DNA from: Salaquimonas sp.
GTDB taxonomy: Bacteria; Pseudomonadota; Alphaproteobacteria; Rhizobiales; Rhizobiaceae
Direction of reading: 5' to 3'
Length of the DNA: 64,000 bases
Assembly (NCBI GenBank): GCA_049680405.1
Contig: JBAUHS010000010.1
Coordinates: 3,777-67,776, forward strand
Shown here: positions 1 to 64,000 of the stretch, in pieces
Layout: each line of letters begins with the position of its first letter
Numbering within the stretch: the stretch's first letter is position 1
The notes under the pieces: model-generated
What the model saw: only the letters and a program-made list of their open reading frames with translations
The model's database searches: none
Told to the model about the DNA's origin: nothing
Program-made: the position numbers and the translations under genes

Positions 1-16
1 TTCAGGAGACAGGAAA

Positions 17-796
17 GTGGAAAAAAATTCACCTGAGCTATGGCAACCTTTCCTGCCTATCCCGACCTTGGATGGTCACAAATATGATCGCGGTCATGCG
101 ATTATTCTTGGGGCAAGCTCTTTAACCGGAGCGACCCGTTTGGCTGCAAGCGCATGTTCGCGAATGGGTGCAGGGTTGACGACCGTTATTTCCAACCAGC
201 AAGCCAGTGTATATCGACTCGCACTTCCTGCGGATATCATGGTGCGCGAGACAATCAGCAATGACATCAAGAAAGTAAGCGTACTGCTTGCAGGCCCTGG
301 CGGCACCAATGAGGAGCAGCGGAAGCTGATCGCTAACAATCCATGGCAATGCCCGTTGGTCCTTGATGCAAATGCTATTCCCGTAGATGGCAATTTTGCC
401 GGGTTGAATGACAATTGCGTGCTTACTCCTCATGAAGGAGAGTTTGAAAAGGCTTTTGGTAATTTTGGCAAATACAGAATTGAAAAGACATTGGAGGCTG
501 CAAAGCTTTCTGGTGCTATTATCCTCTTGAAAGGCATGCAGAGCATTATCGCCTCACCGGATGGGCGCGTTGTAGCGAATGATCATGCCAGCCCCTGGCT
601 TGCAAAAGCTGGAACCGGCGATGTGTTAGCTGGCATGATAACTGGTATGATTGCCCAGAAAATGGAGCCTTTTTGGGCGACATGTGCAGCGGTGTGGATG
701 CACGGGGAAGCGGGCAGAAGAATTGGGCCCGGTTTAATCGCCTCGGATATAGAAAATGAACTTCGGTTCATCCTCAAAAAAATTATGGAAGTTTGA
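17..796 (+). CDS. nnrD: NAD(P)H-hydrate dehydratase (YjeF C-terminal domain only)
   Basis: 259-aa ORF with a GTG start preceded by AGGAGA. Motifs HKYDRGH, LLAGPGG and KAGTGDVLAG are typical of the YjeF_C carbohydrate-kinase fold. No N-terminal epimerase domain is present. Confidence 0.8.
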   Translation: MEKNSPELWQPFLPIPTLDGHKYDRGHAIILGASSLTGATRLAASACSRMGAGLTTVISNQQASVYRLALPADIMVRETISNDIKKVSVLLAGPGGTNEEQRKLIANNPWQCPLVLDANAIPVDGNFAGLNDNCVLTPHEGEFEKAFGNFGKYRIEKTLEAAKLSGAIILLKGMQSIIASPDGRVVANDHASPWLAKAGTGDVLAGMITGMIAQKMEPFWATCAAVWMHGEAGRRIGPGLIASDIENELRFILKKIMEV

Positions 797-802
797 GTAC
801 CC

Positions 803-2407
803 CTAAGTCACTTTATTCGGCTGAGTATTTTTCAAATCTGCATCATGGTTTAAGTCAGTAGCTTCTACTTCATTTCCAAGGTCCGCTTCGGCTATCTGCT
901 TCATCAAAGCCTTTTCTTCCTTGCGCATCTGACGGCGTTTCTTGGCCGCTATTCTTGTTGCCCTATAAACGACTCGTCCTCTAAACACCGCATTTGAAAC
1001 GGCAGTGCTACCTTTTTGAACCCCTTCAAGCTCTGCGGAATAAGCAATTGCGAGAGCTTCACGCATGGTTGAGATGCCCTTTGTGGTTTCCACATGAAAG
1101 CGGCGAATGGTCAGCATCCAGATTGGTGAAATCATCAGCGAAACAGCGATAACTGACAAAGCCAGACGATAAGAATCTGCATCCAGAACCTGATTGGCTA
1201 TTCCGACCGAAGCCAGAATGAACGAAAACTCACCGATCTGTGCCATGGCTAGCCCGGAGGGTAGAGCCACATCCCAATCAAAACCAACCCGCCGAACCAG
1301 CAGAATATTCAAGAAAGTTTTGGCAATCACCGTCAACAATACAAAGGTAAGAACCAATCCCCAATTTGCCACGATATAATCAAGATCGATCAACAGCCCT
1401 ACTGACAGAAAGAACACAAAAACCAAAATGGACTGGACCGGATAGGTCAGTTCGATTGCCTCGCTTCGCAAAGTGGAATTTGCCACAACGAGACCCGCGA
1501 TGAAGGCGCCATAGACAGCAGACAGACCAAACAATGCACTGACGGTTGCGGCAGCGAAGCAAAGCGCAAGCATGGCCAATGTAATTAGATCGGGTTTGCC
1601 TTTTACATATTTTGTAAAAGGTAGTGTGATTTTTCCCGGTTTATTGAGATACCATATCAAGAGGCCTAACAGAGCGATTGAGCCGGCTATCAGGGCAATT
1701 GTAGCAATGCCAATACCCCCACCGTCAGCGCCGCCGAGACTTTGAGCAATGATAAGCATGGGAACAATGGCAATATCCTGGGCAATCAAAACGCCCACAG
1801 TGATACGACCTGTTTCCGTTCGTAACTCGCCGATATCCTCCAACACCTTGATGGCAACAGCCGTCGAAGAAAGCGCGACTACAAAACCAAGAAGAATGAT
1901 TTGCGGCCAACTCCAATCTAGATACCAACCAAGTATCAGCGTGACACCCATGCCTGCGATCACCTGACCTGTGGCAATCAATACTGAGGGAATCAGAACC
2001 AACACGAAGGCACGGACCGAGAGTTCCATGCCAATGAGAAAAAGCAGAAGCAAAACACCTAACTCAGCAAGCAATGTGATTGATTCAGACTGAACAACCA
2101 TTCCAAACCCTGTAGGGCCGAGCAGAATACCCGCCGCGATATAGCCAACAATAGGTGGCTGACGAAGACGAACGAAAATTAGTCCCAGGATCACCGCCAG
2201 TGATGCGACAGCAGCTATCGATCCCAGTTGTGACAGAGTGTCGTGAGCGCCAGACGCGTGCGTGTCACCAAGTGCTTCAACGGTTGTTTGAAGCACTTCA
2301 GCAGATTTTTCGATGACGGTTTCGACGGTCTCTTCCAAGGGACGGGTTCCAGCTGATTTGTTTCCAGCATAGATGAAAACGAAGTTGGATAGCAACGCCA
2401 ATCCCAA
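803..2407 (-). CDS. Monovalent cation:proton antiporter, CPA2/Kef-like, with charged C-terminal tail
   Basis: 534-aa polytopic membrane protein with about 12 hydrophobic segments. The signature GYIAAGILLGPTGFG...LLLFLIGMEL is typical of the Na_H_Exchanger family. The TTG start is uncertain. Confidence 0.75.
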   Translation of the reverse strand: MGLALLSNFVFIYAGNKSAGTRPLEETVETVIEKSAEVLQTTVEALGDTHASGAHDTLSQLGSIAAVASLAVILGLIFVRLRQPPIVGYIAAGILLGPTGFGMVVQSESITLLAELGVLLLLFLIGMELSVRAFVLVLIPSVLIATGQVIAGMGVTLILGWYLDWSWPQIILLGFVVALSSTAVAIKVLEDIGELRTETGRITVGVLIAQDIAIVPMLIIAQSLGGADGGGIGIATIALIAGSIALLGLLIWYLNKPGKITLPFTKYVKGKPDLITLAMLALCFAAATVSALFGLSAVYGAFIAGLVVANSTLRSEAIELTYPVQSILVFVFFLSVGLLIDLDYIVANWGLVLTFVLLTVIAKTFLNILLVRRVGFDWDVALPSGLAMAQIGEFSFILASVGIANQVLDADSYRLALSVIAVSLMISPIWMLTIRRFHVETTKGISTMREALAIAYSAELEGVQKGSTAVSNAVFRGRVVYRATRIAAKKRRQMRKEEKALMKQIAEADLGNEVEATDLNHDADLKNTQPNKVT

Positions 2408-2460
2408 ATGAAGCGCTTGTTATTAGCACCCTTATGCGAATTCTATCGACTTCTTGCGAT

Positions 2461-2502
2461 TGAACCAAACAACTTCCTCAGGCTCATCGAAGTCTGAGGA
2501 AG
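2461..2502 (-). terminator. Rho-independent terminator downstream of the ETF-QO gene
   Basis: Perfect 9-bp stem CTTCCTCAG / CTGAGGAAG (2473-2481 and 2494-2502) with a 12-nt loop. On the minus strand it is followed by TTGTTTGGTT. Confidence 0.55.
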
Positions 2503-2513
2503 CCGCATGCGAA

Positions 2514-4256
2514 TTACATATTCGGATAAACAGGACCCTCGCCACCTTGTGGTGGGACCCAATTGATATTTTGGTTAGGGTCCTTGATATCACAGGTCTT
2601 GCAGTGAACGCAGTTTTGGAAATTGACTACAAATTTCGCGCCTTCCAACTCGCCTTCACCATTGATGATGGTGTTGCCTGCAGCATCAACCCATTCATAA
2701 ACCCCTGCCGGGCAATAACGGCTGGATGGGCCTGCATATTTAGCCAATTCCGACGTGTTTTGCAGTTCAATATCCTTCACATGCAAGTGGGCTGGCTGCT
2801 CTTCGGCATGATTGGTGTTGGACAAGAATACCGATGACAAACGGTCAAATGTTAATTTCCCGTCAGGCTTGGGGTAATCAATTTTCTTGTGAGCCGAGGC
2901 CAATTCAGTTGCCTGATAATCCCATTTTTGATGATGCATTGTGCCGAAGGGTGACCACTTCAATATCGTGTTGCACCACATCTCGAAACCAGATGCCATG
3001 GTGCCCCACAAAGTACCCCATTTGCTGACAAGCGGTTTGACATTGCGAACACGTTTCAGGTCTTTGCCGATTTCGCTTTCGCGCCAAGCATTTTCATATT
3101 CAATCAGCTCATCCTGCTCTCGTCCGGCAGCAATTGCTTCGGCAACTTTTTCAGCGGCCAGCATGCCGGACAACATGGCATTGTGAGAACCCTTGATGCG
3201 CGGGACATTCACAAAACCTGCTGAACAGCCGAGCAATGCTCCGCCGGGAAAGCATAATTTTGGAACTGACTGCCATCCACCTTGGGTGATGGCTCGAGCG
3301 CCATAAGAAATGCGTTTTCCGCCTTCCAGAAGCTCTGCGACTTTCGGGTGTGTTTTGAAGCGCTGGAACTCTTCGAATGGAGACAAATACGGATTCTTGT
3401 AGCCAAGCGCGACGACGAAGCCGACATACACCTGGTTATTATCAATGTGATATATAAATGAACCGCCATCGGTTGAAGTATCCAGTGGCCAGCCGAAAGA
3501 GTGGGAAACATGACCCTGCTTGTGTTTGGCCGGATCAATCTCCCAAAGTTCTTTCATGCCAAGCCCAAATTTTTGCGGGTCGCTATCTTTGTCGAGATGA
3601 AACTTATTGATCAATTGTTTGGCAAGCGAACCGCGAACACCTTCGGAAATCAGCACATATTTGCCGTGTAGCTCCATTCCACGTTCAAAATTCGGACCAG
3701 GCTTTCCATCCTTGCCTACGCCCATATCACCTGTGGCAACGCCATATACTTCGCCTTTGTCGTTATAAAGGACTTCAGCGCCCGCAAAGCCCGGATAAAT
3801 TTCCACGCCCAAGGCTTCGGCTTTTTCGGCCATCCAGCGGCAAACATTGCCTAAAGAGACGATATAATTGCTGTGATTGTTCAATAGCGGCGGGAAAGCA
3901 AAATTAGGAAGCTTGAAGCCCCCCTTTTCACTTCGAAAATGAAACTCATCAGCTGTCACTTCCACTTTGAAGGGATGACCTTCATCGTCTTTCCAGTCAG
4001 GAATAAGTTTGTTGATCGCTATAGGGTCAACAACTGCGCCAGAGAGAATATGGGCACCGACCTCGGGTCCCTTCTCAAGGACAACAACGGTCAATTCCTC
4101 GTTCAATTGTTTCAGGCGAATAGCCGCGGATAATCCTGCGGGCCCCGCTCCAACGATCACCACATCAAAGGGCATGCTTTCGCGCTCTGGCAAAGCTGCT
4201 TGTTGGGATTCCGCTTCCATTTCAACTTCACTCGACGTTGTATTTTCTTCGGACAT
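2514..4256 (-). CDS. Electron-transfer flavoprotein-ubiquinone oxidoreductase (ETF-QO)
   Basis: 580 aa. N-terminal FAD fold DVVIVGAGPAGLSAA. C-terminal 4Fe-4S ferredoxin-like end NCVHCKTCDIKDP...WVPPQGGEGPVYPNM is characteristic of ETF-QO. Confidence 0.9.
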   Translation of the reverse strand: MSEENTTSSEVEMEAESQQAALPERESMPFDVVIVGAGPAGLSAAIRLKQLNEELTVVVLEKGPEVGAHILSGAVVDPIAINKLIPDWKDDEGHPFKVEVTADEFHFRSEKGGFKLPNFAFPPLLNNHSNYIVSLGNVCRWMAEKAEALGVEIYPGFAGAEVLYNDKGEVYGVATGDMGVGKDGKPGPNFERGMELHGKYVLISEGVRGSLAKQLINKFHLDKDSDPQKFGLGMKELWEIDPAKHKQGHVSHSFGWPLDTSTDGGSFIYHIDNNQVYVGFVVALGYKNPYLSPFEEFQRFKTHPKVAELLEGGKRISYGARAITQGGWQSVPKLCFPGGALLGCSAGFVNVPRIKGSHNAMLSGMLAAEKVAEAIAAGREQDELIEYENAWRESEIGKDLKRVRNVKPLVSKWGTLWGTMASGFEMWCNTILKWSPFGTMHHQKWDYQATELASAHKKIDYPKPDGKLTFDRLSSVFLSNTNHAEEQPAHLHVKDIELQNTSELAKYAGPSSRYCPAGVYEWVDAAGNTIINGEGELEGAKFVVNFQNCVHCKTCDIKDPNQNINWVPPQGGEGPVYPNM

Positions 4257-4408
4257 GATCGCTCCTCAAATTTGACTGGGTATTCATATCTGAAACAAGC
4301 GGTTACTGAAAGTCTTCAAACCGAAACAAATCACATCTAAATGCGGTGTTTGGGTCCTTGGTAAACAAAATTGATTGGGTTTAATTAGGGTAGGCGTTAA
4401 AAGAGCCT

Positions 4409-5269
4409 ATGATAGACCACCCGCTTCATATTCTGGAATGGCTCGCTGATATGGGCGATGACGTTCCTCTGGCTGATGCCCCCATCAATCGTTTTGGAGA
4501 AAGCGAGATGGCGCAAAAGGCTGCCAGTGAGCGCGCAACCAGCGCCGGCAAAGCCTCAACCGCTGGCTCAGGTGGTTCAAAAGGTAGCTTACAAGACCGC
4601 GTTGCCGCCATAAAGCAGACGACTAGTGCTCGAATACCAGCAAAACAAGCGGCGGTGCTGCCCGATGAATCAGTAGTGACAGCTGCCAGCAAAGCTGCGG
4701 CCAGTGCAGAAACCATAGAGGCGTTAAAAGCAGCAATTAGGGGATTTGAAGGCTGTAATCTGCGACTTAATGCCAAAAACTCTGTTTTTGCATCTGGCGA
4801 TCCAAATGCAAAATTGCTGCTGATTGATGAGCATCCAGGGCGTGACGAAGATCAATCAGGCGAACCATTTGCAGGGCGTTCAGGTTCCCTATTGCAAAAG
4901 ATGCTGGCTGCAATTGGCCTGACCCTTGATGATACCTATCGCGTCGCTGCTTTGCCTTGGCATCCCCCGGGCAACCGCAGCCCAACGCTGCCTGAACTTG
5001 AAATTTGCAAACCCTTTTTGAAACGCCACTTGTCGCTGGCCAAGCCAAAACTCATCATCACCATGGGCAACACTCCGGCTCGAATGCTGATTGAAAGCAA
5101 TTCGCAAGTGTTGAGTCTTCGCGGAAAATGGATGCAAAGTGATATGATCAGCGATGAACAGCATTGCCTTGCGACGCTCAATCCTGGCTTTCTATTGAAA
5201 CAGCCTGCGCAAAAGAAACTCGCCTGGTTCGACCTTTTGATGATCAAAAGCAAACTGGCCGAAAGCTGA
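4409..5269 (+). CDS. Uracil-DNA glycosylase, family 4, with Ala/Ser-rich N-terminal extension
   Basis: 286 aa. The C-terminal core has the family-4 pattern LLLIDEHPGRDEDQSGEPFAGRSGSLL...NPGFLL. It is divergent from ETF-QO, as is common in alphaproteobacteria. Confidence 0.75.
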   Translation: MIDHPLHILEWLADMGDDVPLADAPINRFGESEMAQKAASERATSAGKASTAGSGGSKGSLQDRVAAIKQTTSARIPAKQAAVLPDESVVTAASKAAASAETIEALKAAIRGFEGCNLRLNAKNSVFASGDPNAKLLLIDEHPGRDEDQSGEPFAGRSGSLLQKMLAAIGLTLDDTYRVAALPWHPPGNRSPTLPELEICKPFLKRHLSLAKPKLIITMGNTPARMLIESNSQVLSLRGKWMQSDMISDEQHCLATLNPGFLLKQPAQKKLAWFDLLMIKSKLAES

Positions 5270-5288
5270 TTTGGCCTCGTTAGCTAGC

Positions 5289-6374
5289 TTACGCCCGTGC
5301 CGCTAAAAACGACTTGACGGAAATGTTCGACCATTTGCCCAGATGTTGTGCGGCGCCAGTATAACTTGCCACGATACGCGCTGTCAGTTCGTCACGCTCT
5401 GCCAATTCAGACATGACCTCGCCTGTTGCTTGCTTGGCAGCAGCGATCACATCTTTAGGAAATTCACGCAATATAACGCCATGGTCTTTTTGTAGCATTG
5501 CCAATGCAGTTGCATTTTCCCATTCTGCATCGCACAGGGAAATCATGTTTACCCATTCACAGGCTTTGGCCACAATTTGCTGCAAATCCGTTGGTAGGGC
5601 ATCCAATGCCTTCAGCGAGACCAGTGCTTCACCGGTTCCGTTTGGCTCGTGAAAGCCGGGAAAATAGTAATTCTTGGCAACTTTATAAAAGCCCATGGCG
5701 CTATCACTAAAAGGGCCCAGAAATTCAGTTGCATCAATAACGCCCGTTTGAAGGCTGGTGAATATTTCACCGGGAGCAAGGCCAACAGGGACAGCGCCAA
5801 GCTTTTGGACAACCAGGCCACCTAGACCGGGCATACGAATTTTGAGTCCTTGGAAGTCCGCAACCGACTTGATTTCATTGCGATACCATCCTCCCATTTG
5901 ATAACCGGTATTGCCCGCCATGAAAGGTTTCAAGCCAGCTGGCTTATACAATTCGTCCCAAAGTTCCTGGCCGCCGCCTTTTGTGATCCATGTATTATGT
6001 TCAAGAGGTGTCAGGCCAAAAGGTGCCGCGGTAAAAATTGGCGCTGCGGGCATTTTACCTGCCCAAAACAATGGCGCTGTATGGGCAATTTCAGCGGTGC
6101 CATTTGAAACAGCTGAAAACACTTCCAATGGCGGCACCAATTCTCCTGCAGCAAACAAGCGAATAGTCAGCCGTCCATCGGAAAGTGATGTGATTGTATC
6201 AGCCAATAGTTGCGCCGAAACGCCGGGACCGGGAAGATTCTTCGGCCAGGAAGTCACCATTTTCCATTCGAAGGTTTCACCTGCCGCATTGGCGGCTTTT
6301 ACCGGGAGAGCCAAACCTGTGGCTGCGGACATTCCGGCAAAGGCCTTTAACGCTTGTCTTCTTGTAGAATTCAT
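5289..6374 (-). CDS. TRAP transporter substrate-binding protein (DctP/COG4663-type), orphan
   Basis: 361 aa. Tat-like signal MNSTRRQALKAFAG...A. The core matches the DctP family (FEWKMVTSWPKNLPG...). No DctQ/M genes are adjacent. Confidence 0.8.
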   Translation of the reverse strand: MNSTRRQALKAFAGMSAATGLALPVKAANAAGETFEWKMVTSWPKNLPGPGVSAQLLADTITSLSDGRLTIRLFAAGELVPPLEVFSAVSNGTAEIAHTAPLFWAGKMPAAPIFTAAPFGLTPLEHNTWITKGGGQELWDELYKPAGLKPFMAGNTGYQMGGWYRNEIKSVADFQGLKIRMPGLGGLVVQKLGAVPVGLAPGEIFTSLQTGVIDATEFLGPFSDSAMGFYKVAKNYYFPGFHEPNGTGEALVSLKALDALPTDLQQIVAKACEWVNMISLCDAEWENATALAMLQKDHGVILREFPKDVIAAAKQATGEVMSELAERDELTARIVASYTGAAQHLGKWSNISVKSFLAARA

Positions 6375-6420
6375 GGGTTTGAGCTTTCTGATAATATATC
6401 GATGACCGGCCTAAGAGCGC

Positions 6421-7245
6421 TTATGTCAGAGGCCATAGATTATGAAAATGATGGACAGGACCATGGCCTTTTCCAACTTGCAGCTGATCAGCTGCGGCAA
6501 TCGCCCCAGTCAGCCATATCTTGGCCGCACCAACGGCCTCAATCAGCGTCATGCCTTTCGCGAGATTTGCGGCGATGGCGGATGACAGCGAACAACCGGT
6601 CCCATGGGTATTTTTCGTGTTGATGCGAGCTGCGGTGAACCATTCTTCGCCGGATTTTGATATCAACAGATCGGCGCTTTCTACAGCTTCGCTATTGTCT
6701 GTAGCGTGGCCACCTTTCATCAACACCGCATTTGTGCCAGTTGCCAAAATGCCTCTTCCCTGTCCTTTGATTTCATTCGGGCATGCTGCTAGCTTGCCAT
6801 GGGTCAGGCGGGCAGCTTCATGAAGGTTCGGCGTAACCAAAGTGGCGATGGGAAATAGTTTTAACTTCAACGTATCAACAGCCTCATCAGCAATCAAAGG
6901 GTCTCCGCTTGTTGTAACCATTACCGGATCAACAACAATGTTTTTTGCATTCCATTTAACCAAAGCCTTCGCAACCGTCTCAATAATGGATGGCGTTGCA
7001 AGCATGCCAATTTTGACCGATGCAATATTCAAATCGGAAAACACAGCATCAAGTTGAGCGGTGATAAAATCTGTTGGCACATCATGAATGCCAGTAACGC
7101 CCAATGTGTTTTGTGCGGTTAAAGCCGTGATGACCGACGCGCCGTAAACTTCGTTGGCCGAAAAGCTTTTCAGATCCGCTTGTATGCCCGCGCCGCCGCC
7201 TGAATCAGACCCGGCTATTGTCAAAGTAATTGGAATTTGACTCAT
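6421..7245 (-). CDS. thiD: Hydroxymethylpyrimidine/phosphomethylpyrimidine kinase
   Basis: 274 aa. [18 protein letters not shown] and the C-terminal [12 protein letters not shown] motifs. Overlaps thiE by 4 nt. Confidence 0.9.
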
Positions 7246-7907
7246 GAAACATCCTTTGCTGTCCGCTTTGCACTTTCAATGATGGCGCGAAACTCAACGG
7301 CTGTATCCGCCACATTTTTTGCTTTGAAGAGCGCCGATATGATCGCAATTCCATCGGCACCGCTTTCAACCATTTCTCTGGTATTTTCAGTCGTGAATCC
7401 AGCAATAGCTCCAAGGGGTAATCGGGGAGAAGATGCTTTCAAAATAGCTGCGCGTTGCTGCCAGCCCGATACACCTATTGCTGTTGGATTGTTTTTTGAC
7501 TTTGTTTCATGAACGCCGCCGATAAAGGCATAATCCAACAGCTCGACTGGTGCGTTTTGAGCATCCTCGAGGGTCTTGATCGACAACCCGATAATAGCTT
7601 CAGATCCCATTAGCGCTCTGGCGTCTTCGACAGCCATATCGTTTTGTCCTAAATGGACCCCAGCTGCACCAGCGGCCATGGCAATATCCACACGATCATT
7701 CACTACAAGCGGTATATCTGTATGGGAAATCGTTTCAATGATTTCACTGACCGCGCCTACCATGTGGCGGGTATCATTTATCTTGTCGCGATATTGCAGG
7801 ATGGTTACACCATGTTCAGCAGCAATTGCAGCCAATTCCGCAAGATCACGGCCATTGCAGTGTTCCGGATCGAGTATTCCGTAAAGGCTGATATCCACTG
7901 GGTTCAT
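7242..7907 (-). CDS. thiE: Thiamine-phosphate synthase
   Basis: 221 aa. TMP-TENI motifs LQYRDK, VNDRVDIA, GVHLGQ. Overlaps both thiM and thiD by 4 nt. Confidence 0.9.
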   Translation of the reverse strand: MNPVDISLYGILDPEHCNGRDLAELAAIAAEHGVTILQYRDKINDTRHMVGAVSEIIETISHTDIPLVVNDRVDIAMAAGAAGVHLGQNDMAVEDARALMGSEAIIGLSIKTLEDAQNAPVELLDYAFIGGVHETKSKNNPTAIGVSGWQQRAAILKASSPRLPLGAIAGFTTENTREMVESGADGIAIISALFKAKNVADTAVEFRAIIESAKRTAKDVS

Positions 7908-8683
7908 GATAGCCTCGCCTTTGTCTTTAACTGGTCCATTTGTATGTTTTGTATCTGGTCAATTAACGCGGCTTGAAAACTGCCAACACCACTGCATTGT
8001 TCCGCAGCAACTTCTCCGGCAATTCCAACCCAGCAGAATGCTCCCAAGGCAGCCGCCATTTTATTATTCGTCTTTGCCAACAGTCCAGCCATCAATGCGC
8101 CTTGCGCGCACCCAACTGCCGTTACTTTTGAGAGATAAGGATGCCCATTTGCTATGGTGATTTCACTTCGGCCAAAACGTAGAACATCTTCTTTTCCAGA
8201 TATCGCTACTGCCGAAGCCTCATTATCAAATAATGTGCTCAGCATTTCAGCTTCTGCACCGTTCAGCCGAATGATACCTGGGGCAGCAGCTATCACTTCC
8301 TGCGCCAACTCCAGTCTTGGAGGCGAGATGTGGCACATCACTGGGTCAAGAACGAAAGGTTTTTCCTCAACCCTGCAGACTCCCATGGATTTGCGGATCG
8401 CCTGCTTGCGGAGCTCATCCATCGTTCCAAGATTAATCAATACAGCATCAGAACGAGCCGAGAAGAATTCCACTTCATCAGGAGCAACGGTCATTGAAGG
8501 TGTGGCGCCAGCGCTCAACAGAATATTGGCGGTAAAGTTTTGAGCAACGGTATTGGTGATGCAATGCACGACAGCGCTATCCAGGCGCAGTTCAGAGATA
8601 GCCTCAAGTGCCTCCTCCAAGGTTTCCATCAGATTTTGTTCTTTAGCAGACACGTCAAACTCACCACAAATAGCTCTGGCCAT
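7904..8683 (-). CDS. thiM: Hydroxyethylthiazole kinase
   Basis: 259 aa. VHCITNTVAQNFTANILLSAGATPSM is the ThiM signature. The start could instead be the internal Met at 8629. Confidence 0.85.
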   Translation of the reverse strand: MARAICGEFDVSAKEQNLMETLEEALEAISELRLDSAVVHCITNTVAQNFTANILLSAGATPSMTVAPDEVEFFSARSDAVLINLGTMDELRKQAIRKSMGVCRVEEKPFVLDPVMCHISPPRLELAQEVIAAAPGIIRLNGAEAEMLSTLFDNEASAVAISGKEDVLRFGRSEITIANGHPYLSKVTAVGCAQGALMAGLLAKTNNKMAAALGAFCWVGIAGEVAAEQCSGVGSFQAALIDQIQNIQMDQLKTKARLS

Positions 8684-8719
8684 GAGGTGTAGAAAACGCG
8701 CTTGTTCAGGATAGGACTT

Positions 8720-8815
8720 GCGCTCATTCCCTACGCCGGCATGACCCGGATCAGGTTCAAGGAGTTAGCAGACTTCTACCTGCCTCTCAGCCTGATTGGA
8801 TCAGGCACCTCCATG
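8720..8815 (-). promoter_or_regulatory. TPP (THI-box) riboswitch in the thiMED leader
   Basis: The minus strand reads GGAGGTGCCTGATCCAATCAGGCTGAGAGGCAGGTAGAAGTCTGCTAACTCCTTGAACCTGATCCGGGTCATGCCGGCGTAGGGAATGAGCG. It contains the conserved CUGAGA and ACCUGAUCnGGnnnAUGCCnGCGUAGGGA cores of the TPP aptamer. Confidence 0.9.
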
Positions 8816-8887
8816 AGATGACAGTTACATAACCCCTTGTGAGAATGAGTTCAAGTTTACTGTAATATTATGTAGCATAACAGCCTA

Positions 8888-9478
8888 TTAAGGCCTGAAA
8901 AGTACTGCGATGAAAACCACGGCAAGCATTGCTATTGCCATTGTGTAATTGATCTTACGCTGGGTGGATTCGTGCAAATCCATTCGGTTCAAGGTAACTC
9001 CAGCCCATAGCCATGCAAAATGGATGGGTATCCAAACCAGATTCATCAAGATCAGTTTCAAAGTGACTTCTAATGCCAATTGATCAGGCATGAAGGCAAA
9101 GCCGCTCATAAGAGTTGTGTGAACAACATAAGCCTTTGGATTGATTGCCTGCAACAGCAAGCCACCCATGAATCCGGGTGGTTGATCGGATCGGATAAAG
9201 GCAATTTTGGAACCGGAAAAGGCGATTTTGGCAGCGAGATAGAGCAGATAAGCCGACGAAGCCAGCAGCAGAATAATGCGCAACCAAGGAAAGGAAAACA
9301 GTACTGCTGCGAGCCCGGAAATCACAGCAAGAGCGACCAGATTGTTTCCAACCCAAAGACCGCCAACATAAGCAATGCCGGCCCGAAATCCGAAGCCTGA
9401 CCCAATGCCCGCAGTAGACAGCACTCCTGGTCCAGGAGTGATGATCAAAAGGAAAACAGCGCTAATAAAGGCAAGCAA
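8888..9478 (-). CDS. LysE/RhtB family amino-acid exporter
   Basis: 196 aa, six hydrophobic segments. The N-terminus ITPGPGVL is typical of the LysE family. Confidence 0.8.
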   Translation of the reverse strand: MLAFISAVFLLIITPGPGVLSTAGIGSGFGFRAGIAYVGGLWVGNNLVALAVISGLAAVLFSFPWLRIILLLASSAYLLYLAAKIAFSGSKIAFIRSDQPPGFMGGLLLQAINPKAYVVHTTLMSGFAFMPDQLALEVTLKLILMNLVWIPIHFAWLWAGVTLNRMDLHESTQRKINYTMAIAMLAVVFIAVLFRP

Positions 9479-9481
9479 AAT

Positions 9482-11785
9482 CTATTCGCTTTTTGCTTGT
9501 TGGATTGCTGCCCAAACTGTTTGTGGCAGAGCCGGACTATCAATATTGGCGATGCCATAGGCCTCTCTCAGCGCATGGGAGACTGCGTTCATGACCGCAG
9601 GGCATGCGCCGATAGTGCCCGCCTCTCCGGCGCCTTTCATACCCATGGCATTGGTCGTTGAAGGCACATTTCTGGTTTCAAAATGAAAATTTGGAATCTC
9701 CGCTGCCCTTGGCATTGAATAATCCATGAAAGTTGCTGTTAAAAGCTGACCTTCATCATCATAAAACACACGCTCATTGAGGCATTGGCCAATGCCTTGA
9801 ACCACGCCTCCATGGATTTGTCCTGCCAGAAGAATCGGATTCACCGTGACGCCAAAATCATCAACAATGGTATAGGCCACCACATCGGTTTTTCCGGTAT
9901 CAGGGTCAACTTCCACTTCACAGATATGCGTGCCGTTTGGATAGGTCGCCTCATTCTGCTGGTATTCACCTTCACTATTGCGATCTTCTTTCGACGCTGC
10001 AGCGGCGATTGCAGCAAATGACATTGCCCGGTCTGTTCCTACAATGCGCGCTTCACCATTGCTTAACTCAATGTCGCCAGCTGAAGCTTCTAATTGGTCG
10101 GCAGCAACTTTCTTCATTTTTTTGGCCAGATTTTCGGACGCATAGACAACGGAAACTCCGCCAAGCGGAACAGAACGCGACCCACCGGTTCCTCCACCAT
10201 TGGCAAGCACTTTCGTGTCGCCCTGATGCACTGTGATCTGATCAATATCGACGCCAAATTTTTCTGCTGCCAATTGAGAATAGGCAGTGGCATGGCCTTG
10301 GCCGTTTGATTGGGTACCAATCCGAATGAGGATTTTACCATCTTCTTGCAATGTTGCGAAAGCTGGCTCTGAGCCGGCAAAGGCACAAGCCTCAATATAG
10401 GTCGCCATGCCTATACCGCGAATTTTGCTGCGTGATTTAGCCTCTTCATTACGGATATCAAAGCCCACCCAATCGGCCCGCTCCATACAAAGCTTCATAT
10501 GTTCGTTGAATTCGCCAGTATCATACATACGCCCGCCGGGAGTGGTGTAAGGAAGATTTTCAGTTGCAATAAAATTGATCGAACGGATTTCGTCTCTGCC
10601 CATTCCCATCTCAATAGCGCACTGATCTGCTAAGCGCTCAATCAGATAAGCCGCTTCTGGTCGCCCTGCTCCCCTATAGGCATCCAGTGGTGTCGTATTA
10701 GTATAGGTTCCACGGCAAGTAATCGCCATTGCTGGAATGTCGTAAATCCCGGTTGTCATCGTCATTCCCAACCACGGAATATAGGGTCCATAACAATGCA
10801 GATATGCACCCATGGCGGCAATCAGATCGACATCCATCGCAAGAAATTTTCCATTCTTGTCCATTGCCATTTTTGCATAGGCAACATTATCCCGGCCATG
10901 AGCGTCGGCGACAAAGTGTTCTGAACGGTCTGACGTCCATTTTACCGGGCGACCAAGGCGTTTGGCAGCCTCCATGGTCAGTGGATATTCACGATAGGGG
11001 AAAACCTTGGTTCCAAAACCGCCACCCACATCCGGCGTAATGACTCGAATCCGGTCAGGATTTTCTCCAGTGATCTTGGCAAGGTGACGTTTGATACCAT
11101 GGGCACCCTGGGAGCAAACAGTAACTGTATAGCCGTCTTCTTCGTTCCATTCAGATACGCAAGAGCGTGTCTCCATGTAATTGCAGATCAAGCGATTATT
11201 GATGATCTTCATTTGCGTGACATGGTCTGCTTTGGCAAATAGCTCATCGGTCTTTTTCTGATCACCGAGGAAAGTCTTGAAGGCCAGATTGGTTCCGGTT
11301 TCAGGATAAACCAAAGGCGCATCAGCGGCCAAACAACCCTCCGTGTCCACCACCACAGGCAGCCCATCAAACTCAATATCAATCAGTTCAGACGCATCTT
11401 TTGCCAAAGCAACGCTATCGGCAACGATGAAGGCAATTGCATCCCCGATATGCTTGACTTCATCAACGCATAGAACCGGAAGGTTCTGATTGACGATTTT
11501 CGAGCCATCAGCATTTTTTATGGGAGTTACATTTTCAAGTGGATTGAGATGGCCAATATCTGCGCCGGTCAAAACGAGATGCACGCCTTCACTTTGCTGA
11601 GCTGCCGAAACATCATTGATCTTGAATTTGGCATGGGCATAGGGCGAACGCAGTACAAACCCCTTCAACACGCCTTCTGGTGAGAAATCATCTGTATAAC
11701 GGCCTTTACCTGTTGCAAACGCATCATCTTCCTTACGCAGGACAGAAGCGCCTATGCCGAATTTCGCGTGCACTGTCTCATTCAT
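9482..11785 (-). CDS. Xanthine dehydrogenase/CoxL-family molybdopterin-binding subunit (orphan large subunit)
   Basis: 767 aa. The N-terminal Ald_Xan_dh_C motif GKGRYTDD and the overall length and pattern match aerobic-type CO dehydrogenase/aldehyde oxidase large chains. Confidence 0.85.
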   Translation of the reverse strand: MNETVHAKFGIGASVLRKEDDAFATGKGRYTDDFSPEGVLKGFVLRSPYAHAKFKINDVSAAQQSEGVHLVLTGADIGHLNPLENVTPIKNADGSKIVNQNLPVLCVDEVKHIGDAIAFIVADSVALAKDASELIDIEFDGLPVVVDTEGCLAADAPLVYPETGTNLAFKTFLGDQKKTDELFAKADHVTQMKIINNRLICNYMETRSCVSEWNEEDGYTVTVCSQGAHGIKRHLAKITGENPDRIRVITPDVGGGFGTKVFPYREYPLTMEAAKRLGRPVKWTSDRSEHFVADAHGRDNVAYAKMAMDKNGKFLAMDVDLIAAMGAYLHCYGPYIPWLGMTMTTGIYDIPAMAITCRGTYTNTTPLDAYRGAGRPEAAYLIERLADQCAIEMGMGRDEIRSINFIATENLPYTTPGGRMYDTGEFNEHMKLCMERADWVGFDIRNEEAKSRSKIRGIGMATYIEACAFAGSEPAFATLQEDGKILIRIGTQSNGQGHATAYSQLAAEKFGVDIDQITVHQGDTKVLANGGGTGGSRSVPLGGVSVVYASENLAKKMKKVAADQLEASAGDIELSNGEARIVGTDRAMSFAAIAAAASKEDRNSEGEYQQNEATYPNGTHICEVEVDPDTGKTDVVAYTIVDDFGVTVNPILLAGQIHGGVVQGIGQCLNERVFYDDEGQLLTATFMDYSMPRAAEIPNFHFETRNVPSTTNAMGMKGAGEAGTIGACPAVMNAVSHALREAYGIANIDSPALPQTVWAAIQQAKSE

Positions 11786-11975
11786 TACATACTACTCCAA
11801 AAGATTTTACGGCTTAGTAAAAGAGACCAGCATCTATGGAATCTACCGCGAAACGAATTGCCAATATAAGCACCGCAATCCTGCAATCAATCTTATTTTC
11901 ATCGTTTATTATCAAGACCGGATTGCGCCTTGCAAAGAGCTCTGCCATGGTTACCGTCAACCTTCGGTACGCCAT

Positions 11976-12905
11976 ATGCTTATTCAACCTTTTCGTGATC
12001 GCTTTAACCTGCTTGGTGACAACCTCAAGGGCGCGCTCATTTTGATGCTGGCTGCTGGCCTATTTTCCATCATGATTGTGATCATCAAGCTGCTGGGAAG
12101 CCACCTTCACGTCACACAGATATTGCTGGTTCGGCAAATTGTCATGACACTGATCGTGGCTCCAGCTGTTTTGAAGGGCTTTCCCGGGGTTTTGAGAACC
12201 CATCAACCGGGACTACAATTGACCCGGATTTGCTTTGCACTTGGGGCAATGCTGATGGGATTTTCCGCTGTGATTCACCTTCCACTGGCTGATGCAACTG
12301 CCCTTGGCTTTGCCAAGAGCTTTTTTGTCACGATTTTTGCAGTTGCCATTTTGAAGGAAACGGTCGGGGCCCGCCGCTGGGGAGCGGTTGCAGTTGGCTT
12401 TATTGGTGTGATGATCATGCTCAAGCCCGGAACGGATGCGTTCTCAATTTACGGACTTATGGCTGTTGCTGGAGCCGCCTGCGCGGGACTGGTCATGGTG
12501 ATCATAAGGTTCATGTCGCGAACCGATTCCCCAACTACGATTTTGACCTGGCAGGCTATCGGCGTTGGCCTGGCGATTGCCATCCCTGGCATTTGGTACT
12601 GGAAGCCCCCTACCTTGAATGAATGGTTTCTCCTGATCTCAATGGGCGGTCTTTCCTACATTGCGCAAATGGCAAACATCTATGCCTACAAATTCGGCGA
12701 AGCATCCGTGCTCGCGTCCCTCGACTATGTTCGACTTCTCTACGCAACCATTTTGGGATATCTTATTTTCGAGACGTTACCAGGTATCGCAACATGGATC
12801 GGGGCCGCGATCATCGTCACCGCATCCATCTATACCGTATGGCGCGAGGCAAAGAAGAAGCAGACACTGGTTCGCTCCCCGGCCGGGCGCGGCTATTCTC
12901 ATTGA
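11976..12905 (+). CDS. DMT-superfamily (EamA) transporter
   Basis: The ORF track gives 11754, but the first 74 codons are non-membrane junk that overlap the divergent promoter region. From the ATG at 11976, a 309-aa protein with 10 hydrophobic helices has the EamA duplication pattern. Confidence 0.8.
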   Translation: MLIQPFRDRFNLLGDNLKGALILMLAAGLFSIMIVIIKLLGSHLHVTQILLVRQIVMTLIVAPAVLKGFPGVLRTHQPGLQLTRICFALGAMLMGFSAVIHLPLADATALGFAKSFFVTIFAVAILKETVGARRWGAVAVGFIGVMIMLKPGTDAFSIYGLMAVAGAACAGLVMVIIRFMSRTDSPTTILTWQAIGVGLAIAIPGIWYWKPPTLNEWFLLISMGGLSYIAQMANIYAYKFGEASVLASLDYVRLLYATILGYLIFETLPGIATWIGAAIIVTASIYTVWREAKKKQTLVRSPAGRGYSH

Positions 12906-12921
12906 TCCAGGTACGACGATC

Positions 12922-14562
12922 TTAGCGGCTTTTTGCCAAGGCCTGATACGCACCTAAAAGCCCTGCGGTAGACGCATCTTTGCCTTTTGCGCTTTCTTTA
13001 CCTTTTACCATTGGCACCAATTGGTTTGCCAAAGCCTTACCAAGTTCCACGCCCCATTGGTCGAAGGAATTAATGCCCCATATCACGCCTTGCACGAAAA
13101 CCTTGTGTTCGTAAAGCGCGGTCAGCATGCCCAATGTTTTGGGGTCAAGGCGTTTATACAAAAATGTACTCGATGGCCGATTGCCCTCAAACACTTTATG
13201 AGGTGCCAGCTTCTTAATCTCAGCGGGTGTCTTGCCCTGGGCCGCTAATTCAACGGCCGCTTCTTCCACGGTCTTGCCGATCATCAGCGCTTCTGACTGG
13301 GCCAGGCAATTTGCGACCAAGAGAGCATGATGATCACCCAATTTTTCGTTCGGTTTTGCAGCAATTAGAAAATCGCAAGGAATGACGCCCGTTCCTTGAT
13401 GGATCAATTGGTAAAATGCATGCTGGCCATTGGTACCCGGCTCACCCCATAACACAGCGCCAGTATCACTGGTTACAGGTTTACCATTCATCATGACACG
13501 CTTGCCGTTTGATTCCATATCTAATTGCTGAAGATAGGCAGGAAAACGCGATAATCTATTATCGTATGGTAACACCGCTTGAGTGTCAAAACCCCAAATA
13601 TTGCGATGCCAAATGCCTATCAGGGCCATTAGAACAGGAATATTTTTTTCATAATCGGCTGACTTGAAATGCTCATCGGCCTCAAAAGCCCCTTGAAGAA
13701 ATGCGTCGAAATTCTTTGGACCAATCGCAATCATGAGTGACAATCCAATTGCTGACCAGATTGAATAACGTCCCCCTACCCAATCCCAAAACCCAAATGT
13801 TCGCTCGTCTTCAATTCCAAATTTACGTGTTGCTTCCAGATTGGTTGAAAGAGCCGCAAAATGCTCACCCACATCCTTTTTACCAAGTTTCTTGCGCAAC
13901 CATCTGCGGGCACTTTCTACATTGCGCATGGTTTCCTGAGTGGTGAAGGTTTTTGAAGCTATGATAAATAAGGTTGTTTCAGGAGTTATCTTTTCAAACG
14001 TATCGGAAAGATCTGCGCCATCCACATTTGAAACAAAATACGTTTTAGGTCCATTGTGCCAGGGCGAAAGCCCAAGCGTTGCCATTGCCGGACCAAGGTC
14101 AGAGCCTCCAATGCCAATATTCACGATATCTGTGACTTTGCCGCCGGTTACCTGGTATTTCCCGCTACGGATTTTGTTGGCAAAAGCGCCCATGGCCTTC
14201 AGCACTTTTCGAATGGCGGGCATGATGTCCTCACCATCCACTATGATCGGTTCGGAGGATTTATTCCTGAGTGCCGTGTGAAGAACTGCCCTGCCTTCGG
14301 TCTCATTGATGATTTCACCGGAAAACATCCGATTGCGATAACTGGCCACCCCCGCTGATTTGGCCAGGGCAACGAGTGAAGCCAAAGAAGGTTCATCAAT
14401 TCGGTTCTTTGAAAAATCAAACAAAAGATCGTTCAACTCAACACTAAATTTGGAAAACCGTTTTTTATCAGCTGCAAACATCTCGCGCAGATGAGTTCGT
14501 GACAAACGATTTTTATGGGCCTTGAGTTCGGACTGATGGGCCTTAAGCGCTGAACTGGTCAT
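12922..14562 (-). CDS. pgi: Glucose-6-phosphate isomerase
   Basis: PGI signatures are IGIGGSDLGP, the DWVGGRYS-type block FWDWVGGRYSIWSAIG, and GVIWGINSFDQWGVELGK. The start was chosen at the Met giving about 546 aa; the track start at 14619 adds 19 unlikely residues. Confidence 0.9.
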   Translation of the reverse strand: MTSSALKAHQSELKAHKNRLSRTHLREMFAADKKRFSKFSVELNDLLFDFSKNRIDEPSLASLVALAKSAGVASYRNRMFSGEIINETEGRAVLHTALRNKSSEPIIVDGEDIMPAIRKVLKAMGAFANKIRSGKYQVTGGKVTDIVNIGIGGSDLGPAMATLGLSPWHNGPKTYFVSNVDGADLSDTFEKITPETTLFIIASKTFTTQETMRNVESARRWLRKKLGKKDVGEHFAALSTNLEATRKFGIEDERTFGFWDWVGGRYSIWSAIGLSLMIAIGPKNFDAFLQGAFEADEHFKSADYEKNIPVLMALIGIWHRNIWGFDTQAVLPYDNRLSRFPAYLQQLDMESNGKRVMMNGKPVTSDTGAVLWGEPGTNGQHAFYQLIHQGTGVIPCDFLIAAKPNEKLGDHHALLVANCLAQSEALMIGKTVEEAAVELAAQGKTPAEIKKLAPHKVFEGNRPSSTFLYKRLDPKTLGMLTALYEHKVFVQGVIWGINSFDQWGVELGKALANQLVPMVKGKESAKGKDASTAGLLGAYQALAKSR

Positions 14563-14729
14563 TGAACATTCCATAAATTGAAGATGAGCGTTCTTAAACA
14601 GCCTTAAACAAAGGTTCAATAATCAACGCGATTTTTCTATCTGTATTTTTTTGCAAATGAAGAATTTCCGCTTTTGGCGGTTTTAGTTTAGTGGTTTTTT
14701 CAAAGAATCATCTGAAGAGTTTGCGTGTT

Positions 14730-17381
14730 ATGCTTAGAACCAATTCTGCCCGTCCGGTATTGTTGAAAGACTACAAGGCCCCAACTTATCTCGTTTCAAA
14801 TGTTGATCTGGATTTTCAACTTCACTCAACTGAAACAATTGTTACAGCAACTACTTCCTACTTTCTGAACAAGGGGGAAAAGACAGGTGCATCACTTGAA
14901 CTTGATGGTGACGGGTTGTCTTTCATTTCCGCAAAACTCAATGGCAAGCCTCTTGAGCCAAAAGCTTTCAATGTTACCGAAGATGCTTTTATTCTGGTCA
15001 ATCCGCCCAAAAAGTTTAATCTTGAAATTGTGACCAAGGTTGATCCGACAAGCAATACGGCTCTGTCTGGCCTATACCGTTCGGGCGGAAATTATTGTAC
15101 CCAGTGCGAGGCCCAAGGCTTTCGGCGGATAACCTATTTCCTCGACAGACCAGATGTATTGGCGCCCTATACAGTTCGACTTGAGGTTGACGAAAGTGAG
15201 GCCCCCCTTCTGCTATCCAATGGCAATCCCGGAAAAACAGGGAAAATCGGAAAAGACCGCCATTTTGCGATCTGGCATGACCCGCACCCGAAACCGAGTT
15301 ACCTATTTGCTCTGGTAGGCGGCGACCTTGATCACATTCACGAAGACTATGTCACTTCAGAAGGCCGCGAGGTTCGTCTTGGCATTTATGTCGAAAAAGG
15401 CAAATCCGATCGCGCTGGATATGCAATGGATGCACTTATTCGCTCAATGAGATGGGATGAGGAAGTTTTCGGCCTCGCCTACGACCTTGATGTATTCAAT
15501 ATTGTCGCTGTTTCAGACTTCAATATGGGCGCGATGGAAAACAAAGGCCTCAATATTTTCAATGATAAATATGTGCTTGCAGACAAGCAAACCGCAACGG
15601 ATGTCGACTTTGCGCGAATAGAAGCCATTATCGCCCATGAGTATTTTCACAACTGGACGGGTAACCGCATAACCTGCCGTGACTGGTTTCAGCTATGTCT
15701 CAAAGAGGGTTTGACTGTTTATCGTGATCAGGAATTTTCATCTGATATGCGTTCACGCGCAGTCAAACGCATTGAAGATGTTGTTGGCCTTAGAGGACAT
15801 CAGTTTCCGGAAGATGCTGGGCCCCTCGCCCATCCGGTAAGGCCTGACAGTTATCGTGAAATCAATAATTTTTACACGGCAACGATTTACGAAAAAGGCG
15901 CTGAGATAGTTCGCATGATCGCGACTTTGTTGGGGGAAAAGAATTTTGCCAACGGCATGAAACGGTATCTGAAAAAGCATGATGGCGATGCAGCGACGGT
16001 CGAAGATTTTCTCAATTGTTTTGAATTCGTCAGCAGGCGTGATCTTTCACAATTCTTTCTTTGGTATGAGCAGGCCGGAACGCCAAGCCTGCATGTTGCC
16101 TCTGACTACGATGCGGCACGAAAAACCTTCACCGTGGAAATTGAACAGTCCCAATCTCCAACAGCAGGGCAATCCCGCAAAAAGCCATTGCTAATGCCAT
16201 TGCGGATCGGTCTGATGGGCATGGTCAGCGGAAAAGAGATTGCATTTGAAAAGGCTACAGGCCCAATCCATCATGGGGACGTTTTCGAGATTGATAAGCG
16301 AAAACAAAAAATCGTATTTCATGGGGTAACCGAGCGTCCGGCGCTTTCGATCAATCGGAATTTTAGTGCGCCGGTGGAAGTCAATTATCGCCATACAGAT
16401 AAAGAGTTGATTTTCCTTGCTGCAAATGATGTCGATCAATTCAATCGTTGGCAGGCATTCAGGACAATTGCCAGCAGGCAGATATTGTCTGGGATGCGGG
16501 CTATCCAGCGAAAGAAAAAACCGAAATGGAATTTGGCTTTTCTTGAAGCTGCCAAAGAAATCGCAGCAAATGAGGCATTGGAACCAGCATTCAGATCTAT
16601 GGCTTTAACTCTCCCAGCCGAAAGCGAACTGGCGCGGCTGATTGGCCGAAATATTGATCCTGATGCAATCCACAACGCGCGAAAAGCCCTGCAATCGGCC
16701 TTGGGTGAAGCGCTGGAAGAAACAAGAATTAAAACCTCCAAGACCCTCAAGCCAGATGCCGACTATTCTGCAGCGGCCGAAGAAGCCGGAAAACGCTCTT
16801 TGTATAATCTGCTGCTTTCCTATGGTGTACATGCCGGCAGCGAACAGGCCGAAAAAGCGGTAGTGAAGCAATTCAAATCTGCGGATAACATGAACCAGAA
16901 TGAGTTTGCTTTCCGGATTATATTGCAGGAGATGGCTGACACACCGGATGCAGAAAAGGCCGTAGCCAGTTTCTACAAAACATTCCAGAATGACCAAATC
17001 GTTTTGGATAAATGGTTCACCACCCAGGCGATTACTCCTGGAAAAGGAGCATTGAAATGTGTTCGTGGCCTGATTGCTCATCCAGAATTCAAGTGGACTA
17101 ACCCGAATCGAGTACGTTCAGTCATTGCCGCCTTTGCGACCGCAAATCCGACCGGGTTTAACCGTGCCGATGGTGCAGGATACCGGCTGGTGGCCGATGC
17201 CGTCAGCAAGCTGGATGAGATCAATCCGCAAATCGCTTCGCGCCTTCTGACGGCATTTCGCTCCTGGAGAACTCTTGAGCCGAATCGGCGAAAACTGGCT
17301 GAAGCCAGTTTGAAAAAACTGAAACGACAAAAAGGATTGTCCCGGGATGTCAGTGAAATCCTCGATAGAACTCTGAGTTAA
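14730..17381 (+). CDS. pepN: Aminopeptidase N (M1 family)
   Basis: GAMEN exopeptidase motif, the HEYFHNW-(18)-E zinc motif, and a PepN C-terminal domain. The ATG at 14730 is preferred over the upstream GTG. Confidence 0.92.
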   Translation: MLRTNSARPVLLKDYKAPTYLVSNVDLDFQLHSTETIVTATTSYFLNKGEKTGASLELDGDGLSFISAKLNGKPLEPKAFNVTEDAFILVNPPKKFNLEIVTKVDPTSNTALSGLYRSGGNYCTQCEAQGFRRITYFLDRPDVLAPYTVRLEVDESEAPLLLSNGNPGKTGKIGKDRHFAIWHDPHPKPSYLFALVGGDLDHIHEDYVTSEGREVRLGIYVEKGKSDRAGYAMDALIRSMRWDEEVFGLAYDLDVFNIVAVSDFNMGAMENKGLNIFNDKYVLADKQTATDVDFARIEAIIAHEYFHNWTGNRITCRDWFQLCLKEGLTVYRDQEFSSDMRSRAVKRIEDVVGLRGHQFPEDAGPLAHPVRPDSYREINNFYTATIYEKGAEIVRMIATLLGEKNFANGMKRYLKKHDGDAATVEDFLNCFEFVSRRDLSQFFLWYEQAGTPSLHVASDYDAARKTFTVEIEQSQSPTAGQSRKKPLLMPLRIGLMGMVSGKEIAFEKATGPIHHGDVFEIDKRKQKIVFHGVTERPALSINRNFSAPVEVNYRHTDKELIFLAANDVDQFNRWQAFRTIASRQILSGMRAIQRKKKPKWNLAFLEAAKEIAANEALEPAFRSMALTLPAESELARLIGRNIDPDAIHNARKALQSALGEALEETRIKTSKTLKPDADYSAAAEEAGKRSLYNLLLSYGVHAGSEQAEKAVVKQFKSADNMNQNEFAFRIILQEMADTPDAEKAVASFYKTFQNDQIVLDKWFTTQAITPGKGALKCVRGLIAHPEFKWTNPNRVRSVIAAFATANPTGFNRADGAGYRLVADAVSKLDEINPQIASRLLTAFRSWRTLEPNRRKLAEASLKKLKRQKGLSRDVSEILDRTLS

Positions 17382-17402
17382 ACAAGCCCAGACAGAATTA
17401 GT

Positions 17403-17425
17403 GTGACTCAAAAGACTCACTTTTT
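17403..17425 (+). terminator. Possible weak rho-independent terminator after pepN
   Basis: GTGACTC-AAAA-GACTCAC gives 6 bp with one C:C mismatch, followed by TTTTT. Confidence 0.35.
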
Positions 17426-17566
17426 AACGATTTGCCAAGAAATTAACCAACCGTAAGGGAATTTGATTCTCCAGCCCTAGACAAGTGGATTCCTCCTGAT
17501 TCATTGTAAGTAAGAATCGTCGATGCGGTATTGGCGGTTTTTAATTTACAAGGGGAGGCCATTGGC

Positions 17567-19918
17567 ATGGCGCAGACAGACGCACGCTTTGCGGGCGCTG
17601 GGACTAGGGATTCTGGCATTGGGAAAAAAACTTCCCCATCCGGAATTGTTGGTTATGCCAAGCAATTGTATCACCCGGCCTATGAACGCCTTCTCAACTC
17701 AGAAGAGTTTCTGAGAAAACTGGTCCCTGTTCTTATTGTTGTCTTTCTGGTGATCATTGCCACGGCGCGCTGGGTGCAGATCAACACAATGGGCCAACAG
17801 ATTGTTGAGGCTAATAAAGCCGAACTCTATTTCATTGCAGAACTGGTCGAAGCAAAGCTTTCCAGTCAGGTAACCGCCACACCGGAGCAAATGAGCGAAA
17901 ACGAGCTACAGAACATGTTGAATGACAATGTTCCGGCGAGATATGTTCAGAAGGACAGACACGTTATCTTATCAGACGTAGACGGCGTCATCAGAGCAAC
18001 TCTCCCACGTAAGCGTGAATATATCGGCAAGCACCTCAATTCGATTTTCGAGAACTCCCTGCTTTTATCACGTTTCGGCAAACTGGCTGATTCCAGATAT
18101 ATTTTGGTAGATGGCAAGGAGCAGGCCCTTGGAGTGCACCGCCTGTTGCCAGGGCCCTATGGTGGCATCACGGTTTATCAGCCAACTGCGCCAATGATGG
18201 AAATCTGGCGCCGGAATGTATCCACAAATGTGACGCTTTTTGTCGGCACTTCGAGCATTTTACTTGTCATTCTTTATGCCTATTTCGCACAAAGCACCCG
18301 GGCGCGGGAGGCTGATGAAATTTACACCACGACCCAGCGCCGTTTTGACACCGCCTTGCAGCGCGGACGGAGTGGGTTGTGGGATTGGGACATATCGCGA
18401 GGCCGTATTTACTGGTCAGACTCGATGTATTCCATTTTGGGTAAACAAGTTGGACCAAGCGTTCTGTCGTTTAGCGAGATATCAAACCTAATCCATCCAA
18501 ATGATCCGGACCTGCACTCATTGGCCGATATGGTCTTGGTGGAGAATGCCGAAGCCGTTGATAAGGTCTTTCGAATGCGTCACGAGGATGAGCAGTGGGT
18601 TTGGATCAGAATTCGCGCCCAAGTGGTTCGAAACGAACATAGTGAGCCGCATCTTATCGGCATTGCGATTGATGTTACAGAACAAGAAAAAATACGACAG
18701 CGCACACGTCGGATTGCAAATCGCCTTCATGATGCAATTGAAAACCTGTCTGAAGCATTTGTTCTTTGGGATAGCCGCAAACGCCTGGTCATGTGCAATG
18801 GAAAATTTCAGGAATTGCATGGACTAAAGCCTGAGATGGCCACACCGGGAATTAGTTATGAGCAGTTGATGGAAGCTGCAACAACTTCCCTGGTCGGCAC
18901 AGAAATCATGATGAACGACAAAGATTCATTGAATGCAAGATCTTACGAAGTTCAACTAAAAGACGGCCGCTGGCTGCTCATCAATGAACGCAAAACACAA
19001 GATGGTGGGTATGTATCGGTTGGTAACGACATCACTGCTATCAAACGGCACGAAAACAAATTGCTTGATTCAGAAGGTCGGCTGAAAGCCACTATCTTTG
19101 ACTTGAAAAGATCACGTCAAACGCTGGAATTGCAAGCCCAACAGCTTGTGGAACTTGCCGAGCAGCATGCTACCGAAAAACACCGGGCAGAAGCAGCCAA
19201 CAAAGCGAAATCTGACTTTCTAGCCAATATGAGCCATGAGTTGCGCACCCCTCTTAATGCCATCATCGGATTCTCGGAAATCATGAACCAAGAAATGTTT
19301 GGCAAACTGGGGTCGAATAAATATCATGAATATTGCCGTGATATTCATGACAGCGGCAGTTTTCTTCTTGGCGTGATCAACGACATTCTTGATATGTCCA
19401 AAATTGAGGCTGGTCGCTTTACGTTGGATATTGAAACGATTGGCGTTGATGAAATTATTGAAGAAACCCTGCGCATAATCAATAGAACCGCAGAACAAAA
19501 AAGCATAACCATTGAGGAAGAAATCAAAGCCGGCTTGGAAATTGAGGCGGACCGTCGTGCCGTGAAACAAATCCTGCTGAACCTGCTATCCAACGCTGTC
19601 AAGTTTAGTAACGAAAATGGCAAGATCTTCATACGCGCACGTATCGTGTCGAAGTGTTTGAGAATAACCATTGAAGACAAGGGCATCGGCATTTCCAAGG
19701 AAGACTTGAAAAAACTGGGCCGCCCATTTGAACAAGCCCAAAATCAGCTCACCCGAAACCATGATGGCTCTGGCCTCGGCCTTGCGATCTCACGTTCGCT
19801 GACAGAGATGCACGGTGGCGCATTGAAAATCCGCTCGAAGGAGAAAGTAGGAACAATCGTTTCGCTGCAATTGCCGCTCACCTTCAAAACCAAGGATGCA
19901 ACGCCAACATTTTCATAG
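17567..19918 (+). CDS. Membrane-bound PAS-domain sensor histidine kinase (PleC/DivJ/PdhS-like HisKA-HATPase core)
   Basis: ATG at 17567 lies behind AGGGGAGG. Features are an N-terminal TM-periplasmic-TM region, two PAS-like segments, the H-box FLANMSHELRTPLNAIIGFSE, and N/G1/G2 boxes. No receiver domain is present. Confidence 0.85.
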   Translation: MAQTDARFAGAGTRDSGIGKKTSPSGIVGYAKQLYHPAYERLLNSEEFLRKLVPVLIVVFLVIIATARWVQINTMGQQIVEANKAELYFIAELVEAKLSSQVTATPEQMSENELQNMLNDNVPARYVQKDRHVILSDVDGVIRATLPRKREYIGKHLNSIFENSLLLSRFGKLADSRYILVDGKEQALGVHRLLPGPYGGITVYQPTAPMMEIWRRNVSTNVTLFVGTSSILLVILYAYFAQSTRAREADEIYTTTQRRFDTALQRGRSGLWDWDISRGRIYWSDSMYSILGKQVGPSVLSFSEISNLIHPNDPDLHSLADMVLVENAEAVDKVFRMRHEDEQWVWIRIRAQVVRNEHSEPHLIGIAIDVTEQEKIRQRTRRIANRLHDAIENLSEAFVLWDSRKRLVMCNGKFQELHGLKPEMATPGISYEQLMEAATTSLVGTEIMMNDKDSLNARSYEVQLKDGRWLLINERKTQDGGYVSVGNDITAIKRHENKLLDSEGRLKATIFDLKRSRQTLELQAQQLVELAEQHATEKHRAEAANKAKSDFLANMSHELRTPLNAIIGFSEIMNQEMFGKLGSNKYHEYCRDIHDSGSFLLGVINDILDMSKIEAGRFTLDIETIGVDEIIEETLRIINRTAEQKSITIEEEIKAGLEIEADRRAVKQILLNLLSNAVKFSNENGKIFIRARIVSKCLRITIEDKGIGISKEDLKKLGRPFEQAQNQLTRNHDGSGLGLAISRSLTEMHGGALKIRSKEKVGTIVSLQLPLTFKTKDATPTFS

Positions 19919-19946
19919 AATACACTACTTCCCTGCCCAACTGGCG

Positions 19947-19978
19947 CCCCGGATCGTTCGCGGTTCGGGGTTTTTTTT
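19947..19978 (+). terminator. Rho-independent terminator after the PAS kinase gene
   Basis: CCCCGGA-(10 nt)-TTCGGGG stem of 7 bp including one G:U pair, followed by T8. The T-run overlaps the glnE stop codon. Confidence 0.6.
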
Positions 19979-22934
19979 ATGTTAAATTCAGGGCGTCCTT
20001 AAAAATTCTACGTACTGATTTTTGAGTGGCACTGAGCAGATTGCGCAAAACCTTCAAATCGGGGGCGGAAGTCTGTTCCAGCAAGAGTTGCGGAAATCCC
20101 TTCTCCTCCCCGTCTGGCTCGAAACCACCTTCAAGGCAAACCCGTTCGATCTGCAAGACCGAATTGTAAAGTTCATAGGCATTTTTCAATTCTTCCTTGT
20201 CGGCCAGATTCAAGGTTTCTTCTGGTATCCGCTCTATCAGTTCAATCGTTGCTGGATTGTAGTCTGTGCTGGCATCCAGAGGATGTTTAAACACACCCCA
20301 TTGGGCAATGAATTCGATATCTATCAAACCACCGCTGGCAAGCTTTACGTCGAAAATGCTTTTCGCAGGTTTTTCCTTATCCAGCGTTTTGCGCATCTCG
20401 AGAATATCCTGAGCAGTTTTCTTGATGTCCCTTTTCTGTTGGCGAACATTAGAAACTTCCCTCTCAATGTCTTTGAGTATCGCCATGTCACCTGCAATTG
20501 GCCGGGCTCTCACCATTGCCTGGCTTTCCCAAGTCCAGGCTTCAGTAAGCTGATATTTCGTAAAAGAAGCCAGTTGAGTGGCCAAAGGCCCTGAATTGCC
20601 GGAAGGGCGCAGGCGGAAATCCAGTTCATAAATTACACCTTCGGCTGTTGGGGCGCTCATCGCCGCGATCAGCCTTTGTACCAAACGTATGAAATATTGC
20701 TGCGGATAAAGTGGTTTTTCTCCGTCTGAGGCTTCAGCGTCTTCGTCATGATTATACAAGAAGATCAGATCAAGATCGGAGCCAGCTGTGAGGTCCCGGC
20801 TTCCCAACCGCCCCATTCCCAGAATACCGATTTCCCCGCCGCTGATCCTTCCATGCTTTGCTTCAAATTCGTTTCGGACAACTTGCATCATGCATTCAAG
20901 AAGTGTTTCAGCCAAGGCGGTATAAGCAAGCCCCGCCTGTTGAGAGTTGATCGTCCGGTTGATCAGCCTGATACCAATGAGAAACTTCTGTTCGGCAGCG
21001 AATATACGGGCCTGATCCAATTTTGCTTCATAGCTCTCCAATCGATCCAATGTGATTGCCAACCGCTCCTTCAACTCAGTTTTTTCAGGGACGCTGGCGG
21101 TAAATGACGGATCAATCAGACTATCGACCACATGAGGCTTGCGAGTGATGATTTCAGACAAACGCGGCGCTGAACCAAGAATTAGGGTGATCAGCCTGAT
21201 GAGATTTGCGTTTGATTTCAAAATGGCAAAAAACTGCAAACCTGCCGGAAGCCCGGCCAAGAAGCGATCAAATGAGAAAAAAGAAGTATCTGGCGTTTGC
21301 GTCTCTGCAAAAGCTCCCAGCAAAACCGGTGTCAGCTCGGTAAGCAATTCACGGGCCTGACCGGATCGTACGGAATTGTATCGACCGTAATGCCAACCTT
21401 TGACGGTCGAGATGATTTGGGAAGGTTGTTTAAACCCCATCTCACTAAGTGTTTCAAGCGTTCCCGGGTCTTCATCGTCTCCAGTGAATACAAGATTGCC
21501 ATCTTTTCCGGTTAATTCCGGCGATGCCTCAAACAAAGCTGCGTAATGCGTCTCCACACATTTCATCACTTTTGTGATGTCATTGGAAAACGCTTCAACC
21601 GAAGCTGCTCCCATCATGAAAGCGATGCGCTCAAGGCCCTTATTATCATCCGGCAATGTATGGCTTTGTTCATCGGCAACCATTTGTATCCGGTGCTCAA
21701 CGCAGCGCAAATACCAATAAGCGCGGGTTAATTCAGTTGCTGCTTCTTTCGTAATCCAGCCATCAGCGCATAAGGCATTAAGACCATCTATTGTGCTGAT
21801 CACACGCAATTGCTCTCGACGCCCGCCTGCTATCAATTGCTGGGTCTGAACAAAAAACTCAATTTCGCGGATACCGCCTCGACCCAGTTTGACATTGTGG
21901 CCTTTAACAGCAATTTCACCATGCCCCTTATGAGCGTGGATTTGGCGTTTGATGGAGTGGACATCCTGAATGGCTGCAAAATCTAAGTACTTACGCCAGA
22001 CAAAGGGTGCCAGTTCTTTCAAAAACTGTTGGCCTGCAGCAACATCTCCAGCCACAGCTCTCGCCTTTATGAATGCCGCCCTCTCCCAGTTTTGCCCATA
22101 GGCAGCATAATAATTTAAAGCAGTTTCAACTGGGATTGCCAAAGGCGTGGAACCAGGATCAGGCCTCAGCCGAAGGTCCACGCGAAACACATATCCATCG
22201 CCGGTGCGCTCCTGCAGCAGTCTGCTCAACTGCTTTGCGAGGCGGACAAAAACGGATGTTGGATCATCACTTAGGATTTTAGTTTTCCGATAAACATCGA
22301 AAAACAAAATGATATCAATATCCGAGGAATAATTGAGTTCAAAGGCTCCATATTTCCCCATGCCAAGGATGATCAAACCTGAGTCTTCGCATGGGTTCTC
22401 AATATTGGCCAAAGCGATTTTACCGCTATTGTGCAACTCCAAAAGCAGAAAACTGCAAACGGCCGTAAGTGCCGCATCCGCAAACCGACTTAGCGAAGCG
22501 GTTATGACTGATGGCTCCAGAAAGCCCCCCATATCCGCCAGTCCAAGACAAAGAGACATTTTCCGTTTTGCCTTGCGTAAGGCTGCCATCAAATCGGACG
22601 CGCTTTCATGCTCACGCCACATCAATGAGGTTCGTTCGACAGTCTCATCAATCGTTTGGGAAAAGGGTTGGACCAGACATTCGGCAAGGACGCCAATTTT
22701 GATCAGCGCACAGTCTTTCAGATAAGATGAAAGCGAAAACGCATTTCCGAGGAAACCAAGCGCTTCAGGGGAGGCTGATAACTGTTTGAGCAAAGCTACG
22801 GCATACTCATTTTCACCGCTGAAATGAGACAGTCTTTCAACTATGTCATTTTGTATATCTGCGGAGTGTTTGGCATTGAGCGGCTTCAGCTTCAGCGGCT
22901 TCGATTTAAAAATATCACCCAGCTTCTCTGCCAT
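19977..22934 (-). CDS. glnE: Bifunctional glutamine synthetase adenylyltransferase/adenylyl-removing enzyme
   Basis: About 985 aa with two nucleotidyltransferase repeats (GKYGAFELNYSSDIDIILF and GRLGSRDLTAGSDLDLIFLY). The start at the MAEKLG Met (22934) overlaps the upstream kinase stop by 20 nt. Confidence 0.9.
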   Translation of the reverse strand: MAEKLGDIFKSKPLKLKPLNAKHSADIQNDIVERLSHFSGENEYAVALLKQLSASPEALGFLGNAFSLSSYLKDCALIKIGVLAECLVQPFSQTIDETVERTSLMWREHESASDLMAALRKAKRKMSLCLGLADMGGFLEPSVITASLSRFADAALTAVCSFLLLELHNSGKIALANIENPCEDSGLIILGMGKYGAFELNYSSDIDIILFFDVYRKTKILSDDPTSVFVRLAKQLSRLLQERTGDGYVFRVDLRLRPDPGSTPLAIPVETALNYYAAYGQNWERAAFIKARAVAGDVAAGQQFLKELAPFVWRKYLDFAAIQDVHSIKRQIHAHKGHGEIAVKGHNVKLGRGGIREIEFFVQTQQLIAGGRREQLRVISTIDGLNALCADGWITKEAATELTRAYWYLRCVEHRIQMVADEQSHTLPDDNKGLERIAFMMGAASVEAFSNDITKVMKCVETHYAALFEASPELTGKDGNLVFTGDDEDPGTLETLSEMGFKQPSQIISTVKGWHYGRYNSVRSGQARELLTELTPVLLGAFAETQTPDTSFFSFDRFLAGLPAGLQFFAILKSNANLIRLITLILGSAPRLSEIITRKPHVVDSLIDPSFTASVPEKTELKERLAITLDRLESYEAKLDQARIFAAEQKFLIGIRLINRTINSQQAGLAYTALAETLLECMMQVVRNEFEAKHGRISGGEIGILGMGRLGSRDLTAGSDLDLIFLYNHDEDAEASDGEKPLYPQQYFIRLVQRLIAAMSAPTAEGVIYELDFRLRPSGNSGPLATQLASFTKYQLTEAWTWESQAMVRARPIAGDMAILKDIEREVSNVRQQKRDIKKTAQDILEMRKTLDKEKPAKSIFDVKLASGGLIDIEFIAQWGVFKHPLDASTDYNPATIELIERIPEETLNLADKEELKNAYELYNSVLQIERVCLEGGFEPDGEEKGFPQLLLEQTSAPDLKVLRNLLSATQKSVRRIFKDALNLT

Positions 22935-24363
22935 TTGAATTGGTTTTCTTCTTTGTTTTTGCGTCTTGCTGCAGCTTAGGAAATTCCAAACTTGCGCGCA
23001 ATCCAGGTTTTGCATCACTTAATACAAGCTCGGCATCATGCAGCTTGGCGATTGCGTCAACCAATGCAAGGCCCAAACCATTACCCGGTAGCGAACGACT
23101 TTCATCAAGGCGGGCAAAACGCTCTTTTACTCGCTCAATATCCGCTGGTGGAATGCCTGCGCCTTTATCTGTTACTGCCGCCACAACTTTTCCCGAAGCC
23201 TCTGTCAAGGTGATCTCAATCTGATTGTTTTCGGAGACATCTGTCCGACCATATTTCAGGGCGTTATCAAGAAGATTGACCAGAGCTTGCGAGAGCAATT
23301 CGCGACTACCTAGAATTTTGATCTCAGGTTTTACATCTACTTTCAGCGAGAACCCTTCATCTTCACAGACCGGCTCATAGAGCTCCGCAGCATCGTGAAC
23401 CAGTTCGCTCATATCAAGTTCAGACAACTCGGCAACTTGGGAACCTGCCTCAACCCGCGAAATCATCAGCAGTGCATTGAAGGTTTTGATCAGCTGATCA
23501 GAATCGTTGATCACCTCAGCCAAAGCCTCCTTGCTGGCGCTATCAACTGGGTCGCCAGACAGAGCTGTATCAGCCTTGTTGCGCAGACGCGTCAAAGGGG
23601 TCTTTAGGTCATGGGCAATGGAGTCAGACACATTGCGAAGCCCCTTATCGAGCAAGAATATCCGATCCAGCATGACGTTCATACGGCGTGATAATCTATC
23701 AAACTCATCATTAACCCCTGTTACCGGTAGTCTTTCTGATTGATCACCGGCCAAAATTCTTTCAGTCGATCTTGAAACCATATCGATGCGTTTCAAAGCT
23801 CTGCGACCCACAAAATACCAGATTAAAAAGCCGGTTATTAGCATCATGCCCAAGGAAATAGATAAAGCACGGCGGACAATCCCGCGCAATCTTTCTGGTT
23901 CACCAATATCCTGACCAACCAGAATTCGCATGCCATTGGGCAATTGAAATGACCGGGCAACTGCCCGATTGGTCTTTTCCGTAGGGCTTTCGCCAAAGCC
24001 ATCATACCTGAACGGGTGCATATGCCAACCTGTCCCTATCAGCAATTCCTGATCAATTGAGCGCACATTACCAGCAATGATTCTACCGCTGGGATCACTG
24101 ACCACATAAAGATTGGCGCCGGGGGCTCTTGCCCTTTGTTCCATTGTGCGGATCAGGCCATTAAGACCACGGCTTGCATAAATCTCCCGGAGTGAAACAA
24201 CTTCGGCATTGATGCTGGATTGAAACTGTTGACGCAGATAATCCACCGCGCCGCCGGTCATGTAAAAGACCAGAACAACCGCCAAAAGCCCGAAGGCCAG
24301 TGTGTAGGCAATTGACAGGCGAATAGCGGTGATGCGCCAAAGAGACTTCAGCCTTGCCCACAT
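22915..24363 (-). CDS. HAMP-domain sensor histidine kinase (partner of the OmpR-type regulator at 24634)
   Basis: 482 aa. Two TM segments flank a periplasmic loop, followed by HAMP. H-box SDSIAHDLKTPLTRL and HATPase G-boxes GNGLGLALV. Confidence 0.85.
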   Translation of the reverse strand: MWARLKSLWRITAIRLSIAYTLAFGLLAVVLVFYMTGGAVDYLRQQFQSSINAEVVSLREIYASRGLNGLIRTMEQRARAPGANLYVVSDPSGRIIAGNVRSIDQELLIGTGWHMHPFRYDGFGESPTEKTNRAVARSFQLPNGMRILVGQDIGEPERLRGIVRRALSISLGMMLITGFLIWYFVGRRALKRIDMVSRSTERILAGDQSERLPVTGVNDEFDRLSRRMNVMLDRIFLLDKGLRNVSDSIAHDLKTPLTRLRNKADTALSGDPVDSASKEALAEVINDSDQLIKTFNALLMISRVEAGSQVAELSELDMSELVHDAAELYEPVCEDEGFSLKVDVKPEIKILGSRELLSQALVNLLDNALKYGRTDVSENNQIEITLTEASGKVVAAVTDKGAGIPPADIERVKERFARLDESRSLPGNGLGLALVDAIAKLHDAELVLSDAKPGLRASLEFPKLQQDAKTKKKTNSNGREAG

Positions 24364-24587
24364 TAGGGTCTGGATCCAAGAGGGAATTGAACTGCACAGC
24401 TACCCAATTTGGACGAGATTAGGCGAAATTGCCGAAGTTTACTTCCTGTAAATGAGGGAATTTCGACGACATTTCGGGTAAATTGGGCGCTGTCCACATG
24501 GATTTGGCTAAAATGAGCTGTTTCAGCGCCGAAAAGCCTCGTAAATGCTAAGGCATTGCTTGCGTTTTTCTTCTCGAAATAAATCAT
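24363..24587 (-). CDS. Hypothetical 74-aa protein wedged between response regulator and kinase
   Basis: The ATG is preceded by AGGAGATAAA. Its TAA stop shares a base with the kinase ATG (TAATG). No recognisable domain or TM segment. Confidence 0.35.
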   Translation of the reverse strand: MIYFEKKNASNALAFTRLFGAETAHFSQIHVDSAQFTRNVVEIPSFTGSKLRQFRLISSKLGSCAVQFPLGSRP

Positions 24588-24633
24588 TTTATCTCCTATG
24601 CAGTCTCAATTCCAAATTGGGTTCAGACCCTAG

Positions 24634-25320
24634 CTAAACAACTTCCTGATCTTCGCGCAGCAGATATCCTGCCCCGCGAATAGTGTGCAGCATGGGGCTT
24701 TCAAAATCCTTGTCGATTTTTGATCGAAGCCTGGAAATATGCACGTCGATTACATTGGTTTGCGGATCAAAATGGTAATCCCAGACCTCTTCAAGCAGCA
24801 TGGTACGGGTTACTACCTTTCCTGCATTTCTCATAAGATATTCGAGCAGGCGAAACTCCCGCGGCTGAAGCAGAAGCTTCTTGCCTTCGCGGCGCACTTC
24901 ACGGGTTAATCTGTCAAGTTGAAGGTGGCCGACCGTCAGCAAAGTTTCAGCTTCATCAGGCTTCTTCCGTCGGGCCAGAATTTCTATACGGGCCAGCAAC
25001 TCTGAAAAAGCATAGGGTTTTGTAAGATAATCATCCCCTCCGGAACGAAGCCCCTTGACCCGATCATCGACCTGACCAAGCGCAGACAAAATTAGCGAAG
25101 GTGTGTCGTCATTCTCCGCTCTTAACTCGGTCAAAAGTGAAAGCCCATCGCGTTTGGGGAGCATCCGATCGACGATCAATACATCATATTCGGCGGAACG
25201 GGCCATCTCCAGCCCCAATTCACCATCAGCCGCATGATCAGGATTATGGCCAGCTTCTTTTAGCGCCTTCATCAGATAAGCCGCGCCTTCCCGGTCATCT
25301 TCAACAATCAGAATCTTCAT
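24634..25320 (-). CDS. OmpR/PhoB-family response regulator
   Basis: 228 aa. Receiver domain MKILIVEDD...D..LP...GL, and a winged-helix C-terminus LTxREFRLLEYLMRN...RGAGY. Confidence 0.9.
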   Translation of the reverse strand: MKILIVEDDREGAAYLMKALKEAGHNPDHAADGELGLEMARSAEYDVLIVDRMLPKRDGLSLLTELRAENDDTPSLILSALGQVDDRVKGLRSGGDDYLTKPYAFSELLARIEILARRKKPDEAETLLTVGHLQLDRLTREVRREGKKLLLQPREFRLLEYLMRNAGKVVTRTMLLEEVWDYHFDPQTNVIDVHISRLRSKIDKDFESPMLHTIRGAGYLLREDQEVV

Positions 25321-25478
25321 ATCAACTGCCTCAATATATCAATAGTAGGCGAATTATTTTGTTTTCCACCATATAGAAACGGCGAGCAAGGGGAAGTACC
25401 CGCCGTCTCTTTGGTCACAGGCTTAAAAGATACAATTCGCCAAATGACCAATTCGCTAACTGTTAGATAAGTCAGGCC

Positions 25479-27011
25479 TCAGCTTTTCGGAAATGGAATT
25501 GCCACAAAGCTGGAAGAACCATCACGCTTGATCTGGAAAAGAGTGCTTTTCCGTCCATTTTCCTCAGCATCCGTCACCAAGTCTGCAACCTCTTTAGGAG
25601 TAGCAACCTGTTGGCCGTTAATGGAGGCAACGATATCTCCTGAACGCAGACCCTTTTCGCCAGCAGGACTATCGGGATCAACCTCCATCACTAAGACGCC
25701 ATCGCCATCCGGGCTTTCGCCCAATGCCAGTCCGAGTTTACCTGTTTGGGGTTCCTCGTCTGGTTGCTCCGGTGTCTGGTCCGTTGCAACGGCATCACCC
25801 AGAGTTCCAAGCGTAACGCTGACTTCTTGTGTTTCGCCATTTCGCACGATGGTCAGCATGACTTTGCTGGAAGGCTCAAATTCGCCGATAAGACGCGCGA
25901 GGGCCTTTGGACCACGTACTTCGCGGCCATTGACCTCGGTAATTACATCACCGGAACGAATTCCAGCCTTTGCGGCCGGGCTTTCATTTTGCGGCTCTGT
26001 AACCATCGCGCCTTTTGCAGCTTCAAGAGCTAGCGCTTCAGCGATATCCTTGGTCACAGGCTGAATCTGAACACCCAACCAGCCACGCACAACGCTGCCA
26101 TTGACAATCAGTTCATCAACAATCTCCTTTGATGTCGCCGCAGGAATTGCGAAGGCAATACCGACATTGCCGCCAGATGGAGAGAAAATCGCTGTATTAA
26201 CGCCGATCACTCCGCCGCTCAAATCAAAAGCAGGACCACCGGAATTGCCTTTGTTTACGGCAGCATCAATCTGGATAAAATCATCATAACGGCTGGATCC
26301 AACTTCACGGCCATGGGCTGAAACGATGCCTGCGGTCACTGTGCCGCCCAATCCGAATGGATTTCCTACGGCAACGACCCAATCACCAATACGCGGCTCT
26401 TCTTCTGAAAAGCTCACATAGGTGAATTTTTTGTCGTTATCTACTTTTAGCACCGCAAGATCAGAGCGCTTGTCCGCACCGATTAGGCGAGCTTCATATT
26501 CTTCACCATCATTCATCACGACAGTATATTTTGTACCACCATCTATGACGTGGTTGTTGGTGACAACGTAGCCGTCTTCAGAGATGAAGAAGCCTGAGCC
26601 TTGGGAAGCGCCAAATTTGCGGCGGTCAGGACGATTGTCGCCACGGCGGTTTTCGTTTCCAAAGAAACGCTTGAACAGGTCCGGATTATTCTTGAAAAAT
26701 TCTGGTATGTCATCGCCACGATCGCCAAAACGACGATCAAAGCGGAACCCGCCATGATCATCCTCACTGTCAACAGCCGGTTCGATTACCTGCTCAACAC
26801 GCACACTAACGACAGCCGGCGAAACGGCTTCAACAACATCTGCAAAACCTGGCGCCTTTGGCGCTTCAACCCGAACTGCTTCTGCATTTGCTGGAGAAAA
26901 TGTGAGAATATTCGAGGAGTTTGGCGCGATTGCAAAAGCTGAAAGCGCAACGCTGGATGCCAACAAGCCTGATGCAATTCGATTCGTAAGATAACTGGAT
27001 TTATACTTCAT
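25479..27011 (-). CDS. degP: Periplasmic serine endoprotease DegP/HtrA (Do family, two PDZ domains)
   Basis: 510 aa with a signal peptide. Catalytic blocks TNNHV, D, GNSGGP, followed by two PDZ-like repeats. Confidence 0.9.
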   Translation of the reverse strand: MKYKSSYLTNRIASGLLASSVALSAFAIAPNSSNILTFSPANAEAVRVEAPKAPGFADVVEAVSPAVVSVRVEQVIEPAVDSEDDHGGFRFDRRFGDRGDDIPEFFKNNPDLFKRFFGNENRRGDNRPDRRKFGASQGSGFFISEDGYVVTNNHVIDGGTKYTVVMNDGEEYEARLIGADKRSDLAVLKVDNDKKFTYVSFSEEEPRIGDWVVAVGNPFGLGGTVTAGIVSAHGREVGSSRYDDFIQIDAAVNKGNSGGPAFDLSGGVIGVNTAIFSPSGGNVGIAFAIPAATSKEIVDELIVNGSVVRGWLGVQIQPVTKDIAEALALEAAKGAMVTEPQNESPAAKAGIRSGDVITEVNGREVRGPKALARLIGEFEPSSKVMLTIVRNGETQEVSVTLGTLGDAVATDQTPEQPDEEPQTGKLGLALGESPDGDGVLVMEVDPDSPAGEKGLRSGDIVASINGQQVATPKEVADLVTDAEENGRKSTLFQIKRDGSSSFVAIPFPKS

Positions 27012-27157
27012 GATTTTCCCTTTGGTTCAGTGGGTTCACCGTGAAGCAGGAGACAATTCACCTGCTGTTCCCAAGTTTATGGGGTAGAGCAGATTACGCG
27101 ATTGTTACGTTCAGATTAAATTTTTGTCATAATCGGAGAATCCGACAAATCGCAATA

Positions 27158-28390
27158 TTACATTTCGCTGATAATTGATGTTGTTACATCCGACTTTGAA
27201 TGTAGCGTTTTATGAACTGGACATTTATCAGCGATCTCCAGCAATTTTTCCATCACATCAGAATCAAGACCCGGTTTTACAATAATCTTGCGGTGAAATT
27301 GATCAATTTTCCCGGTGGACGATTTCAGGTCCTCGTTACAAGAAATACAATCCTCAGCGTGAATTTTGACATGGTCAACCACCACGCGCACTTTGCCGAT
27401 ATCCCAGCCTTTTCTTTCAGCATACATTCTAAGGGTCATATTGGTGCAAGCCCCCAGACCAATTGAAACAAAGTCATAGGGCGAGGGTCCGGTATCTGTT
27501 CCACCAAAGGATTTAGGTTCATCCGCCATCAAATGATGGGCACCCGCCGTGACCGCGTTTTGATACTTGCCAAACCCCGTTTCAGAGACGGTAATTCCCT
27601 TGAGATTTTCATCACCCTTTTTTTCCTCTTTGCCGGATAAATATCGCTCGGACCATGCTGCAATGGTAGAGGCAACAAATTGCGCATCAGCTTCGCTGGT
27701 CAAAAGGTGATCAGCAGTATCAAGAGAGACAAAACTTTTCGGATGCTTGGCTGCAGTAAAAATTTCAGCGGCATTTTCAATACCGACAGTTTGATCAACT
27801 GGAGAATGAAATACCAGCAATGGTTTTTTGAGCGCAGCAACATGCTCATTGACCGAACTTCCAGCCAAGTCATCGAGAAACTGTTTTTCGATTGTAAACT
27901 TTCGACCACCCAGGGTCACTTCCGCTTTGCCGTCAGAAGCAATGGTTTTCAAATCCGCTGCAAAATTATGCGTAACATGATTGGCATCAGCCGGTGCGCC
28001 AATTGTCACAACACCTTTGACTTCTGGTATTTGGCCAGCTGCCACCAATATCGCTGCCCCGCCAAGGGAGTGGCCTATCAACAATTCTGGCGCTTCAAAG
28101 TCCTCGCGCAGCATGTTTGCGGCACGCAGTAAATCTGAAATATTCGAGGAGAAATTTGTAGAGGCGAATTCGCCCTCTGATGACCCAAGCCCGGTAAAAT
28201 CGAAACGCAGAACCGCTATACCCTTTTGGGCCAACCCTTCGGATATCCGCTTTGTGGCGTTGAGGTCTTTGGAGCAAGTGAAACAATGGGCAAATATCGC
28301 ATAGGCCCGAACAGTCCCATCAGGAACATCCAGTCTTGCAGCAAGTATTGCTCCATGACCGCCCTCAAATTCCAATCTCTGTGATGTCAT
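27158..28390 (-). CDS. Bifunctional alpha/beta hydrolase - OsmC-family fusion protein
   Basis: 410 aa. The N-terminal half carries the nucleophile elbow GHSLGG. The C-terminal approx. 140 aa are OsmC/Ohr-like (GLGACTNMTLRMYA...CPVHKTL). Confidence 0.8.
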   Translation of the reverse strand: MTSQRLEFEGGHGAILAARLDVPDGTVRAYAIFAHCFTCSKDLNATKRISEGLAQKGIAVLRFDFTGLGSSEGEFASTNFSSNISDLLRAANMLREDFEAPELLIGHSLGGAAILVAAGQIPEVKGVVTIGAPADANHVTHNFAADLKTIASDGKAEVTLGGRKFTIEKQFLDDLAGSSVNEHVAALKKPLLVFHSPVDQTVGIENAAEIFTAAKHPKSFVSLDTADHLLTSEADAQFVASTIAAWSERYLSGKEEKKGDENLKGITVSETGFGKYQNAVTAGAHHLMADEPKSFGGTDTGPSPYDFVSIGLGACTNMTLRMYAERKGWDIGKVRVVVDHVKIHAEDCISCNEDLKSSTGKIDQFHRKIIVKPGLDSDVMEKLLEIADKCPVHKTLHSKSDVTTSIISEM

Positions 28391-28431
28391 CGGTGTTGTC
28401 CTTTCATTTCATGAAGAACCTACCTGATCAA

Positions 28432-28914
28432 TCAATCACGTTCATCAAGAATTTTCGTGAGTTTGTCGTGTTCGTTTTGTGAAAGGGAAATTTCATCGCC
28501 TGCTGATTTCTCTTCAGTGGCAATTGTTTGACGACTGGCAATCATTCTCCAAGAAAGGAACAAGCCAGCCACAAGTGCGATTAGAGGCGCAACCCATAAA
28601 ACCAGGTTTGCCATAGAGAAACTTGGTTTTAGCAATACAAATTCACCATAGCGATCCACCAGATAGCCCAACACCTCATCGTTGCTATCGCCTTTTGTTA
28701 TTCTATCACGCACAAGCAGACGTAAATCCTTGGCGAGATCAGCATCGGAATCGTCAATCGACTGATTTTGACATTTCATGCATCGGATAATACCGGACAA
28801 ATCTCTTGCCCGCTGTTCCAGTTTTGGATCATCCAGAATTTCGTCTGGATTGACCGCAAACGCAGGTGCCATTTGAAGTGACACCAAAACTAAAAGCGAA
28901 AGCAGTATTTGCAT
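28432..28914 (-). CDS. ccmH: Cytochrome c-type biogenesis protein CcmH (CycL)
   Basis: Signal peptide, then the [15 protein letters not shown] (LRCxxCQ) motif and a C-terminal TM. The start was taken at the internal Met (28914), 7 nt after the ccmF stop. Confidence 0.85.
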
Positions 28915-28921
28915 AAAAGAT

Positions 28922-30907
28922 CTAAGCAAGGGCTTTATCACCTTCCGAAACACGTTTTGCAGGTTTTGCAATTCCGACTCTTAACCGTCGGTCAGACAGG
29001 GAAATCAGACCGCCGAAAACCATGAAAATCGTACCGAGCCAAATCAATGTAATTTGCGGTTTCCACCACACGCGCACAACTGTCTTGCCTGTTTGACCTT
29101 GATCCCCAAGAGAAAGATATAGCTGGGAGAAACCAATTGTTTTTATGGCGGCCTCTGTCGTCGGCATACCGCGAGCCTGATAAAAGCGTTTGCTTGGCTT
29201 CATTACGAAGGGAGCATAGCCCTCCCTAAATATCGTCACTGTTGCAACCGTTTCGGAGAAATTCGGCCCGCTAATAGGCACAGAACCATCAAAGCGGATA
29301 TCATATCCGGCCAATTCCATTTGTTCGCCAGGCGCCAGATCTGCAACAGCTTCTTTTTCAAAAGCGGTCACACAAACAACCCCCAGTAACAAAATGCCCA
29401 AACCAAGATGACCAAACGCAGTTCCCCACATTGTCCTTGGCAATCCACGCATCCGCAAGAACCCTGTATTGAATCCGGTTTTTGAAAAACCTGCGCGGTT
29501 ATAAATCTCAGCGAAAGAACCCAAAATGCACCAGGCAGCAAGGCCGATCCCTAGGCTTGCCATTACGGGTTGATCCGTAGTGAAGGCATAGACCAAAACG
29601 GTGACTACCAGGGCTGCAACACCAATCCAGAAAAGACGTTGAACAACAGGATAAAGCTCAGCACGCTTCCATGACAGCAATGGTCCAAAAGGCACCAGCA
29701 ATAAAAGCGGGATCATCAAAGGGCCAAAAGTGATATTGAAAAACGGCGCACCGACGGAAATTTTCGCGCCGGTTACGGCCTCCATTACCAATGGATACAA
29801 AGTACCAACAAGCACTGTGGCGGCGGCTGTTGCGAGAAATACATTATTGAATACTAAAGCCCCTTCACGGGAAATTGGTTGAAACAGACCTCCTGATTTC
29901 AAGTTTCCGGCTCGAAGCGCGAAAAGCGTCAAGGAACCGCCAATGAATACAAGCAGGATCATCAGGATGAATACGCCGCGCTCAGGATCATTTGCAAACG
30001 AATGGACCGACGTCAGAACGCCAGAGCGGACTAGGAAAGTGCCAAGAAGCGACATCGAGAAAGTGATGATCGCCAAAAGGATTGTCCAGATTTTCAATGC
30101 CTCACGTTTTTCCATAACGAGTGCTGAGTGAAGCAAGGCAGTTCCTACCAACCAAGGAATGAAGGATGCGTTTTCAACAGGATCCCAGAACCACCAGCCA
30201 CCCCAGCCAAGTTCATAGTAAGCCCAGTATGAGCCCATAGAAATCCCGGCAGTCAGGAATATCCAGGCAGCCAATGCCCAAGGCCGAACCCATCTGGCCC
30301 AAGCAGCGTCGATCTTGCCGCTAATCATGGCTGCAACTGCGAATGAGAAGGTGATCGAAAACCCTACATAGCCGAGGTAAAGCATAGGGGGATGAATCGC
30401 CAAACCGATGTCTTGAAGTATAGGATTTAGATCATTGCCTTCAAATGGGGCCGGCACCAAACGGGCAAAAGGATTGGAAGTCAGCACGATGAAAAGCAGG
30501 AAGGCTATTGTGATCCATGCCTGAACCCCCAACACATTTGCTCTCAAATCCGGCGGCAAGTTCTTGCCAAACCATGCAACGAGCGAACCAAAAAAACTCA
30601 GGATCAGCACCCAAAGCAGCATAGAGCCTTCATGGTTGCCCCATACGCCAGTGACCTTGAAAAGCATTGGCTTTGCCGAATGCGAGTTTTCATACACATT
30701 TTGTAGTGAGAAATCGGAAGTGACGTAAGCATAGGTCAATGCAGCAAATGCGACAGCGATGAAACCAAAGCTGCCAATAGCCGTCGTATTGCCCATCGAC
30801 ATCAACCGATTATCAGCAATTTTGGCCCCATAAATTGGGAATGTGGCCTGGATAAAAGACAGCATCAAGGCAAGAACAAGAGCGTAGTGTCCAGTTTCAG
30901 CGATCAC
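28922..30907 (-). CDS. ccmF: Cytochrome c heme lyase subunit CcmF (CycK)
   Basis: About 661-aa polytopic protein. N-terminus [14 protein letters not shown] and a [15 protein letters not shown] tryptophan-rich motif. The GTG at 30907 overlaps the ccmE TGA (GTGA). Confidence 0.92.
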
Positions 30908-31347
30908 TTGGTTTCTCCCCCTTGCCACATACCTTTTTCTTTCAGCGTGTCTGCAACTTCCTTCGGCATATAGTTTTCGTCATGCTTTGCCAGGACCGTA
31001 TCAGCAGCAAAAAGACTATTTGCCTCCATCACACCCTCGGCAATAACGCCCTGCCCCTCACGAAAGAGATCGGGTAAAATACCAACAAAGCGAACAGGAA
31101 GTTCCTGATCCGTATCCGTAATTACAAAACTGACAGTCTCGCCATCTTTTTGAATACTACCATCTTTGACCAACCCGCCGAGACGAAATCTCTCGCCATT
31201 TGACGCTTTCTGCTCCAGCAAAATATCACTGGGAGAGTAAAAAAAGACGATCTCATCGCGAAGTGCAAACATGACAAGCAAAATCGCTGCCAGCAATACG
31301 GCACCGATTGAACCAATCATCGCCAGTCTTTTTTGCTTTCTTGTCAT
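30904..31347 (-). CDS. ccmE: Cytochrome c maturation heme chaperone CcmE (CycJ)
   Basis: 147 aa. N-terminal anchor, OB-fold, and the heme-binding LAKHDENYMPKEV motif. Confidence 0.9.
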   Translation of the reverse strand: MTRKQKRLAMIGSIGAVLLAAILLVMFALRDEIVFFYSPSDILLEQKASNGERFRLGGLVKDGSIQKDGETVSFVITDTDQELPVRFVGILPDLFREGQGVIAEGVMEANSLFAADTVLAKHDENYMPKEVADTLKEKGMWQGGETK

Positions 31348-31367
31348 CGATTTCCCTATTTATAAAA

Positions 31368-32507
31368 TCAATTCAACGTCTGCTGAACCGTATTCAAACT
31401 ATCCACAAAAGCCGTGTCTGATTTGTGGTACTCAGAAGCCGATTTGATGGCCTGAATTGCTTCATCCTTTTTCCCCAATACCACATAAGCGCGAATCAAT
31501 CGCTGCCAACCATTCTTGTCATCAGGATTCTCAGCGAGCTTTTTCGCCAGGCCATCCACCATAGAAGCAATCATTTCATTGCGGTCTTCAGCGGTCATAT
31601 CTTTCGCCGCTTCGATTTGTTCAGCATTTGGCCCTGGTATGGAAGGGGATCCAGGCTGAGCAAGTTCTATATCTGCGGCACTGGCTGACTCGGCAAGAAA
31701 ACTTCTTGCGGCTGCCATCCAAGGCGAGGCATCCGTGCCCCCACGGATCAGATCCTGCCAAGCGGCCACAGCTTCTTCATGCTTGCCTTCCTGACCCAAC
31801 GCCATGGCAAGATAAAAGCGCGCCTTTGCGGAAGCTTTATTGGCAGCAAATTCTGCTTCAAATAACTGCTTTGCCTCAGCGGTTACCACTCCCTCTGATA
31901 CGGCCAGAATGGCTTCGCCTAGTGTGGCCTTGATTTCAGGTGTCTCGGGCGCCAGACGATATACATTTGACCAGGCGTTCAGTGCCGCATCGTAGCGCCC
32001 CATCCTGTTATAGACCGGAGCGAGAACGGCCCAACCTTTTGCATCTTGAGGGTTTTGAGCCAGATGTGCTTCAGCCCTCGAAACCAGTTCAGAAATCGAT
32101 TGATCTTCGGGAGGAGCAGAAAGCCGTGACGCGAGAGACTGATCAGACATTTCCGGATTGCCTAATGCTAGGTAAGCGCTGAGGGCAGCAACGGGAAGAA
32201 GGATAACGCCAGAGAAAAAAGCCATTCGAACACCCATTTTATGATCCGTTTTGGAATGGGTAGCTTTTGAGGCGTTTTCGGAAAGAAAAATGAGTTTACG
32301 TGCTTCTTCTGCCTTAGTGGCTTTCGCCATTTCAGGTGATACGCGGCCTAGCTCAACGTCTTTGTCGATTTCCGCAATGCGTGCTTTGTAAACCGCTTTG
32401 TCGAACTCAATTGCTTCCGGCGCTATGGTTTCACGCGCAGATAGAGGCAGTACTACACAAAGCGCTGCTACAAAGGTCAAAACTGCTGCAAAAATCCAAA
32501 ATATCAT
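31368..32507 (-). CDS. ccmI: Cytochrome c-type biogenesis protein CcmI (CycH), TPR-containing
   Basis: 379 aa. Two N-terminal TM helices and periplasmic TPR-like repeats. It sits in the cycH position upstream of ccmE/F/H. Confidence 0.8.
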   Translation of the reverse strand: MIFWIFAAVLTFVAALCVVLPLSARETIAPEAIEFDKAVYKARIAEIDKDVELGRVSPEMAKATKAEEARKLIFLSENASKATHSKTDHKMGVRMAFFSGVILLPVAALSAYLALGNPEMSDQSLASRLSAPPEDQSISELVSRAEAHLAQNPQDAKGWAVLAPVYNRMGRYDAALNAWSNVYRLAPETPEIKATLGEAILAVSEGVVTAEAKQLFEAEFAANKASAKARFYLAMALGQEGKHEEAVAAWQDLIRGGTDASPWMAAARSFLAESASAADIELAQPGSPSIPGPNAEQIEAAKDMTAEDRNEMIASMVDGLAKKLAENPDDKNGWQRLIRAYVVLGKKDEAIQAIKSASEYHKSDTAFVDSLNTVQQTLN

Positions 32508-32629
32508 CAGATCAATTTAGTGCCCGTGTGACCGAAATAAAAGTTTATTGGTTGTTTATAGGCTTAAAAAGACAACAGGTCGCATGCCTTTTCCGAATTT
32601 CGGATCAACATCTACCATTTAAACGTCAT

Positions 32630-33046
32630 TCAAGACAGAGGTTCCCACAATCCATCCTGATTGCGGCAGGCGGTTGCCTGAACGGATCGGGTCGGCCCTG
32701 CTCCCGATATGACATGGGAATAGGTCCGGCAAACGCGGTTTGACACTTCAAACTGCTGGCCAGGCGTGACCTCACCCTCGATCTTGTCTTCTGACTGCCA
32801 CTTCAAGGCAGCACCGGCGTTTCCCTTTGACAAGGCTTCTATTTCTGCATCCAGGGCCTTGCGTTTTGTTGCGATGTCCAGTCCCTGTCCAAATTCACCT
32901 GATATGGGCCCTTTGGACATAAATTCCCTTGGGCCTTGCTGCAGAGCATCTGAGCTGGACACGCAAGCAGACAGAATCAATAAAGCCAGCAAGGCAAATA
33001 GAAGGCTGAAGGGATGGAATTTTGCCAAGTCGTTAGACTTCATCAT
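32630..33046 (-). CDS. Small lipoprotein (surface-antigen-like), co-transcribed with the upstream kinase
   Basis: 138 aa. Lipobox LILSAC. Two Cys residues in the C-terminal part (RVCRTY...ATACRNQDG). The ATGA overlap with the kinase stop suggests translational coupling. Confidence 0.6.
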   Translation of the reverse strand: MMKSNDLAKFHPFSLLFALLALLILSACVSSSDALQQGPREFMSKGPISGEFGQGLDIATKRKALDAEIEALSKGNAGAALKWQSEDKIEGEVTPGQQFEVSNRVCRTYSHVISGAGPTRSVQATACRNQDGLWEPLS

Positions 33047-34404
33047 GTTTTTCCTTGTGTCGGAATTGTCAGGCTTGCCTTCAAACCACCCAATGGCGAG
33101 GTGGAAAGTGCGATACTTCCTCCATATTCACCAGCAATATCCTTTACAATAGACAATCCTAAACCGGAACCCGGTTTCGTCTCATCTATTCTTGTTCCTC
33201 TTTGAAGGGCGGCCTTCGCTTGATCAGCGCTCATGCCTACACCGTCATCTTCAATCTCGAGGGTGATCATATTTGCCTGCACATTATTTGTTGAGATTTT
33301 CACGGTTGATTTGGCGAATTTACTAGCGTTTTCCAATAAATTGCCAAGCATCTCCTCAAAATCCTGTTGCTCTCCTGCAAATAAAAGCGTCGCCTCACTA
33401 GCTTGGGAAAACACAAAACTCAAGTTGGGATTGAGCTTGGTCATCACCCTCAACAAGCGCTCAATAGCAGGGACGATATTGGTCCGAGACGTGATGGTGC
33501 CTGCTCTTGCAGAGATTCGCGCTCGGTCAAGATAGGTTTGAATTTGCGATTGCATCTGGCTAATCTGCTGCTCAATGATGTCGCGCAATTCCGGACGCGT
33601 TTTTGCGCCTTCATTCTTTAGAACTGCCAAGGGAGTTTTCAAAGAATGCGCTAGATTGCCAACCTGGGTTCTTGCCCTTTCAATCACTGATTGATTTGAT
33701 GAAATAAGTGAATTTGTTTCATCAATGAGCGGCTGAATTTCTAACGGATATTCGCCATCCAGTTTTTCAATCTTGCCTTCACGGATATCGCCGAGTTTCT
33801 GTGTTGCCTCGCGCAACGGTGACAAACCAATGCGGACAATAAAATAGGTCACTAAAACGAAGCCGAGGGCAAACAGGCCAAGTACCAATAATAACTGTCG
33901 AACAAACTGGTTCACCTGACGGTCAACTTCTGATCGGTTACCGGTAATTTTAAATGAATATAGATTTTCGCCATCTCCCAGGAAGGCTTGAGCCTCAATA
34001 GCAACCAACTGGTTTCCGACCTTGTCTGCTATCCTGCTTTTACGCTGAAAGCTCTCATCAAATACTGTCGATAGCGGAATGTCTATTTGCTCGCCAACGA
34101 GTGAAGACGACGAGATTTGATTGGAAGGATTGGAAACTTCAATGACGGACCAATAATAACCCGATTGAAATGCTTGAAATCTGGAATCCCGCAAATCCGG
34201 ACGGCCGACCAAATTACCATTAATATTGGGAGAAACACTCCCCATGATATTATAAAGATTAGCGGTCAGACGGTCCGTGAGATTTGTTTCAACGCTTTCA
34301 CGGTAATTTTCACTGATGATCCATGCCACCAGTGCAATCGCGAAAACCGCCCAAATTGCAGTGAGAAAAAATAAGCGTCCGGTTAGAGTGCGGATCCGCC
34401 TCAA
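33043..34404 (-). CDS. HAMP-domain sensor histidine kinase (FeuQ-like by position next to cycHJKL)
   Basis: 453 aa. Two TM helices, HAMP, H-box NLAHSLKTPLAVL, and G-boxes GSGLGLSIV. Overlaps the regulator gene by 4 nt. Confidence 0.85.
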   Translation of the reverse strand: MRRIRTLTGRLFFLTAIWAVFAIALVAWIISENYRESVETNLTDRLTANLYNIMGSVSPNINGNLVGRPDLRDSRFQAFQSGYYWSVIEVSNPSNQISSSSLVGEQIDIPLSTVFDESFQRKSRIADKVGNQLVAIEAQAFLGDGENLYSFKITGNRSEVDRQVNQFVRQLLLVLGLFALGFVLVTYFIVRIGLSPLREATQKLGDIREGKIEKLDGEYPLEIQPLIDETNSLISSNQSVIERARTQVGNLAHSLKTPLAVLKNEGAKTRPELRDIIEQQISQMQSQIQTYLDRARISARAGTITSRTNIVPAIERLLRVMTKLNPNLSFVFSQASEATLLFAGEQQDFEEMLGNLLENASKFAKSTVKISTNNVQANMITLEIEDDGVGMSADQAKAALQRGTRIDETKPGSGLGLSIVKDIAGEYGGSIALSTSPLGGLKASLTIPTQGKT

Positions 34405-35102
34405 GCATCGTCCCCTTGCTCAGTTTCCCCTGATGATGCGGCAACCATTCTATATCCAAGACCACGAACAGTTTCGATAAACTCACCATTCAGCTTCTTG
34501 CGCAGACGCCCAATGAAAACTTCAATTGTGTTGGAGTCTCGGTCGAAATCCTGATCATATAAATGCTCAGTCAATTCAGTGCGGGAAAGAACCTTGTCCT
34601 GATGATGCATCAGATAAGATAATAATCTCAATTCATGGGAGGTTAATTTGACCGGATTGCCGTTCAACGTCACTTTGGATGTGCGAGTGTCAAGCATCAG
34701 CTTTCCGCAGCTGATTTCCGATGCTGCGTGTCCGGCGGAACGGCGAATGAGCGCACGAACCCGCGCCATGACTTCTTCAATGTGAAAAGGTTTGGTGACA
34801 TAATCATCTGCCCCGGCATCAATGCCTGAAACCTTGTCATTCCAGCGATCACGAGCGGTCAAAATCAAAACCGGCATTTTACGATCATCGCGGCGCCATT
34901 TTTCCAGAACTGTGATGCCATCCATTTCAGGTAGGCCGATATCCAGAACTATTGCGTCATAGGGTTCAGTATCGCCGAGAAAGTGGCCTTCTTCACCATC
35001 AAAAGCTTTGTCGACCGCATATCCGCCGTCTTCAAAGGCATCGACCAATTGGCGGTTCAGATCCCTGTCGTCTTCAACGATCAATACCCTCATGAAATCC
35101 AT
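34401..35102 (-). CDS. OmpR-family response regulator (FeuP-like by position next to cycHJKL)
   Basis: 233 aa. The receiver MRVLIVEDD...DLGLPEMDG and the OmpR winged helix LTSHELRLLSYLMHH...VRGLGYRM. The start may be the Met at 35093. Confidence 0.9.
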   Translation of the reverse strand: MDFMRVLIVEDDRDLNRQLVDAFEDGGYAVDKAFDGEEGHFLGDTEPYDAIVLDIGLPEMDGITVLEKWRRDDRKMPVLILTARDRWNDKVSGIDAGADDYVTKPFHIEEVMARVRALIRRSAGHAASEISCGKLMLDTRTSKVTLNGNPVKLTSHELRLLSYLMHHQDKVLSRTELTEHLYDQDFDRDSNTIEVFIGRLRKKLNGEFIETVRGLGYRMVAASSGETEQGDDA

Positions 35103-35140
35103 CCAGTTCTACTGAGAATCAATTCTTTAAGTTGTTCAGA

Positions 35141-35374
35141 TTAGCCTTTGAAGGATTTGGTGACCACCCTTGGTGGCTTGCCATTTTGGCCGGGGATTCG
35201 AAATGTTGCTTCGCACTGACCATTTCCCTGATCAGAAACGCTCAATACTTCGGCATTATCTTGAGCTGCTACATTTCTTGCTTGAGCCGCGCAATCAGCT
35301 GCCTGCCCCAAAGAGGGAGAGGTTACAAAGGTGATTATTGCAATCACAAAAAATGGTAAAGCGCGTGTTTTCAT
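35141..35374 (-). CDS. Small exported protein (PepSY-like?)
   Basis: 77 aa. The signal peptide MKTRALPFFVIAIITFVTSPSLGQA is followed by a two-Cys domain of about 50 aa. No confident family assignment. Confidence 0.45.
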   Translation of the reverse strand: MKTRALPFFVIAIITFVTSPSLGQAADCAAQARNVAAQDNAEVLSVSDQGNGQCEATFRIPGQNGKPPRVVTKSFKG

Positions 35375-35437
35375 GATGCAGTCTTAGCATTGTAAATCTG
35401 AACGGGAAATGAATACATCATCTCCTCAGTGTGTTTT

Positions 35438-35662
35438 CTACTCTGAACAGATCGCACCTAAAACAGCATTGTGTTCCGCGATTTGCATGACTGTCTCCTC
35501 CGCATCTTCATGTTGCCAGATGATTGGTAAAAACGCTATGCATATCCAAGCAAAGTCATTGCTCAGCTGGATTGCGGATTGCGGCCTTGTTGAGCTAGTC
35601 GTCTTGCAACTTGTCAGGAGCAATATCGCGACTATGCTTAGCAGAATGAGAGGCCCGGACAT
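35438..35662 (-). CDS. o-spanin-like (Rz1/LysC-like) lipoprotein, overlapping the preceding ORF out of frame
   Basis: From the internal ATG at 35662, MSGPLILLSIVAILLLTSC has a canonical lipobox. The C-terminal PIIWQHEDAEETVMQIAEHNAVLGAIC resembles the PI..S..D...T..QI..HN....C pattern of alphaproteobacterial phage Rz1-type proteins. It overlaps the 3' end of 35595..35831 by 68 nt. Confidence 0.45.
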   Translation of the reverse strand: MSGPLILLSIVAILLLTSCKTTSSTRPQSAIQLSNDFAWICIAFLPIIWQHEDAEETVMQIAEHNAVLGAICSE

Positions 35663-35831
35663 CCCGCCGGGCCTTGAGTGCTTTGATAAGCATATCATGG
35701 GAGTTTGCCTTGAATTGATTCTGGGTTTCGAGTTTGATCTTTTTGCTCAACTTTCGTTCAGACATGAAACGAACAAGTTGACGCAACAAACCAAGAATAG
35801 AAGCCAATACCGATAGCCATGCGGGAGTCAT
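35595..35831 (-). CDS. i-spanin-like protein (N-terminal anchor plus charged helical tail)
   Basis: 78 aa. The hydrophobic N-terminus PAWLSVLASILGLL is followed by a K/R/E-rich helix. It starts 2 nt after the stop of the holin-like ORF. Confidence 0.4.
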   Translation of the reverse strand: MTPAWLSVLASILGLLRQLVRFMSERKLSKKIKLETQNQFKANSHDMLIKALKARRDVRASHSAKHSRDIAPDKLQDD

Positions 35832-35833
35832 TT

Positions 35834-36040
35834 TCAGGAAATGATATCGGTGGCCGAAAGGCGGCCATAAATGGCTAGCAAGGAACCAGCGGCTCCGACC
35901 AATTGAACCAATATGCTTGCCAGTTCAGCCTGGGCTGCCTGATCAATTGATATCCCAATTGTTGCAGACAGGGCAGCAGCCACTGCAATAAGTGAACCCC
36001 AAATGGTTTTCGATTCGTACCAGGGTTTTTCTTCAACCAT
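35834..36040 (-). CDS. Holin-like small membrane protein (two TM helices)
   Basis: 68 aa. The helices are TIWGSLIAVAAALSATIGI and LASILVQLVGAAGSLLAIYG, with short polar ends. It starts 25 nt after the g15 stop. Confidence 0.45.
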   Translation of the reverse strand: MVEEKPWYESKTIWGSLIAVAAALSATIGISIDQAAQAELASILVQLVGAAGSLLAIYGRLSATDIIS

Positions 36041-36065
36041 GGATAATCCTTTCTTTGTTTCAGGT

Positions 36066-39000
36066 TTATTGAATTACGTTGAGTATTGTTTCCGGCCCTG
36101 AGCGGGAGCTGTTGGACAATTGAGATACGGCCAGAAAATATGCACTATCCAGCGCGCCAAGATCCTCCGAGCGATCTGTGTCAGAATAATTAAATTCAGG
36201 CGAAGTGGTGATTGTGGTTCTGATCTCCTGACCATCAGAATTTAAAACCCTGATGCGGTAACGCTCCAGTGTGAATTCGAGGGGAACTTCAGATACCTCC
36301 CAATTATCGCTATCGATGCGCGAACGCCTTATCCAAGAGAACTGGGAAAGCCCACTGTTTCTGGAGTGCCTCAAATGGCAAGGGCTTAAAGGCCTTGTGT
36401 TGATGCCCTCACAGACTGCCGTTTGTGTCACAAAAGTGCTATCTGAGAGATTGCTCCCAACAGGTCCAATTTTCCAATTTGTGAGCAACCCAACCTGGCT
36501 AAGGTTTTGAGTGACGGGCGTAATGGCCGCATCAAGCAGAACACCTGACGCCCCCATAGATGCGCCAATCAAAGCTTCCGCTTCGGTTCCCAACTGGCCG
36601 CGTAGCAAACCTGATAACCGCCAAGCCTTGGGCGCAATGAGATCGGCTGATTTGAATTGGATAATCTCCCAGTTTTCATTATCGCTTTGGACAGCCAAGG
36701 CGTTTGATCCGGAAAAGACCAGGTTGTCATCAAGCGATTCAAATTCGGAACTTGGATCGGTAACGATCAATTCCAGTTTTGCACTATTGTCCCAACGCCC
36801 ATAAGGACCGGGCTGCAAATCTTTCGACAGAGCAAAAATGGTTGCAGGGTCTATGATGCTGCCTACCCTTTGATAACCTGTTTCAATCGGTGAATTGTAT
36901 ATTGCATATTCCTTTTGCCACCGTACCGCGCTTGCGGCGAAATAGAGTCTGGGCACCGCATCCACGGTGGATTGGTCCAATGGCAGGTTCATGATCAAGA
37001 CTTCAGGTGCAGCATTCCCTATCACAGGGTTCGTCGCCTTCAGCTCAGGCTTTACCCAAGGCGATGCCTCGTCGAAGTAGCCAAAGCCAATCGCCCCGAT
37101 TTCCCGTCCCATTCCATCTATGATGTTATTGACCTGGAACTTTTCCCGTCGATCAATCTCGACAATGTCGCCCAGCCCTAAAGCTATATATTTCCAGGGA
37201 AGTTGAAACTTCGCTGCGTCCCTTGCCAGCCAAAAATCCCGAAGCCGGGCATTAGCCAACTTCATTGCACAAGCGCGATTTATCACTGATGACACTTCTA
37301 GCTTCACTTGACGGTCGCTTATCGTTTCGAGCCTTTTTGACGTCGAAGTAACTGTATCAAAGCCAGCATCAATGTCAGCGTGGGAGAGAATGATCTCCCG
37401 TGGCAGTTCGATTTCACTTTGGCGTGTAATAGACAGTTTGGATACGTCACCCTCTTGTATCATTTCGTCGGGAGATATCCTGACAACAGGACAGTAATCC
37501 TTACCGCTGAATACCAAAGAACCAGATTCTTCACTGACAGATATATTGTGCAATATCAGGACCGGCTCCAACGCAGACCGGATACTATTTTCGCCCGTTA
37601 CAACAAATCCATCAATATGGCCGTCCACTTTGCAAATAGGCTCTTCAAACTCGAAGTCCACAAAAAGCGCGCCGATAAGATCGTTGACCGGACATGTACC
37701 CAGACGTCCATTTAGCCAGTGGCCACGATACCAGTTTTCCCCATCGGACCACCCATCAAGGTTGTGGGGGAAAATCGGATAAGGTCGAGCATCCCAGGTC
37801 CACAGAAAAATATTGTCTGGTGAAACCATCCTTTGTAGATAGATGCTAGACATCGGGTTTACGTTGTCTTTGTCCGAATTGCTCTCGGACCAGTACTCCA
37901 GATGAGCCTGATTATAGCGCAGCGCAATCAGATCATCTCTACCTCCTTTGGAAAACCAGGGTGTGCCTGCTTCCGAAGACTTTGCGTCAATAAACAAATT
38001 GGGCTGATTTGCACCTCTGTCAATTGCCGGGCATCCCAGTTCAGTAAACCAGATGGGTTTGCTTTGTGGAACCCAATCTGTTGGCGTAGAAGAGCGAACA
38101 CCACCTTGCCTTTCGTGATGGGGATTGGCCCACCAGTTCTTCAAATCCTTGTAGGCCCAAACCCACTTCTCGCCACTTCCATCTGTGATGGGCGTTTGAA
38201 CCTGGTTCAAGCGTGCCATTTCATCATTGTAATACCAATCGAATCCTTCGCCACCGCTGATATTTGACTTCAAATAATTAGTGTCAAAAATCGAACTGAA
38301 TTCCGGCTGGGACGGATCAAGAGAGAAAGACCAATTGGCCAATGGCATATAATTGTCTATGGCGACGGCATCGATTGCCGATGAGGCCCAAAGCGGATCA
38401 AGATTGAAATAGACATCATTGTCAACATTCCCGGGGTGATACCCGAAATACTCGCTCCAATCGGCAGCATAACTGATTTTCGTTTCTGGCAACAAAACCG
38501 AACGGCAATCCGTTGCCAGTTGAACCAAGCCATCCACAAAGGGAAAAGCATCCTGATCATCCCGTACGCTGGTCAGACCGCGCATTTCAGAGCCGATCAA
38601 AAACGCATCAACCCCACCAGCTGCCTCGCACAAATGGGCATAATGTAAAATCATCCGCCGGTACGACCATTCTTCCGGGCCCGAGTAGTCAATCTTCTTG
38701 CCAGAAATTGAATAGTCATCCAATGCTGCCTGACCAAGGAATGCTTCAATCTGGTCATGCGCCAAGCTTGTCTGATCAACAGAAGATGCTTTTCCAATTG
38801 CCGGATGACAGGTTACTCGCCCGCGCCACGGATAAGGCGATTGTTGGGTGCCACCATAAGGATCAGGTAACGCGTTCCCAGCTTTAATATCCATCATCAG
38901 GAATGGATATAATGTCACCCTTAGACCTCGCGCCTTCAGATCGGCGATGGCGTCAATAACACTGTTATCAGAGGGGCTACCACCATAAGCGGGCAAGCCA

Positions 39001-39932
39001 TTTGCGGAGGTAACGATATTGGCGTCTTTGCGATTCAATCCAGACACTTTCCAGGATTTTCGTGCGTTGTCCTTGTGAGCCACTCTAGGCTCCACACTGC
39101 AGTTATCTGCCCTCAAATCAGTGCCGAACCAGGCCACTATCAATGATACATTTTCAAGATTTGGACACAAGGCCTGCAGTTCATCGATAGACGCTGCCCA
39201 GTCAGATTTGGCTATAAGGTTATGGCGATTTTCAGTTGTATCGCGTAGACTATGTATCTCCGATGAATAGCCAAATTCTGTTGCTCCCGGAATAACCGTG
39301 ATAGAACGTATTTGTTTATCAATAGCGGCTACCGAACGAATAATTTCAAAACTGACATGTGGGATCCTGTTGCCGAAATCTCCAAGGGGAAAGCGCTCGA
39401 AAACAACATAAGCAGTACCGCGAAAAGCAGGTGTTCTTCCGAAACCTTGTTTAGCCTCAATCAGAGGGTCAGGTAGTTGATCTTGTGTCCCAGTATGCTT
39501 TCTGATTTGGAATTTGGTTTGGTCAATTTCTTTTCCGTCAGCCCAAATTCTGCCAATATGACTGATCTCGCCTTCACAAATACCAATTGCAAAATTGCCA
39601 TAGTAACTGAAACTTTCACTTGATACAGATGGCCCGCCTTTTCCGCCTTTTTTTGAGACCGAGCGAACCTCTTCAAAGCGGGTTGCCCAAATCAGTTGGC
39701 CACCCATGCGAGTGCGCCCGTATACCCTTGGGACGACAGCACCGTCTGCAGCGGTCACGAACCGGCTATCTTCCAGACGACCACCACGAATGACCTGATC
39801 TTTTGTAAAAAGTTTTTGGTCGACTGCATAACCGGCTGCCGCTCCAACGGCTCGCCCAACTGCAGCGCCAACAGGTCCGCCTATCGCTCCGCCGATGGCC
39901 GCGCCAACGACTTGAAGTACAACTGTTGCCAT
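36066..39932 (-). CDS. GTA g15-type baseplate/host-specificity protein (glycoside hydrolase/phage-tail family, 'megatron')
   Basis: 1288 aa. The Gly/Ala-rich N-terminus MATVVLQVVGAAIGGAIGGPVGAAVGRAVGAAAGYAVDQ is followed by the PRVYGRTRMGGQLIWAT block conserved in RcGTA gp15 homologues. It is the last large gene of the cluster. Confidence 0.9.
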   Translation of the reverse strand: MATVVLQVVGAAIGGAIGGPVGAAVGRAVGAAAGYAVDQKLFTKDQVIRGGRLEDSRFVTAADGAVVPRVYGRTRMGGQLIWATRFEEVRSVSKKGGKGGPSVSSESFSYYGNFAIGICEGEISHIGRIWADGKEIDQTKFQIRKHTGTQDQLPDPLIEAKQGFGRTPAFRGTAYVVFERFPLGDFGNRIPHVSFEIIRSVAAIDKQIRSITVIPGATEFGYSSEIHSLRDTTENRHNLIAKSDWAASIDELQALCPNLENVSLIVAWFGTDLRADNCSVEPRVAHKDNARKSWKVSGLNRKDANIVTSANGLPAYGGSPSDNSVIDAIADLKARGLRVTLYPFLMMDIKAGNALPDPYGGTQQSPYPWRGRVTCHPAIGKASSVDQTSLAHDQIEAFLGQAALDDYSISGKKIDYSGPEEWSYRRMILHYAHLCEAAGGVDAFLIGSEMRGLTSVRDDQDAFPFVDGLVQLATDCRSVLLPETKISYAADWSEYFGYHPGNVDNDVYFNLDPLWASSAIDAVAIDNYMPLANWSFSLDPSQPEFSSIFDTNYLKSNISGGEGFDWYYNDEMARLNQVQTPITDGSGEKWVWAYKDLKNWWANPHHERQGGVRSSTPTDWVPQSKPIWFTELGCPAIDRGANQPNLFIDAKSSEAGTPWFSKGGRDDLIALRYNQAHLEYWSESNSDKDNVNPMSSIYLQRMVSPDNIFLWTWDARPYPIFPHNLDGWSDGENWYRGHWLNGRLGTCPVNDLIGALFVDFEFEEPICKVDGHIDGFVVTGENSIRSALEPVLILHNISVSEESGSLVFSGKDYCPVVRISPDEMIQEGDVSKLSITRQSEIELPREIILSHADIDAGFDTVTSTSKRLETISDRQVKLEVSSVINRACAMKLANARLRDFWLARDAAKFQLPWKYIALGLGDIVEIDRREKFQVNNIIDGMGREIGAIGFGYFDEASPWVKPELKATNPVIGNAAPEVLIMNLPLDQSTVDAVPRLYFAASAVRWQKEYAIYNSPIETGYQRVGSIIDPATIFALSKDLQPGPYGRWDNSAKLELIVTDPSSEFESLDDNLVFSGSNALAVQSDNENWEIIQFKSADLIAPKAWRLSGLLRGQLGTEAEALIGASMGASGVLLDAAITPVTQNLSQVGLLTNWKIGPVGSNLSDSTFVTQTAVCEGINTRPLSPCHLRHSRNSGLSQFSWIRRSRIDSDNWEVSEVPLEFTLERYRIRVLNSDGQEIRTTITTSPEFNYSDTDRSEDLGALDSAYFLAVSQLSNSSRSGPETILNVIQ

Positions 39933-40381
39933 TATGCAGATATGTCCTTTGCGGGAACGGGAAACTCAAAGCAACCTACAATTCGTGGGCGCCAATGATT
40001 GCCAAGAGATGATTGAATGACACCAACGCGCTCATAGGCATGAACGAAGGTGTTCTCGCTCATCAAAATGCCAATATGTTTTGCCGGTAAATTAGATTGC
40101 CAGCGAAACAGAATTGCTCGTCCGATGGCAAACTCTTGCGCTGGAATCATGTGTTCATGCGCCGCAGCGAACAAGTGTTCTTGGCTATCGGCCTCACCCC
40201 AATCGGCAGAATACGCAGGAAGCTTTTGAGGTTCGCAGCCATAGAGACGGCGCCAAACGCCTCGTAGCAATCCCAAGCAATCACAACCAACTTGTTTTTT
40301 GGAAGCCTGATGACGATAAGGCGTACCGATCCACTCCCGGCATTCCGCCAAGATGATCTCAGTAGTTAAATCTGTGTTCAC
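39932..40381 (-). CDS. GTA g14-type NlpC/P60 cell-wall peptidase
   Basis: 149 aa. The catalytic Cys context GCDCLGLLRGVW and a downstream His. The gene junctions on both sides overlap. Confidence 0.85.
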   Translation of the reverse strand: MNTDLTTEIILAECREWIGTPYRHQASKKQVGCDCLGLLRGVWRRLYGCEPQKLPAYSADWGEADSQEHLFAAAHEHMIPAQEFAIGRAILFRWQSNLPAKHIGILMSENTFVHAYERVGVIQSSLGNHWRPRIVGCFEFPVPAKDISA

Positions 40382-41274
40382 GGGACGAGTGGCCCTCCAT
40401 CCATTTGATCTGAGTTATTTGCATAGCTCATTGCAAAGTCAGTTCCTGGAAGATGAGGAAAGCCTCTAAAATTGATAGTATTTGCAAATTTGGACTGACA
40501 GGTTTTAAGCGTTTTATCGCAACCGGGCCGAACGGTGATTTCATCTCCGATGCCAACGCTATGGTAAGCTCCAGACCACATAGACAACAAAACTTCATTG
40601 GTCGATGGGCCACGTTTCGTACTCGCAACTATCTCAATTGACTTGCCTTGGTTGGTGCCGGATTGAAATGTCAGCTTGCCCCCGGAAAACCAGTCATCCT
40701 GAAAACCGTCAAGTCCCGTGACGATCAATTGGTCCTTGTTCAAAACCTTAGAAACAACCGCTTGAACGCGAAAGCTCCCTTCAACATCAATCCTGCAATT
40801 TGCATCACCAAGTTTCGCGCTGCAGCGTCGGTCAAAGCGGCGCATTTTGGTTTGGTCAAGTTTGGCGGACAAGGATTTCAGCTCAGCTTTGAACACGCCA
40901 TCACTAAGTGATATCTCACCAAGCAAATAAGTTCCCATTAGAACCCTTTGCTCTGGTTGAGACCAGTTCACAACATAATGCCGAATGGACGCATTGTCAT
41001 AGACCCTTGTCGCAATATCCTCATCTGTGATCCTGTCAGATTGCAGGGCGCCCAATATTTCGTGATTGTCGGGAGTAAGGTTGTTTTGCATTTCAACCTG
41101 GCTGGCTTCAAATCCTGAACCCGCCTCGAAAACTACATCATCAAATTCGATATCAAGATCATGATCGGTAAATCCGAGGCTCGAGCCGTTTGTTAGCACA
41201 ATCTGCCAGCAGTTACTGAGCGTGATACATTCTGAATCCAGATGTGCTTGGAATTCGTTAGATATGGTTCTCAA
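40378..41274 (-). CDS. GTA g13-type hub protein (DUF2163 / BR0599 family)
   Basis: 298 aa. The N-terminus CWQIVLTNGSSLGFTDHD and the C-terminal FRGFPHLPG pattern are typical of phage BR0599/DUF2163. Position between g12 and g14. Confidence 0.85.
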   Translation of the reverse strand: MRTISNEFQAHLDSECITLSNCWQIVLTNGSSLGFTDHDLDIEFDDVVFEAGSGFEASQVEMQNNLTPDNHEILGALQSDRITDEDIATRVYDNASIRHYVVNWSQPEQRVLMGTYLLGEISLSDGVFKAELKSLSAKLDQTKMRRFDRRCSAKLGDANCRIDVEGSFRVQAVVSKVLNKDQLIVTGLDGFQDDWFSGGKLTFQSGTNQGKSIEIVASTKRGPSTNEVLLSMWSGAYHSVGIGDEITVRPGCDKTLKTCQSKFANTINFRGFPHLPGTDFAMSYANNSDQMDGGPLVP

Positions 41275-41921
41275 ATGACAATCTCCACCAAAGGAATGGA
41301 TGCAATTTCCCCAGCAATAAAATTCGTCATGCTTGCGGTAATTTCATCGGTCTCAAACCTAACTGGCACGTCAAACTCAAAGCCTGCATAAACGCTCTCG
41401 TTCAAAAGCGGCTGTTTACCAGTAAGGAACGCAATTTGGCCCGAAGTGGCATCCACAGTAAAATCCTGGCCTTCAACTTTCTGGATACCCCCAACAGAAA
41501 CAGAAACCGTTCCCTCCACTGGCTTGCGGATAGGCCTTTGCCATTTACCATCCCCGGAACCATAGGACTTGAGAAGCTGGAAAGAAGTTTTAGTTCCATC
41601 CCCGACACCAATCAGCTGATCGATCGGCGATATTTCAGATTTGGGAGAACAGGATTTATGATCGACCGGATCCTTGAAACGAAAACCGAATAATCTGCCG
41701 CGGCGCTCTTCGAAGAAAGCGATCACCTCAGCAATGTCATCAAGAGTCTTAACCCCATAACCGGCATTGTAACGTCGCCGAGAATTGGCCCAGCGGGCAT
41801 TACGTTGCTCCCGGCCGGAGCCCAATGTCACAATTTCGGTTCTGCGTTGAGGCCCGCCCGTTGCGCCGAGGGCAATGTCTGTTGGAAAGCGAGTCTCATG
41901 AAACGAGTTCAATGCTGTCAT
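41271..41921 (-). CDS. GTA g12-type distal tail protein (DUF2460)
   Basis: 216 aa. The N-terminus FHETRFPTDIALGATGGPQRRTEIVTLGSGREQRNARW is the DUF2460/TIGR02217 signature. Confidence 0.85.
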   Translation of the reverse strand: MTALNSFHETRFPTDIALGATGGPQRRTEIVTLGSGREQRNARWANSRRRYNAGYGVKTLDDIAEVIAFFEERRGRLFGFRFKDPVDHKSCSPKSEISPIDQLIGVGDGTKTSFQLLKSYGSGDGKWQRPIRKPVEGTVSVSVGGIQKVEGQDFTVDATSGQIAFLTGKQPLLNESVYAGFEFDVPVRFETDEITASMTNFIAGEIASIPLVEIVI

Positions 41922-41938
41922 CTCTTAATGCCTTTGGT

Positions 41939-42526
41939 TTAGAGTTTTCGCTGTCCGCGTTGAACTGTTCGAGCCAACATAGCCGTCAACTGCCCCTCAG
42001 ATCGTTTGAAGCTTGCTGCATCACTGGATTGAACATTGAAGACCACGTTTACCGGCGCTGCCGATGCTTTGGCAGCAACGCCCAATTTGCCGTCTGCTCC
42101 ACGGGTAAGCGGCATAACGGCTTCTGCGCCTGCTTCGCCCATCAAGCCTGTGCCCCCAGCAAAGGAAAACAGGCTGGGTGAGGAAACCACGCCGCCTTTT
42201 GCAAACGGAATTGGGCCTGCATTAGAATAGGCTCCACCCTTTGCATTTGGAACTGGCGCTGCAAAACTTGCGAGCACATTATTCATCAAACTTGAGATCG
42301 TGTTTTCGATTGGAGCAAACGCCTTGTTGAGTGCCATGGTTGAAAGACGCATGGCGATGGAGCGCAGCGTCTCCTCAAAACTCTTTCCCGTTATTGCAGC
42401 TGACTTGAGGGTGGAAGTAAATATCCTGCCAAAGTCCTTGGTACTGTCCTTTGCCGCATTCATAGCAGCGTTAAACGAAGACAGGTCGGCATTTACCGAA
42501 ACTGTTGTTTGGGGCGATTTATCCAA
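41939..42526 (-). CDS. GTA g11-type short tail tape measure protein
   Basis: 195 aa, Ala/Gly/Ser-rich. The motif GEAGAEAVMPL is typical of tape-measure C-terminal regions. Position between the chaperone ORFs and g12. Confidence 0.75.
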   Translation of the reverse strand: MDKSPQTTVSVNADLSSFNAAMNAAKDSTKDFGRIFTSTLKSAAITGKSFEETLRSIAMRLSTMALNKAFAPIENTISSLMNNVLASFAAPVPNAKGGAYSNAGPIPFAKGGVVSSPSLFSFAGGTGLMGEAGAEAVMPLTRGADGKLGVAAKASAAPVNVVFNVQSSDAASFKRSEGQLTAMLARTVQRGQRKL

Positions 42527-42527
42527 T

Positions 42528-42728
42528 TTAATATCCTTTGGTATCGGGATAGGCGTTGATTATGTCTTGCAGCTGCGATCTGGACATCGCAGTACGAGGC
42601 TGGTCCGGAAATTTTGCTTTAATTAAAAGGTTGAATTCCGGTAAGGTCAGCTGCCAAAACTCTTTGGGTTTCATTCCCAACACGCCAAAGGCAAAATTTG
42701 CTGCATTGCTCCACCAAAGCCCCCGCAT
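42528..42728 (-). CDS. GTA g10.1-type protein (rcc01693 / TIGR02216-like, tail assembly chaperone-associated)
   Basis: 66 aa. The FGVLGMKPKEFWQLTLPEFNLL pattern. Its ATG directly follows, in frame, the TGA of the upstream ORF. Confidence 0.7.
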   Translation of the reverse strand: MRGLWWSNAANFAFGVLGMKPKEFWQLTLPEFNLLIKAKFPDQPRTAMSRSQLQDIINAYPDTKGY

Positions 42729-43049
42729 TCAGCTGTCGCTTGTGCCAAAGCTGGCAATCAGTAAATCAGCAACAATTCTTGCAAAGCCTGCAGCACCATC
42801 AGTACATCTCATTTCTGAAATGTCTTGCCGGGAAATGTCATGGCCCCCGCCTTTCAGGCCAGCTTGAATGATGGCCATCAGATCAGCAGATGAAAACTTT
42901 CCCGCAGAAAGAATCTCAGCAAGCTTGGGTAGATCATCGACATGAAAATAGTCTTCAAGCTCTGCCAATGCGCCAAGGGTCAAGCAAAGTGTCCATTGCC
43001 GATCATTAAGTTCAACCGTGATTTCGCCTCTACGTGGGTTGGCCATCAA
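42729..43049 (-). CDS. GTA g10-type protein (gene transfer agent family / tail assembly chaperone-like)
   Basis: 106 aa. NPRRGEITVELNDRQWTLCLTLGALAELE is typical of the GTA family protein that follows the tail tube gene. Confidence 0.7.
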   Translation of the reverse strand: MMANPRRGEITVELNDRQWTLCLTLGALAELEDYFHVDDLPKLAEILSAGKFSSADLMAIIQAGLKGGGHDISRQDISEMRCTDGAAGFARIVADLLIASFGTSDS

Positions 43050-43459
43050 GTGATCACCTGAAAAGTGATGGAGCCTGCAGATTCCAAAACAATTTCGAAG
43101 GTCACCTCGCCATTGTGTTGACCGGCATATTCCAGCGCTGTTATCTGAAACAAACCTTCCAGAGCTCCAAATTCAGGAATGACCACCTGCCAGTTTTTTA
43201 TATCACCGGCAAAGAAGACATCTCTGATCCGTTCATCCGATGCTGCATCCTTGAAAATACCGGAACCATTGATTGAGGCACGGCGTAGGCCAGAGCCCCC
43301 CAGAAGCTCCCGCCATCTACCGGCTGATTCAGAATCGGTGATATCAACGGTTTCCGTGTTGAATGAAATCTGCCGGGACCGAAGTCCGGCCACGGTTACA
43401 AAACCATTGGGAGCATCATCGACCTTCAACAGAAGGTCTTTACCTTTTTGAGCGCTCAT
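43046..43459 (-). CDS. GTA g9-type major tail (tube) protein, TP901-1 family
   Basis: 137 aa. The GKDLLLKVDD...FVTVAGLRSRQISFNTETVDITD pattern. Confidence 0.85.
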   Translation of the reverse strand: MSAQKGKDLLLKVDDAPNGFVTVAGLRSRQISFNTETVDITDSESAGRWRELLGGSGLRRASINGSGIFKDAASDERIRDVFFAGDIKNWQVVIPEFGALEGLFQITALEYAGQHNGEVTFEIVLESAGSITFQVIT

Positions 43460-43486
43460 TGTTATTCCTTTGAAAATTATTGCAAA

Positions 43487-43897
43487 TCATTCGGTTATGG
43501 GTTCGGTGACTGCTCTGAATGTAGAACTTGCCGTGAAAAACCTGTTGTCTTTCGTGCGATTGCTGGTGGTTGTTTCCCATGTGAAATTGATCAGGTGGTG
43601 GCCATCAATCAGTTTTGGCATTGCTTTAAGGGCAGCTTTTACGGCATCAACTATCACTCCGACTTCCTTGCGCCCTTTCGCAGAAGACCAGGCGATAATT
43701 TCAATGAGATGCTCTTCTCCCGCTTCTGTGCCAGTGCTCCAATCGTCACTCTCAATTTTGCTAAACACCAGATAAGGAAAAACTGAATGATCTGGAACGC
43801 CGTCAAAGACCTGCCGACCACCAAGAATTGAAAGCAGGGGTTGATCACCTATCAAAGTATCGAAAATCGCCTTTTGGACTGAAATGGCCGCGTTCAT
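43487..43897 (-). CDS. GTA g8-type tail terminator/completion protein (DUF3168)
   Basis: 136 aa. DUF3168-like pattern VFDGVP....PYLVF...SDDWST...GEEHLIEIIAWS. Confidence 0.75.
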   Translation of the reverse strand: MNAAISVQKAIFDTLIGDQPLLSILGGRQVFDGVPDHSVFPYLVFSKIESDDWSTGTEAGEEHLIEIIAWSSAKGRKEVGVIVDAVKAALKAMPKLIDGHHLINFTWETTTSNRTKDNRFFTASSTFRAVTEPITE

Positions 43898-44070
43898 CTT
43901 TGTTGCTTCCTGAATTTTGAATCACCGGAAAATTTCTTGTTTCTGGCCTGTTTCTTCCGACTTTCATCACGTGTATTTCTGTGTTCAGCAGGAATATCCG
44001 TTTTTGGGAAAAGTGCTTTTTGCAAGGTTACCGAAAGGCTTTGGGTTGTGAATTCGACTGAAAACTTCAT
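43894..44070 (-). CDS. Unannotated 58-aa ORF between g7 and g8 (below the ORF-track length cutoff)
   Basis: My own minus-strand translation is MKFSVEFTTQSLSVTLQKALFPKTDIPAEHRNTRDESRKKQARNKKFSGDSKFRKQQR. The ATG overlaps the g7 stop (ATGA) and the stop overlaps the g8 ATG (ATGA). It exactly fills an otherwise empty 169-nt gap. Confidence 0.35.
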   Translation of the reverse strand: MKFSVEFTTQSLSVTLQKALFPKTDIPAEHRNTRDESRKKQARNKKFSGDSKFRKQQR

Positions 44071-44402
44071 TCCGTCTCTCTAACTTCACAAAGAAAGTAT
44101 CTTCCACTTTCATCATGGTCCGTGACAACATCGATCAAGAAAGTTCTGGAGCCAGAGACAAATCTCATACCCGGCTCCACCCCCGGTCTCTGGCGAATGT
44201 AAATCCAATGGGTGTGCTCGGTTCTGTTGCTATCTGCCTCTGCAACCAGAATTCCTTTGATCGGAATCAGTTTTGCCCACACATCAAATTGTGGGATCCA
44301 GGTTTCACTTACTCCGCCGCAGCCATCTTCTGACTCTGTTGGAGCTTCAAGCGACAATCTTACATTAAAATGACCGGACTGAAGAAATTGATGAACTGTC
44401 AA
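44067..44402 (-). CDS. GTA g7-type head closure / head-tail adaptor protein
   Basis: 111 aa. TIGR01563-like pattern WAKLIPIKG....A........THWIYIR......GMRF....RTF.I. Overlaps g6 by 4 nt. Confidence 0.8.
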   Translation of the reverse strand: MTVHQFLQSGHFNVRLSLEAPTESEDGCGGVSETWIPQFDVWAKLIPIKGILVAEADSNRTEHTHWIYIRQRPGVEPGMRFVSGSRTFLIDVVTDHDESGRYFLCEVRETE

Positions 44403-44968
44403 AGCCGCACCCTCCGGAAGGGAGCAATAAGCGTTTGAAACCCTTGCGGCTCATTGGCAGGCTGCTGGTCAATAGTGACGGCACCGCGAAACTCATAATT
44501 ATGGGCGACCAGCAGCAGTAGCGCCCGACGCAAACTGTCAGGAACATCTATTCCGGTATTGCCAAACCCAACCACAAGGTCGATCTCTACACCGTTAATT
44601 TTGCGTTGCGTATGAACTGCTGTCTTCACCAGCAAGCGAGAGGGAGTTGAAATTCTGTCTAGCTCCAGAGCTCCCAGCGGTACGCTTTCGGGCGAGCCAT
44701 TTGCATCATAGATGCGCATATCAAGAACCCCCTGAACAGGTCCTTTGCCCAATCTGAATTGATTGCTGTCTGAAAAGCCGTCAAAATATTCGCGCCAGAT
44801 CTGGGTGATGAGACTGACGCCAAGAATGACCTCAAGGTGATTCACAGCAGCCTTGATCAATCCAGTGAGATAATCATCATCATCTGAAGTCTCGATGCGC
44901 AAATGGCTTTTTACTTCGGCCAGAGTCAGCGGCAATGCAGCTGGTGGAGTGATTAAAACGGCAACCAT
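44399..44968 (-). CDS. GTA g6-type head-tail connector (phage gp6-like)
   Basis: The track ORF (to 45229) runs into the capsid gene. The start was reassigned to the Met at 44968, giving MVAVLITPPAALPLTLAEVKSHLRIETSDDDDYLTGLIKAA, the gp6-like signature. Confidence 0.75.
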   Translation of the reverse strand: MVAVLITPPAALPLTLAEVKSHLRIETSDDDDYLTGLIKAAVNHLEVILGVSLITQIWREYFDGFSDSNQFRLGKGPVQGVLDMRIYDANGSPESVPLGALELDRISTPSRLLVKTAVHTQRKINGVEIDLVVGFGNTGIDVPDSLRRALLLLVAHNYEFRGAVTIDQQPANEPQGFQTLIAPFRRVRL

Positions 44969-44995
44969 AAATTCTTCCAAATTGAGGGATGAATG

Positions 44996-45070
44996 AAAAG
45001 GCCCCACCCGGTTTAAAATACCGGATGGGGCCGCGATACACGCCGGCAAGGCACGAGGAGGCACCTTGCC
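44996..45070 (-). terminator. Tandem hairpins after the capsid gene; the distal one is a strong intrinsic terminator
   Basis: Minus strand, hairpin 1 is GGCAAGG-(12 nt)-CCTTGCC (45045-45070). Hairpin 2 is GGCCCCATCCGG-TATTTTAAA-CCGGGTGGGGCC (45000-45032): 12 bp with one G:U pair, followed by TTTTCATTC. Confidence 0.7.
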
Positions 45071-45089
45071 AAGAGCCGGGAGGAGAACT

Positions 45090-46424
45090 CTAAGCGGTAC
45101 CGAACTTGATGAGCTTGATGGCGTCAAAGTCTTGAATGCCGCCACCCACTCGCTTCGTGGTGTAGAAAAGAACATAAGGTTTGGCTGAATAAGGATCCCG
45201 CAATACGCGGACACCAGCACGATCAACAATCAAATAACCCCGATTGAAGTCCCCAAAAGCGATGGACAGGCTGTCTGTTGCTATATCCGGCATGTCTTCA
45301 GCCTCCAGAACCGGGAAGCCCATCAACATGGCTTTTTCACCAACTGTTGCAGGTGGTTGCCATAGATAATTGCCATCGGCGTCTTTCAGTTTACGAATGT
45401 CGGCCTGCGTGCGGCGGTTCATCAACCAGTTGGCATTTTGCCGATAGCCTGCCTTGAGAGAATAGATGCTTTCGACCAGGACATCAGAAGGGTCGGTGCT
45501 AACAAAATCACCATCACCGCCTGTTGGCGTATACCCAAGATTTCCCCAGCTCCAACTTGTTTCAGCAACTACCGGATTATCCAAAATACCCTTTGGTTTA
45601 TTCACCCCATCGCCGCTGATAAATGCGGCGCTTTCCTGCTCGGCAAAGGCCGTTTCAACTTCCTGCGCAAGCCAGGCATCAATATTGATGGCTGCATCAT
45701 CCAACAGCGCCGAAGTCGCCGCCGGCATTGCATACAGTTCCATTGTTGGGAATTGCAACTCAGATAACGACGGTGCTGCGGTTTGCGGTCGAAGATCAGT
45801 TTCTGAAACCCATCCTGTGGCGGGGCCTGTCATGGCAAATGGTTTCTTGTACATCGACGAAGATACCGTGATGACTGAAGCCACTGAACGAATAGGGGAA
45901 ATCATCGATAGACGACGGCCAATTTCTGAAGCCGTTTCGTCCGGCACCAAATACCCGCCATCGGGGTCAGAAGATGAGGACATTGCCTTTTCTTCAAAAC
46001 GTCTCAGATCGTTCTCATTACCTCTTCGCACATAACCATTGAAGGCATTCTTATGCTCGATTGAGGCAATTGAGTAGCCTTTTGAACTTTCCGAACCTGG
46101 CCTGCGGCTTTTCAGAAACAGCTGATCCATCAAATGTTTCTGCTGATCGAGCGCGGAGTTGATGCGGTTCATTTTCTCAGTGGTCACAACATCCGCACCT
46201 ACGCGGGTTTCGACTTGCGCCAAACGCTCGTCATTGGCTTCGCGAAAAGCCTCAAAAGCGATCATGAAGTCATCAAACGCTTCAGCAACTTCGCTGGCAT
46301 TGCCAACTGCAACTGTCGGAGAAAGCGTGGTTTCCATCAGATCGTTTTTACGCGAAAGCGCTTTGGTTTCAGGCGCGGCTTTTCTGCCGCCGGGTTTCCC
46401 CGTTCTGTTTGTCAGTTTATTCAT
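45090..46424 (-). CDS. GTA g5-type major capsid protein, HK97 family
   Basis: 444 aa. N-terminal delta-like region with FEAFREANDERL, and an HK97-fold core (...GGYLVPDE..., FPTMELYAMP, ...VDRAGVRVLRDPYSAKPYVLFYTTKRVGGG). Confidence 0.92.
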   Translation of the reverse strand: MNKLTNRTGKPGGRKAAPETKALSRKNDLMETTLSPTVAVGNASEVAEAFDDFMIAFEAFREANDERLAQVETRVGADVVTTEKMNRINSALDQQKHLMDQLFLKSRRPGSESSKGYSIASIEHKNAFNGYVRRGNENDLRRFEEKAMSSSSDPDGGYLVPDETASEIGRRLSMISPIRSVASVITVSSSMYKKPFAMTGPATGWVSETDLRPQTAAPSLSELQFPTMELYAMPAATSALLDDAAINIDAWLAQEVETAFAEQESAAFISGDGVNKPKGILDNPVVAETSWSWGNLGYTPTGGDGDFVSTDPSDVLVESIYSLKAGYRQNANWLMNRRTQADIRKLKDADGNYLWQPPATVGEKAMLMGFPVLEAEDMPDIATDSLSIAFGDFNRGYLIVDRAGVRVLRDPYSAKPYVLFYTTKRVGGGIQDFDAIKLIKFGTA

Positions 46425-46439
46425 GGTTTTTCCTATGAT

Positions 46440-47135
46440 TTAGGGATGAAAAATGCTGGCAGCTGCTCTGATGCGACTTGCCAACTGGCTTTTCCCTGTC
46501 ACCGCATCGCGCTGGCTTAGGGCATGGCGATAACCTTTGGTAACAACCAATCGAGCATCGCCTCGCGACAGACCGGCATCCCGCACGAGCCATCGCTCAA
46601 ATTCTCTTATTGTAGGGTTCTGTTTGGCTTGCCACGCAACACATGAAGGCATGCTTTTTACGGACTTTATCCGGGCGCTTTCCTGCATGGGAAATGTAAC
46701 GACAGATATCTCCCATAAATCCGCTTCTAGGATGCGTCTCGATCCGGTAAGTGGGTCCTGGCGGGACCGAATGGTTCGAAACCCGATTGACAGACCGTCA
46801 ACTGCTCCAGTTCGCATGAGCTCAAGAACCTCTCGGCCTTTCACCGCCCCGGTGGTAATCTTACCACGAACCTCCAAACCATGCTCGGTCTCAGATATGG
46901 CCTCCCAAACTCCGATCGGCTCATCAGGATTGTGCTGAAAAAGCATACGAATATTGGATGCTCCGCGCTTTGCCAAGGAAGCTGAAAATGCACCCGGCGC
47001 TACAATGTCATTGCCCAGATCCACCTCATTATACACGCTCGCATAACCAGAAAAATTTCCGTCCAATCGAACCTGCTCAAGATTGCTCGACACAAATTTC
47101 GTCTCACGCAATTTCGCCAAACTATTGCTGTTCAT
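46440..47135 (-). CDS. GTA g4-type prohead protease, HK97 family
   Basis: 231 aa. FSGYASVYNEVDLGNDIVAPGAF...MLFQHNPDEPIGVW...GLSIGF motifs. Confidence 0.9.
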   Translation of the reverse strand: MNSNSLAKLRETKFVSSNLEQVRLDGNFSGYASVYNEVDLGNDIVAPGAFSASLAKRGASNIRMLFQHNPDEPIGVWEAISETEHGLEVRGKITTGAVKGREVLELMRTGAVDGLSIGFRTIRSRQDPLTGSRRILEADLWEISVVTFPMQESARIKSVKSMPSCVAWQAKQNPTIREFERWLVRDAGLSRGDARLVVTKGYRHALSQRDAVTGKSQLASRIRAAASIFHP

Positions 47136-47156
47136 TCACAACTCCATATTCATCAA

Positions 47157-47501
47157 TCAGGATGTTTGATTGGGTAGTTTAATTTTATTTCCAAGCGCTC
47201 CGCGAAGGAGGCCCAAAGCCCACCATGCGCAAAGGCTGGCGGCTGTTGCCCCCATCAAGGCTATTTCGAATTTTGACAATTGATCGCTTACATCGAAATA
47301 GGATGCGATCTTGGCACCCGATGTCGGGCCAAAACTGATTCCAAGGATCACGCCGGTGATAAACCGAATTGCCGCTTCACGGCGGCCCTTTGGCAGCACA
47401 TAAGCAATTGAAATCGCTGAACCGAGAACTGCGCCAACACCTTTGGCAACCCAAAGCCAGGCGGCTTCGGGCAGATCGTAAAAGGCAATGTTACCGGTCA
47501 T
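47157..47501 (-). CDS. Small three-TM membrane protein in the g3.5 position (portal-protease spacer)
   Basis: 114 aa from the ATG at 47501, which overlaps the portal end by 11 nt. The hydrophobic helices are AAWLWVAKGVGAVLGSAISIAYVL, AIRFITGVILGISFG and FEIALMGATAASLCAWWALGLL. Confidence 0.5.
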   Translation of the reverse strand: MTGNIAFYDLPEAAWLWVAKGVGAVLGSAISIAYVLPKGRREAAIRFITGVILGISFGPTSGAKIASYFDVSDQLSKFEIALMGATAASLCAWWALGLLRGALGNKIKLPNQTS

Positions 47502-48720
47502 CGAAAGCTTGCCCCGTCCGGCTACCTTGGCCAATCGCTCCATAACCGGTGGCAAGTCGTTTTTCGTCTGGTGTCAGAAAATCTGCTTCACTCAACCGTT
47601 TCCATAACGCATCGCGGTCTACAGAAAGTGCCTCAATCCGGTCCCGATCGATATCAAGGCGTAAACAGTGCGACCAATTGGGGCCAAGCCAGTTTTGAAT
47701 TGCCGTAACAACCCGCGCCACCATTGGTAAAATTGTTTGACGCCATAAAGCCAGGTTCGCTTCACGATAATTGGAATAGGTATTGTCCCCAGGAATTCCG
47801 AGCAGCATTGGCGGCACGCCGAAGGCAAGAGCAATATCGCGGGCCGCAGCGTTTCTTGCCTCGATGAAATCCATATCTTTCGGACTGAAACCCATTTGCT
47901 TCCAATCCAAGCCTCCCTCAAGAAGCATGGGTCGGCCTGCCCTACTCGCTCCTGTATATCCTTCTTCAAGTTCGACCTTGAGGCGTTCAAATTGTTCATC
48001 AGTCAGGTTGGTGCTTTCCCCCGAACCATAGACCAATGCACCGGACGGTCTTGCTGAATTATCCAACAGTGCCTTGTTCCATTTGCTCGCAGAGTTATGG
48101 ATATCAAGGGCCATATGGGCAGAAGCGAGAGGCGATACTCCCTCAAAATCATCTAGTGGATTGTAAAGTGCCAGATGCAGAATTGGGGAATGAACATCAG
48201 ACATTTCGTATCGAGTCTTGCGACCATTCACGCTGTAATCATAGGCTATCGGCCATCCGCTTTCATCGCGAATGCTTTCCATTCGGTCTGCCCGAAGCGC
48301 ATAAAGCTCTTTTGGAAAGCCATCCAGTTCGCTCTGGGACAAATAGGCATTCCCGCAAATCAACAGGCTCGAGAAAACGGCGTCAAAAAGCCCCTGGCCG
48401 CTCTGTCTGGCATTGGGTCTATTAAGCAAATCCAGCAATGGATGGGTATCCATCTCATCGTCGCCATCATAGGCTAACAGAGGAAGTGCCGCTGCTGACT
48501 CCGACAATAATCGGATACAGCGGTGAACAATGGGATTCTTGATATATCCTTCCCGCGCCAACCCACCATAGCTCGCATCACACCAGTTCGCCTCACCTAA
48601 TCCATGAAGGGCTATCAGCGGATTAAAGGCAGACTTCCGTTCGAGAGCCGAGGCGGTTTTGACGGTCAAAGGCCAAGTCTTATCGCTACCCTGGCGAAGC
48701 CAGCGCATAATTTTGCTCAT
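47491..48720 (-). CDS. GTA g3-type portal protein, HK97 family
   Basis: 409 aa. Pattern NPIVHRCIRLLSESAAALPL...GNAYL... and the C-terminal DEKRLATGY. Confidence 0.92.
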   Translation of the reverse strand: MSKIMRWLRQGSDKTWPLTVKTASALERKSAFNPLIALHGLGEANWCDASYGGLAREGYIKNPIVHRCIRLLSESAAALPLLAYDGDDEMDTHPLLDLLNRPNARQSGQGLFDAVFSSLLICGNAYLSQSELDGFPKELYALRADRMESIRDESGWPIAYDYSVNGRKTRYEMSDVHSPILHLALYNPLDDFEGVSPLASAHMALDIHNSASKWNKALLDNSARPSGALVYGSGESTNLTDEQFERLKVELEEGYTGASRAGRPMLLEGGLDWKQMGFSPKDMDFIEARNAAARDIALAFGVPPMLLGIPGDNTYSNYREANLALWRQTILPMVARVVTAIQNWLGPNWSHCLRLDIDRDRIEALSVDRDALWKRLSEADFLTPDEKRLATGYGAIGQGSRTGQAFDDR

Positions 48721-48747
48721 TTGAATTCCAATATTATTAGTGGTGAA

Positions 48748-50109
48748 TCAGGCTGACCGAATTCTCGGATTGCCCCGTGAACTTAATGCCAGTTCATGAA
48801 GTGCCCAGACCATTGCATCTAGCCGGTCGGGAGATTTCCCGTTGGCCAAACCATCCGGTCCGAAGTCACACAATTGATCTTCAAGTTCAGGAAATGAACC
48901 CACGTGCCGAACTCTTCCTTTTGCATATAACATTGCGATGGGTTCAGCCCGAAGCCATTTACCCCGGCTAGCCCGAACCGCCCTGATAGGCAATGAGGGA
49001 TCTGCCATACCAAGAACAGATTTTACCATGTCGCCGCCCTGATTAACTTCGGCAATCACGCAGTCTGCTTCCAGACGATGATAAAGCGCTGTTACCACGC
49101 TTGCCCATTTTTCAGGTACAACTCCTTGAATGGTAACATCTGCCAACAGATAGCAAATTCCGTCACCGTCTTTTCCAGCGGCAACAATGCCGCAGGCATC
49201 CGACTTTGCGTTCGAACTGGCGGGAGGATCAACAGCTATGATAATTCGCTTCAAAGGCGGATGGTTTTTTACCCGCAATTCATCAAGTTGAGAACGCTGC
49301 CAAAGGGCGCCTTCCCGATCTTCAATAATTTCTCCATTCAACTCCTGGCGACCCAAGCGAGTTCCTGCATATTCATCTGTAACATAGGCAAGAAAACCCG
49401 GAGCGAGAAACCCGCTATTCACAAATGTGGAAGAACGGGTCACTGACGTTGATTTTTCTTTCAGCATTTTCTTCAGAAAAGCCAATGGCTTAGGTGTTGT
49501 TGTAATCATCTGCCGCGGCATTGACCCAAGGCGCATGCAAAATTGCAGCATGTCAAATGTCGTTTCAAGATGTCTCCACTTCACAACTTCGTCGCACCAG
49601 GCTGCCCCAAATTGACTACCCCTCAAGCTTTCAGGATCGTTAGCCGAAAAGACTTGGCCTATCGTGCCATTTGGCCATTCCAACTGTCTGCGGGATGCGT
49701 TCCATTTAGGACGCTTGTCTTTACTGTGAATAGCCATCAGGCCGGATTCACCCTCGATCATGACGGCGAGCGCATCCTGGTAGGTTTCGCCAATGAGTGC
49801 GACGCGGCCCGCCGCATCGCCAAGGGCATAATGATCTTTCAGAATAATAGACTTTAGCCATTCCGCGCCGGACCTTGTTTTTCCGGCACCCCGGCCACCC
49901 ATCAGCAACCATTTTCGCCATTGGCCCGTAGGCGGGATCTGCGGCTCATGGGCCCATGCCCACCAGGTTCGTGACAGGTTCTCTTTTTCATGCGGGTTTA
50001 GTCTGCTCAGAAACTCCTGTCTTTGCTCCGCCGTTCGCAAGGTTCGCAATTTGCTTTTCAAGCGCGTTATGGAATTCCAAAGTATCTTGTGGGTGGAGAC
50101 TGCCAGCAT
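48748..50109 (-). CDS. GTA g2-type terminase large subunit
   Basis: 453 aa. WWAWAHEPQIPPTGQWRKWLLMGGRGAGKTRSGAEW (Walker A) and a C-terminal nuclease domain. The start is uncertain (ATG at 50109 or a TTG at 50061/50049/50040). Confidence 0.92.
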   Translation of the reverse strand: MLAVSTHKILWNSITRLKSKLRTLRTAEQRQEFLSRLNPHEKENLSRTWWAWAHEPQIPPTGQWRKWLLMGGRGAGKTRSGAEWLKSIILKDHYALGDAAGRVALIGETYQDALAVMIEGESGLMAIHSKDKRPKWNASRRQLEWPNGTIGQVFSANDPESLRGSQFGAAWCDEVVKWRHLETTFDMLQFCMRLGSMPRQMITTTPKPLAFLKKMLKEKSTSVTRSSTFVNSGFLAPGFLAYVTDEYAGTRLGRQELNGEIIEDREGALWQRSQLDELRVKNHPPLKRIIIAVDPPASSNAKSDACGIVAAGKDGDGICYLLADVTIQGVVPEKWASVVTALYHRLEADCVIAEVNQGGDMVKSVLGMADPSLPIRAVRASRGKWLRAEPIAMLYAKGRVRHVGSFPELEDQLCDFGPDGLANGKSPDRLDAMVWALHELALSSRGNPRIRSA

Positions 50110-50521
50110 CCGTAATTTTTTCCAGATTTGCGATCATTTCCTCGATGGTCAAGACTCCCTTTGCAATCGCCAGAACATTTCTGGTTTTCGTTTGGGCATT
50201 GCCTTCATTTTCTTCAGAAGCATTAAAACCCGTTTGTTTTTTCAACATCCGTTTCAAAAAATTCAAAATCTGTTTCGCTGTTCGTGCATTGGCCAAACGA
50301 AGATCGTCTTGGGATAAAGTCTTCGGAGTTGTTCTACTGCGAGAACTTGATCTATTTCTTTTTCCGGACTGCCATACTCCATCACAAGACCTTTCGATGA
50401 TCTCGGGTAAACCAATTCCCGACACTACCGAAATTTGCTCCAAGTCCAAACCATGCTTTTCATATAATGCGCGTAAAATTTGCCAACGCTCATCAGATGC
50501 ACGGGATTTATCCCCATTCAT
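49988..50521 (-). CDS. GTA g1-type small terminase-like protein (HTH N-terminus)
   Basis: It is the first gene of the cluster. From the ATG at 50521, the 177-aa protein begins with an HTH-like segment ERWQILRALYEKHGLDLEQISVVSGIGLPEIIERS, then a basic linker and a helical C-terminus. The call rests mainly on position. Confidence 0.55.
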   Translation of the reverse strand: MNGDKSRASDERWQILRALYEKHGLDLEQISVVSGIGLPEIIERSCDGVWQSGKRNRSSSRSRTTPKTLSQDDLRLANARTAKQILNFLKRMLKKQTGFNASEENEGNAQTKTRNVLAIAKGVLTIEEMIANLEKITDAGSLHPQDTLEFHNALEKQIANLANGGAKTGVSEQTKPA

Positions 50522-50625
50522 TTGGAAACCTTTATGATTGGCATTTTGAATTTGAAAATTTGCGCAAAAGCATTTTGAGGGGCGAAGAAGCTTCAATTAA
50601 TGCCCACTTCTTCGACCATGAACAG

Positions 50626-50654
50626 ATACTATCAAATCACCGTCTCGGTGTCAA
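50626..50654 (-). promoter_or_regulatory. Candidate sigma70-type promoter for the GTA cluster
   Basis: The minus strand reads TTTTTATTGACA-CCGAGACGGTGATTTGA-TAGTAT. The -35 TTGACA lies at 50649-50654, the spacer is 17 nt and the -10 TAGTAT lies at 50626-50631. An A/T-rich UP-like stretch precedes it. It lies in the ycgN-g1 spacer. Confidence 0.45.
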
Positions 50655-50673
50655 TAAAAATATGAATATATTC

Positions 50674-51141
50674 CTAATTATTTTCATCTTCATCGGGCCA
50701 GTTGACCAAATGGTCTTCATAATCCTCAGGTTTTAACCCTATTTCGGGTACAATTCGCCCCAAAACAGAGATGCCGGCCTTATGGACCGATTGAGGATCT
50801 CCAGAGACCAGAGGATGCCATGGCCGCAGATCCTTACCTTCTTTGACAAGACGATAGCCGCAGGTGGGCGGAAGCCAGTCAATCTCAGCAACTTTTTCCG
50901 GTGTGAGGTCAATGCAATCCGGGACAACATCAAACCGGAAATCGTAGCTTTTGCATCGACAGGTTTCACAATCGAGTTCGCTGCAGGCAATATTCGTGTA
51001 GTGAATCTCGCCAGTATCCCAGTCTTCAAGCTTGTTGAGGCAGCATTTCCCACAGCCATCGCAGAGAGATTCCCATTCCTGGGAGCTCATTTCTTCAAGT
51101 TTTTTGGTTTTCCAGAAAGGCGCGTTCAAATTATGCCCCAA
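50674..51141 (-). CDS. ycgN: YcgN-family (UPF0260) cysteine-cluster protein
   Basis: 155 aa. [33 protein letters not shown]...CRCKSY is typical of YcgN. Confidence 0.8.
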
Positions 51142-51275
51142 TTTTCATGCTGTTAATGATGACTGTTTACCAGAGGTCAAAACTTTGTGCCATGTGGTAT
51201 AAAAGTCTCCAATTCACCAAAATTCTGTTATATAGGAAATATCATAGTATAATTTGACCTGATGAGGTTAGCGCC

Positions 51276-53471
51276 GTGCGCAGTCCGTTCGACAACAATG
51301 GCAAGAAGAAAAAGAGCAATTGGCTCCTGGAAATCGATTCGTGGATCGATTCCAGCATGTTTCGGATGTTTGCTGACGGTTCCGAGCGGTGGGAAAATAT
51401 AACCGTATTCTTCCAGCGATTCAGGGTTACTGGCTTCAAGAAAGCGCTGGTTGAAGTGCTTGACGAAGGACTGACCGTTGGTCTGGCAGGCCTGATCCTT
51501 CTCTTGGCGCTAGCGCTTCCTGCCTTTGACGAAACGAGCAAGAACTGGCGCGACAAAGGCGAATACTCAGTCGTGTTCCTTGATCGTTACGGCAAGGAAG
51601 TTGGTCGACGCGGAATTCGCCAGGCTGACTCCGATGAAATCGACAAATTGCCAGATTACTTCATCAAGGCCGTTCTTGCGACGGAAGACAGGCGCTTTTT
51701 CGAGCATTACGGCATCGACTTTTTGGGCTTGGGCCGTGCGTTGGCCGAAAACGTGCGAGCCAACTCAGTTGTTCAGGGCGGCTCTTCCATCACGCAACAG
51801 CTGGCGAAGAACCTTTTTCTGACCAATGAGAGAACCATTGAGCGGAAGGTTAAAGAGGCTTTCCTTGCATTCTGGCTCGAAACCAATTTGACCAAGAACG
51901 AAATCCTGAAATTCTATTTGGACCGCGCTTACATGGGCGGCGGTAATTTCGGGATTGCAGCTGCAGCAGAATATTATTTTGAAAAAAGCGCCAAGGATTT
52001 AACGCTAGCGGAAGCGGCAATGTTGGCGGGCCTTTACAAAGCCCCTACGAAATATGCGCCTCATATCAATCTACCGAACGCCCGGGCCCGGGCCAATGAA
52101 GTTCTGACCAATATGGTGCAGGCAAATTTCATGACTGAAGGCCAGGTTGTTGCTGCACGCAAAAAGCCCGCAACGCCTGTTGAGCGAAACGATGGTGAAG
52201 GGCCGAACTACTTCCTCGACTGGGCTTTTGAAGAAGTGCAGGAAATCGCTCGCGGACTGCCTGACAAATCTTTCTTCGCCAAAACGACGATTGATGTTGA
52301 TCTTCAAAAAGCTGCCGAAGAAGCAATATCCAGCAATCTACGTCAATTCGGTAAGGAAAAGGGTGTGTCCGAAGCCGCGATGGTTGTGATGGACGATGAA
52401 GGCGCTGTAAGGGCCATGGTTGGCGGCAATGACTATGGCAGCAGCCAGTTCAACCGAGCAACCAATTCGCGGCGCCAGCCTGGTTCCTCGTTCAAGCCAT
52501 TCGTCTATGCAACAGCTGTTGATGAGCTTGAACTGTCTGAGACCAGCCGCGTGGTCGACGGGCCGATCTGCGTTACCACAGCTGGCAGATCCTGGTGCCC
52601 AGGCAATTATTCCGGCCGTTTTAGGGGCGGAATAGACCTGCAAACAGCTATCGTGAAATCAATCAATACAATCCCGGTCAAGTTTTATGTCGGCGCGGAC
52701 GGTCGAAAAGGTATTGGCGGCCAAAAGATTGTCGATAATGCTCGTGCAATGGGTATTGAATCAGAATTGATCATGTCCCCTGCCATGGTGCTCGGTGCCA
52801 ACGGATTGACCGTTATGGAAATGGCAACCGGGTATGGAACATTCATGACTGGCGGATACAAACTTGAGCGCCATGGCATTCTTCAGCTGACCAATACCCA
52901 GGGCGACATCATCTATGACAGACGGGAAAACTTGCAACCTGCAAAGAGAGTTTTGAATGAGCGGACAGTTGGCGTCATGAATAGAATGATGGCGCAAATT
53001 CCAGAATGGGGTACCGCGCGCAATGCTGCTTTGGAAGGCATTAGAGCCGCAGGTAAAACCGGAACAACCAATGCTTATCGTGATGCCTGGTTTATCGGCT
53101 TCACAGGTAATTATGTTGCAGCTGTGTGGATGGGTAATGACAATTATCAGCCGACCAGAAGACTTACTGGCGGAAACCTGCCGGCGATGACCTGGAACAA
53201 GTTTATGACCTTCGCTCATCAGAACATCGATTTGAAGCCAATCCCCTATATTGAGAACCCCCTCCCGGGCATCCCTGAGAAATCAGAAGGGGAGGACCTT
53301 ACCAGCAGTATTCAGCCTATCTTGCGTCCGAAGACACTTTCTGAAAGTGCCGAATCCACACTTCGAAATCTTGGACGCAAGTTGAAGAATGCAGCCCCTA
53401 TCAACAAGCCTGAGATACTTGCTTCACGTTTGCCATCGACAACCTCAATGGAAGGTCAGGCAGCGCAGTGA
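51276..53471 (+). CDS. Class A penicillin-binding protein (PBP1A family; glycosyltransferase plus transpeptidase)
   Basis: 731 aa with a GTG start. GT51 motifs EDRRFFEHYGID and GGSSITQQLAKN. Transpeptidase motifs SSFKP, SIN and KTGTT. Confidence 0.9.
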   Translation: MRSPFDNNGKKKKSNWLLEIDSWIDSSMFRMFADGSERWENITVFFQRFRVTGFKKALVEVLDEGLTVGLAGLILLLALALPAFDETSKNWRDKGEYSVVFLDRYGKEVGRRGIRQADSDEIDKLPDYFIKAVLATEDRRFFEHYGIDFLGLGRALAENVRANSVVQGGSSITQQLAKNLFLTNERTIERKVKEAFLAFWLETNLTKNEILKFYLDRAYMGGGNFGIAAAAEYYFEKSAKDLTLAEAAMLAGLYKAPTKYAPHINLPNARARANEVLTNMVQANFMTEGQVVAARKKPATPVERNDGEGPNYFLDWAFEEVQEIARGLPDKSFFAKTTIDVDLQKAAEEAISSNLRQFGKEKGVSEAAMVVMDDEGAVRAMVGGNDYGSSQFNRATNSRRQPGSSFKPFVYATAVDELELSETSRVVDGPICVTTAGRSWCPGNYSGRFRGGIDLQTAIVKSINTIPVKFYVGADGRKGIGGQKIVDNARAMGIESELIMSPAMVLGANGLTVMEMATGYGTFMTGGYKLERHGILQLTNTQGDIIYDRRENLQPAKRVLNERTVGVMNRMMAQIPEWGTARNAALEGIRAAGKTGTTNAYRDAWFIGFTGNYVAAVWMGNDNYQPTRRLTGGNLPAMTWNKFMTFAHQNIDLKPIPYIENPLPGIPEKSEGEDLTSSIQPILRPKTLSESAESTLRNLGRKLKNAAPINKPEILASRLPSTTSMEGQAAQ

Positions 53472-53532
53472 CGTTTCTCAAATATGCTAATTGCCATCTC
53501 CGTATGGCCTGTTTTTGTAATGGAATGCCCAA

Positions 53533-54114
53533 TTGCGCCTGATTGTGAATGTATTGGTAGTTGTTGCAATCGGTTTGGTGCTGGGCGCCACGACCGCTTG
53601 GTATTCTATTCAAAGAAATCAGGGACTAGGCGGCATTGAAGCCGGGCCATGGACCGCCTGGCCATTTGCTGGGGGATCCGAAGCCGATCCGTACACAATG
53701 GCCAAAGTATCGCGCGATGGGACTATTCCTCTAGGCGCAACAGAAGGTCTTGCCTTTGAAGCTACCACTGATGACCAAAACCAACTGTTGACAAGAAGTT
53801 GCGACTACTCGGTCTCAGGCATTACCCCGCCGTCAAAGCTATGGACCCTTGCGGTTTATGATTCTGATGGCAACACGATTGAACCCTCAAAAGGTAGCCG
53901 GTCGGCTTTGCATTCGGGCAAATTACTTAGATTTCCAGATGGCTCTTTCAGGGTTACGATCAGCAAATACCCGCAACCAGGCAATTGGCTAAGCGTGACA
54001 GGAAATGGTGATTTTTATTTCGTTCTTCGAGTGTATGACACGCCGGTGACCAGCACGTCCGGTCAGGTCAAGCCTCAAATGCCAAATATCATCAGACGGG
54101 ATTGCAGGCAATGA
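53533..54114 (+). CDS. Membrane-anchored DUF1214-like protein
   Basis: 193 aa. N-terminal TM, then GPWTAW...DPYT...LWTLAVYDSDG, resembling the DUF1214 FWSLTxYD block. Confidence 0.5.
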   Translation: MRLIVNVLVVVAIGLVLGATTAWYSIQRNQGLGGIEAGPWTAWPFAGGSEADPYTMAKVSRDGTIPLGATEGLAFEATTDDQNQLLTRSCDYSVSGITPPSKLWTLAVYDSDGNTIEPSKGSRSALHSGKLLRFPDGSFRVTISKYPQPGNWLSVTGNGDFYFVLRVYDTPVTSTSGQVKPQMPNIIRRDCRQ

Positions 54115-54659
54115 AGTGGCGTGCGGTATATTTGATCTTGATGGGGCTGGTTCTTGCCGGGCTGGTTCACATTGCGATTGTTTTGCTTATCCCAAAATAT
54201 GGGACAAAGGACGCCTGGGCATTTCTATCAGGTAGAACAGACCTGTTTTCGTTCACGCGGTTAAAGCCCGAGGAGACCGGCTCAGCTATCTCGGAAGTAG
54301 ACCCCTTCTTTACTTATGGAGTCTGCCGGTTTGATCTGGATGAAGCGCCTCTTAAAATGGTTGGACCTTTGACTTCGACGTTCTGGTCAGCATCTGCTTT
54401 TGATGATGATGGCACGGTTATTTACAGCTTGAACAACAGAACAGCTATCGACAACAAGCTTGATTTGTTGATTGTCAATCCTTTGCAGACTTTGGAATTA
54501 AGGGAAAACGAACCGGAGACGGTTGAAACTTCAGTGGTGATTGAAGCAGCTATATCTAAAGGTTTTGTGATAATCCGCGTCCTTCAACCGGATGAAAGCT
54601 GGACGACCGACAGTGATGCATTTTTCTCGCAAATTGAATGTCAGCGTTACACGTTTTAG
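54102..54659 (+). CDS. Membrane-anchored hypothetical protein paired with the DUF1214-like gene
   Basis: 185 aa. N-terminal TM and an FWSASAFDDDG block. It overlaps the upstream gene by 13 nt. The family assignment (DUF1254/COG5436-like) is tentative. Confidence 0.45.
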   Translation: MQAMKWRAVYLILMGLVLAGLVHIAIVLLIPKYGTKDAWAFLSGRTDLFSFTRLKPEETGSAISEVDPFFTYGVCRFDLDEAPLKMVGPLTSTFWSASAFDDDGTVIYSLNNRTAIDNKLDLLIVNPLQTLELRENEPETVETSVVIEAAISKGFVIIRVLQPDESWTTDSDAFFSQIECQRYTF

Positions 54660-55042
54660 GCGGCCGACTTGATTCTGCGCTAACCTAAGACTCAACTTGG
54701 CTTCTTGCCATCAGACGGTCGGATGGCATGGCTATCGGCCGTTGATATCTTACACCTGTAAAAAACAAAAGCTTCCCAAGCTCAGTTTTTCGATCATTTT
54801 TGCTCTCAAGACTGGTAGTTTCAAAATCACGGTCTTTTTGGCGAAACTCTAATAACATTCCCATCTTTGGCTCCTTTTTGACGCCAAACTCGAATCAACC
54901 ACAATTTTATGTGGCCTTTGGTGATTTCAACCCATGTAAGGTTAACAGTTCGCTAACAAATTAAGGCGCACATTCATTCCAACATATTAGTGATTCGTTC
55001 TTGTTGAGCGAATAATCTGACAAAAAATGGTTGGTGCAATTA

Positions 55043-56272
55043 ATGTCCGCAAATCTGAATCAAGTCACCCGTCCTGCATTTGAACAAATGCCTGTCACTG
55101 ATAGGGCATTGCAAGCTCGTAGCCTTAATGGTGACACATCGCGGGCTGCACATAATAAAGTCTCTGACAGGTCGTCGCATAGCCGCTCAATAGAACATGG
55201 CAAAAGAACATCACGCCTTTTGATTGATGCGACGCGTGATTTTGGTAATATCAAGCGCCCCTCCAGTGAGCAAATTACCCAGTATAAGGAATTGTTTTAT
55301 CAATTGATTGATCAATTGTGTGCTCCTGATCGCCGAATGATATCAGCCATGCTGGCACGCCTTCCTTTTACTCCGCGGGCCGTCGCACTATATTTTGCCC
55401 AGGACCAATTGGATATTGCGGCTCCGTTTTTACTCTTTTCGCAAATTCTCGGAGACCTTGATCTGAGGGCAATTGCCAAGAAAAAAGGGAAATCATATGC
55501 GGAAATCATCAAAAAGCGTCATACTGCACTTGATGCGCATACCAATGCTGCTTTGGACAAAATCATCAGTGGCGAGCAGGATATTGTCATAAGCCAAGCT
55601 GAACTGAAAACTGTTGTTTCGCCAATTGATAGTGTTGAAAAGCCCCAGGCAAAATGGCTGGACGGTAATGAAATTGTTGCTTTGGCCTCAGTCGGTGGAC
55701 GGCTAGGAAAAGGCACTTCAGAGCCTCTCAAACGTGAAACGGTTGAAGTTGCGCCAGTTGTCAGAATTGAAATTGATACCCTGCCAAAAACAGAAACCCG
55801 TCGATTGCTATCGCTGGCACGAAAGCAAGATCTTCCGGCGGTATCGGGTTACATTAAAGAATTGAGCGGCTTGGAAACGGATGCCTCACTTCGTCTGATG
55901 AAATCCAAAACCGGAGATGAGCTGTTGTATCTTGTAAAAGCACTTGGCTTGGCTGCGCCGCATGATATGCAACTCATATTGATGCTGGCGCCAAGGCTTG
56001 GCAGAAGCATCGAGAGCTATCAGCATGCAAAAATGGTTTTGAGCGAGTTGGAGACAGGCATCTGCCGGATGATTTTTAATGAGATCGGGGCACGGTTCAA
56101 TATTGCGGGAAATAACAATCTGAAAAATCAATCTGCGCTTCCAGAACCAGCTATGGGCTTCCAGGATGCAGCCAGAAGACGACGCAGTGACTACGAACGG
56201 GCACCGCTGAGCGCAACAGCCCCCAAACAAAGCAGGTTCAGTTTTGAGAAATCCTTCATTACGGCAAGTTAA
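55043..56272 (+). CDS. DUF2336-like protein
   Basis: 409 aa from the ATG at 55043. The helical-repeat region (ISAMLARLPFTPRAVALYFAQDQLDIAAPFLLFSQILGDLDL) resembles DUF2336 proteins, which are common in Rhizobiales. Confidence 0.5.
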   Translation: MSANLNQVTRPAFEQMPVTDRALQARSLNGDTSRAAHNKVSDRSSHSRSIEHGKRTSRLLIDATRDFGNIKRPSSEQITQYKELFYQLIDQLCAPDRRMISAMLARLPFTPRAVALYFAQDQLDIAAPFLLFSQILGDLDLRAIAKKKGKSYAEIIKKRHTALDAHTNAALDKIISGEQDIVISQAELKTVVSPIDSVEKPQAKWLDGNEIVALASVGGRLGKGTSEPLKRETVEVAPVVRIEIDTLPKTETRRLLSLARKQDLPAVSGYIKELSGLETDASLRLMKSKTGDELLYLVKALGLAAPHDMQLILMLAPRLGRSIESYQHAKMVLSELETGICRMIFNEIGARFNIAGNNNLKNQSALPEPAMGFQDAARRRRSDYERAPLSATAPKQSRFSFEKSFITAS

Positions 56273-56620
56273 TCAAGCCTTCGTATCAACTATCTGAAGC
56301 GATGTGATATCATCATTTTTTTCGATTTCCACTATCCAGCAATCCGGGTCGAATTTTAGCTGCATTTCCATTTTTGTCCGCACATCTTCCTCATTGAGTT
56401 CTCGACCGATACATTCAAAGAAGCGGTCCGACCGATCCTGATCATCAAGGAAAGTTTGTGGTGCAGGTCCATAAATATCAGCTTGATTATTTGCCTTTAG
56501 ATGAACCACAAATATAGCACCAGCTTCTTCAGAGCCTTTGTTCAGGACTACAGCAAAGCTGCCCTGCCCCACCTCCTGGCGGATAAGAGCGGAAACAAAG
56601 ATAGAGGATTTCAAGCGCAT
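56273..56620 (-). CDS. DUF1491 family protein
   Basis: 115 aa. The N-terminus MRLKSSIFVSALIRQ...GSFAVVLNKGSEEAGAIFV matches my memory of DUF1491. Its stop abuts the stop of the convergent gene. Confidence 0.55.
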   Translation of the reverse strand: MRLKSSIFVSALIRQEVGQGSFAVVLNKGSEEAGAIFVVHLKANNQADIYGPAPQTFLDDQDRSDRFFECIGRELNEEDVRTKMEMQLKFDPDCWIVEIEKNDDITSLQIVDTKA

Positions 56621-56644
56621 CGTTGAGCACTTGCGCTAGTCGCC

Positions 56645-57394
56645 TTAAACATGACCAAGCGTGATCAATTTTTCCAGAACGTCAATGTTTGGCTTTCCGG
56701 TAACTTCCAGTTTGTTCTTGAGCTGAAAATCACTAATTGCGGCTTCTGTCTTGCTGCCATATACGCCATCAGCTTCAATCGTCGCAATTCCCGCATTGAC
56801 AATGCCAGCCTGGATTTTCTTGACGATATTTCTATCGTAAGCGGCTTTGTCACTTGAAGCGTTATTATTACCGGAAATTAGTGATTTTAGCGGATCATTG
56901 TTGGAAGCGCTTACAATTGTTGGCGTGTCGCGATAGATCTTGCTCAGCAATTCCTCGCTTGGATTGCCAGTTGGTTCCATGTCATGGCGCTTTTGGTATT
57001 GCACGATCGAATTGCGAGTAACCGGGCCAATCAAACCGTCAACCGTACCGGAAAAATCACCGCTTTCCAGCAATGCCTGTTGAACTGACGCAACCAATTC
57101 AGAGCGTTGCGGTTTTGCGGTAGATGTATCGCGAGCCGCATCCCCATTGGTTGGCAAAGGTGCTTGTTTGGCAGCATATTTGGATACCTTCACCGGCTTG
57201 ACCATAGGGGTAATTGACTGGGTGGTTGTCAAATCGCGCGTGGCCCAAATTGGATCGGGATGGCTGCCGCTTTGGGCATAAAATGCATTGCCAGCCACAA
57301 GGGCGAATGCGATTGCAAATGTGCAAGTGCCTGCAGCTACAGAAGGGTTGTTCTGGAGTGAGGAAAACAGGGTGTCCATAATGCTGTTTCTCAT
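56645..57394 (-). CDS. Peptidoglycan-binding domain protein (two PG_binding_1 repeats)
   Basis: 249 aa. N-terminal anchor. The repeats are DGLIGPVTRNSIVQYQKRHDMEPTG and DGVYGSKTEAAISDFQLKNKLEVTG. Confidence 0.75.
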   Translation of the reverse strand: MRNSIMDTLFSSLQNNPSVAAGTCTFAIAFALVAGNAFYAQSGSHPDPIWATRDLTTTQSITPMVKPVKVSKYAAKQAPLPTNGDAARDTSTAKPQRSELVASVQQALLESGDFSGTVDGLIGPVTRNSIVQYQKRHDMEPTGNPSEELLSKIYRDTPTIVSASNNDPLKSLISGNNNASSDKAAYDRNIVKKIQAGIVNAGIATIEADGVYGSKTEAAISDFQLKNKLEVTGKPNIDVLEKLITLGHV

Positions 57395-57405
57395 GAGATA
57401 CTCCT

Positions 57406-58752
57406 TTACGCTATGTTGCGAGTAATTCGCAGATTATCTTGGTCAGCAGATAATTGCGGACGGATCGTCGTAATTTTTTCAATCGTGCTGGACGCAGGTA
57501 CCTGGCGACCGGGCTTACCATGAATAGGCAAAGTCAGTGTTACGGTCGTCCCTTTGCCGCGCTCGCTCTTGAAAACCACAGAACCACCATGAAGTTCTAC
57601 CAGACCTTTAACGACCGACAGACCAAGGCCCGTACCTTCATATTTTCGGTCATATTTGCTGTCGGCCTGAAAGAATGGCTTGCCCAAGTTTTCCAGATTC
57701 TCAGCAGAAATGCCGACACCTTCATCAATAATCCGAATGGAAACCGTTCTGGCGCGTCTTTCGGCCTTCACTGTGACAATGCCATTATTGTCTGAAAACT
57801 TGATCGCATTTGACAACAAATTGATCATGATTTGCTTAACTGCGCGTTCGTCAGCCACAATGTCGGGCATTTCATCCATGCCAATTGTCTTCAAATTGAC
57901 CGATGTCTTCGCTGCCTGCCCCTGCATTATTGCAGTCGTATTGAGCAAACATTTAGAAAGACAGAAATTCTCAGGGAAAATTTCATACATGCCGTTTTCA
58001 ATCTTCGACATATCCAGCACACCATTTAGCAATGTCAGGAGATGGCTGGCAGAATCGTGAATCAATCCGATATATTCACTGCGTTTTTCAGCCGTGATTG
58101 AGGCAATCAAAGGAGAATTGAGCATTTCCGAAAAACCGAGGATAGCGTTTAGCGGTGTTCTCAACTCGTGACTGATATTGGCAAGGAATTTGCTTTTTGC
58201 AGAATTGGCGTCTTCAGCTTCAGCGCGCAACAGTTCTGCGGCCTCGGCATTTTGTTTCGCCATGGAAATATTGCGATAAGTGGATAGTACAAAGCTTTCA
58301 CCGGATTTGGACCCAATGATCAAATTGGCCGTTAGCTCTACCCAGCTGGCAGCAGTGCTGTTGCGGCCAGACCTGATCGGTCGAAATTCAATGGCCTCAT
58401 TCGCATCAGAATGGCTATGGGCTACATTTGCAAGAAAATGACCAAGTGAAACGCGATCCTGAACATGGGATTCAGCCAAAAGGCTCGTCATGCTATCCTC
58501 AGCATCATGTCCCAATAGGTTTAACAGGCTTGCACTTACCCATAGCAATGCACCCTTTTGATCATGAATGCTGCAAGGTTTGGCAATTGAAGGTGTTCCA
58601 AGCGATTGGGCAACATCCTCAACCTTGTGCAATTCAGCAACAAGGGATCGTAGATCTGCTTTGAAAGCAGACGATCTGTTGTCAGTAATCAGAGGAGCTT
58701 CTGGCATATGCAAAACTTGTAACCTTTTAAGAGTTCCGCCCAAGGTTCGCAT
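57406..58752 (-). CDS. Cytoplasmic PAS-HisKA-HATPase histidine kinase (DivJ/PleC/PdhS-like core, no receiver)
   Basis: 448 aa with no TM segment. H-box FLANISHELRTPLNAILGFSEML and G-boxes GTGLGLSVV. Confidence 0.85.
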   Translation of the reverse strand: MRTLGGTLKRLQVLHMPEAPLITDNRSSAFKADLRSLVAELHKVEDVAQSLGTPSIAKPCSIHDQKGALLWVSASLLNLLGHDAEDSMTSLLAESHVQDRVSLGHFLANVAHSHSDANEAIEFRPIRSGRNSTAASWVELTANLIIGSKSGESFVLSTYRNISMAKQNAEAAELLRAEAEDANSAKSKFLANISHELRTPLNAILGFSEMLNSPLIASITAEKRSEYIGLIHDSASHLLTLLNGVLDMSKIENGMYEIFPENFCLSKCLLNTTAIMQGQAAKTSVNLKTIGMDEMPDIVADERAVKQIMINLLSNAIKFSDNNGIVTVKAERRARTVSIRIIDEGVGISAENLENLGKPFFQADSKYDRKYEGTGLGLSVVKGLVELHGGSVVFKSERGKGTTVTLTLPIHGKPGRQVPASSTIEKITTIRPQLSADQDNLRITRNIA

Positions 58753-59015
58753 ATTGCCTTTAATGGAACCCTAAGCCCAAAGGTTCACCAAAGAGTTTTA
58801 TCCAAAAACTGCTCATTCCTCGTTTTATAGTGAACAAAGGGTTACCGTTCTTCAATCCACCAAATTCCAATCCAAACGTATCATTATCGCTGTCTGATGA
58901 TCATCAATACGCAATTCGCACAGGATGCTTAAAGTTTTAGACAAATTGTCATCTGGCTTGGAACCCAACCTTAAATCAGCGGTGCTAAAGAGGGGTTCGG
59001 GAAAGGGACTATATC

Positions 59016-59366
59016 ATGTTTTTAATACGAGCAGCATTCTGGATTGCCTTGGTAGTGGCTTTCATACCGGTTCAACAAGCGGACCTGGAAGAAGGCCAGC
59101 GATCTGTATCCACGTTAGAAACCGTTGGGCTTGCCCAATCGGTCATGGCGGATATCGGCTCCTTTTGTGAGCGCAACAGTCAAACTTGCCAAACTGGTGG
59201 TGTACTGATTTCCCAGATGGGCCTAAAAGCGAGAGAAGGCGCACGCATTGCCTATAGCTGGCTTGACGAACGATATGGAGATAAGGCTTCTTATGCCGCA
59301 ACCGATGCCGGGCTAAAATCCGGAATAGACCCAGTTAAAACCTCGTCAATCAACGCTCAACAATAA
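59016..59366 (+). CDS. DUF5330-like small membrane-anchored protein
   Basis: 116 aa. MFLIRAAFWIALVVAFIPV anchor, then a Cys pair (FCERNSQTC). Confidence 0.5.
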   Translation: MFLIRAAFWIALVVAFIPVQQADLEEGQRSVSTLETVGLAQSVMADIGSFCERNSQTCQTGGVLISQMGLKAREGARIAYSWLDERYGDKASYAATDAGLKSGIDPVKTSSINAQQ

Positions 59367-59457
59367 TTGGCAATTGATTTGCCGCTTTAGCTGTAAAATT
59401 ATGGCTGGCTTCTATATATGGTTCTGAGAAATACCATTTGGAAAGCCGAAAGATCGT

Positions 59458-59874
59458 ATGACTGATATCAATGAGATTATTGAAAATTTCGAATTCCTGG
59501 AAGAATGGGAAGATCGCTATAAATATCTGATTGAACTTGGCGATCAACTTGAGCCGTATCCTGAAGAATTGCAGAACAGCGAAACGAAAGTACAAGGCTG
59601 TGTCAGCCAGGTCTGGATTGCTAGTAATACTCATAACGGCCATGATCCGATTATCGACTTTATCGGAACTTCCGACGCGCATATCGTACGCGGCCTGATT
59701 GCTATCACATTGGCAATTTTCTCGGGCAAAACGGCAAGCGAAATCGGTTCAATTAATGAGCAGGCAATCTTTACCTCACTTGGACTGTCAGAACATATTA
59801 CGCCACAGCGCTCGAATGGTCTTAGATCCATGGTCGCGCGGATCAAGGAAATATCCGCAAACGCTAAGAGTTAA
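59458..59874 (+). CDS. sufE: SufE-family sulfur acceptor protein
   Basis: 138 aa. The FEFLEEWEDRYKYLIELG...KVQGCVSQVWI motif contains the active-site Cys context. Confidence 0.85.
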   Translation: MTDINEIIENFEFLEEWEDRYKYLIELGDQLEPYPEELQNSETKVQGCVSQVWIASNTHNGHDPIIDFIGTSDAHIVRGLIAITLAIFSGKTASEIGSINEQAIFTSLGLSEHITPQRSNGLRSMVARIKEISANAKS

Positions 59875-59897
59875 GTGCAAGTTCTTTACCGGCTTTG

Positions 59898-60734
59898 TTA
59901 TACAAAAGAATCCGGACGATAGCTGCTATCTCCCCAATGGTTCATTGGTTGCTTCCTTGGAGACGGGCGCAACCCATAATGTCTGACCAGCTCCCGCAAT
60001 GCAGTGCGCAGCATCAGCTTGGCTGAACGTGGCGGCCAATGAAGCTCTTTCTCTATTGTCTCAAGCCCTTTGAGAAAACAGCAAACATCCAGCAATATGT
60101 TGGAAAGCTCCGGCCCGAGCGCATTGACCATCTTCTCTATTCGTTTTCGGGCATCCATGGCAAAGTCAGAAATATCGGCTCCCATATTTGCGCTGCGCGA
60201 GCCCGTGGCAACACTTGCGGACCAGTTTGCTGAAATTCTTGGCTGTAACTGAGATTTTTCAAAATCAGACCGTAAACGCTCCCCAGCCTGGAACTCAAAT
60301 TCATTTAACCAGCATTTTCCATGCTTGTCCTTACGGGTATAGAGCCGGGACAAGGGCGATTCATTTTCGTTTACAGTGACCTGACTGGCTATTCCATTTT
60401 CCGCGATCGTTTTGACAACCGGAGCCAAATGTTGCGAGCGGTAATCCATATCAGGGTGCAATGCCGCAACCAGAACTGCCCTTCCCTCCGTAGTGATCGT
60501 GATGTCGTTTTCACATATGCTTAAAAATCCTTGCTTCTTGCATCTGAAAACTAGGTCAGATTCAAATTTGTAGGTTTTACCTTTTAGCTGAATCAGAAAC
60601 TGCGCGGCGCTCGCTTGAAAATGGGCGACCTCGTTGTTTGCATTTAGCAGCAGCTTCAAAAGCCTTAGCTGAGCCTTCTTTTGGTCTTTGCCTTTTGCAT
60701 CAGTCATGGGTTTTCTGCCTGTCAGCCAATTCAC
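59898..60734 (-). CDS. GafZ-like protein (DUF6456-type; C-terminal half of the GafA GTA activator / anti-terminator)
   Basis: 269-278 aa. The blocks ESPLSRLYTRKDKHGKCWLNEFEFQAGERLRSDF and LLDVCCFLKGLETIEKELHWPPRSAKLMLRTAL match what I recall as the DUF6456 signature. It overlaps the upstream DnaA-like HTH gene. Confidence 0.6.
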   Translation of the reverse strand: MNWLTGRKPMTDAKGKDQKKAQLRLLKLLLNANNEVAHFQASAAQFLIQLKGKTYKFESDLVFRCKKQGFLSICENDITITTEGRAVLVAALHPDMDYRSQHLAPVVKTIAENGIASQVTVNENESPLSRLYTRKDKHGKCWLNEFEFQAGERLRSDFEKSQLQPRISANWSASVATGSRSANMGADISDFAMDARKRIEKMVNALGPELSNILLDVCCFLKGLETIEKELHWPPRSAKLMLRTALRELVRHYGLRPSPRKQPMNHWGDSSYRPDSFV

Positions 60735-61146
60735 TCAGCGCCCGAGCGGAAACCAAAAGATTTTCCATTGCTTCCAGGCGCTTATCAAACTCCTGATTAT
60801 CCCGGAGATCTTCAACCAGCTTGCAGGCATGGGAAATCGTGGTGCGGTCACGGCCCATAAAATCTGCGACCCTGTGATAGGGAACCGAAAATACCGTATG
60901 CATCAAATACATCGCTACTTGGCGGGCAAGGCAGATATCGGCTTTCCCTCTTGAAGTGCCTGTCAGTTCCTTTGGCTCAATTCTCTCAAGAATGGAAACC
61001 AGCTTCAATACGAGGTTTCCCGCTATCCCATCATATTCTTGCTGTGTCTGGCTGACGTTTATTGGTTTGACCGCAGCAATAGGCGATCCCACTGATATGG
61101 GTCTGGGTTTATTATTCAAATAATCAGTTACGCTGTGATACATCAT
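60700..61146 (-). CDS. GafY-like protein (DnaA domain IV-type HTH; N-terminal half of the GafA GTA activator)
   Basis: 148 aa. ARQVAMYLMHTVFSVPYHRVADFMGRDRTTISHACKLVEDLR is a Bac_DnaA_C-type HTH. A GGGAGA RBS precedes the ATGATG start. Confidence 0.6.
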   Translation of the reverse strand: MMYHSVTDYLNNKPRPISVGSPIAAVKPINVSQTQQEYDGIAGNLVLKLVSILERIEPKELTGTSRGKADICLARQVAMYLMHTVFSVPYHRVADFMGRDRTTISHACKLVEDLRDNQEFDKRLEAMENLLVSARALSELADRQKTHD

Positions 61147-61273
61147 GCTCTCCCATAAAAGGACTATATTCCTATTATGGGAATTGCAACCTTGAAATGC
61201 ATATCAAATGGAGAGATTTTCCAGCCAAAAAGGATTCTCTTAAAAAACTCAATGACTTAATGCGGTAATCAGA

Positions 61274-61672
61274 ATGTTGCTTCGAAATCTTATCCCCCTG
61301 TTTCAGTTGGAGTGCAGACTTTTCTCTTTTCAGAGAACCAAATTGAACCTTAAGCAACAACAAATTGCCCTTGAGATTGAGCGCAAGATCGCGAGCCATT
61401 GCCATGATTCAATCGCTAGATCCTGCACTCTGGCTCTGAACGGATACCAGCTTGAAAGAGCCGTAAAACACTTAACTGGACTGGAGTTGGATCTGGTGTG
61501 TGCAGATCAAACGGACGTTTGCATGATACTGGAGAGGTTGGAACGGTTGCAGAAAGGACTTCCTCAAAAAGGTTTTCAGGATTTGGCTAAATTTGACACA
61601 AACCGATTGATCGTATTGAACCAGTCGATCAATGGGTTGAGGCAGATTCTATGTGTTATTCCTGGGACATAA
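61274..61672 (+). CDS. Hypothetical Leu-rich 132-aa protein (weak call)
   Basis: It is the only plus-strand ORF in the 585-bp mucR-gafY spacer and ends directly at a bidirectional terminator. No recognisable domain. It competes with a 76-aa minus-strand ORF (61175..61405). Confidence 0.25.
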   Translation: MLLRNLIPLFQLECRLFSFQRTKLNLKQQQIALEIERKIASHCHDSIARSCTLALNGYQLERAVKHLTGLELDLVCADQTDVCMILERLERLQKGLPQKGFQDLAKFDTNRLIVLNQSINGLRQILCVIPGT

Positions 61673-61707
61673 AAAACTCCGCAAAACCAAAGCCCAGCGG
61701 AGTTTTT
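61671..61707. terminator. Bidirectional rho-independent terminator (mucR 3' end / end of the plus-strand ORF)
   Basis: The sequence is AAAAAACTCCGC-(14 nt)-GCGGAGTTTTT: a GC stem flanked by an A-run and a T-run, so it reads as hairpin plus U-tract on both strands. Confidence 0.65.
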
Positions 61708-61731
61708 GTATAAAAGATATGTAGAGTGCTC

Positions 61732-62205
61732 TTATTTGGCTTTTCGATAGCCTTTTTTCCGGCCCAAACCTTTTTCGCGGGCAAGGCTGGATCGCTTTTC
61801 AGAATAGCTCGGTGCGACCATTGGATAATCTGGTGGCAAATCCCATTTTTCACGATATTCTTCTGGGGACAGATCAAAATGCGAGCGCAGATGACGTTTC
61901 AATGATTTGAAATGCTTTCCATCCTCAAGGCAAATTATGTAGTCGCGAAATACTGATTTTTTTGGATTCACAGCTGGCTTAAGGTCTATTTTAACTTCGC
62001 TCTTACCATTTATAGACAGGCTTTTGAATGCCCGGTGCACTTCACCAATCAGGTTTGGTAAATCAGTGGTCGAAACAGGATTATTGCTAACATAGGCAGC
62101 AATAACTTCTGAAGTGAGCTCGACAATCATGGATTCATCATCAAACTCTTGTTGTTTCATATCAATTTCTTCAAGCATGGGTTTTCGTTCTTTCTTATCA
62201 TCCAA
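61732..62205 (-). CDS. mucR: MucR/Ros family zinc-finger transcriptional regulator
   Basis: ELTSEVIAAYVSNNPV..DLPNLI and the CLEDGKHFKSLKRHLRSHFDLSPEEYREKWDLPPDYPMVAPSY zinc-finger core. The start may be a downstream Met. Confidence 0.9.
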   Translation of the reverse strand: MDDKKERKPMLEEIDMKQQEFDDESMIVELTSEVIAAYVSNNPVSTTDLPNLIGEVHRAFKSLSINGKSEVKIDLKPAVNPKKSVFRDYIICLEDGKHFKSLKRHLRSHFDLSPEEYREKWDLPPDYPMVAPSYSEKRSSLAREKGLGRKKGYRKAK

Positions 62206-62510
62206 ACAATGGACATTTCTTCATTTCTGGAAATCAACTAACCCTAAACGCCCCATGTTGATTCCTATCAGGTATTTAGTATTCAGGTAAAAAATGTCAA
62301 TTTATTGTTATTAAATCATCTAATTTGCAACGGAATACACTTTTATAGTGTAAAAATTACAATTACTTATACGTAAGAATGTAATTCCTAATTGGTGCAA
62401 CCGAAAATACTAGGATCAGGACGCATTAATTGACACGATATGGTGGGAGGGAATTTGGAATGGGTCCTGACCCAAATTAGATTTTGTTAAAAGGTATCAA
62501 AAAATCTAAC

Positions 62511-62843
62511 TTAATCCTCACTGGATTTTTCGGACATCTCGTTGACCACAGATCCCTCCCAAAGAGGGTACCCGATGTTATAGGCGGCCCGTGCCAATAA
62601 ATGGGCTGCGATAGGTGCAGTCATGATGAAGAATACCAAGCCGGCCAAGGCTCTGATCGCCGTTCCAGTATCACCGGCGGTGACTGTCAAAGCTATCATC
62701 ATCAGCCCGGAACCCACAGTTCCCGCTTTCGAAGCTGCATGCATTCGGGAATAGATATCCGGCAAGCGGATCAAACCTATAGAAGCGATGAAGGCAAAGA
62801 AGGCTCCGATGATCACTAAAGTACCGGCTATGAAATCGATCAT
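62511..62843 (-). CDS. phaG: Monovalent cation/H+ antiporter subunit G (Pha/Mrp/Mnh)
   Basis: 110 aa, three TM helices. The motif [19 protein letters not shown] is typical of MnhG/PhaG. Confidence 0.85.
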
Positions 62844-63166
62844 GATTTACCCTTTTGAATTTTCGGTTCGTCTTCAGCTTCCAAATGGGCTGAGCCGCGT
62901 TCCAGCACAAACCTTGCCAGGGCCACGGTGGCCAAAAATCCGACAAGACCCAGCGCAATGGCTATATCAACATAGAGATAATAGCCCGTTTTGACCCCTA
63001 CCACCGCAATAAATCCGATCACAACGCCAACCAGCATATCAAGCGCCACAATACGATCAGGCAGTGTTGGGCCAATGATTACTCGGTAAGTCGTCACGAA
63101 AAATGACGCAATCAGAAAGATCATGGCGATGATGATTGCAATATCGAGAAACTCTTTGCCGCTCAT
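62840..63166 (-). CDS. phaF: Monovalent cation/H+ antiporter subunit F
   Basis: 108 aa. The [19 protein letters not shown] motif of MnhF/PhaF. 4-nt overlaps with the neighbouring genes. Confidence 0.85.
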
Positions 63167-63636
63167 CGAAATGCCTCCAAAATCTTCCGCTCAAACCCAT
63201 TGGCAATATCAAGTTTGGCTGCAGGCACATCTGAGCAGTCAATGGCATGAACAAACAAATAGCGACGATCCTTTGACACATCTACAGACAGTGTTCCTGG
63301 CGTCAGGGTAATCAAATTGGCAAGAAGTGCTATTTCAAAATCGCGATCAACCGTTAGTTCAAAGGCGAAAATACCTGGTTTCAAATTCATATCCGGACGC
63401 AAGACCAGCATTGCAACGCGAAATGCGGATAGTGACAGCTCTTTTATAAACAACAGGAACAAAGAGAGCATTCGGGTGGTTTTCCCAAAATATCCGCCTG
63501 TGCCTATCTGTTCGCGTATCAACCAGATTGCAAAGAAACCCAACACAAAGCCGAATATTAAATTAAGCTCTGTGAATGAGCCTGTCATGGCACCCCATGC
63601 CAACATCAACAACAGATTGACCAGCAGCAAGCTCAT
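63163..63636 (-). CDS. phaE: Monovalent cation/H+ antiporter subunit E
   Basis: 157 aa. [18 protein letters not shown]...[13 protein letters not shown] pattern of MnhE/PhaE. Confidence 0.85.
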
Positions 63637-64000
63637 TACAAATCACCTCCAAAAACAGAGCCGATATAATCGTTCGGGTATAGCAGCATTCGCGCACCAT
63701 CAGCAGATATTGAGATCAGCATTTCAGGGGCAAGGCCAATAGCGAGCGTCGCAACGACCAAAAGGCCTATCGATACAGATGCGGTTAATCTGAAGCTCTC
63801 GTCAAGTTCCGGTCTTTTCCAGGCTTCTGCTCCGTCTCTGGTTCCTTCAGGACCCCCGCGCCAAAACGCAAAAATCCAGACCCGGAAAACCGCAATGCTT
63901 GTGAGCAATCCTGATATCAAAATCGCCGCAGCCAGCCACCAGGCGCCAATTTCCAAAGATGCCTTGACCAGAATAAACTTGCCCCAAAAACCGGAAGTTG
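63636..64000 (-). CDS. phaD: Monovalent cation/H+ antiporter subunit D, 3' end only (gene continues beyond the window)
   Basis: The frame is open to the window edge. The hydrophobic NuoN/MnhD-like C-terminus ends 1 nt into the phaE start. Confidence 0.7.
   Translation of the reverse strand, partial: TSGFWGKFILVKASLEIGAWWLAAAILISGLLTSIAVFRVWIFAFWRGGPEGTRDGAEAWKRPELDESFRLTASVSIGLLVVATLAIGLAPEMLISISADGARMLLYPNDYIGSVFGGDL

Follow-up and report, generated by a model that had tools for sequence, protein, structure and literature searches.

How do the particles of a GTA leave the cell in which they were assembled? The exit is known in only two alphaproteobacterial models, and the solutions are unrelated: Rhodobacter employs a holin-endolysin pair encoded apart from the GTA cluster, Caulobacter employs LypABC. 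For the RcGTA-like clusters of Hyphomicrobiales, a very large group that includes Rhizobium and Agrobacterium, we know of no case in which particle production or a lysis route has been established. A stretch of 64,000 nucleotides from a Salaquimonas MAG (Hyphomicrobiales), in the following termed the window, poses this question anew. Three small minus-strand ORFs lie in it directly 3' of g15, and an earlier note, made from the letters of the DNA, had read them as a holin-like gene followed by an overlapped pair of spanin-like genes. As argued below, ORF1-ORF3 are best explained as a phage-derived lysis module that was vertically inherited at the 3' end of the RcGTA-like cluster in part of Hyphomicrobiales; we give this reading a probability of roughly 0.55. 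By extension, the module would act in GTA release.

Arrangement of the genes behind g15

The cassette is anchored to g15, whose product comprises 1288 aa and whose stop is at 36066. ORF1 follows after a gap of 25 nt and is preceded by a ribosome-binding site (AGGA, 7 nt upstream of the start). Another 2 nt separate ORF1 from ORF2, and ORF3 is located in the +1 frame of ORF2. The tight packing described in the earlier note is thus borne out by the geometry (Table 1). The same holds for its 68-nt overlap of ORF2 and ORF3, if translation of the latter begins at the alternative internal start Met13 (35662); the longest ORF3 overlaps by 104 nt.

Table 1. Location of g15 and of the three ORFs of the putative lysis module in the window
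Feature	Position	Strand	Evidence
g15 (megatron/baseplate protein), last structural gene of the RcGTA-like head-tail cluster	36066..39932	-	Pfam GTA_TIM (E=8e-134), Phage-tail_3, Rcc01698_C
ORF1, 68-aa two-helix membrane protein, phage holin homologue	35834..36040	-	PHROG 34682 (E=1.1e-10), hydrophobicity, AF2
ORF2, 78 aa, i-spanin candidate	35595..35831	-	position and architecture
ORF3, 86-aa lipoprotein of the o-spanin family PHROG 1275	35438..35698	-	PHROG profile, lipobox

No terminator-like site was seen between g15 and ORF3. The gap from the cassette to the next downstream gene amounts to 63 nt and is wider than the two spacings given above. Downstream of ORF3 are located the genes for a small secreted protein, an OmpR-type response regulator and a histidine kinase, presumably those named FeuN/FeuPQ, followed by ccm genes. 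From g15 through the ccm operon, all genes are on one strand and separated by short gaps throughout. The GTA cluster of the window looks complete, as the terminase-to-g15 set is fully represented according to Pfam, and gafY/gafZ-type regulator genes are found at a distance of 10 kb from the cassette. To our knowledge, GTA activity has not been shown for bacteria of this kind.

Relationship to phage lysis genes

In a profile search, residues 5-58 of ORF1 matched PHROG 34682, annotated as 'holin' (Table 1). Two hydrophobic segments (residues ~12-30 and 40-58) reach KD19 values of 1.79 and 1.92, the usual threshold applied to TM segments being KD19 ≥1.6. The AF2 model is a helical hairpin (H11-27 and H34-63, pLDDT 78), and both results support the earlier assignment of two TM helices. 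The C-terminal tail is short and weakly charged (R60, D65). Homologues form about 106 clusters of 68-aa proteins. No Pfam or NCBIfam family could be assigned to ORF1 (DUF7940 was obtained only at E=0.033), the Pfam holin families gave no match, and a Foldseek search of the model against BFVD returned nothing at E≤0.001. PF11351, which we take to be the Pfam family of the RcGTA holin rcc00556, was not matched either.

The classification as a holin is further supported by the phage homologues of ORF1, which in viral contigs have endolysins and overlapped TM/lipoprotein pairs as neighbours. These endolysins belong to Amidase_2 (contigs L082, L115), PHROG 894 (L121/128/129) or GH108 (L156), and the holin homologue of L128 matches PHROG 34682 with E=9.5e-15. 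The reading of ORF1 as holin-like in the earlier note is thereby strengthened: ORF1 is most plausibly a two-TMD holin homologue with the predicted capacity to permeabilise the inner membrane. A more specific interpretation as a pinholin or SAR protein, suggested by the Ala/Gly/Ser-rich first helix, was dropped, since the endolysins beside the phage homologues contain no N-terminal SAR-like segment.

ORF3 contains the lipobox LLLTS/C that had been noticed before; the pattern L-T-S-C31, with Lys at +2, yields a mature protein of 56 aa. Its C-terminal motif is likewise present, although the spacer between PI and T (P58 I59 ... T69) comprises nine residues and not eight as initially given. The sequence matches PHROG 1275 'Rz-like spanin' with E=7.9e-7, as do 36 of 36 relatives (best E=4.7e-14). 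A word-indexed search matched ORF3 to no annotated protein, and an exhaustive HMMER search was therefore needed to collect the family. It consists of 45 representative clusters, all of which are lipoproteins that share the motif and three invariant Cys. In 36 sequences, Cys31, Cys53 and Cys84 are invariant, the latter two being periplasmic. The lipobox is found in the relatives, and position +2 is occupied by Q/A/K/R/S/T/M and never by Asp. As ORF2 contains no Cys, the pair shows the Cys distribution (i-spanin 0, o-spanin 2) that is most frequent among two-component spanins (PMC6139136).

In the AF2 model of ORF3, a disordered linker connects a signal helix to a C-terminal domain that is compactly folded (pLDDT 86-96). 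Foldseek returned nothing from BFVD at E≤0.001; a few 'O-spanin' entries at E>2 are uninformative. Neither ORF3 nor ORF4 belongs to a Pfam or NCBIfam family. With the ORF3 of the window as query, tblastn gave no match in phages; a more central member of the family and the phage gene orf30 both yielded matches there. Altogether, the PHROG match, the lipobox and the two invariant periplasmic Cys sustain the o-spanin-like character proposed earlier. ORF3 is thus a member of the o-spanin family and a predicted outer-membrane lipoprotein, which may form a complex with ORF2.

One might object that ORF2 and/or ORF3 are chance ORFs, or that the true gene is a 135-aa ORF on the plus strand (35409-35816), as ORF3 escaped the word-indexed search and the antisense ORF is long. 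However, the motif of ORF3 recurs in 45 representative clusters, ORF3 and its relatives match a PHROG, and the C-terminal domain is modelled with high pLDDT, whereas the antisense ORF is not conserved and varies from 0 to 284 aa across loci. Moreover, gene callers are known to miss overlapped o-spanin genes (PMC6139136). Judged by this conservation, the objection is effectively refuted.

The closest layout was found in Idiomarinaceae phage 1N2-2 (NC_025439), where genes for a tail spike, an Amidase_2 endolysin (ORF27), a holin (ORF28), ORF29 and an Rz-like spanin (ORF30) follow one another. ORF28 of this phage is a homologue of our ORF1 (39% identity, PHROG 34682). Its i-spanin of 69 aa belongs to PHROG 1026, has a KD19 of 2.40 and is overlapped by an o-spanin gene of PHROG 1275. 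The two cassettes have in common the holin and o-spanin families, the order and spacing of the genes, the overlapped lipoprotein, a short i-spanin-type ORF of ~70 aa, and the position after a tail fibre or spike gene. They differ in the Amidase_2 endolysin, which in the phage lies between tail spike and holin and has no equivalent in the window. A second difference is the i-spanin, which in 1N2-2 possesses an unambiguous TMD and matches PHROG 1026; neither applies to ORF2 of the window. The host of the phage is a gammaproteobacterium, that of the window an alphaproteobacterium. Cassettes similar to that of 1N2-2 occur in the IMG/VR contigs L121/L128/L129, and the overlapped o-spanins of 1N2-2, Yersinia phage PYps16N and Stappia phage SI01 are members of the ORF3 family; PHROG 1275 also includes the genes annotated as Rz1-like in 1N2-2 and PYps16N. 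Because of the family matches and the layout of 1N2-2, the window can be regarded as containing a phage lysis cassette minus the endolysin, and the classic phage arrangement recognised in the earlier note has a real counterpart.

The assignment of ORF2 is less certain. Its N-terminus is weakly hydrophobic; the KD19 maximum is 1.42 (<1.6), and two arginines (Arg17, Arg21) fall within the segment. Polar or charged residues make up 66% of the tail, which is free of Cys. Among 24 relatives, 17 reach KD19 ≥1.6 and seven, including the protein of the window, do not; most contain 1-5 charged residues within the first 22. ORF2 of the window matched no spanin profile at E≤1. For the relatives, weak matches to spanin PHROGs were obtained, namely to PHROG 1026 in 3/24 (best E=0.0053) and to PHROG 13 in 1/24. 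Since a comparison of the ORF2 profile with the i-spanin of 1N2-2 by means of hhalign yielded a probability of 7%, homology to i-spanins is not claimed. A word-indexed search for homologues found ORF2 itself as the sole match, and no Pfam or NCBIfam family was assigned. A C-terminal motif D-D-G-Y/F-R-R-D is conserved in the relatives and absent from ORF2 of the window and its Salaquimonas relatives.

These properties leave room for a different interpretation, in which the holin is paired with a lone lipoprotein and ORF2 does not act as an i-spanin. ORF2 would instead regulate lysis (e.g. as an amphipathic peptide of the antiholin type) or be an upstream frame without function. In addition to the charged N-terminal segments and the profile results, the ORF2-position partner in the phage contig L128, whose hydrophobic segment is even weaker than that of ORF2, points in this direction. 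On the other hand, an ORF2-type gene accompanies every ORF3 (27 genomes), invariably starting ≤ ~20 nt from the ORF1 stop and ending within ORF3. In length (67-87 aa) and in the charged tail without Cys, the ORF2-type proteins agree with the short i-spanins of 1N2-2, PYps16N and SI01, all of which possess clear TMDs, and the weak PHROG 1026 matches also speak for the spanin assignment. We therefore consider it rather improbable that ORF2 serves another purpose. By position and architecture, ORF2 is a candidate i-spanin with a marginal N-terminal TMD and without demonstrable sequence homology; of the earlier proposal, the position, the charged tail and the overlap with ORF3 have stood, and the N-terminal anchor is a weak prediction for the protein of the window.

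Inheritance together with g15 and the missing endolysin

In 77 of the 81 species genomes that carry ORF1, the gene is located directly after g15, which confirms that the cassette is joined to the GTA cluster. When loci were picked by g15 alone (query: an alignment of 11 g15 sequences), ORF1 followed in 38 of 65. Its dN/dS values of 0.08-0.13 indicate strong purifying selection. The ORF2/ORF3 pair exists in 27 of the 81 ORF1-bearing genomes. It has been lost on repeated occasions; the entire Rhizobium/Agrobacterium group is without it, and so is even a close relative with 87% ORF1 identity. Because it was lost many times, the pair must be dispensable in many lineages. Absence beside g15 in relatives, named in the earlier note as evidence against its reading, was accordingly found for the spanin pair, which two thirds of the genomes lack, and not for ORF1. 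Of the four deep groups of a g15 tree, three contain the pair, a spread that fits an ancestral presence.

In all 27 genomes, ORF2 and ORF3 are open, overlapped and in different frames at saturated synonymous divergence; due to this saturation, no dN/dS was estimated for these two genes. The number of homologues, the dN/dS of ORF1 and the retained overlapped frames establish that ORF1-ORF3 are more than chance ORFs.

Gene order alone cannot assign the three genes to the GTA, because the synteny with the downstream response regulator is equally conserved: the regulator follows ORF1 in 81 of 81 loci. ORF1, with or without ORF2 and ORF3, might hence be part of a host envelope locus that also comprises the two-component system and the small secreted protein, the position next to g15 being a matter of conserved order. 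Retention of ORF1 beside the regulator in two genomes with a degraded or absent GTA (L071, L075) and the short-gapped single strand from g15 to the ccm operon are in line with this idea. Against it stand the homologues of ORF1 and ORF3 in bona fide phage lysis cassettes, the 25-nt and 2-nt spacings, which are tighter than the gap to the next gene, and the IMG/VR provirus calls, which regularly cover ORF1 along with GTA genes. That the genes serve the host envelope and not the GTA thus appears quite improbable.

The absence of an endolysin next to the cassette, as stated in the earlier note, was corroborated. Pfam searches of the neighbours (g15 and the downstream genes) and of the scanned ORFs of the window detected none, and in the 81 genome loci no endolysin lies beside ORF1, which is directly preceded by g15. 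The larger g15-ORF1 gaps of some relatives do not hide such a gene; they are due to an IS element (L022) and to an insertion that splits g15 (L018). A gene of the window at 56645-57394 was rejected as a candidate: its product contains a TM segment and two PG_binding_1 domains, and no catalytic domain was detected. A holin plus spanins without a muralytic enzyme is an incomplete lysis system.

This incompleteness raises the possibility of a relic, i.e. an ancestral prophage cassette that has lost its endolysin and whose spanin pair is decaying. ORF1 would have been kept for another membrane function, or lysis would proceed via another system. The repeated loss of ORF2/ORF3 (27/81 present), the broken ORF3 frame in L005, and the missing C-terminal motif and weak TMD of ORF2 in the window are compatible with decay, and GTAs of Caulobacter do lyse their host by a non-holin route (PMC13236601). 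Decay is hard to reconcile with the strong purifying selection on ORF1 (dN/dS about 0.1), and with ORF2 and ORF3 being intact and overlapped at saturated dS wherever present, with invariant lipobox and three Cys. We regard a relic as unlikely, though worth keeping in mind, and prefer the interpretation as an inherited lysis module of the GTA.

Predicted release route and comparison with known systems

If the module acts in release, transcription would continue from g15 into ORF1-ORF3, which would form the end of the late GTA transcript, as the short gaps and the lack of a terminator-like site suggest. In the few cells that produce GTA particles, ORF1 would build up in the inner membrane and permeabilise it. 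A muralytic enzyme presumably encoded elsewhere would thereby gain access to the wall. Finally, a periplasm-spanning ORF2-ORF3 complex would remove the outer-membrane barrier and release the particles. The cassette thus offers a testable route by which particles may leave the cell, its function being predicted from sequence and no wall-cutting enzyme adjoining.

In the literature searched, neither a spanin nor an ORF1-type holin has been described for a GTA; ORF2/ORF3 would be the first spanin tied to one. The conserved holin gene at the end of the clusters and the ancestral, often lost spanin pair provide a concrete gene set for release tests, and for this clade the GTA 'genome' would have to be extended beyond g15 so as to end after ORF1 or ORF3. 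As the parts are ordinary phage lysis genes, the advance lies in GTA biology and evolution and not in a new mechanism.

With respect to spanin prototypes, the pair resembles the PseT.3/PseT.2-type spanins of T4 in the Cys-free i-spanin, the two-Cys lipoprotein o-spanin and the helical C-terminal part, and the LysB/LysC-type architecture of P2 in that the o-spanin starts inside the i-spanin gene in the +1 frame and extends past its end (Kongari et al. 2018). The T4 proteins are much longer (117 and 83 aa, compared to 78 aa and a 56-aa mature protein), and the TMD of the i-spanin candidate is marginal in the window. No sequence similarity of ORF2 or ORF3 to the T4 and P2 prototypes was found.

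For RcGTA, release by phage-derived holin-type lysis has been proposed or shown (PMC5026251, PMC7296036). The endolysin rcc00555 and the holin rcc00556 parallel our case, in which phage-derived holin-type lysis is likewise predicted for an RcGTA-type particle. In contrast to the situation in the window, where the holin gene is joined to g15, these two genes are located apart from the head-tail cluster, include an endolysin and are accompanied by no described spanin.

The last gene of the R. capsulatus cluster, g16 (rcc01699), is co-transcribed with g15, and its predicted fold best matches the catalytic domain of the lytic transglycosylase SleB (PMC9552610). Disruption of rcc01699 is not among the mutations that impaired gene transfer (PMC5026251). 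Like ORF1, g16 is a small gene that starts a few bases after g15; the position is all that the two have in common, since g16 is predicted to adopt a SleB-like fold and ORF1 is a 68-aa two-helix membrane hairpin in the AF2 model.

Some RcGTA-like clusters are already known to be linked to lysis genes of other kinds: genes of the rcc00171 and rcc00555 type, including an endolysin, are found at their 3' end (PMC5721377; Shakya et al. 2017). Three of our loci (L226, L237, L246) contain g15, a DUF2793 fibre, DUF6127, Peptidase_M15_3 and a small TM protein with an overlapped lipoprotein. Clusters of the Shakya type and the window share the attachment of lysis-related genes to the 3' end of the head-tail cluster; the former differ in the gene families, the endolysin and an intervening tail-fibre gene, whereas in the window holin and spanin genes come directly after g15. 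The contrast drawn in the earlier note to the unlinked lysis genes of RcGTA hence applies to rcc00555/rcc00556 and has to be qualified in view of g16 and of clusters with an endolysin at the 3' end.

These distributions invite the speculation, in which we place little confidence, that the RcGTA-like ancestor possessed a full lysis cassette after g15 and that the orders have kept complementary fragments: the SleB-like g16 in Rhodobacter, the holin with or without spanins in this clade of Hyphomicrobiales, and fibre, M15 endolysin and spanins in others. Release would then require no dedicated endolysin here; by the action of the holin, the wall would become accessible to the g14 NlpC/P60 peptidase of the particle or to an autolysin of the host, and the spanins would be an optional third step. 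If true, this would be a third exit strategy for GTAs beside the holin-endolysin of Rhodobacter and LypABC of Caulobacter.

The GTA of Caulobacter crescentus lyses its host via the LypABC hub, a non-holin route (PMC13236601). LypABC is similar to the inherited module proposed here in that a dedicated GTA release exists in an alphaproteobacterium without a recognisable holin-endolysin pair (PMC13236601). Its immune-type (CARD-NLR-like) domains, sequence and mechanism are entirely different, whereas the cassette behind g15 is of the classical phage type.

The three genes that follow g15 of the GTA cluster

The window stems from a Salaquimonas sp. MAG (Hyphomicrobiales, Salaquimonadaceae) and contains a complete RcGTA-like head-tail cluster on the minus strand, the domains of which were assigned by means of Pfam. 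The earlier note's observation of three small ORFs after g15, the last structural gene, is confirmed by the window sequence down to their exact arrangement; the 68-nt overlap of ORF2 and ORF3 reported there is counted from the Met13 start of ORF3 at position 35662.

Positions of the GTA and cassette genes in the window, and of a different lysis gene arrangement in three IMG/VR loci
Locus	Feature	Position	Strand	Remark
Window	terminase	50109-48748	-	start of GTA cluster
Window	portal, protease, capsid, connector, head- and tail-completion proteins, tail tube, GTA-gp10		-	between terminase and g12
Window	DUF2460 (g12), g13, NlpC/P60 g14		-	GTA cluster, before g15
Window	g15, 1288 aa	39932-36066	-	final structural gene of cluster
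Window	ORF1, 68 aa	36040-35834	-	25 nt after g15; AGGA ribosome-binding site
Window	ORF2, 78 aa	35831-35595	-	2 nt after ORF1
Window	ORF3, 86 aa	35698-35438	-	+1 frame relative to ORF2
L226	g15, DUF2793 tail fibre, DUF6127 membrane protein, Peptidase_M15_3 endolysin, 81-83-aa single-TMD protein, overlapped lipoprotein	8061-9457
L246	same gene order	8438-10022
L237	same gene order

ORF1 is homologous to phage holins and forms part of the GTA cluster. It is matched by the profile PHROG 34682 ("holin"; E=1.1e-10), contains two hydrophobic segments, and was modelled by AlphaFold2, with 23 homologues as input, as a helical hairpin (pLDDT 78); no family covering it was found in Pfam or NCBIfam. An NCBI protein of a Salaquimonas sp. 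MAG is 100% identical, and public data hold about 106 ORF1 protein clusters, almost all of exactly 68 aa. In true phage and viral contigs, ORF1 homologues are located within lysis cassettes: they follow an Amidase_2 endolysin in Idiomarinaceae phage 1N2-2 and L115 or a PHROG-894 endolysin in L121, L128 and L129, and lie near a GH108 endolysin in L156. The holin-like reading of the earlier note is borne out by the profile match and by these homologues. Compared to relatives at dS>1, the dN/dS of ORF1 is 0.08-0.13.

ORF3 is a lipoprotein of an o-spanin family. The profile PHROG 1275 ("Rz-like spanin") matches ORF3 with E=7.9e-7 and all 36 of its aligned relatives (best E=4.7e-14). An exhaustive HMMER search yielded 45 representative clusters of 44-165 aa, which share a lipobox, a variable linker, and the motif C-x-A-F-x-P-I-x-W-S-x-x-D-T-x-x-T-x-x-Q-I-x-E-H-N-A-V-W-x-x-L-C. 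Three Cys are invariant, one of them being the lipidated residue. Asp never occurs directly after the lipidated Cys; according to the E. coli sorting rule, the destination is therefore the outer membrane. In the AlphaFold2 model, a linker of low confidence connects the signal helix with a compact C-terminal domain of two helices (pLDDT 86-96). Profile match, lipobox and phage relatives agree with the o-spanin assignment proposed before. The association of the motif with alphaproteobacterial phages in the earlier note holds in part: overlapped "Rz1-like" genes of this family are present in phages of Rhizobium, Aurantimonas and Stappia, but the family is wider and is likewise represented by such genes in phage 1N2-2, Chaseviridae phages (Yersinia, E. 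coli) and Shewanella phages. The overlapped o-spanin gene of Stappia phage SI01 is unannotated.

It is plausible that ORF2 is an i-spanin, a candidate by architecture and not by demonstrable homology. All 27 genome loci carrying ORF3 possess an ORF2-type gene, which starts 0-20 nt after ORF1 and ends within ORF3 in a different frame. The encoded proteins (67-87 aa) have a hydrophobic N-terminus and a strongly charged, Cys-free tail, ending in most members with a D-D-G-Y/F-R-R-D motif that is missing from the window ORF2 and its Salaquimonas relatives. The commonest combination in a catalogue of 528 two-component spanins is a Cys-free i-spanin with an o-spanin that has two Cys (PMC6139136). Size and layout agree with those of the phage partners of PHROG-1275 o-spanins. 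The partner in phage 1N2-2 has 69 aa and is matched by PHROG 1026 ("Rz-like spanin") with E=2.5e-14; those in PYps16N and SI01 have 78 and 84 aa, respectively. PHROG 1026 was matched weakly by only three of 24 ORF2 relatives, and a profile comparison of ORF2 with the i-spanin of phage 1N2-2 was insignificant. The best 19-residue hydropathy of the window ORF2 is 1.42 (customary threshold 1.6), with two Arg in the segment. Thus, the earlier interpretation as a lysis cassette is supported by profile matches for ORF1 and ORF3, but not by homology for ORF2. Overall, we assign a probability of roughly 0.85 to the identity of the cassette genes; for their inferred function in GTA release, the chances appear evenly balanced.

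Two further proteins were noted. In the database protein P0127 (113 aa), the N-terminus and tail of an ORF2-type protein continue in frame into an ORF3 C-terminal domain, with no lipobox; it represents either a natural fusion of i- and o-spanin or an error due to a frameshift. ORF033 of Yersinia phage PYps16N (L249, 1335-1571), annotated as "endolysin", has 78 aa, one TMD and a charged tail, and its gene overlaps that of Rz-1; it looks like an i-spanin rather than an endolysin.

Linkage to g15 and loss of the spanin pair

A scan with one genome per species gave 106 ORF1 loci, and 81 (80 retrieved plus L001) were compared. The g15 C-terminus lies less than 250 nt upstream of ORF1 in 77 of these, and the same response regulator follows 361-1076 nt downstream in all 81. 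The exceptions are L008 (no g15 in the available 2 kb of contig), L022 (an IS-type transposase at 2624-3372 separates the two genes), L071 (Rhizobium sp. YTU87027; GTA degraded to g9 and g11 fragments) and L075 (Oricola cellulosilytica; GTA genes absent from 8 kb upstream). In the latter two, intact ORF1 homologues (around 8001-8201) still stand beside the response regulator. In L018, an insertion at 5180-6356 cuts g15 into two ORFs. Adjacency was also found among IMG/VR loci selected by g15, not by ORF1, and having sufficient downstream sequence: ORF1 comes right after g15 in 38 of 65 (median gap 32 nt).

Note that the 103-kb GenBank record MW462191.1 ("Bacteriophage sp.") is a bacterial RcGTA-like cluster, as are most of the IMG/VR loci L084-L163, dozens of "viral genomes" of ~14-15 kb. 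In many IMG/VR loci, the predicted provirus ends only 3-650 nt past ORF1.

Three of the four deep groups of a tree built from g15 include members with the spanin pair, which is absent here and there; the whole Rhizobium/Neorhizobium/Agrobacterium/Oricola/Aurantimonas group has ORF1 only. The pair was lost in one close relative of the window (87% ORF1 identity) and kept in two others (81-84%); in one genome (L005), the ORF3 frame is broken. In the ENA contig of the 87% relative (L166, 1079-1680), ORF1 is followed directly by the small secreted protein described below, ORF2 and ORF3 being cleanly missing. This is most simply explained by a common ancestor of the clade with all three genes at the GTA 3' end, repeated loss of the spanins, and retention of ORF1 nearly everywhere.

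Host genes lie downstream of the cassette. They encode a secreted protein of 77 aa, an OmpR-type response regulator and a PhoQ-like kinase, and include ccm genes. The secreted protein (35141-35374, minus strand) has a conserved C...PPRVVTK motif, and its type precedes the response regulator in most related loci, including those without ORF2 and ORF3. It goes with the two-component system, not with the GTA, and presumably resembles FeuN of the FeuNPQ system. A 135-aa plus-strand ORF (35409-35816) antisense to ORF2 and ORF3 was taken as spurious because it is not conserved in relatives, where its counterparts measure 0 to 284 aa. About 10 kb upstream of the terminase, a DUF6456 protein (278 aa, E=1.9e-46; 59898-60734, minus strand) and a DnaA-type HTH protein (148 aa; 60700-61146, minus strand) are encoded by slightly overlapping genes; taken together, they resemble a GafA split in two, of the GTA-activating GafY/GafZ type.

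The missing endolysin

The cassette is a phage lysis cassette minus the endolysin, inherited together with the GTA. Whereas phage cassettes carry the endolysin exactly at the site of the 25-nt spacer between g15 and ORF1, none was found between these genes in any genome locus compared. Wider gaps, considered as hiding an endolysin, proved to be the IS element and the insertion in g15. No muralytic catalytic domain was found among the Pfam-scanned window ORFs, about 20 clearly housekeeping ORFs being judged by their N-terminal sequence only. The sole wall-active protein nearby is g14, which in RcGTA is a tail-associated peptidoglycan peptidase for entry and is needed for assembly (PMC7296036). 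By analogy with R. capsulatus (PMC5026251), the default expectation would be an unlinked endolysin elsewhere in the genome. Adjoining a histidine kinase gene, 56645-57394 (minus strand) encodes a 249-aa protein with an N-terminal hydrophobic segment, two PG_binding_1 domains and no recognisable catalytic domain.

Comparison with GTA lysis systems

A full-text literature search found no description of a GTA spanin or of an ORF1-type GTA holin. The RcGTA lysis genes rcc00555/rcc00556 occupy a locus separate from the head-tail cluster (PMC5026251). The last gene of that cluster, g16 (rcc01699), shares a transcript with g15; its predicted fold is SleB-like (PMC9552610), and it has no demonstrated phenotype (PMC5026251). 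Caulobacter lacks a holin-endolysin pair and relies on LypABC (PMC13236601). According to Shakya et al., 22 large clusters carry a homologue of rcc00171 at their 3' end, six of them together with one of rcc00555 (PMC5721377). Among the loci compared, L170 has a Phage_lysozyme and L221 a GH19-like gene. In L226, L237 and L246, a different overlapped pair of TM protein and lipoprotein (lipobox LSAC in L226) follows a Peptidase_M15_3 endolysin and is a candidate for a second GTA-linked spanin pair. Hence, this clade is not the only one in which RcGTA-like clusters have lysis genes attached to them.

Follow-up and report, generated by a model that had tools for sequence, protein, structure and literature searches.

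RcGTA-like 'large clusters' of Rhizobiales were reportedly described by Shakya in 2017 and Kogay in 2019. In the accessible text of PMC5721377 and PMC9638019, such clusters comprise at least nine homologues, keep to a stable region of the chromosome and descend vertically, and some Rhizobiales clusters carry homologues of rcc00171 and rcc00555 at their 3' end. For RcGTA itself, the gene transfer agent of Rhodobacter capsulatus (rcc01682-rcc01698 plus separate loci), the available portion of PMC5721377 places holin and endolysin together at another locus. In Caulobacter, the GafZ element is described in the accessible part of PMC11150451 as a palindrome between -35 and -10, and GafZ as an anti-terminator.

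We analyzed a window of 64,000 nucleotides (the whole stretch of DNA) from an organism whose sole source is a metagenome bin; among its named relatives, a Salaquimonas MAG is the closest. On the minus strand, positions 36066-50521 hold an RcGTA-type head-tail cluster, g1-g15, colinear and without interruption. We suggest that this is very probably an intact gene transfer agent locus of the RcGTA type, inherited vertically in a marine-sediment member of Hyphomicrobiales, in agreement with the account of Rhizobiales 'large clusters' given in the available text of PMC5721377. The cluster is chromosomally fixed, and its kind is already known as common in Hyphomicrobiales and well described in print. 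What we add here are lysis genes of its own, a nearby activator pair, a conserved promoter, and a conserved post-capsid hairpin.

Head and tail genes

The first-pass annotation had proposed 17 to 18 colinear minus-strand genes in the RcGTA order, including g3.5, g10.1, and a 195-aa tape measure. Profile searches (Pfam and NCBIfam) bore this out with the expected family match for 16 of the 17 named genes, g1 being assigned by position only. All the listed ORFs were present on the minus strand and open, as had been claimed.

49988..50521, minus strand: g1, 177 aa, helical, in the small-terminase position; 122-nt out-of-frame overlap with g2
48748..50109, minus strand: g2, large terminase (Terminase_6N, E 2.6e-26; Terminase_6C, E 1.6e-22)
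47491..48720, minus strand: g3, HK97 portal (Phage_portal, E 4e-85; TIGR01537)
47157..47501, minus strand: g3.5, DUF6107 membrane protein (DUF6107, E 2.2e-27)
46440..47135, minus strand: g4, prohead protease (Peptidase_S78, E 9e-31; TIGR01543)
45090..46424, minus strand: g5, HK97-fold major capsid protein (Phage_capsid, E 1e-91)
44399..44968, minus strand: g6, head-tail connector (TIGR02215, E 2.7e-50)
44067..44402, minus strand: g7, head closure protein (Phage_HCP, E 1.4e-19)
43894..44070, minus strand: 58-aa ORF between g7 and g8, status uncertain; 4-nt ATGA-type overlap at each end
43487..43897, minus strand: g8, tail completion protein (Tail_completion_gp17, E 8e-27)
43046..43459, minus strand: g9, TP901-1 tail tube protein (Phage_tail_2, E 4e-45; TIGR02126)
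42729..43049, minus strand: g10, tail assembly chaperone (Phage_TAC_11 (GTA-gp10), E 8e-26)
42528..42728, minus strand: g10.1 (Phage_TAC_6, E 2.4e-14; rcc01693 family, 25.8 bits, under cut-off)
41939..42526, minus strand: g11, short tape measure protein, 195 aa (NF058675 RcGTA_tape, E 2.7e-47)
41271..41921, minus strand: g12, distal tail protein (TIGR02217, E 4.5e-86)
40378..41274, minus strand: g13, baseplate hub (TIGR02218, E 7.6e-83)
39932..40381, minus strand: g14, NlpC/P60 peptidase (TIGR02219, E 1e-48)
36066..39932, minus strand: g15, megatron, multidomain baseplate protein (GTA_megatron NF048004, 1576 bits; cut-off 800)

The g1 product had no family match in Pfam, NCBIfam, or PHROG. Its positional homologues in 11 relatives share a C-terminal motif, EF-x3-LE-x-QIA-x-L, and its predicted fold is all-helical (pLDDT 70), with no significant structural match. 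The likely start of g3.5 is 47501, in an ORF open up to 47555; that of g6 is 44968, with TIGR02215 covering residues 88-276 of the long ORF. Against the solved RcGTA particle, g5 matched chain Rcc01687 (E 3.4e-98), and g15, which is single copy in the genome, matched chain Rcc01698 over its full length (E 1.6e-279). The g11 score of 161 bits lies under the NCBIfam curated cut-off of 220 bits, and phage tape-measure profiles of 900-1900 positions (PHROG) matched it at C-terminal ends only.

The eighteenth ORF, between g7 and g8, is open as annotated but has no detectable relative, and it gave no family match in Pfam, NCBIfam, or PHROG. A small ORF family occupies the g7-g8 gap in 34 of 62 relatives; the window ORF reached only E 0.69 against its profile. 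The junctions, described at first pass as mostly overlapping or tight, comprise seven overlaps of 1-11 nt and nine gaps of 0-27 nt by coordinates, besides the g1/g2 overlap and a 121-nt gap 3' of g5. As for the extent of the cluster, 36066-50521 stands for g1-g15, but the unit as a whole runs to 35438.

Lysis genes downstream of g15

Phage two-component spanins fall into several arrangement classes, including an overlapped Rz/Rz1 type. Beyond 36066, the unit continues: a holin-like gene comes first, then an Rz/Rz1-like spanin pair whose two genes overlap.

35834..36040, minus strand: d1, holin-like, 68 aa, two hydrophobic stretches (phrog_34682 (holin), E 1.1e-10)
35595..35831, minus strand: d2, candidate i-spanin, 78 aa, hydrophobic N-terminus then basic helical region
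35438..35662, minus strand: d3, candidate o-spanin, lipoprotein with lipobox LLTSC; 68-nt out-of-frame overlap with d2

The d1 product, single copy in the genome, shares 38.7% identity with an annotated phage holin (E 2e-5), and a gene of its type directly follows g15 in 40 of the 50 relatives with room there. For d2, profile searches (PHROG included) gave no family match; homologues lie at the same place in seven relatives. As a membrane helix, the hydrophobic N-terminus of d2 would be short. The d3 ORF is open from 35698. All four d3-type proteins tested matched phrog_1275 (Rz-like spanin; E 8e-7 to 9e-9), and an alignment of eight sequences has no variation at the lipobox Cys, at two other Cys residues, or at P, D, H, and N. 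We conclude that a holin-like gene and an Rz1-like lipoprotein gene are attached downstream of g15.

Promoter, activator pair, and post-capsid hairpin

The following putative regulatory features, with a synteny marker, lie upstream of g1 and within the cluster.

61732..62205, minus strand: mucR/ros-type regulator upstream of the gafY-like gene (ROS_MUCR, E 3.9e-47)
61161-61173: box AGGAATATAGTCC just upstream of the gafY-like gene (sequence match)
60700..61146, minus strand: gafY-like gene, 148 aa, DnaA domain IV (PF08299, 51.6 bits)
59898..60734, minus strand: gafZ-like gene, 278 aa, DUF6456, homologue of the GafA C-terminal part (PF20057, E 1.9e-46)
59458..59874, plus strand: sufE adjoining the gafZ-like gene, synteny marker (SufE chains, E 4e-24)
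50624..50674, minus strand: promoter region before g1 (promoter-like site 10/12, extended TG)
50663-50674, minus strand: box GGAATATATTCA in the g1 promoter region (coordinates computed)
50638-50654, minus strand: TTGACA then palindrome CACCG-AGA-CGGTG (coordinates computed)
44990..45032, minus strand: terminator-like hairpin with a T-run after it, between g5 and g6 (13 base pairs, including 10 G-C)

The split gafA-type pair (a DnaA-domain-IV protein and a DUF6456 protein) lies 9.4 kb upstream of the cluster, and its arrangement with mucR and sufE is the synteny published in the accessible part of PMC9638019. The gafZ-like gene is present in 49 of 61 genomes of the family. The genome also has comEC and dprA homologues, which lend weak support because they are common genes.

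The g1 promoter region, which also contains a -10-like TAGTAT, aligns nearly base for base with that of one relative (L001); the g1 proteins of the two are just 32% identical. With up to two mismatches allowed, 49 of 68 relatives have TTGACACCG-N3-CGGTG in the 1500 nt preceding g2 (L059, among these 49 loci, is without the shared context), with 19 matches in the other 2.6 Mb of those relatives' loci. The exact form occurs once in the window's own genome. The promoter has another box, GGAAT-N2-ATTCC, which is found again upstream of the gafY-like gene, and both boxes are conserved across relatives. With the same tolerance, GGAATNNATTCC precedes the gafY-like gene in 28 of 29 relatives (background expectation 0.12 per locus) and TTGAC in 45 of 49 (0.014 per locus). 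In the genome, the 10-mer TAGGAATATA is limited to two places, one at the GTA promoter and one just before the gafY-like gene. The window contains no complete CtrA-type site (TTAA-N7-TTAA), against an expectation of about one.

The terminator-like hairpin 3' of the capsid gene is conserved: 61 of 75 relatives have a G+C-rich hairpin of at least 8 bp in the g5-g6 gap, followed in 27 of the 75 by at least five T in nine nt. A single orphan muramidase gene (PF11860 + PG_binding_1) lies unlinked between housekeeping genes on contig C2. Its link to the GTA is a guess, because its 400 nt upstream contain no GGAAT-N2-ATTCC-like box.

By analogy with Caulobacter and Rhodobacter, the GafY-like protein may bind the GGAAT-N2-ATTCC boxes of its own promoter and the cluster promoter, and the GafZ-like protein would load at the CACCG-N3-CGGTG palindrome between -35 and -10. 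The GafZ-like protein might then let RNA polymerase pass the post-capsid hairpin and go on to transcribe the tail and lysis genes. Small heads would take up pieces of host DNA, the 195-aa tape measure would set short tails, and release could involve the holin, the unlinked muramidase, and the spanin pair.

Chromosomal setting, rival readings, and known systems

Flank annotation agreed with the conserved chromosomal neighbors noted at first: a YcgN-like protein and PBP1A upstream, and an OmpR-type response regulator, a histidine kinase, and CcmI/E/F/H downstream. Many of 80 relatives' loci have the same flanks (response regulator downstream, PBP1A/DUF1214 upstream), and these surround the cluster in many Hyphomicrobiales genera. 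The reported absence of integrase, tRNA, and flanking direct repeats extends to the whole 70.6-kb contig (C10), which had no match to tyrosine or serine recombinases (PF00589, PF00239), no tRNA, and no direct repeat bracketing the cluster. Neither a replication module, as already noted, nor recombination or lysogeny genes adjoin it. The cluster has a GC content of 0.490 and the genome one of 0.4895, in line with the flank-like composition first judged by eye.

The proposed phylogenetic check against true phages, run on the g5 capsid (64 rows), placed the window as sister to a Salaquimonas MAG (SH-aLRT 100) and inside a 40-row clade of chromosomal copies (support 98), with all six true-phage rows outside. 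The two best 'phage' database matches, MW091529 and MW462191, were rejected as bacterial contigs with the same flanking genes. Of 151 genomes of the family, 122 had a megatron match (109 over cut-off); of 14 control genomes, only Caulobacter had one. Synonymous sites are saturated against the nearest relative; all frames are nonetheless open, and dN/dS is 0.07-0.41 where computable. The accessible literature reports no particle production for an RcGTA-type cluster of Hyphomicrobiales.

The short tape measure, lack of phage mobility features, genome-like GC, shared flanks, and capsid nesting support the domesticated gene transfer agent proposed at first pass. A cryptic, decaying prophage remnant merely looking complete would suit the phage-derived genes, and the loss of g10-g15 in one relative (L002 / G011) shows that the lineage does undergo decay. 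We nevertheless hold this very unlikely here, given 17 of 17 named genes open despite saturated synonymous divergence, a chromosomal position common to many genera, conserved promoter elements, the megatron's spread through the family, and a contig with neither integrase nor att site. An active temperate or satellite phage deserves next to no weight: the structural order is that of true phages, yet housekeeping genes on both sides already contradict this reading, no replication, recombination, or lysogeny genes adjoin, the tape measures of MW202777 and OP947159 are about 3.6 times longer, and the capsid does not group with the true-phage rows.

Alternatively, the locus could be intact, under selection and particle-making, yet serve mainly for something other than gene transfer, such as killing by tailocin-like particles or the release of nutrients or DNA through lysis. 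The locus has its own lysis genes, and its DNA packaging and transfer are predictions. We consider such a use improbable, since terminase, portal, and capsid genes, which a headless tailocin would not need, are all kept and conserved, and the homologous Rhodobacter and Caulobacter clusters transfer DNA (PMC9632790, available text).

Read as a gene transfer agent locus, the cluster has the same 17-gene order as RcGTA. Capsid and megatron match solved chains, the tape measure is short, and the activator is GafA-type. GafA is one protein in Rhodobacter versus two genes here, and the present host GC is 49%. Unlike in RcGTA, the holin-like gene and the spanin pair come after g15, and the muramidase alone is unlinked.

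The true phages MW202777 and Desulfofustis phage OP947159 share the order from terminase to megatron, with capsid identities of 48% and 42.5%, respectively, and about 38% for the megatron. However, they have 45-46-kb genomes with DNA polymerase, helicase, recombinase, lysis genes, and extra head genes, and tape measures of about 699 aa (2100-nt and 2097-nt genes) against 195 aa here. As in Rz/Rz1-type spanins, d3 starts inside d2 in another frame and passes its end, the holin adjoins, and d3-type lipoproteins match the PHROG 'Rz-like spanin' family. In contrast, the candidate i-spanin has only 69-89 aa and no family match, and the cassette is without endolysin and attached to a GTA instead of a phage.

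The CcGTA of Caulobacter crescentus (GafY/GafZ, IHF, terGTA) has the same split into GafY (DnaA domain IV) and GafZ and, in the accessible text of PMC11150451, a cluster promoter with a palindrome between its -35 and -10 elements, as well as an internal terminator-like structure. There the palindrome is GCGCCCG-CTGGCGC and the terminator follows the first gene, whereas here they are CACCG-N3-CGGTG and a hairpin after the capsid gene. Caulobacter, according to the available part of PMC13236601, is without holin or endolysin and lyses by LypABC. We found no mention of a holin with a spanin pair or of promoter palindromes in the accessible literature on Rhizobiales 'large clusters'. The present cluster is one of these RcGTA-like 'large clusters' of Hyphomicrobiales/Rhizobiales as the accessible sources describe them, and nothing essential sets it apart.

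The head-tail cluster and its chromosomal setting

We confirmed an intact RcGTA-type gene cluster, which would encode a gene transfer agent (GTA). The first-pass annotation had listed minus-strand genes from 50521 down to 36066 in the RcGTA order g1 to g15, and both points held: the listed ORFs are present with each frame open, and the expected Pfam/NCBIfam families were colinear in 16 of the 17 named genes. A 'large cluster' is defined by at least nine colinear one-strand RcGTA homologues; here 16/17 were recognized by family and g1 by position only. The source genome (3.22 Mb, 177 contigs, 48.95% GC) is 99.67% complete by marker genes, and the contig carrying the cluster measures 70.6 kb, of which the window covers positions 3777-67776.

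Head-tail genes g2 to g15, all on the minus strand, with their families (Pfam/NCBIfam for g2 to g11, NCBIfam for g12 to g15)
g2, large terminase
g3, HK97 portal
g3.5, DUF6107
g4, S78 protease
g5, HK97 capsid
g6, TIGR02215 connector
g7, head closure
g8, tail completion
g9, TP901-1 tail tube
g10, GTA-gp10 chaperone
g10.1, rcc01693-type
g11, RcGTA-type tape measure
g12, TIGR02217
g13, TIGR02218
g14, TIGR02219
g15, megatron, NF048004

The megatron g15 reached 1576 bits against NF048004, an equivalog model with a cut-off of 800. Compared with the chains of the solved RcGTA particle, the capsid g5 gave an E-value of 3e-98 and the megatron one of 1.6e-279 (Rcc01698). The tape measure g11, 195 aa against a 220-position profile, scored 161 bits, under the curated 220. 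An Rfam scan gave no match inside the cluster; elsewhere in the window it located a TPP riboswitch (8711-8822, minus strand; 81.8 bits, gathering score 54.3).

For g1, no HMM match was obtained in Pfam, NCBIfam, or PHROG. Its AlphaFold2 model, built on 12 sequences, was all helices (pLDDT 70), and Foldseek retrieved nothing at E <= 0.001 from PDB and BFVD. In the viral list, seven weak rows were named small terminases (E 0.4-1.1), and language-model neighbours included Terminase_5 clusters (0.93-0.94), which is a lead only; a protein atlas search of g1 and of d2, a gene downstream of g15, also gave leads only. The out-of-frame overlap of g1 with g2 measures 107-137 nt in the window (49988-50109) and in four relatives (L002, L003, L005, L006), and both frames are conserved within it, as a g1 C-terminal motif and a g2 N-terminal LWNS...L motif. 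Separately, a small basic ORF family (MK-x-S-x-x-LT-x-D-G-L-V-R-A-L-R...), absent from the 17 RcGTA gene names, occupies the g7-g8 gap of 34/62 relatives; the 58-aa ORF of the window (43894-44070) was not detectably related to it (profile E 0.69).

The cluster had been proposed to be a domesticated GTA rather than a decaying prophage, and this proposal was supported by the capsid tree, the shared flanks, the lack of integrase and att sites, and the open frames. As had been claimed, there is no tRNA target, no tyrosine or serine recombinase anywhere on the 70.6-kb contig, and no direct repeat bracketing the cluster, whose GC (0.490) is like that of the genome (0.4895). The core-gene neighbours were also recovered. 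One flank carries genes for a response regulator and a histidine kinase together with ccmI/E/F/H; the opposite flank encodes PBP1A, DUF1214, and a YcgN-like protein. The flanking genes scanned were housekeeping, with no replication or lysogeny module among them. We rejected an integrated temperate prophage, as the structural genes stand without integrase or att repeats, and without replication/lysogeny genes among the neighbours scanned. The true phages MW202777 and OP947159 share the module order, in genomes of 45-46 kb that also encode a helicase and a DNA polymerase; the tape-measure gene is ~2100 nt long in both (roughly 699 aa), versus 588 nt in the window.

Phylogeny of the capsid, which the first-pass annotation had suggested as a check, placed the window among chromosomal copies and not among true phages. 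The tree had 64 rows (31 of the 80 named loci, hand-picked; five class-sample rows were dropped for low coverage). The window was sister to a Salaquimonas MAG with support of 100, within a 40-row clade (support 98) holding zero true phages. Synonymous sites were saturated against the nearest relative, yet all frames remain open; in comparisons with the two nearest loci, L001 and L003, most genes gave a dS that was saturated or could not be computed, and dN/dS is used here only qualitatively.

With one genome per species, the capsid search retrieved at least 596 relatives, of which the 80 best were all Hyphomicrobiales-type records; many of those 80 had the same flanks. Together, shared flanks and capsid tree place the locus at the same chromosomal position across related taxa, in line with vertical descent. 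A megatron match was present in 122/151 genomes of the same GTDB family –a sample that takes in one unpublished genome, G078–, with 109 exceeding the cut-off; among 14 control genomes, only Caulobacter matched. The megatron tally and the capsid relatives fit with the RcGTA-type genes reported for 60% of 730 Hyphomicrobiales genomes in the part of PMC9638019 at hand. The 'large clusters' of Rhizobiales, as far as the consulted portion of PMC5721377 describes them, also agree with this locus. This kind of cluster is already well known, and the one reported here extends a well-mapped family by a single genome; the lysis cassette and the promoter architecture are modest variants.

Several database records deserve a comment. 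The best two phage-collection matches, L081 (MW091529.1) and L082 (MW462191.1), are bacterial contigs filed as bacteriophage, with the GTA cluster between response-regulator/ccm genes and PBP1A. The locus L072 (JAHREI010000009.1), titled Bacillus subtilis, bears a Hyphomicrobiales-type GTA cluster and is probably a contaminant contig; its proteins match those of the window at identities similar to what a Pseudochrobactrum locus shows. In the close relative L002 (OZ244147.1, genome G011), g2-g9 and the three genes homologous to those downstream of g15 are kept, g10-g15 are missing, and no megatron match was found genome-wide; its cluster looks partly deleted.

Genes downstream of the megatron

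The genes of the cluster stood as first described for 36066-50521, but its extent did not: beyond g15 lie three more genes, d1 to d3, with d1 beginning 25 nt past its end.

Genes downstream of g15
d1, 35834-36040, minus strand, 68 aa, PHROG holin family phrog_34682 (E 1.1e-10), similar to an annotated phage holin (E 2e-5)
d2, 35595-35831, minus strand, hydrophobic N-terminus and basic helical tail
d3, 35438-35662, minus strand, lipoprotein signal with lipobox LLTSC, beginning within d2 in another frame

The d1 product is a predicted holin: a small protein that resembles known holins and has putative membrane helices. Of the 50 relatives whose sequence reaches far enough, 40 have a holin-like gene directly after g15. 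For d3, the features of an outer-membrane spanin (o-spanin) were present: d3 and the three homologues tested matched phrog_1275, 'Rz-like spanin' (4/4), the lipobox cysteine was invariant in 8/8 sequences, and the predicted periplasmic domain is small. For d2, the candidate i-spanin, in which an N-terminal membrane helix and a helical periplasmic domain would be expected, profile searches gave no family match; d2 and its homologues begin with a hydrophobic stretch of 14-20 residues and continue into a basic region. The out-of-frame overlap of d2 and d3, directly after the holin-like gene, was seen in 8/8 loci. In a predicted complex, the periplasmic part of d2 and mature d3 scored 0.02 (mark 0.32), which is evidence neither way.

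The d2/d3 pair was present in 6/50 relatives with enough sequence after g15, plus L002, and all carriers fell within one 9-row capsid clade (support 91). A d3 profile matched 13 of the 151 family genomes (G078 in the sample), ten strongly and three weakly. In six of the ten strong genomes the match followed the megatron at a distance of 400-650 bp; of the other four, three lacked a megatron match and one was too fragmented for a decision. The weak matches, in three genomes, all lay away from the megatron. Further on, a 77-aa signal-peptide protein (35141-35374, minus strand) precedes the response regulator and was detected by tblastn in 23/50 relatives; it appears to be part of the two-component operon and not of the GTA.

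No endolysin gene was found within the lysis cassette. The sole PF11860 muramidase of the genome, which has a PG_binding_1 domain, is encoded on a different contig, with housekeeping genes on either side; this protein is a candidate endolysin, with nothing tying it to the GTA, and GGAATNNATTCC was not found in the 400 nt before its gene. GH108 and phage-lysozyme families gave no match in the genome, although the GH108 blank says little because its control also matched no control genome.

Activator-like pair, promoter motifs, and hairpin

The DnaA-domain-IV and DUF6456 genes typical of GafA/GafYZ were found adjacent to each other, with mucR and sufE near.

Activator-like pair
gafY-like gene, 60700-61146, second DnaA-domain-IV protein, followed by the gafZ-like gene
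gafZ-like gene, 59898-60734, DUF6456 protein, adjoining sufE; mucR lies upstream of the pair

The pair corresponds to GafY and GafZ of Caulobacter, as presented in the portion of PMC9632790 consulted, and a split gafA arrangement in Hyphomicrobiales is described in the part of PMC9638019 seen. A gafZ-like match was present in 49/61 family genomes, and in 33 of those 49 this match and that of the megatron stood on one contig, at most 50 kb apart. The stretch separating the pair from the GTA cluster also encodes, at 56645-58752 on the minus strand, a histidine kinase of DivJ/PdhS-like type and a protein containing two PG_binding_1 repeats.

Upstream of g1, the window shares with L001 a nearly identical 90-nt stretch around a promoter-like site, whereas the g1 proteins have just 32% identity. 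TTGACA followed by CACCG-N3-CGGTG (at most two mismatches) precedes g2 in 49/68 relatives, while the rest of those loci, 2.6 Mb, gave 19 matches. In the source genome the exact form has a single occurrence. One of the 49, L059, looks spurious because the shared context is missing there. A GGAAT-N2-ATTCC box lies just upstream of the promoter core, and a close copy precedes the start codon of the gafY-like gene by 15 nt; within the genome, the 10-mer TAGGAATATA has only two occurrences, at the GTA promoter and before the gafY-like gene. This box was first spotted by eye, so that the test proper lies in the comparative counts: with at most two mismatches, it precedes TTGAC in 45/49 relatives (0.014 expected per locus) and the gafY-like gene in 28/29 (0.12 expected per locus). 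No CtrA-type TTAA-N7-TTAA was found in the window. Where the ycgN-like gene meets the GTA promoter, the junction is variable, since L001 (4760-5404) and L003 (5360-5980) carry an extra ORF of ~210 aa there.

For Caulobacter, PMC11150451 reports that both promoters are bound by GafY, and that GafZ acts as an anti-terminator whose palindromic element is placed between -35 and -10. In the window, a 13-bp hairpin with a T-run lies directly 3' of the capsid gene. A G+C-rich hairpin occupies this gap in 61/75 relatives, accompanied by a T-run in 27/75, and we infer that it may be an anti-termination target. Judged from sequence conservation, the palindromes kept in 49/68 and 45/49 relatives offer concrete candidate sites for the split GafA-type activator; in the portions of the GTA literature covered, we met no mapped binding sites of this activator for this order.

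Combined reading and comparison with other GTAs

Taken together, these observations suggest a combined reading to which we give even chances: an in-cis holin/spanin cassette in one marine Hyphomicrobiales sub-clade, a family-wide two-palindrome GafY/GafZ promoter, and a post-capsid hairpin checkpoint. The sub-clade would have kept or regained a phage-style lysis cassette (holin and overlapped spanin pair), which would be transcribed together with the tail genes. The locus would be driven family-wide by the GGAAT-N2-ATTCC box –common to the gafY promoter– and by CACCG-N3-CGGTG between -35 and -10. These two elements may be the loading sites of GafY and GafZ, with the post-capsid hairpin as a putative anti-termination checkpoint. 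The promoter and lysis questions are testable in Pseudahrensia aquimaris (L042), because this relative is cultured and has the full arrangement.

In the portions of published GTA papers covered, non-exhaustively and supplements aside, we met no GTA-linked spanin; the supplements (PMC9638019 Fig. S2 and Table S1; PMC5721377 Fig. S6) may already show post-g15 ORFs or the gafA neighbourhood. The cassette bears on a question from the 2026 Caulobacter work, namely producer lysis across GTA lineages. RcGTA uses a holin-endolysin pair unlinked to the cluster, according to the part of PMC5721377 consulted, whereas in the window a holin-like gene follows g15. The Caulobacter GTA, in the portion of PMC13236601 seen, has neither holin nor endolysin and relies on LypABC instead. 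If our reading is true, the cassette would represent a third release arrangement beside the unlinked holin-endolysin of RcGTA and the LypABC of Caulobacter.

Follow-up and report, generated by a model that had tools for sequence, protein, structure and literature searches.

The RcGTA particle contains 145 copies of the g5 capsid protein, more than of any other protein (PMC9765227), which raises the question of how a tightly packed operon of head and tail genes could deliver so much more of one product than of those encoded immediately downstream. A sequence-only reading of the 64-kb stretch of DNA analyzed here (hereafter, the window) placed a strong intrinsic terminator between the capsid gene (g5) and the connector gene (g6) of a GTA cluster and proposed that this site might set the capsid:tail stoichiometry, an idea that fits this copy number. 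Here we describe the RNA structure at this junction, its conservation among related clusters and its counterparts in phages, and weigh the functions that it could have.

Genomic context of the capsid-connector junction

The window encompasses, on the minus strand (50.5-36.1 kb), a complete RcGTA-type head-tail cluster, in which the Pfam and NCBIfam matches (minus strand, 50109..36066) follow one another in the RcGTA-type order: terminase, portal, S78 protease, HK97-type capsid (g5), gp6-like connector (g6), and then the tail-ward genes for head completion, tail completion, tail tube, tape measure and the large g15, a 1288-aa protein with a GTA_TIM domain. The closest genome is a Salaquimonas MAG (Hyphomicrobiales), with 83% identity between the capsid proteins. 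The assignments of g5 and g6 made in the sequence-only reading are borne out by the domain matches (Table 1), and the tblastn alignments of the relatives begin at residue 1 of g6.

The genes of this cluster are tightly packed or overlapping. The g1 and g2 ORFs of the mechanical listing overlap, with no spacer between them, and the apparent gap between g7 and g8 is occupied by a 58-aa ORF that has ATGA overlaps with both neighbors. Because this gap holds a coupled ORF, no non-coding gap between g1 and g15 exceeds about 30 nt except the g5-g6 spacer, which measures exactly the previously claimed 121 nt once the capsid stop codon and the g6 ATG are located. An internal promoter in the g7-g8 gap was rejected: apart from the coupled ORF, neither a promoter-like site nor a structure was found there. 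We also rejected an extension of g6 from a TTG codon at 45229 through the spacer, a frame that is open for 87 codons in the window and for 0-4 codons in three relatives (L001, L002 and L006); on this comparison, the long ORF across the spacer is taken to be fortuitous.

Table 1. Features of the capsid-connector junction and of the gafA-like locus (window coordinates)
Feature	Position	Strand	Description
MucR gene	62205..61732		flanks the split gafA-like pair
DnaA-domain-IV-like (GafY-like) gene	61146..60700	-	Pfam Bac_DnaA_C, E 9.9e-14
DUF6456 (GafA C-terminal / GafZ-type) gene	60734..59898	-	Pfam DUF6456, E 1.9e-46
SufE gene	59458..59874		flanks the split gafA-like pair
g5, HK97-type major capsid	45090..46424	-	Pfam Phage_capsid, E 9.6e-92; NCBIfam TIGR01554, E 1e-121
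g5 stop codon (TAG)	45092..45090	-	
g5-g6 spacer	45089..44969		non-coding
Hairpin A (small)	45072..45091	-	AGAGUU-CUCCUCCC-GGCUCU; MFE fold; overlaps the capsid stop codon
Hairpin B	45044..45071	-	UGGCAAGGUGC-CUCCUC-GUGCCUUGCCG; MFE fold; CCUCC in loop
Main terminator-like hairpin	45000..45032	-	GGCCCCAUCCGGU-AUUUUAA-ACCGGGUGGGGCC; 13-bp stem with one G-U pair, 7-nt loop
U-tract	44991..44999	-	UUUUCAUUC; immediately follows the stem; a run of four U; U at 6 of the first 8 positions
g6 SD-like GGAAG (weak)	44978..44974		
g6 ATG	44968..44966		
g6, head-tail connector (adaptor)	44399..44968	-	Pfam Phage_connect_1; TIGR02215, residues 3-188 of 188

A terminator-like hairpin in the spacer RNA

The spacer RNA folds into a structure of -59.4 kcal/mol, compared to -40.3 +/- 3.5 kcal/mol in dinucleotide shuffles (z = -5.5; none of the 200 shuffles was as good). 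The minimum free energy (MFE) fold contains both minus-strand hairpins that had been described previously, together with a third, small hairpin (hairpin A) at the capsid stop codon that had not been listed (Table 1). The main hairpin begins 57 nt past the capsid stop and has an energy of -27 to -29 kcal/mol, with G-C pairs accounting for 10 of the 13 pairs of the stem; the GC-rich stem was originally given as 12 bp, which is correct, one G-U pair included, and becomes 13 with the closing U-A pair. The stem ends 31 nt, and the UUUU run of the U-tract 27 nt, ahead of the g6 ATG, so that the earlier estimate of about 28 nt was a fair one.

Among the compact hairpins of both strands of the window, this one is the most stable (-28.7 kcal/mol, compared to -23.8 kcal/mol for the next unrelated one), and its arm sequence is unique within the window. 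In a terminator scan of the 36-55 kb region, it ranks first of the 24 sites and is the only strong terminator-like site inside the cluster on the coding strand. It combines the features by which intrinsic terminators are recognized, namely a GC-rich stem-loop on the transcribed strand, a U-rich tract directly 3' of the stem, and a location outside the coding sequence, past the stop codon. The efficiency of the predicted terminator in the window may be modest, given that only four U precede the first interruption of the U-tract and that the loop has 7 nt. In agreement with the earlier proposal that there is no internal promoter ahead of g6, a consensus scan limited to sigma-70-like promoters detected no such site between the main hairpin and g6.

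Two other candidate elements in the spacer were considered and dropped. A boxA-like GCUCUU sequence that precedes hairpin B and could resemble a nut-like site is, by visual inspection, not conserved in L001 or L089. The complementarity between the motif that follows the capsid stop and the 3' arm of the terminator, which might have indicated an attenuator, amounts to generic pairing of C-rich with G-rich sequence and is not specific in the relatives.

Conservation and compensatory changes

The comparison set consisted of 80 genome loci with related capsids, in 76 of which both the capsid stop and the g6 start could be placed. Of the 76 placed clusters, 64 have 20-200 nt between the two genes (usually 66-170 nt, and typically about 100 nt), and 56 of these 64 spacers contain a hairpin with z < -2. 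The median energy of the best hairpin is -25.1 kcal/mol in the spacers against -16.6 kcal/mol in windows of the same length within the capsid gene (p = 7.5e-23), and the hairpin and the g6 ATG are a median of 31 nt apart. Three loci (L019, L064 and L078) carry long insertions, and in each of them the hairpin remains adjacent to g6. The search seeded with a capsid labelled Rhodobacteraceae yielded only Hyphomicrobiales-like relatives, and the element is demonstrated in Hyphomicrobiales-like clusters and some phages only.

In a MAFFT alignment of 39 hairpins, 90.8% of the cells of the 10-pair stem are paired, compared to 38-53% when the partner columns are slid, although this percentage is inflated because the members of the alignment were chosen for folding, that is, by the presence of the hairpin. 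The counts of compensatory changes are not inflated to the same degree by this choice: changes on both sides are found in all 10 stem pairs, and the number of double-change cells is 39, compared to 7.4 in shuffles, with none of the 500 shuffles reaching as high a value.

A covariance model made from this alignment (R1) was run over the window and the 76 loci (732 kb; E <= 1) and produced 52 matches, all but one of which are located in the g5-g6 spacer; 15 of the matched loci had not contributed to the model, and the window has exactly one match. Because the stem covaries and the R1 matches are almost confined to this spacer, the hairpin is position-specific and, on this comparative evidence, under selection as a structure. 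We found no description of a g5-g6 hairpin in GTAs in the literature. The wide conservation, the HK97 counterpart and the CCUCC loop motifs (see below) also had no mention in the sequence-only reading.

These observations bear on the simplest explanation, that the structure arose as an inverted repeat by chance or belongs to a dispersed DNA repeat, and plays no part in the operon. Weak hairpins are indeed frequent in general, and the consensus scan returned 24 terminator-like sites where shuffles predict 22.8. However, the hairpin in question is the strongest in the 64 kb, its arm sequence does not recur there, and it covaries at a fixed position across dozens of genomes, so this explanation is already contradicted, and we consider it extremely improbable. 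The more specific possibility of a dispersed REP-like repeat was rejected on the single occurrence of the arm sequence and the single R1 match in the window.

Counterparts in phages

The RefSeq record of phage HK97 (NC_002167.1) includes a putative terminator (5192-5213) between gp5 (major head) and gp6 (head-tail adaptor), that is, in the same position within a homologous protease-capsid-adaptor gene order. This element (GGGGGCGGG-GAAA-CCCGCCC followed by UUUU; -26.6 kcal/mol, z = -4.6) is, like the hairpin in the window, a GC-rich hairpin followed by UUUU. It differs in that the spacer is 33 nt long, only 5 nt separate the hairpin from the gp6 ATG, there are no CCUCC loop motifs, and there is no sequence similarity to the window hairpin; moreover, the HK97 terminator is putative by annotation. 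In the same record, putative terminators also flank the major tail gene on both sides.

Similar arrangements exist in other phages. In T7, the terminator T-phi is located after capsid gene 10. In the re-annotated genome of SPP1, a terminator is predicted at 8775-8815, directly after capsid gene 13, the stop codon of which is at 8777 (PMC6316719). The U run that follows the terminator stem is UUUU or longer in both HK97 and SPP1. SPP1 and T7 share with the GTA cluster a known or predicted intrinsic terminator directly after the most abundant structural gene, such that the connector or tail genes downstream would need read-through, but they are unrelated phages that employ unrelated polymerases (T7 has its own RNA polymerase), and the SPP1 site is predicted only.

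A GC-rich hairpin is also found right after the capsid stop in four HK97-type phages, SfI, Pseudomonas phage VW-6S, a Desulfofustis phage and an uncultured siphovirus, all of which encode capsids that are 41-48% identical to g5. Among 80 IMG/VR contigs related to the uncultured siphovirus, the 120 nt that follow the capsid stop reach -22.8 kcal/mol, compared to -18.1 kcal/mol in control windows (p = 3e-11). Several of the post-capsid hairpins in HK97-type phages have no U-run. The predicted GTA terminator is the GTA version of a recognized phage arrangement that is itself mostly predicted.

Terminator or stabilizer

We scored the U-tract, by counting U in the next 8 nt, for the 51 hairpins (out of 64 spacers) that are found at the conserved position. 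At least five U are present in 30 of the 51 (about 60%), and two or fewer in 12 (about 24%); examples that lack a U-tract include L015, L017, L020, L041, L063 and L068-L070. The closest scorable relatives (L001-L004, L007 and L009) have 5-8 U directly after the stem, a range that includes the value of 6 for the window, so to judge from these features, the hairpin in this clade has every sequence hallmark of a Rho-independent terminator. Across the larger set, with a U-tract in about three-fifths of the copies and none in about a quarter, the hairpin is more conserved than canonical termination, and the copies with at most two U thus point to selection on the hairpin itself, not necessarily on termination. 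Given the orthologs without a U-tract, termination may not be the whole function; a second role that depends on the stem only is suggested across the order, and the protection of the 3' end of the capsid message is the obvious candidate.

Taken to its limit, this line of reasoning would make the hairpin mainly an element of RNA stability or processing, with little or no termination at the hairpin itself: by blocking 3'-to-5' exonucleases after endonucleolytic cleavage or after Rho-dependent termination further downstream, it would allow the capsid segment of the message to outlive the tail segment. Such a role would be comparable to that of the intercistronic hairpin in the puf operon of R. 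capsulatus, and it is in line with the retention of compensatory changes even where the U-tract is absent as well as with the phage hairpins that are devoid of a U-run. Nevertheless, we find it unlikely that stabilization is the principal function, considering that a pure stabilizer needs no U-tract, whereas one directly follows the stem in the window, in its closest scored relatives, in HK97 and in SPP1. The roles of stabilizer and terminator are not mutually exclusive.

The GafZ-like locus and the comparison with terGTA

The sequence-only reading had also pointed to a GafZ-like gene in the window, and this gene indeed encodes a DUF6456 protein (Table 1). It is preceded, with an overlap, by a gene for a DnaA-domain-IV-like protein, and the two make up a split gafA-like pair (59898..61146) flanked by the MucR and SufE genes. 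The locus exactly matches the gafA arrangement described in Hyphomicrobiales, in which the gene is split and has mucR and sufE as neighbors (PMC9638019), and parallels the gafY-gafZ pair of Caulobacter (PMC9632790); GafA and GafYZ have been described only in Alphaproteobacteria (PMC9638019). The Caulobacter GafZ works with NusA, NusG and NusE and reads through both terGTA and an unrelated intrinsic terminator, rrnB T1 (PMC11150451). The terGTA element follows the first gene of the cluster, gtaT, and is built from three direct repeats, each 150 bp long and GC-rich, that have imperfect inverted repeats (PMC11150451).

The parallel with the window is that of a terminator within an RcGTA-type cluster, predicted in our case, with downstream genes that would need read-through and with a GafY/GafZ-type pair in the same genome. 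The elements themselves differ: three 150-bp repeats after gtaT in Caulobacter compared to a single 33-nt hairpin after g5 in the window. A search of the 35.5-51.3 kb region for terGTA-like tandem or direct repeats of about 150 bp found none, and we rejected a terGTA-type element given this result and the location of the hairpin after g5 rather than after the first gene. The earlier statement that the hairpin is exactly the kind of barrier bypassed by GafZ thus holds in the general sense that GafZ also passes rrnB T1; it does not hold with respect to the element and its place.

If the local GafZ-like protein acts as an anti-terminator, the g5-g6 hairpin would be, we infer, the only strong candidate target in the cluster. 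A stricter version of this idea is a regulatory checkpoint at which essentially all ordinary transcription is halted, so that g6-g15 would be expressed only by polymerase that comes from the GTA promoter modified by the GafZ-like anti-terminator. The split pair in its typical neighborhood, the ability of the Caulobacter protein to pass both terGTA and rrnB T1, and the status of the hairpin as the sole strong coding-strand terminator-like site inside the cluster are all compatible with a checkpoint. Nonetheless, we regard it as a tentative and rather improbable reading because the Caulobacter terminator is a different element in a different place, with no such repeats here; because the same kind of hairpin is found in HK97, SfI, VW-6S and the Desulfofustis phage, which belong with other bacterial groups; and because GafZ-like anti-termination in Hyphomicrobiales is putative. 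Since phages of unrelated hosts also have this kind of hairpin, it probably predates any link to GafZ.

Anti-Shine-Dalgarno-like motifs in the spacers

Besides the main hairpin, the spacers show on the coding strand a strong enrichment of a UCCUCCC motif, which is usually exposed in hairpin loops. The most common 5-mer in the 64 spacers is CCTCC (47 of 64), and the most common 6-mer is CCTCCC (39 of 64). Either CCTCCC or TCCTCC occurs on the sense strand of 43 spacers and on the antisense strand of five, whereas shuffles contain it in 8.9 spacers on average (16 at most) and the flanking coding windows in 0-1 of 64. Among 114 distinct spacers, 52% of the motif sites are in hairpin loops, compared to 9.9% of all 5-nt windows. 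The motif is located within 25 nt after the capsid stop in 22 loci, in the loop of the main hairpin in 17 loci, and in both places in four; the post-stop motif often forms the loop of a small hairpin whose stem covaries.

In the window, the motif appears in the loops of hairpins A and B, and its two CCTCC sites are the only such pair within 40 nt on the minus strand. Post-stop hairpins equivalent to hairpin A, with a CCUCCC loop and different stems, are present in close relatives (L003, L006, L089 and L001); hairpin B is not conserved in the nearest relative, L001. The CCUCC motif is statistically solid.

The similarity of the motif to an anti-SD sequence brings up translational control of g6, in which the CCUCC motifs would pair with the g6 ribosome-binding site (RBS), through a long-range helix or a pseudoknot between the loop and the SD, and keep translation of the connector low or coupled to that of the capsid. 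The enrichment of the motif on one strand and in loops speaks for such pairing; the MFE folds of six loci (L002, L004, L007, L009, L048 and L065) pair the post-stop motif with the g6 SD; and hairpin A would be melted by a ribosome terminating at the capsid stop, with which it overlaps. However, the duplexes between motif and RBS are no better for cognate than for non-cognate pairs (-7.58 and -7.71 kcal/mol, respectively; p = 0.56), which leaves cis pairing with co-evolution unsupported. Furthermore, the SD of g6 in the window is weak, with a best duplex of only -5.4 kcal/mol, and the motif remains CCUCC even where the local SD is AGGAAG. We accordingly view translational control of g6 as quite unlikely.

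An action in trans can also be envisaged, whereby the end of the capsid message would be freed as an anti-SD small RNA of the 'cuckoo' (CcsR/ar14-like) type that acts on the RBSs of other messages. The CcsR RNAs are cut from a 3' UTR. The cuckoo RNAs (RSs0680/CcsR and ar14) and Atu_C7 resemble the spacer in architecture, with hairpins that carry CCUCC(UCCC) in their loops ahead of a terminator; the spacers have one or two such hairpins, and their terminator is a predicted one. In one subgroup of true phages, the capsid gene is followed by a hairpin, a gene for a protein of about 140 aa, a hairpin with the loop AUCCUCCUCCC, and the adaptor gene; the hairpins upstream of the adaptor gene in these phages give sub-threshold Rfam matches to CcsR1 (26.6 bits, E 0.009) and ar14 (28.6 bits, E 0.077), and related phage hairpins score 23-29 bits against cut-offs of 59-65 for CcsR1/ar14. 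The window itself has a sub-threshold match to Atu_C7 (RF02501; 16.9 bits, with a gathering score of 45).

All these scores are, however, far below the gathering cut-offs, and ar14 (RF02344) and CcsR1 (RF02791) have no match in positions 44900-45160 of the window at E <= 10. By definition, cuckoo RNAs comprise 2-4 adjacent hairpins, 24-50 nt long and separated by linkers no longer than 10 nt, and each hairpin has a helix of 6 bp or more and displays CCUCCUCCC in a 9-27-nt loop (PMC4615179). The window has two adjacent hairpins whose sizes do not reach this definition: hairpin A is 20 nt long with a loop (CUCCUCCC) of 8 nt, and the CUCCUC loop of hairpin B is 6 nt (12 nt if the stem is shortened). 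In addition, the spacer is intercistronic within a phage-derived operon. Homology to Atu_C7, as opposed to a similar architecture alone, was rejected: true Atu_C7 loci, retrieved from metagenomes, score 160-197 bits, and in the one locus that was checked (L083) the element has a DUF922 gene on one side and a ferredoxin gene on the other, rather than the genes of a GTA cluster. Release of a small RNA that acts in trans therefore seems very unlikely to us.

A broader, speculative scenario, to which we give little credence, is that the capsid-connector junction of HK97-type phages and RcGTA-type agents carries an ancient, unrecognized RNA module in which a hairpin displaying the anti-SD sequence CCUCC(UCCC) is joined to a terminator and which either shuts RBSs or is freed as a cuckoo-type small RNA. 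Such a module might be the evolutionary source, or a relative, of the multi-copy cuckoo (CcsR/ar14) small RNAs of Alphaproteobacteria.

A model for capsid and tail gene expression

The explanation that we favor, and consider probable, is that the g5-g6 hairpin is a conserved post-capsid terminator and stabilizer, inherited from HK97-type phages, that puts the expression of the capsid above that of the connector and tail. Under this model, the hairpin would be an RNA element that came from the HK97-type phage ancestor of the GTA. RNA polymerase starting at the cluster promoter would transcribe g1-g5 and then encounter a leaky Rho-independent terminator, such that, in vivo, a large share of the transcripts would stop at the hairpin and its U-tract. 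The stable 3' hairpin would shield the resulting capsid-containing messages from 3' exonucleases, and the polymerases that read through would provide g6-g15. Read-through could stem from the ordinary inefficiency of the terminator or, possibly, from processive anti-termination by a GafZ-type factor that is loaded at the promoter. The expected outcome is a capsid message that is far more abundant than the connector or tail message.

The hairpin might thus explain how one operon meets the demand for the numerous capsid subunits of each particle as compared to about a dozen connectors. Regulation of GTAs is now being studied at the level of transcription elongation, with GafZ anti-termination in Caulobacter, and the conserved hairpin at the boundary of the head and tail modules, a single strong terminator-like element, offers a defined, testable site in a large group, the Hyphomicrobiales. 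The part most worth following up is the anti-SD-like loop motif, which, if functional, would represent a post-transcriptional layer in the balance between head and tail or else a phage-borne anti-SD RNA. More generally, the hairpin would link the expression of GTA genes to an inheritance from HK97-type phages.

Anti-Shine-Dalgarno-like motif in the spacer between capsid and connector genes

[quoted passage not shown] The motif is displayed mainly in hairpin loops; this observation covers the window and the g5-g6 spacers of the comparison loci L001-L080 and L089-L168. In one subgroup of true HK97-type phages, a strong hairpin with the loop AUCCUCCUCCC lies immediately upstream of the head-tail adaptor gene, and its Rfam matches were to CcsR1 and ar14, cuckoo sRNA models with anti-Shine-Dalgarno-like loops, both below threshold.

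Variants of the spacer and start-codon surroundings

In one Hyphomicrobiales MAG (L019), the capsid gene and g6 are split by a 1.7-kb insertion, and the conserved terminator-like hairpin still lies about 23 nt upstream of g6 despite this insertion. L072 (JAHREI010000009.1), a contig that bears the name Bacillus subtilis strain SK6B4, contains an alphaproteobacterial GTA cluster. The g5-g6 spacer of this cluster is almost the same as in L071 and in Pseudochrobactrum (L073), and the cluster under this label probably represents contamination of the assembly. In the window, the stretches that immediately precede the start codons of g5 and g6 are similar (UCAUCCCUAAAUCAUAGGAA and UCAUCCCUCAAUUUGGAAGAA, respectively), a likeness that may be due to chance.

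Other features of the GTA cluster and of HK97

A near-consensus sigma-70 promoter sequence precedes the g1 start codon (ATG, 50521) by about 100 nt, and the putative leader contains a 9-bp hairpin. Such a promoter is surprising in a cluster that should be silent, since the Caulobacter GTA promoter became constitutive once given a consensus -35 (PMC11150451). The g7-g8 gap is occupied by an unannotated, very basic ORF of 58 aa that shares an ATGA stop/start overlap with each neighbour; it probably represents a genuine small gene of the GTA. Elsewhere in the window, mucR, a DnaA-like HTH gene, a DUF6456 gene and sufE follow each other as in the published Hyphomicrobiales split-gafA locus.

Coordinates of features in the window and comparison loci
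Feature	Location	Strand	Detail
TPP riboswitch (RF00059)	window 8711..8822	minus	81.8 bits
58-aa ORF	window 44070..43894	minus	
Sequence upstream of g6	window 44993..44969	minus	
Anti-Shine-Dalgarno-like sites	window 45085..45078; 45060..45055	minus	
Sequence upstream of g5	window 46449..46425	minus	
Promoter-like sequence	window 50654..50626	minus	TTGACA-17-TAGTAT
Split-gafA locus	window 62205..59458		
Insertion	L019:5257-6979		
Conserved hairpin	L019:6913-6956		
Phage loop hairpin	L171:2817-2853; L172:2634-2672; L173-L178		L173-L178: ~510 nt past capsid stop
Putative HK97 terminators	L253:2193-2220; 2944-2963		annotated in record

In phage HK97, further annotated putative terminators flank the major tail subunit gene on each side; abundant structural genes of this phage are therefore bracketed by hairpins.
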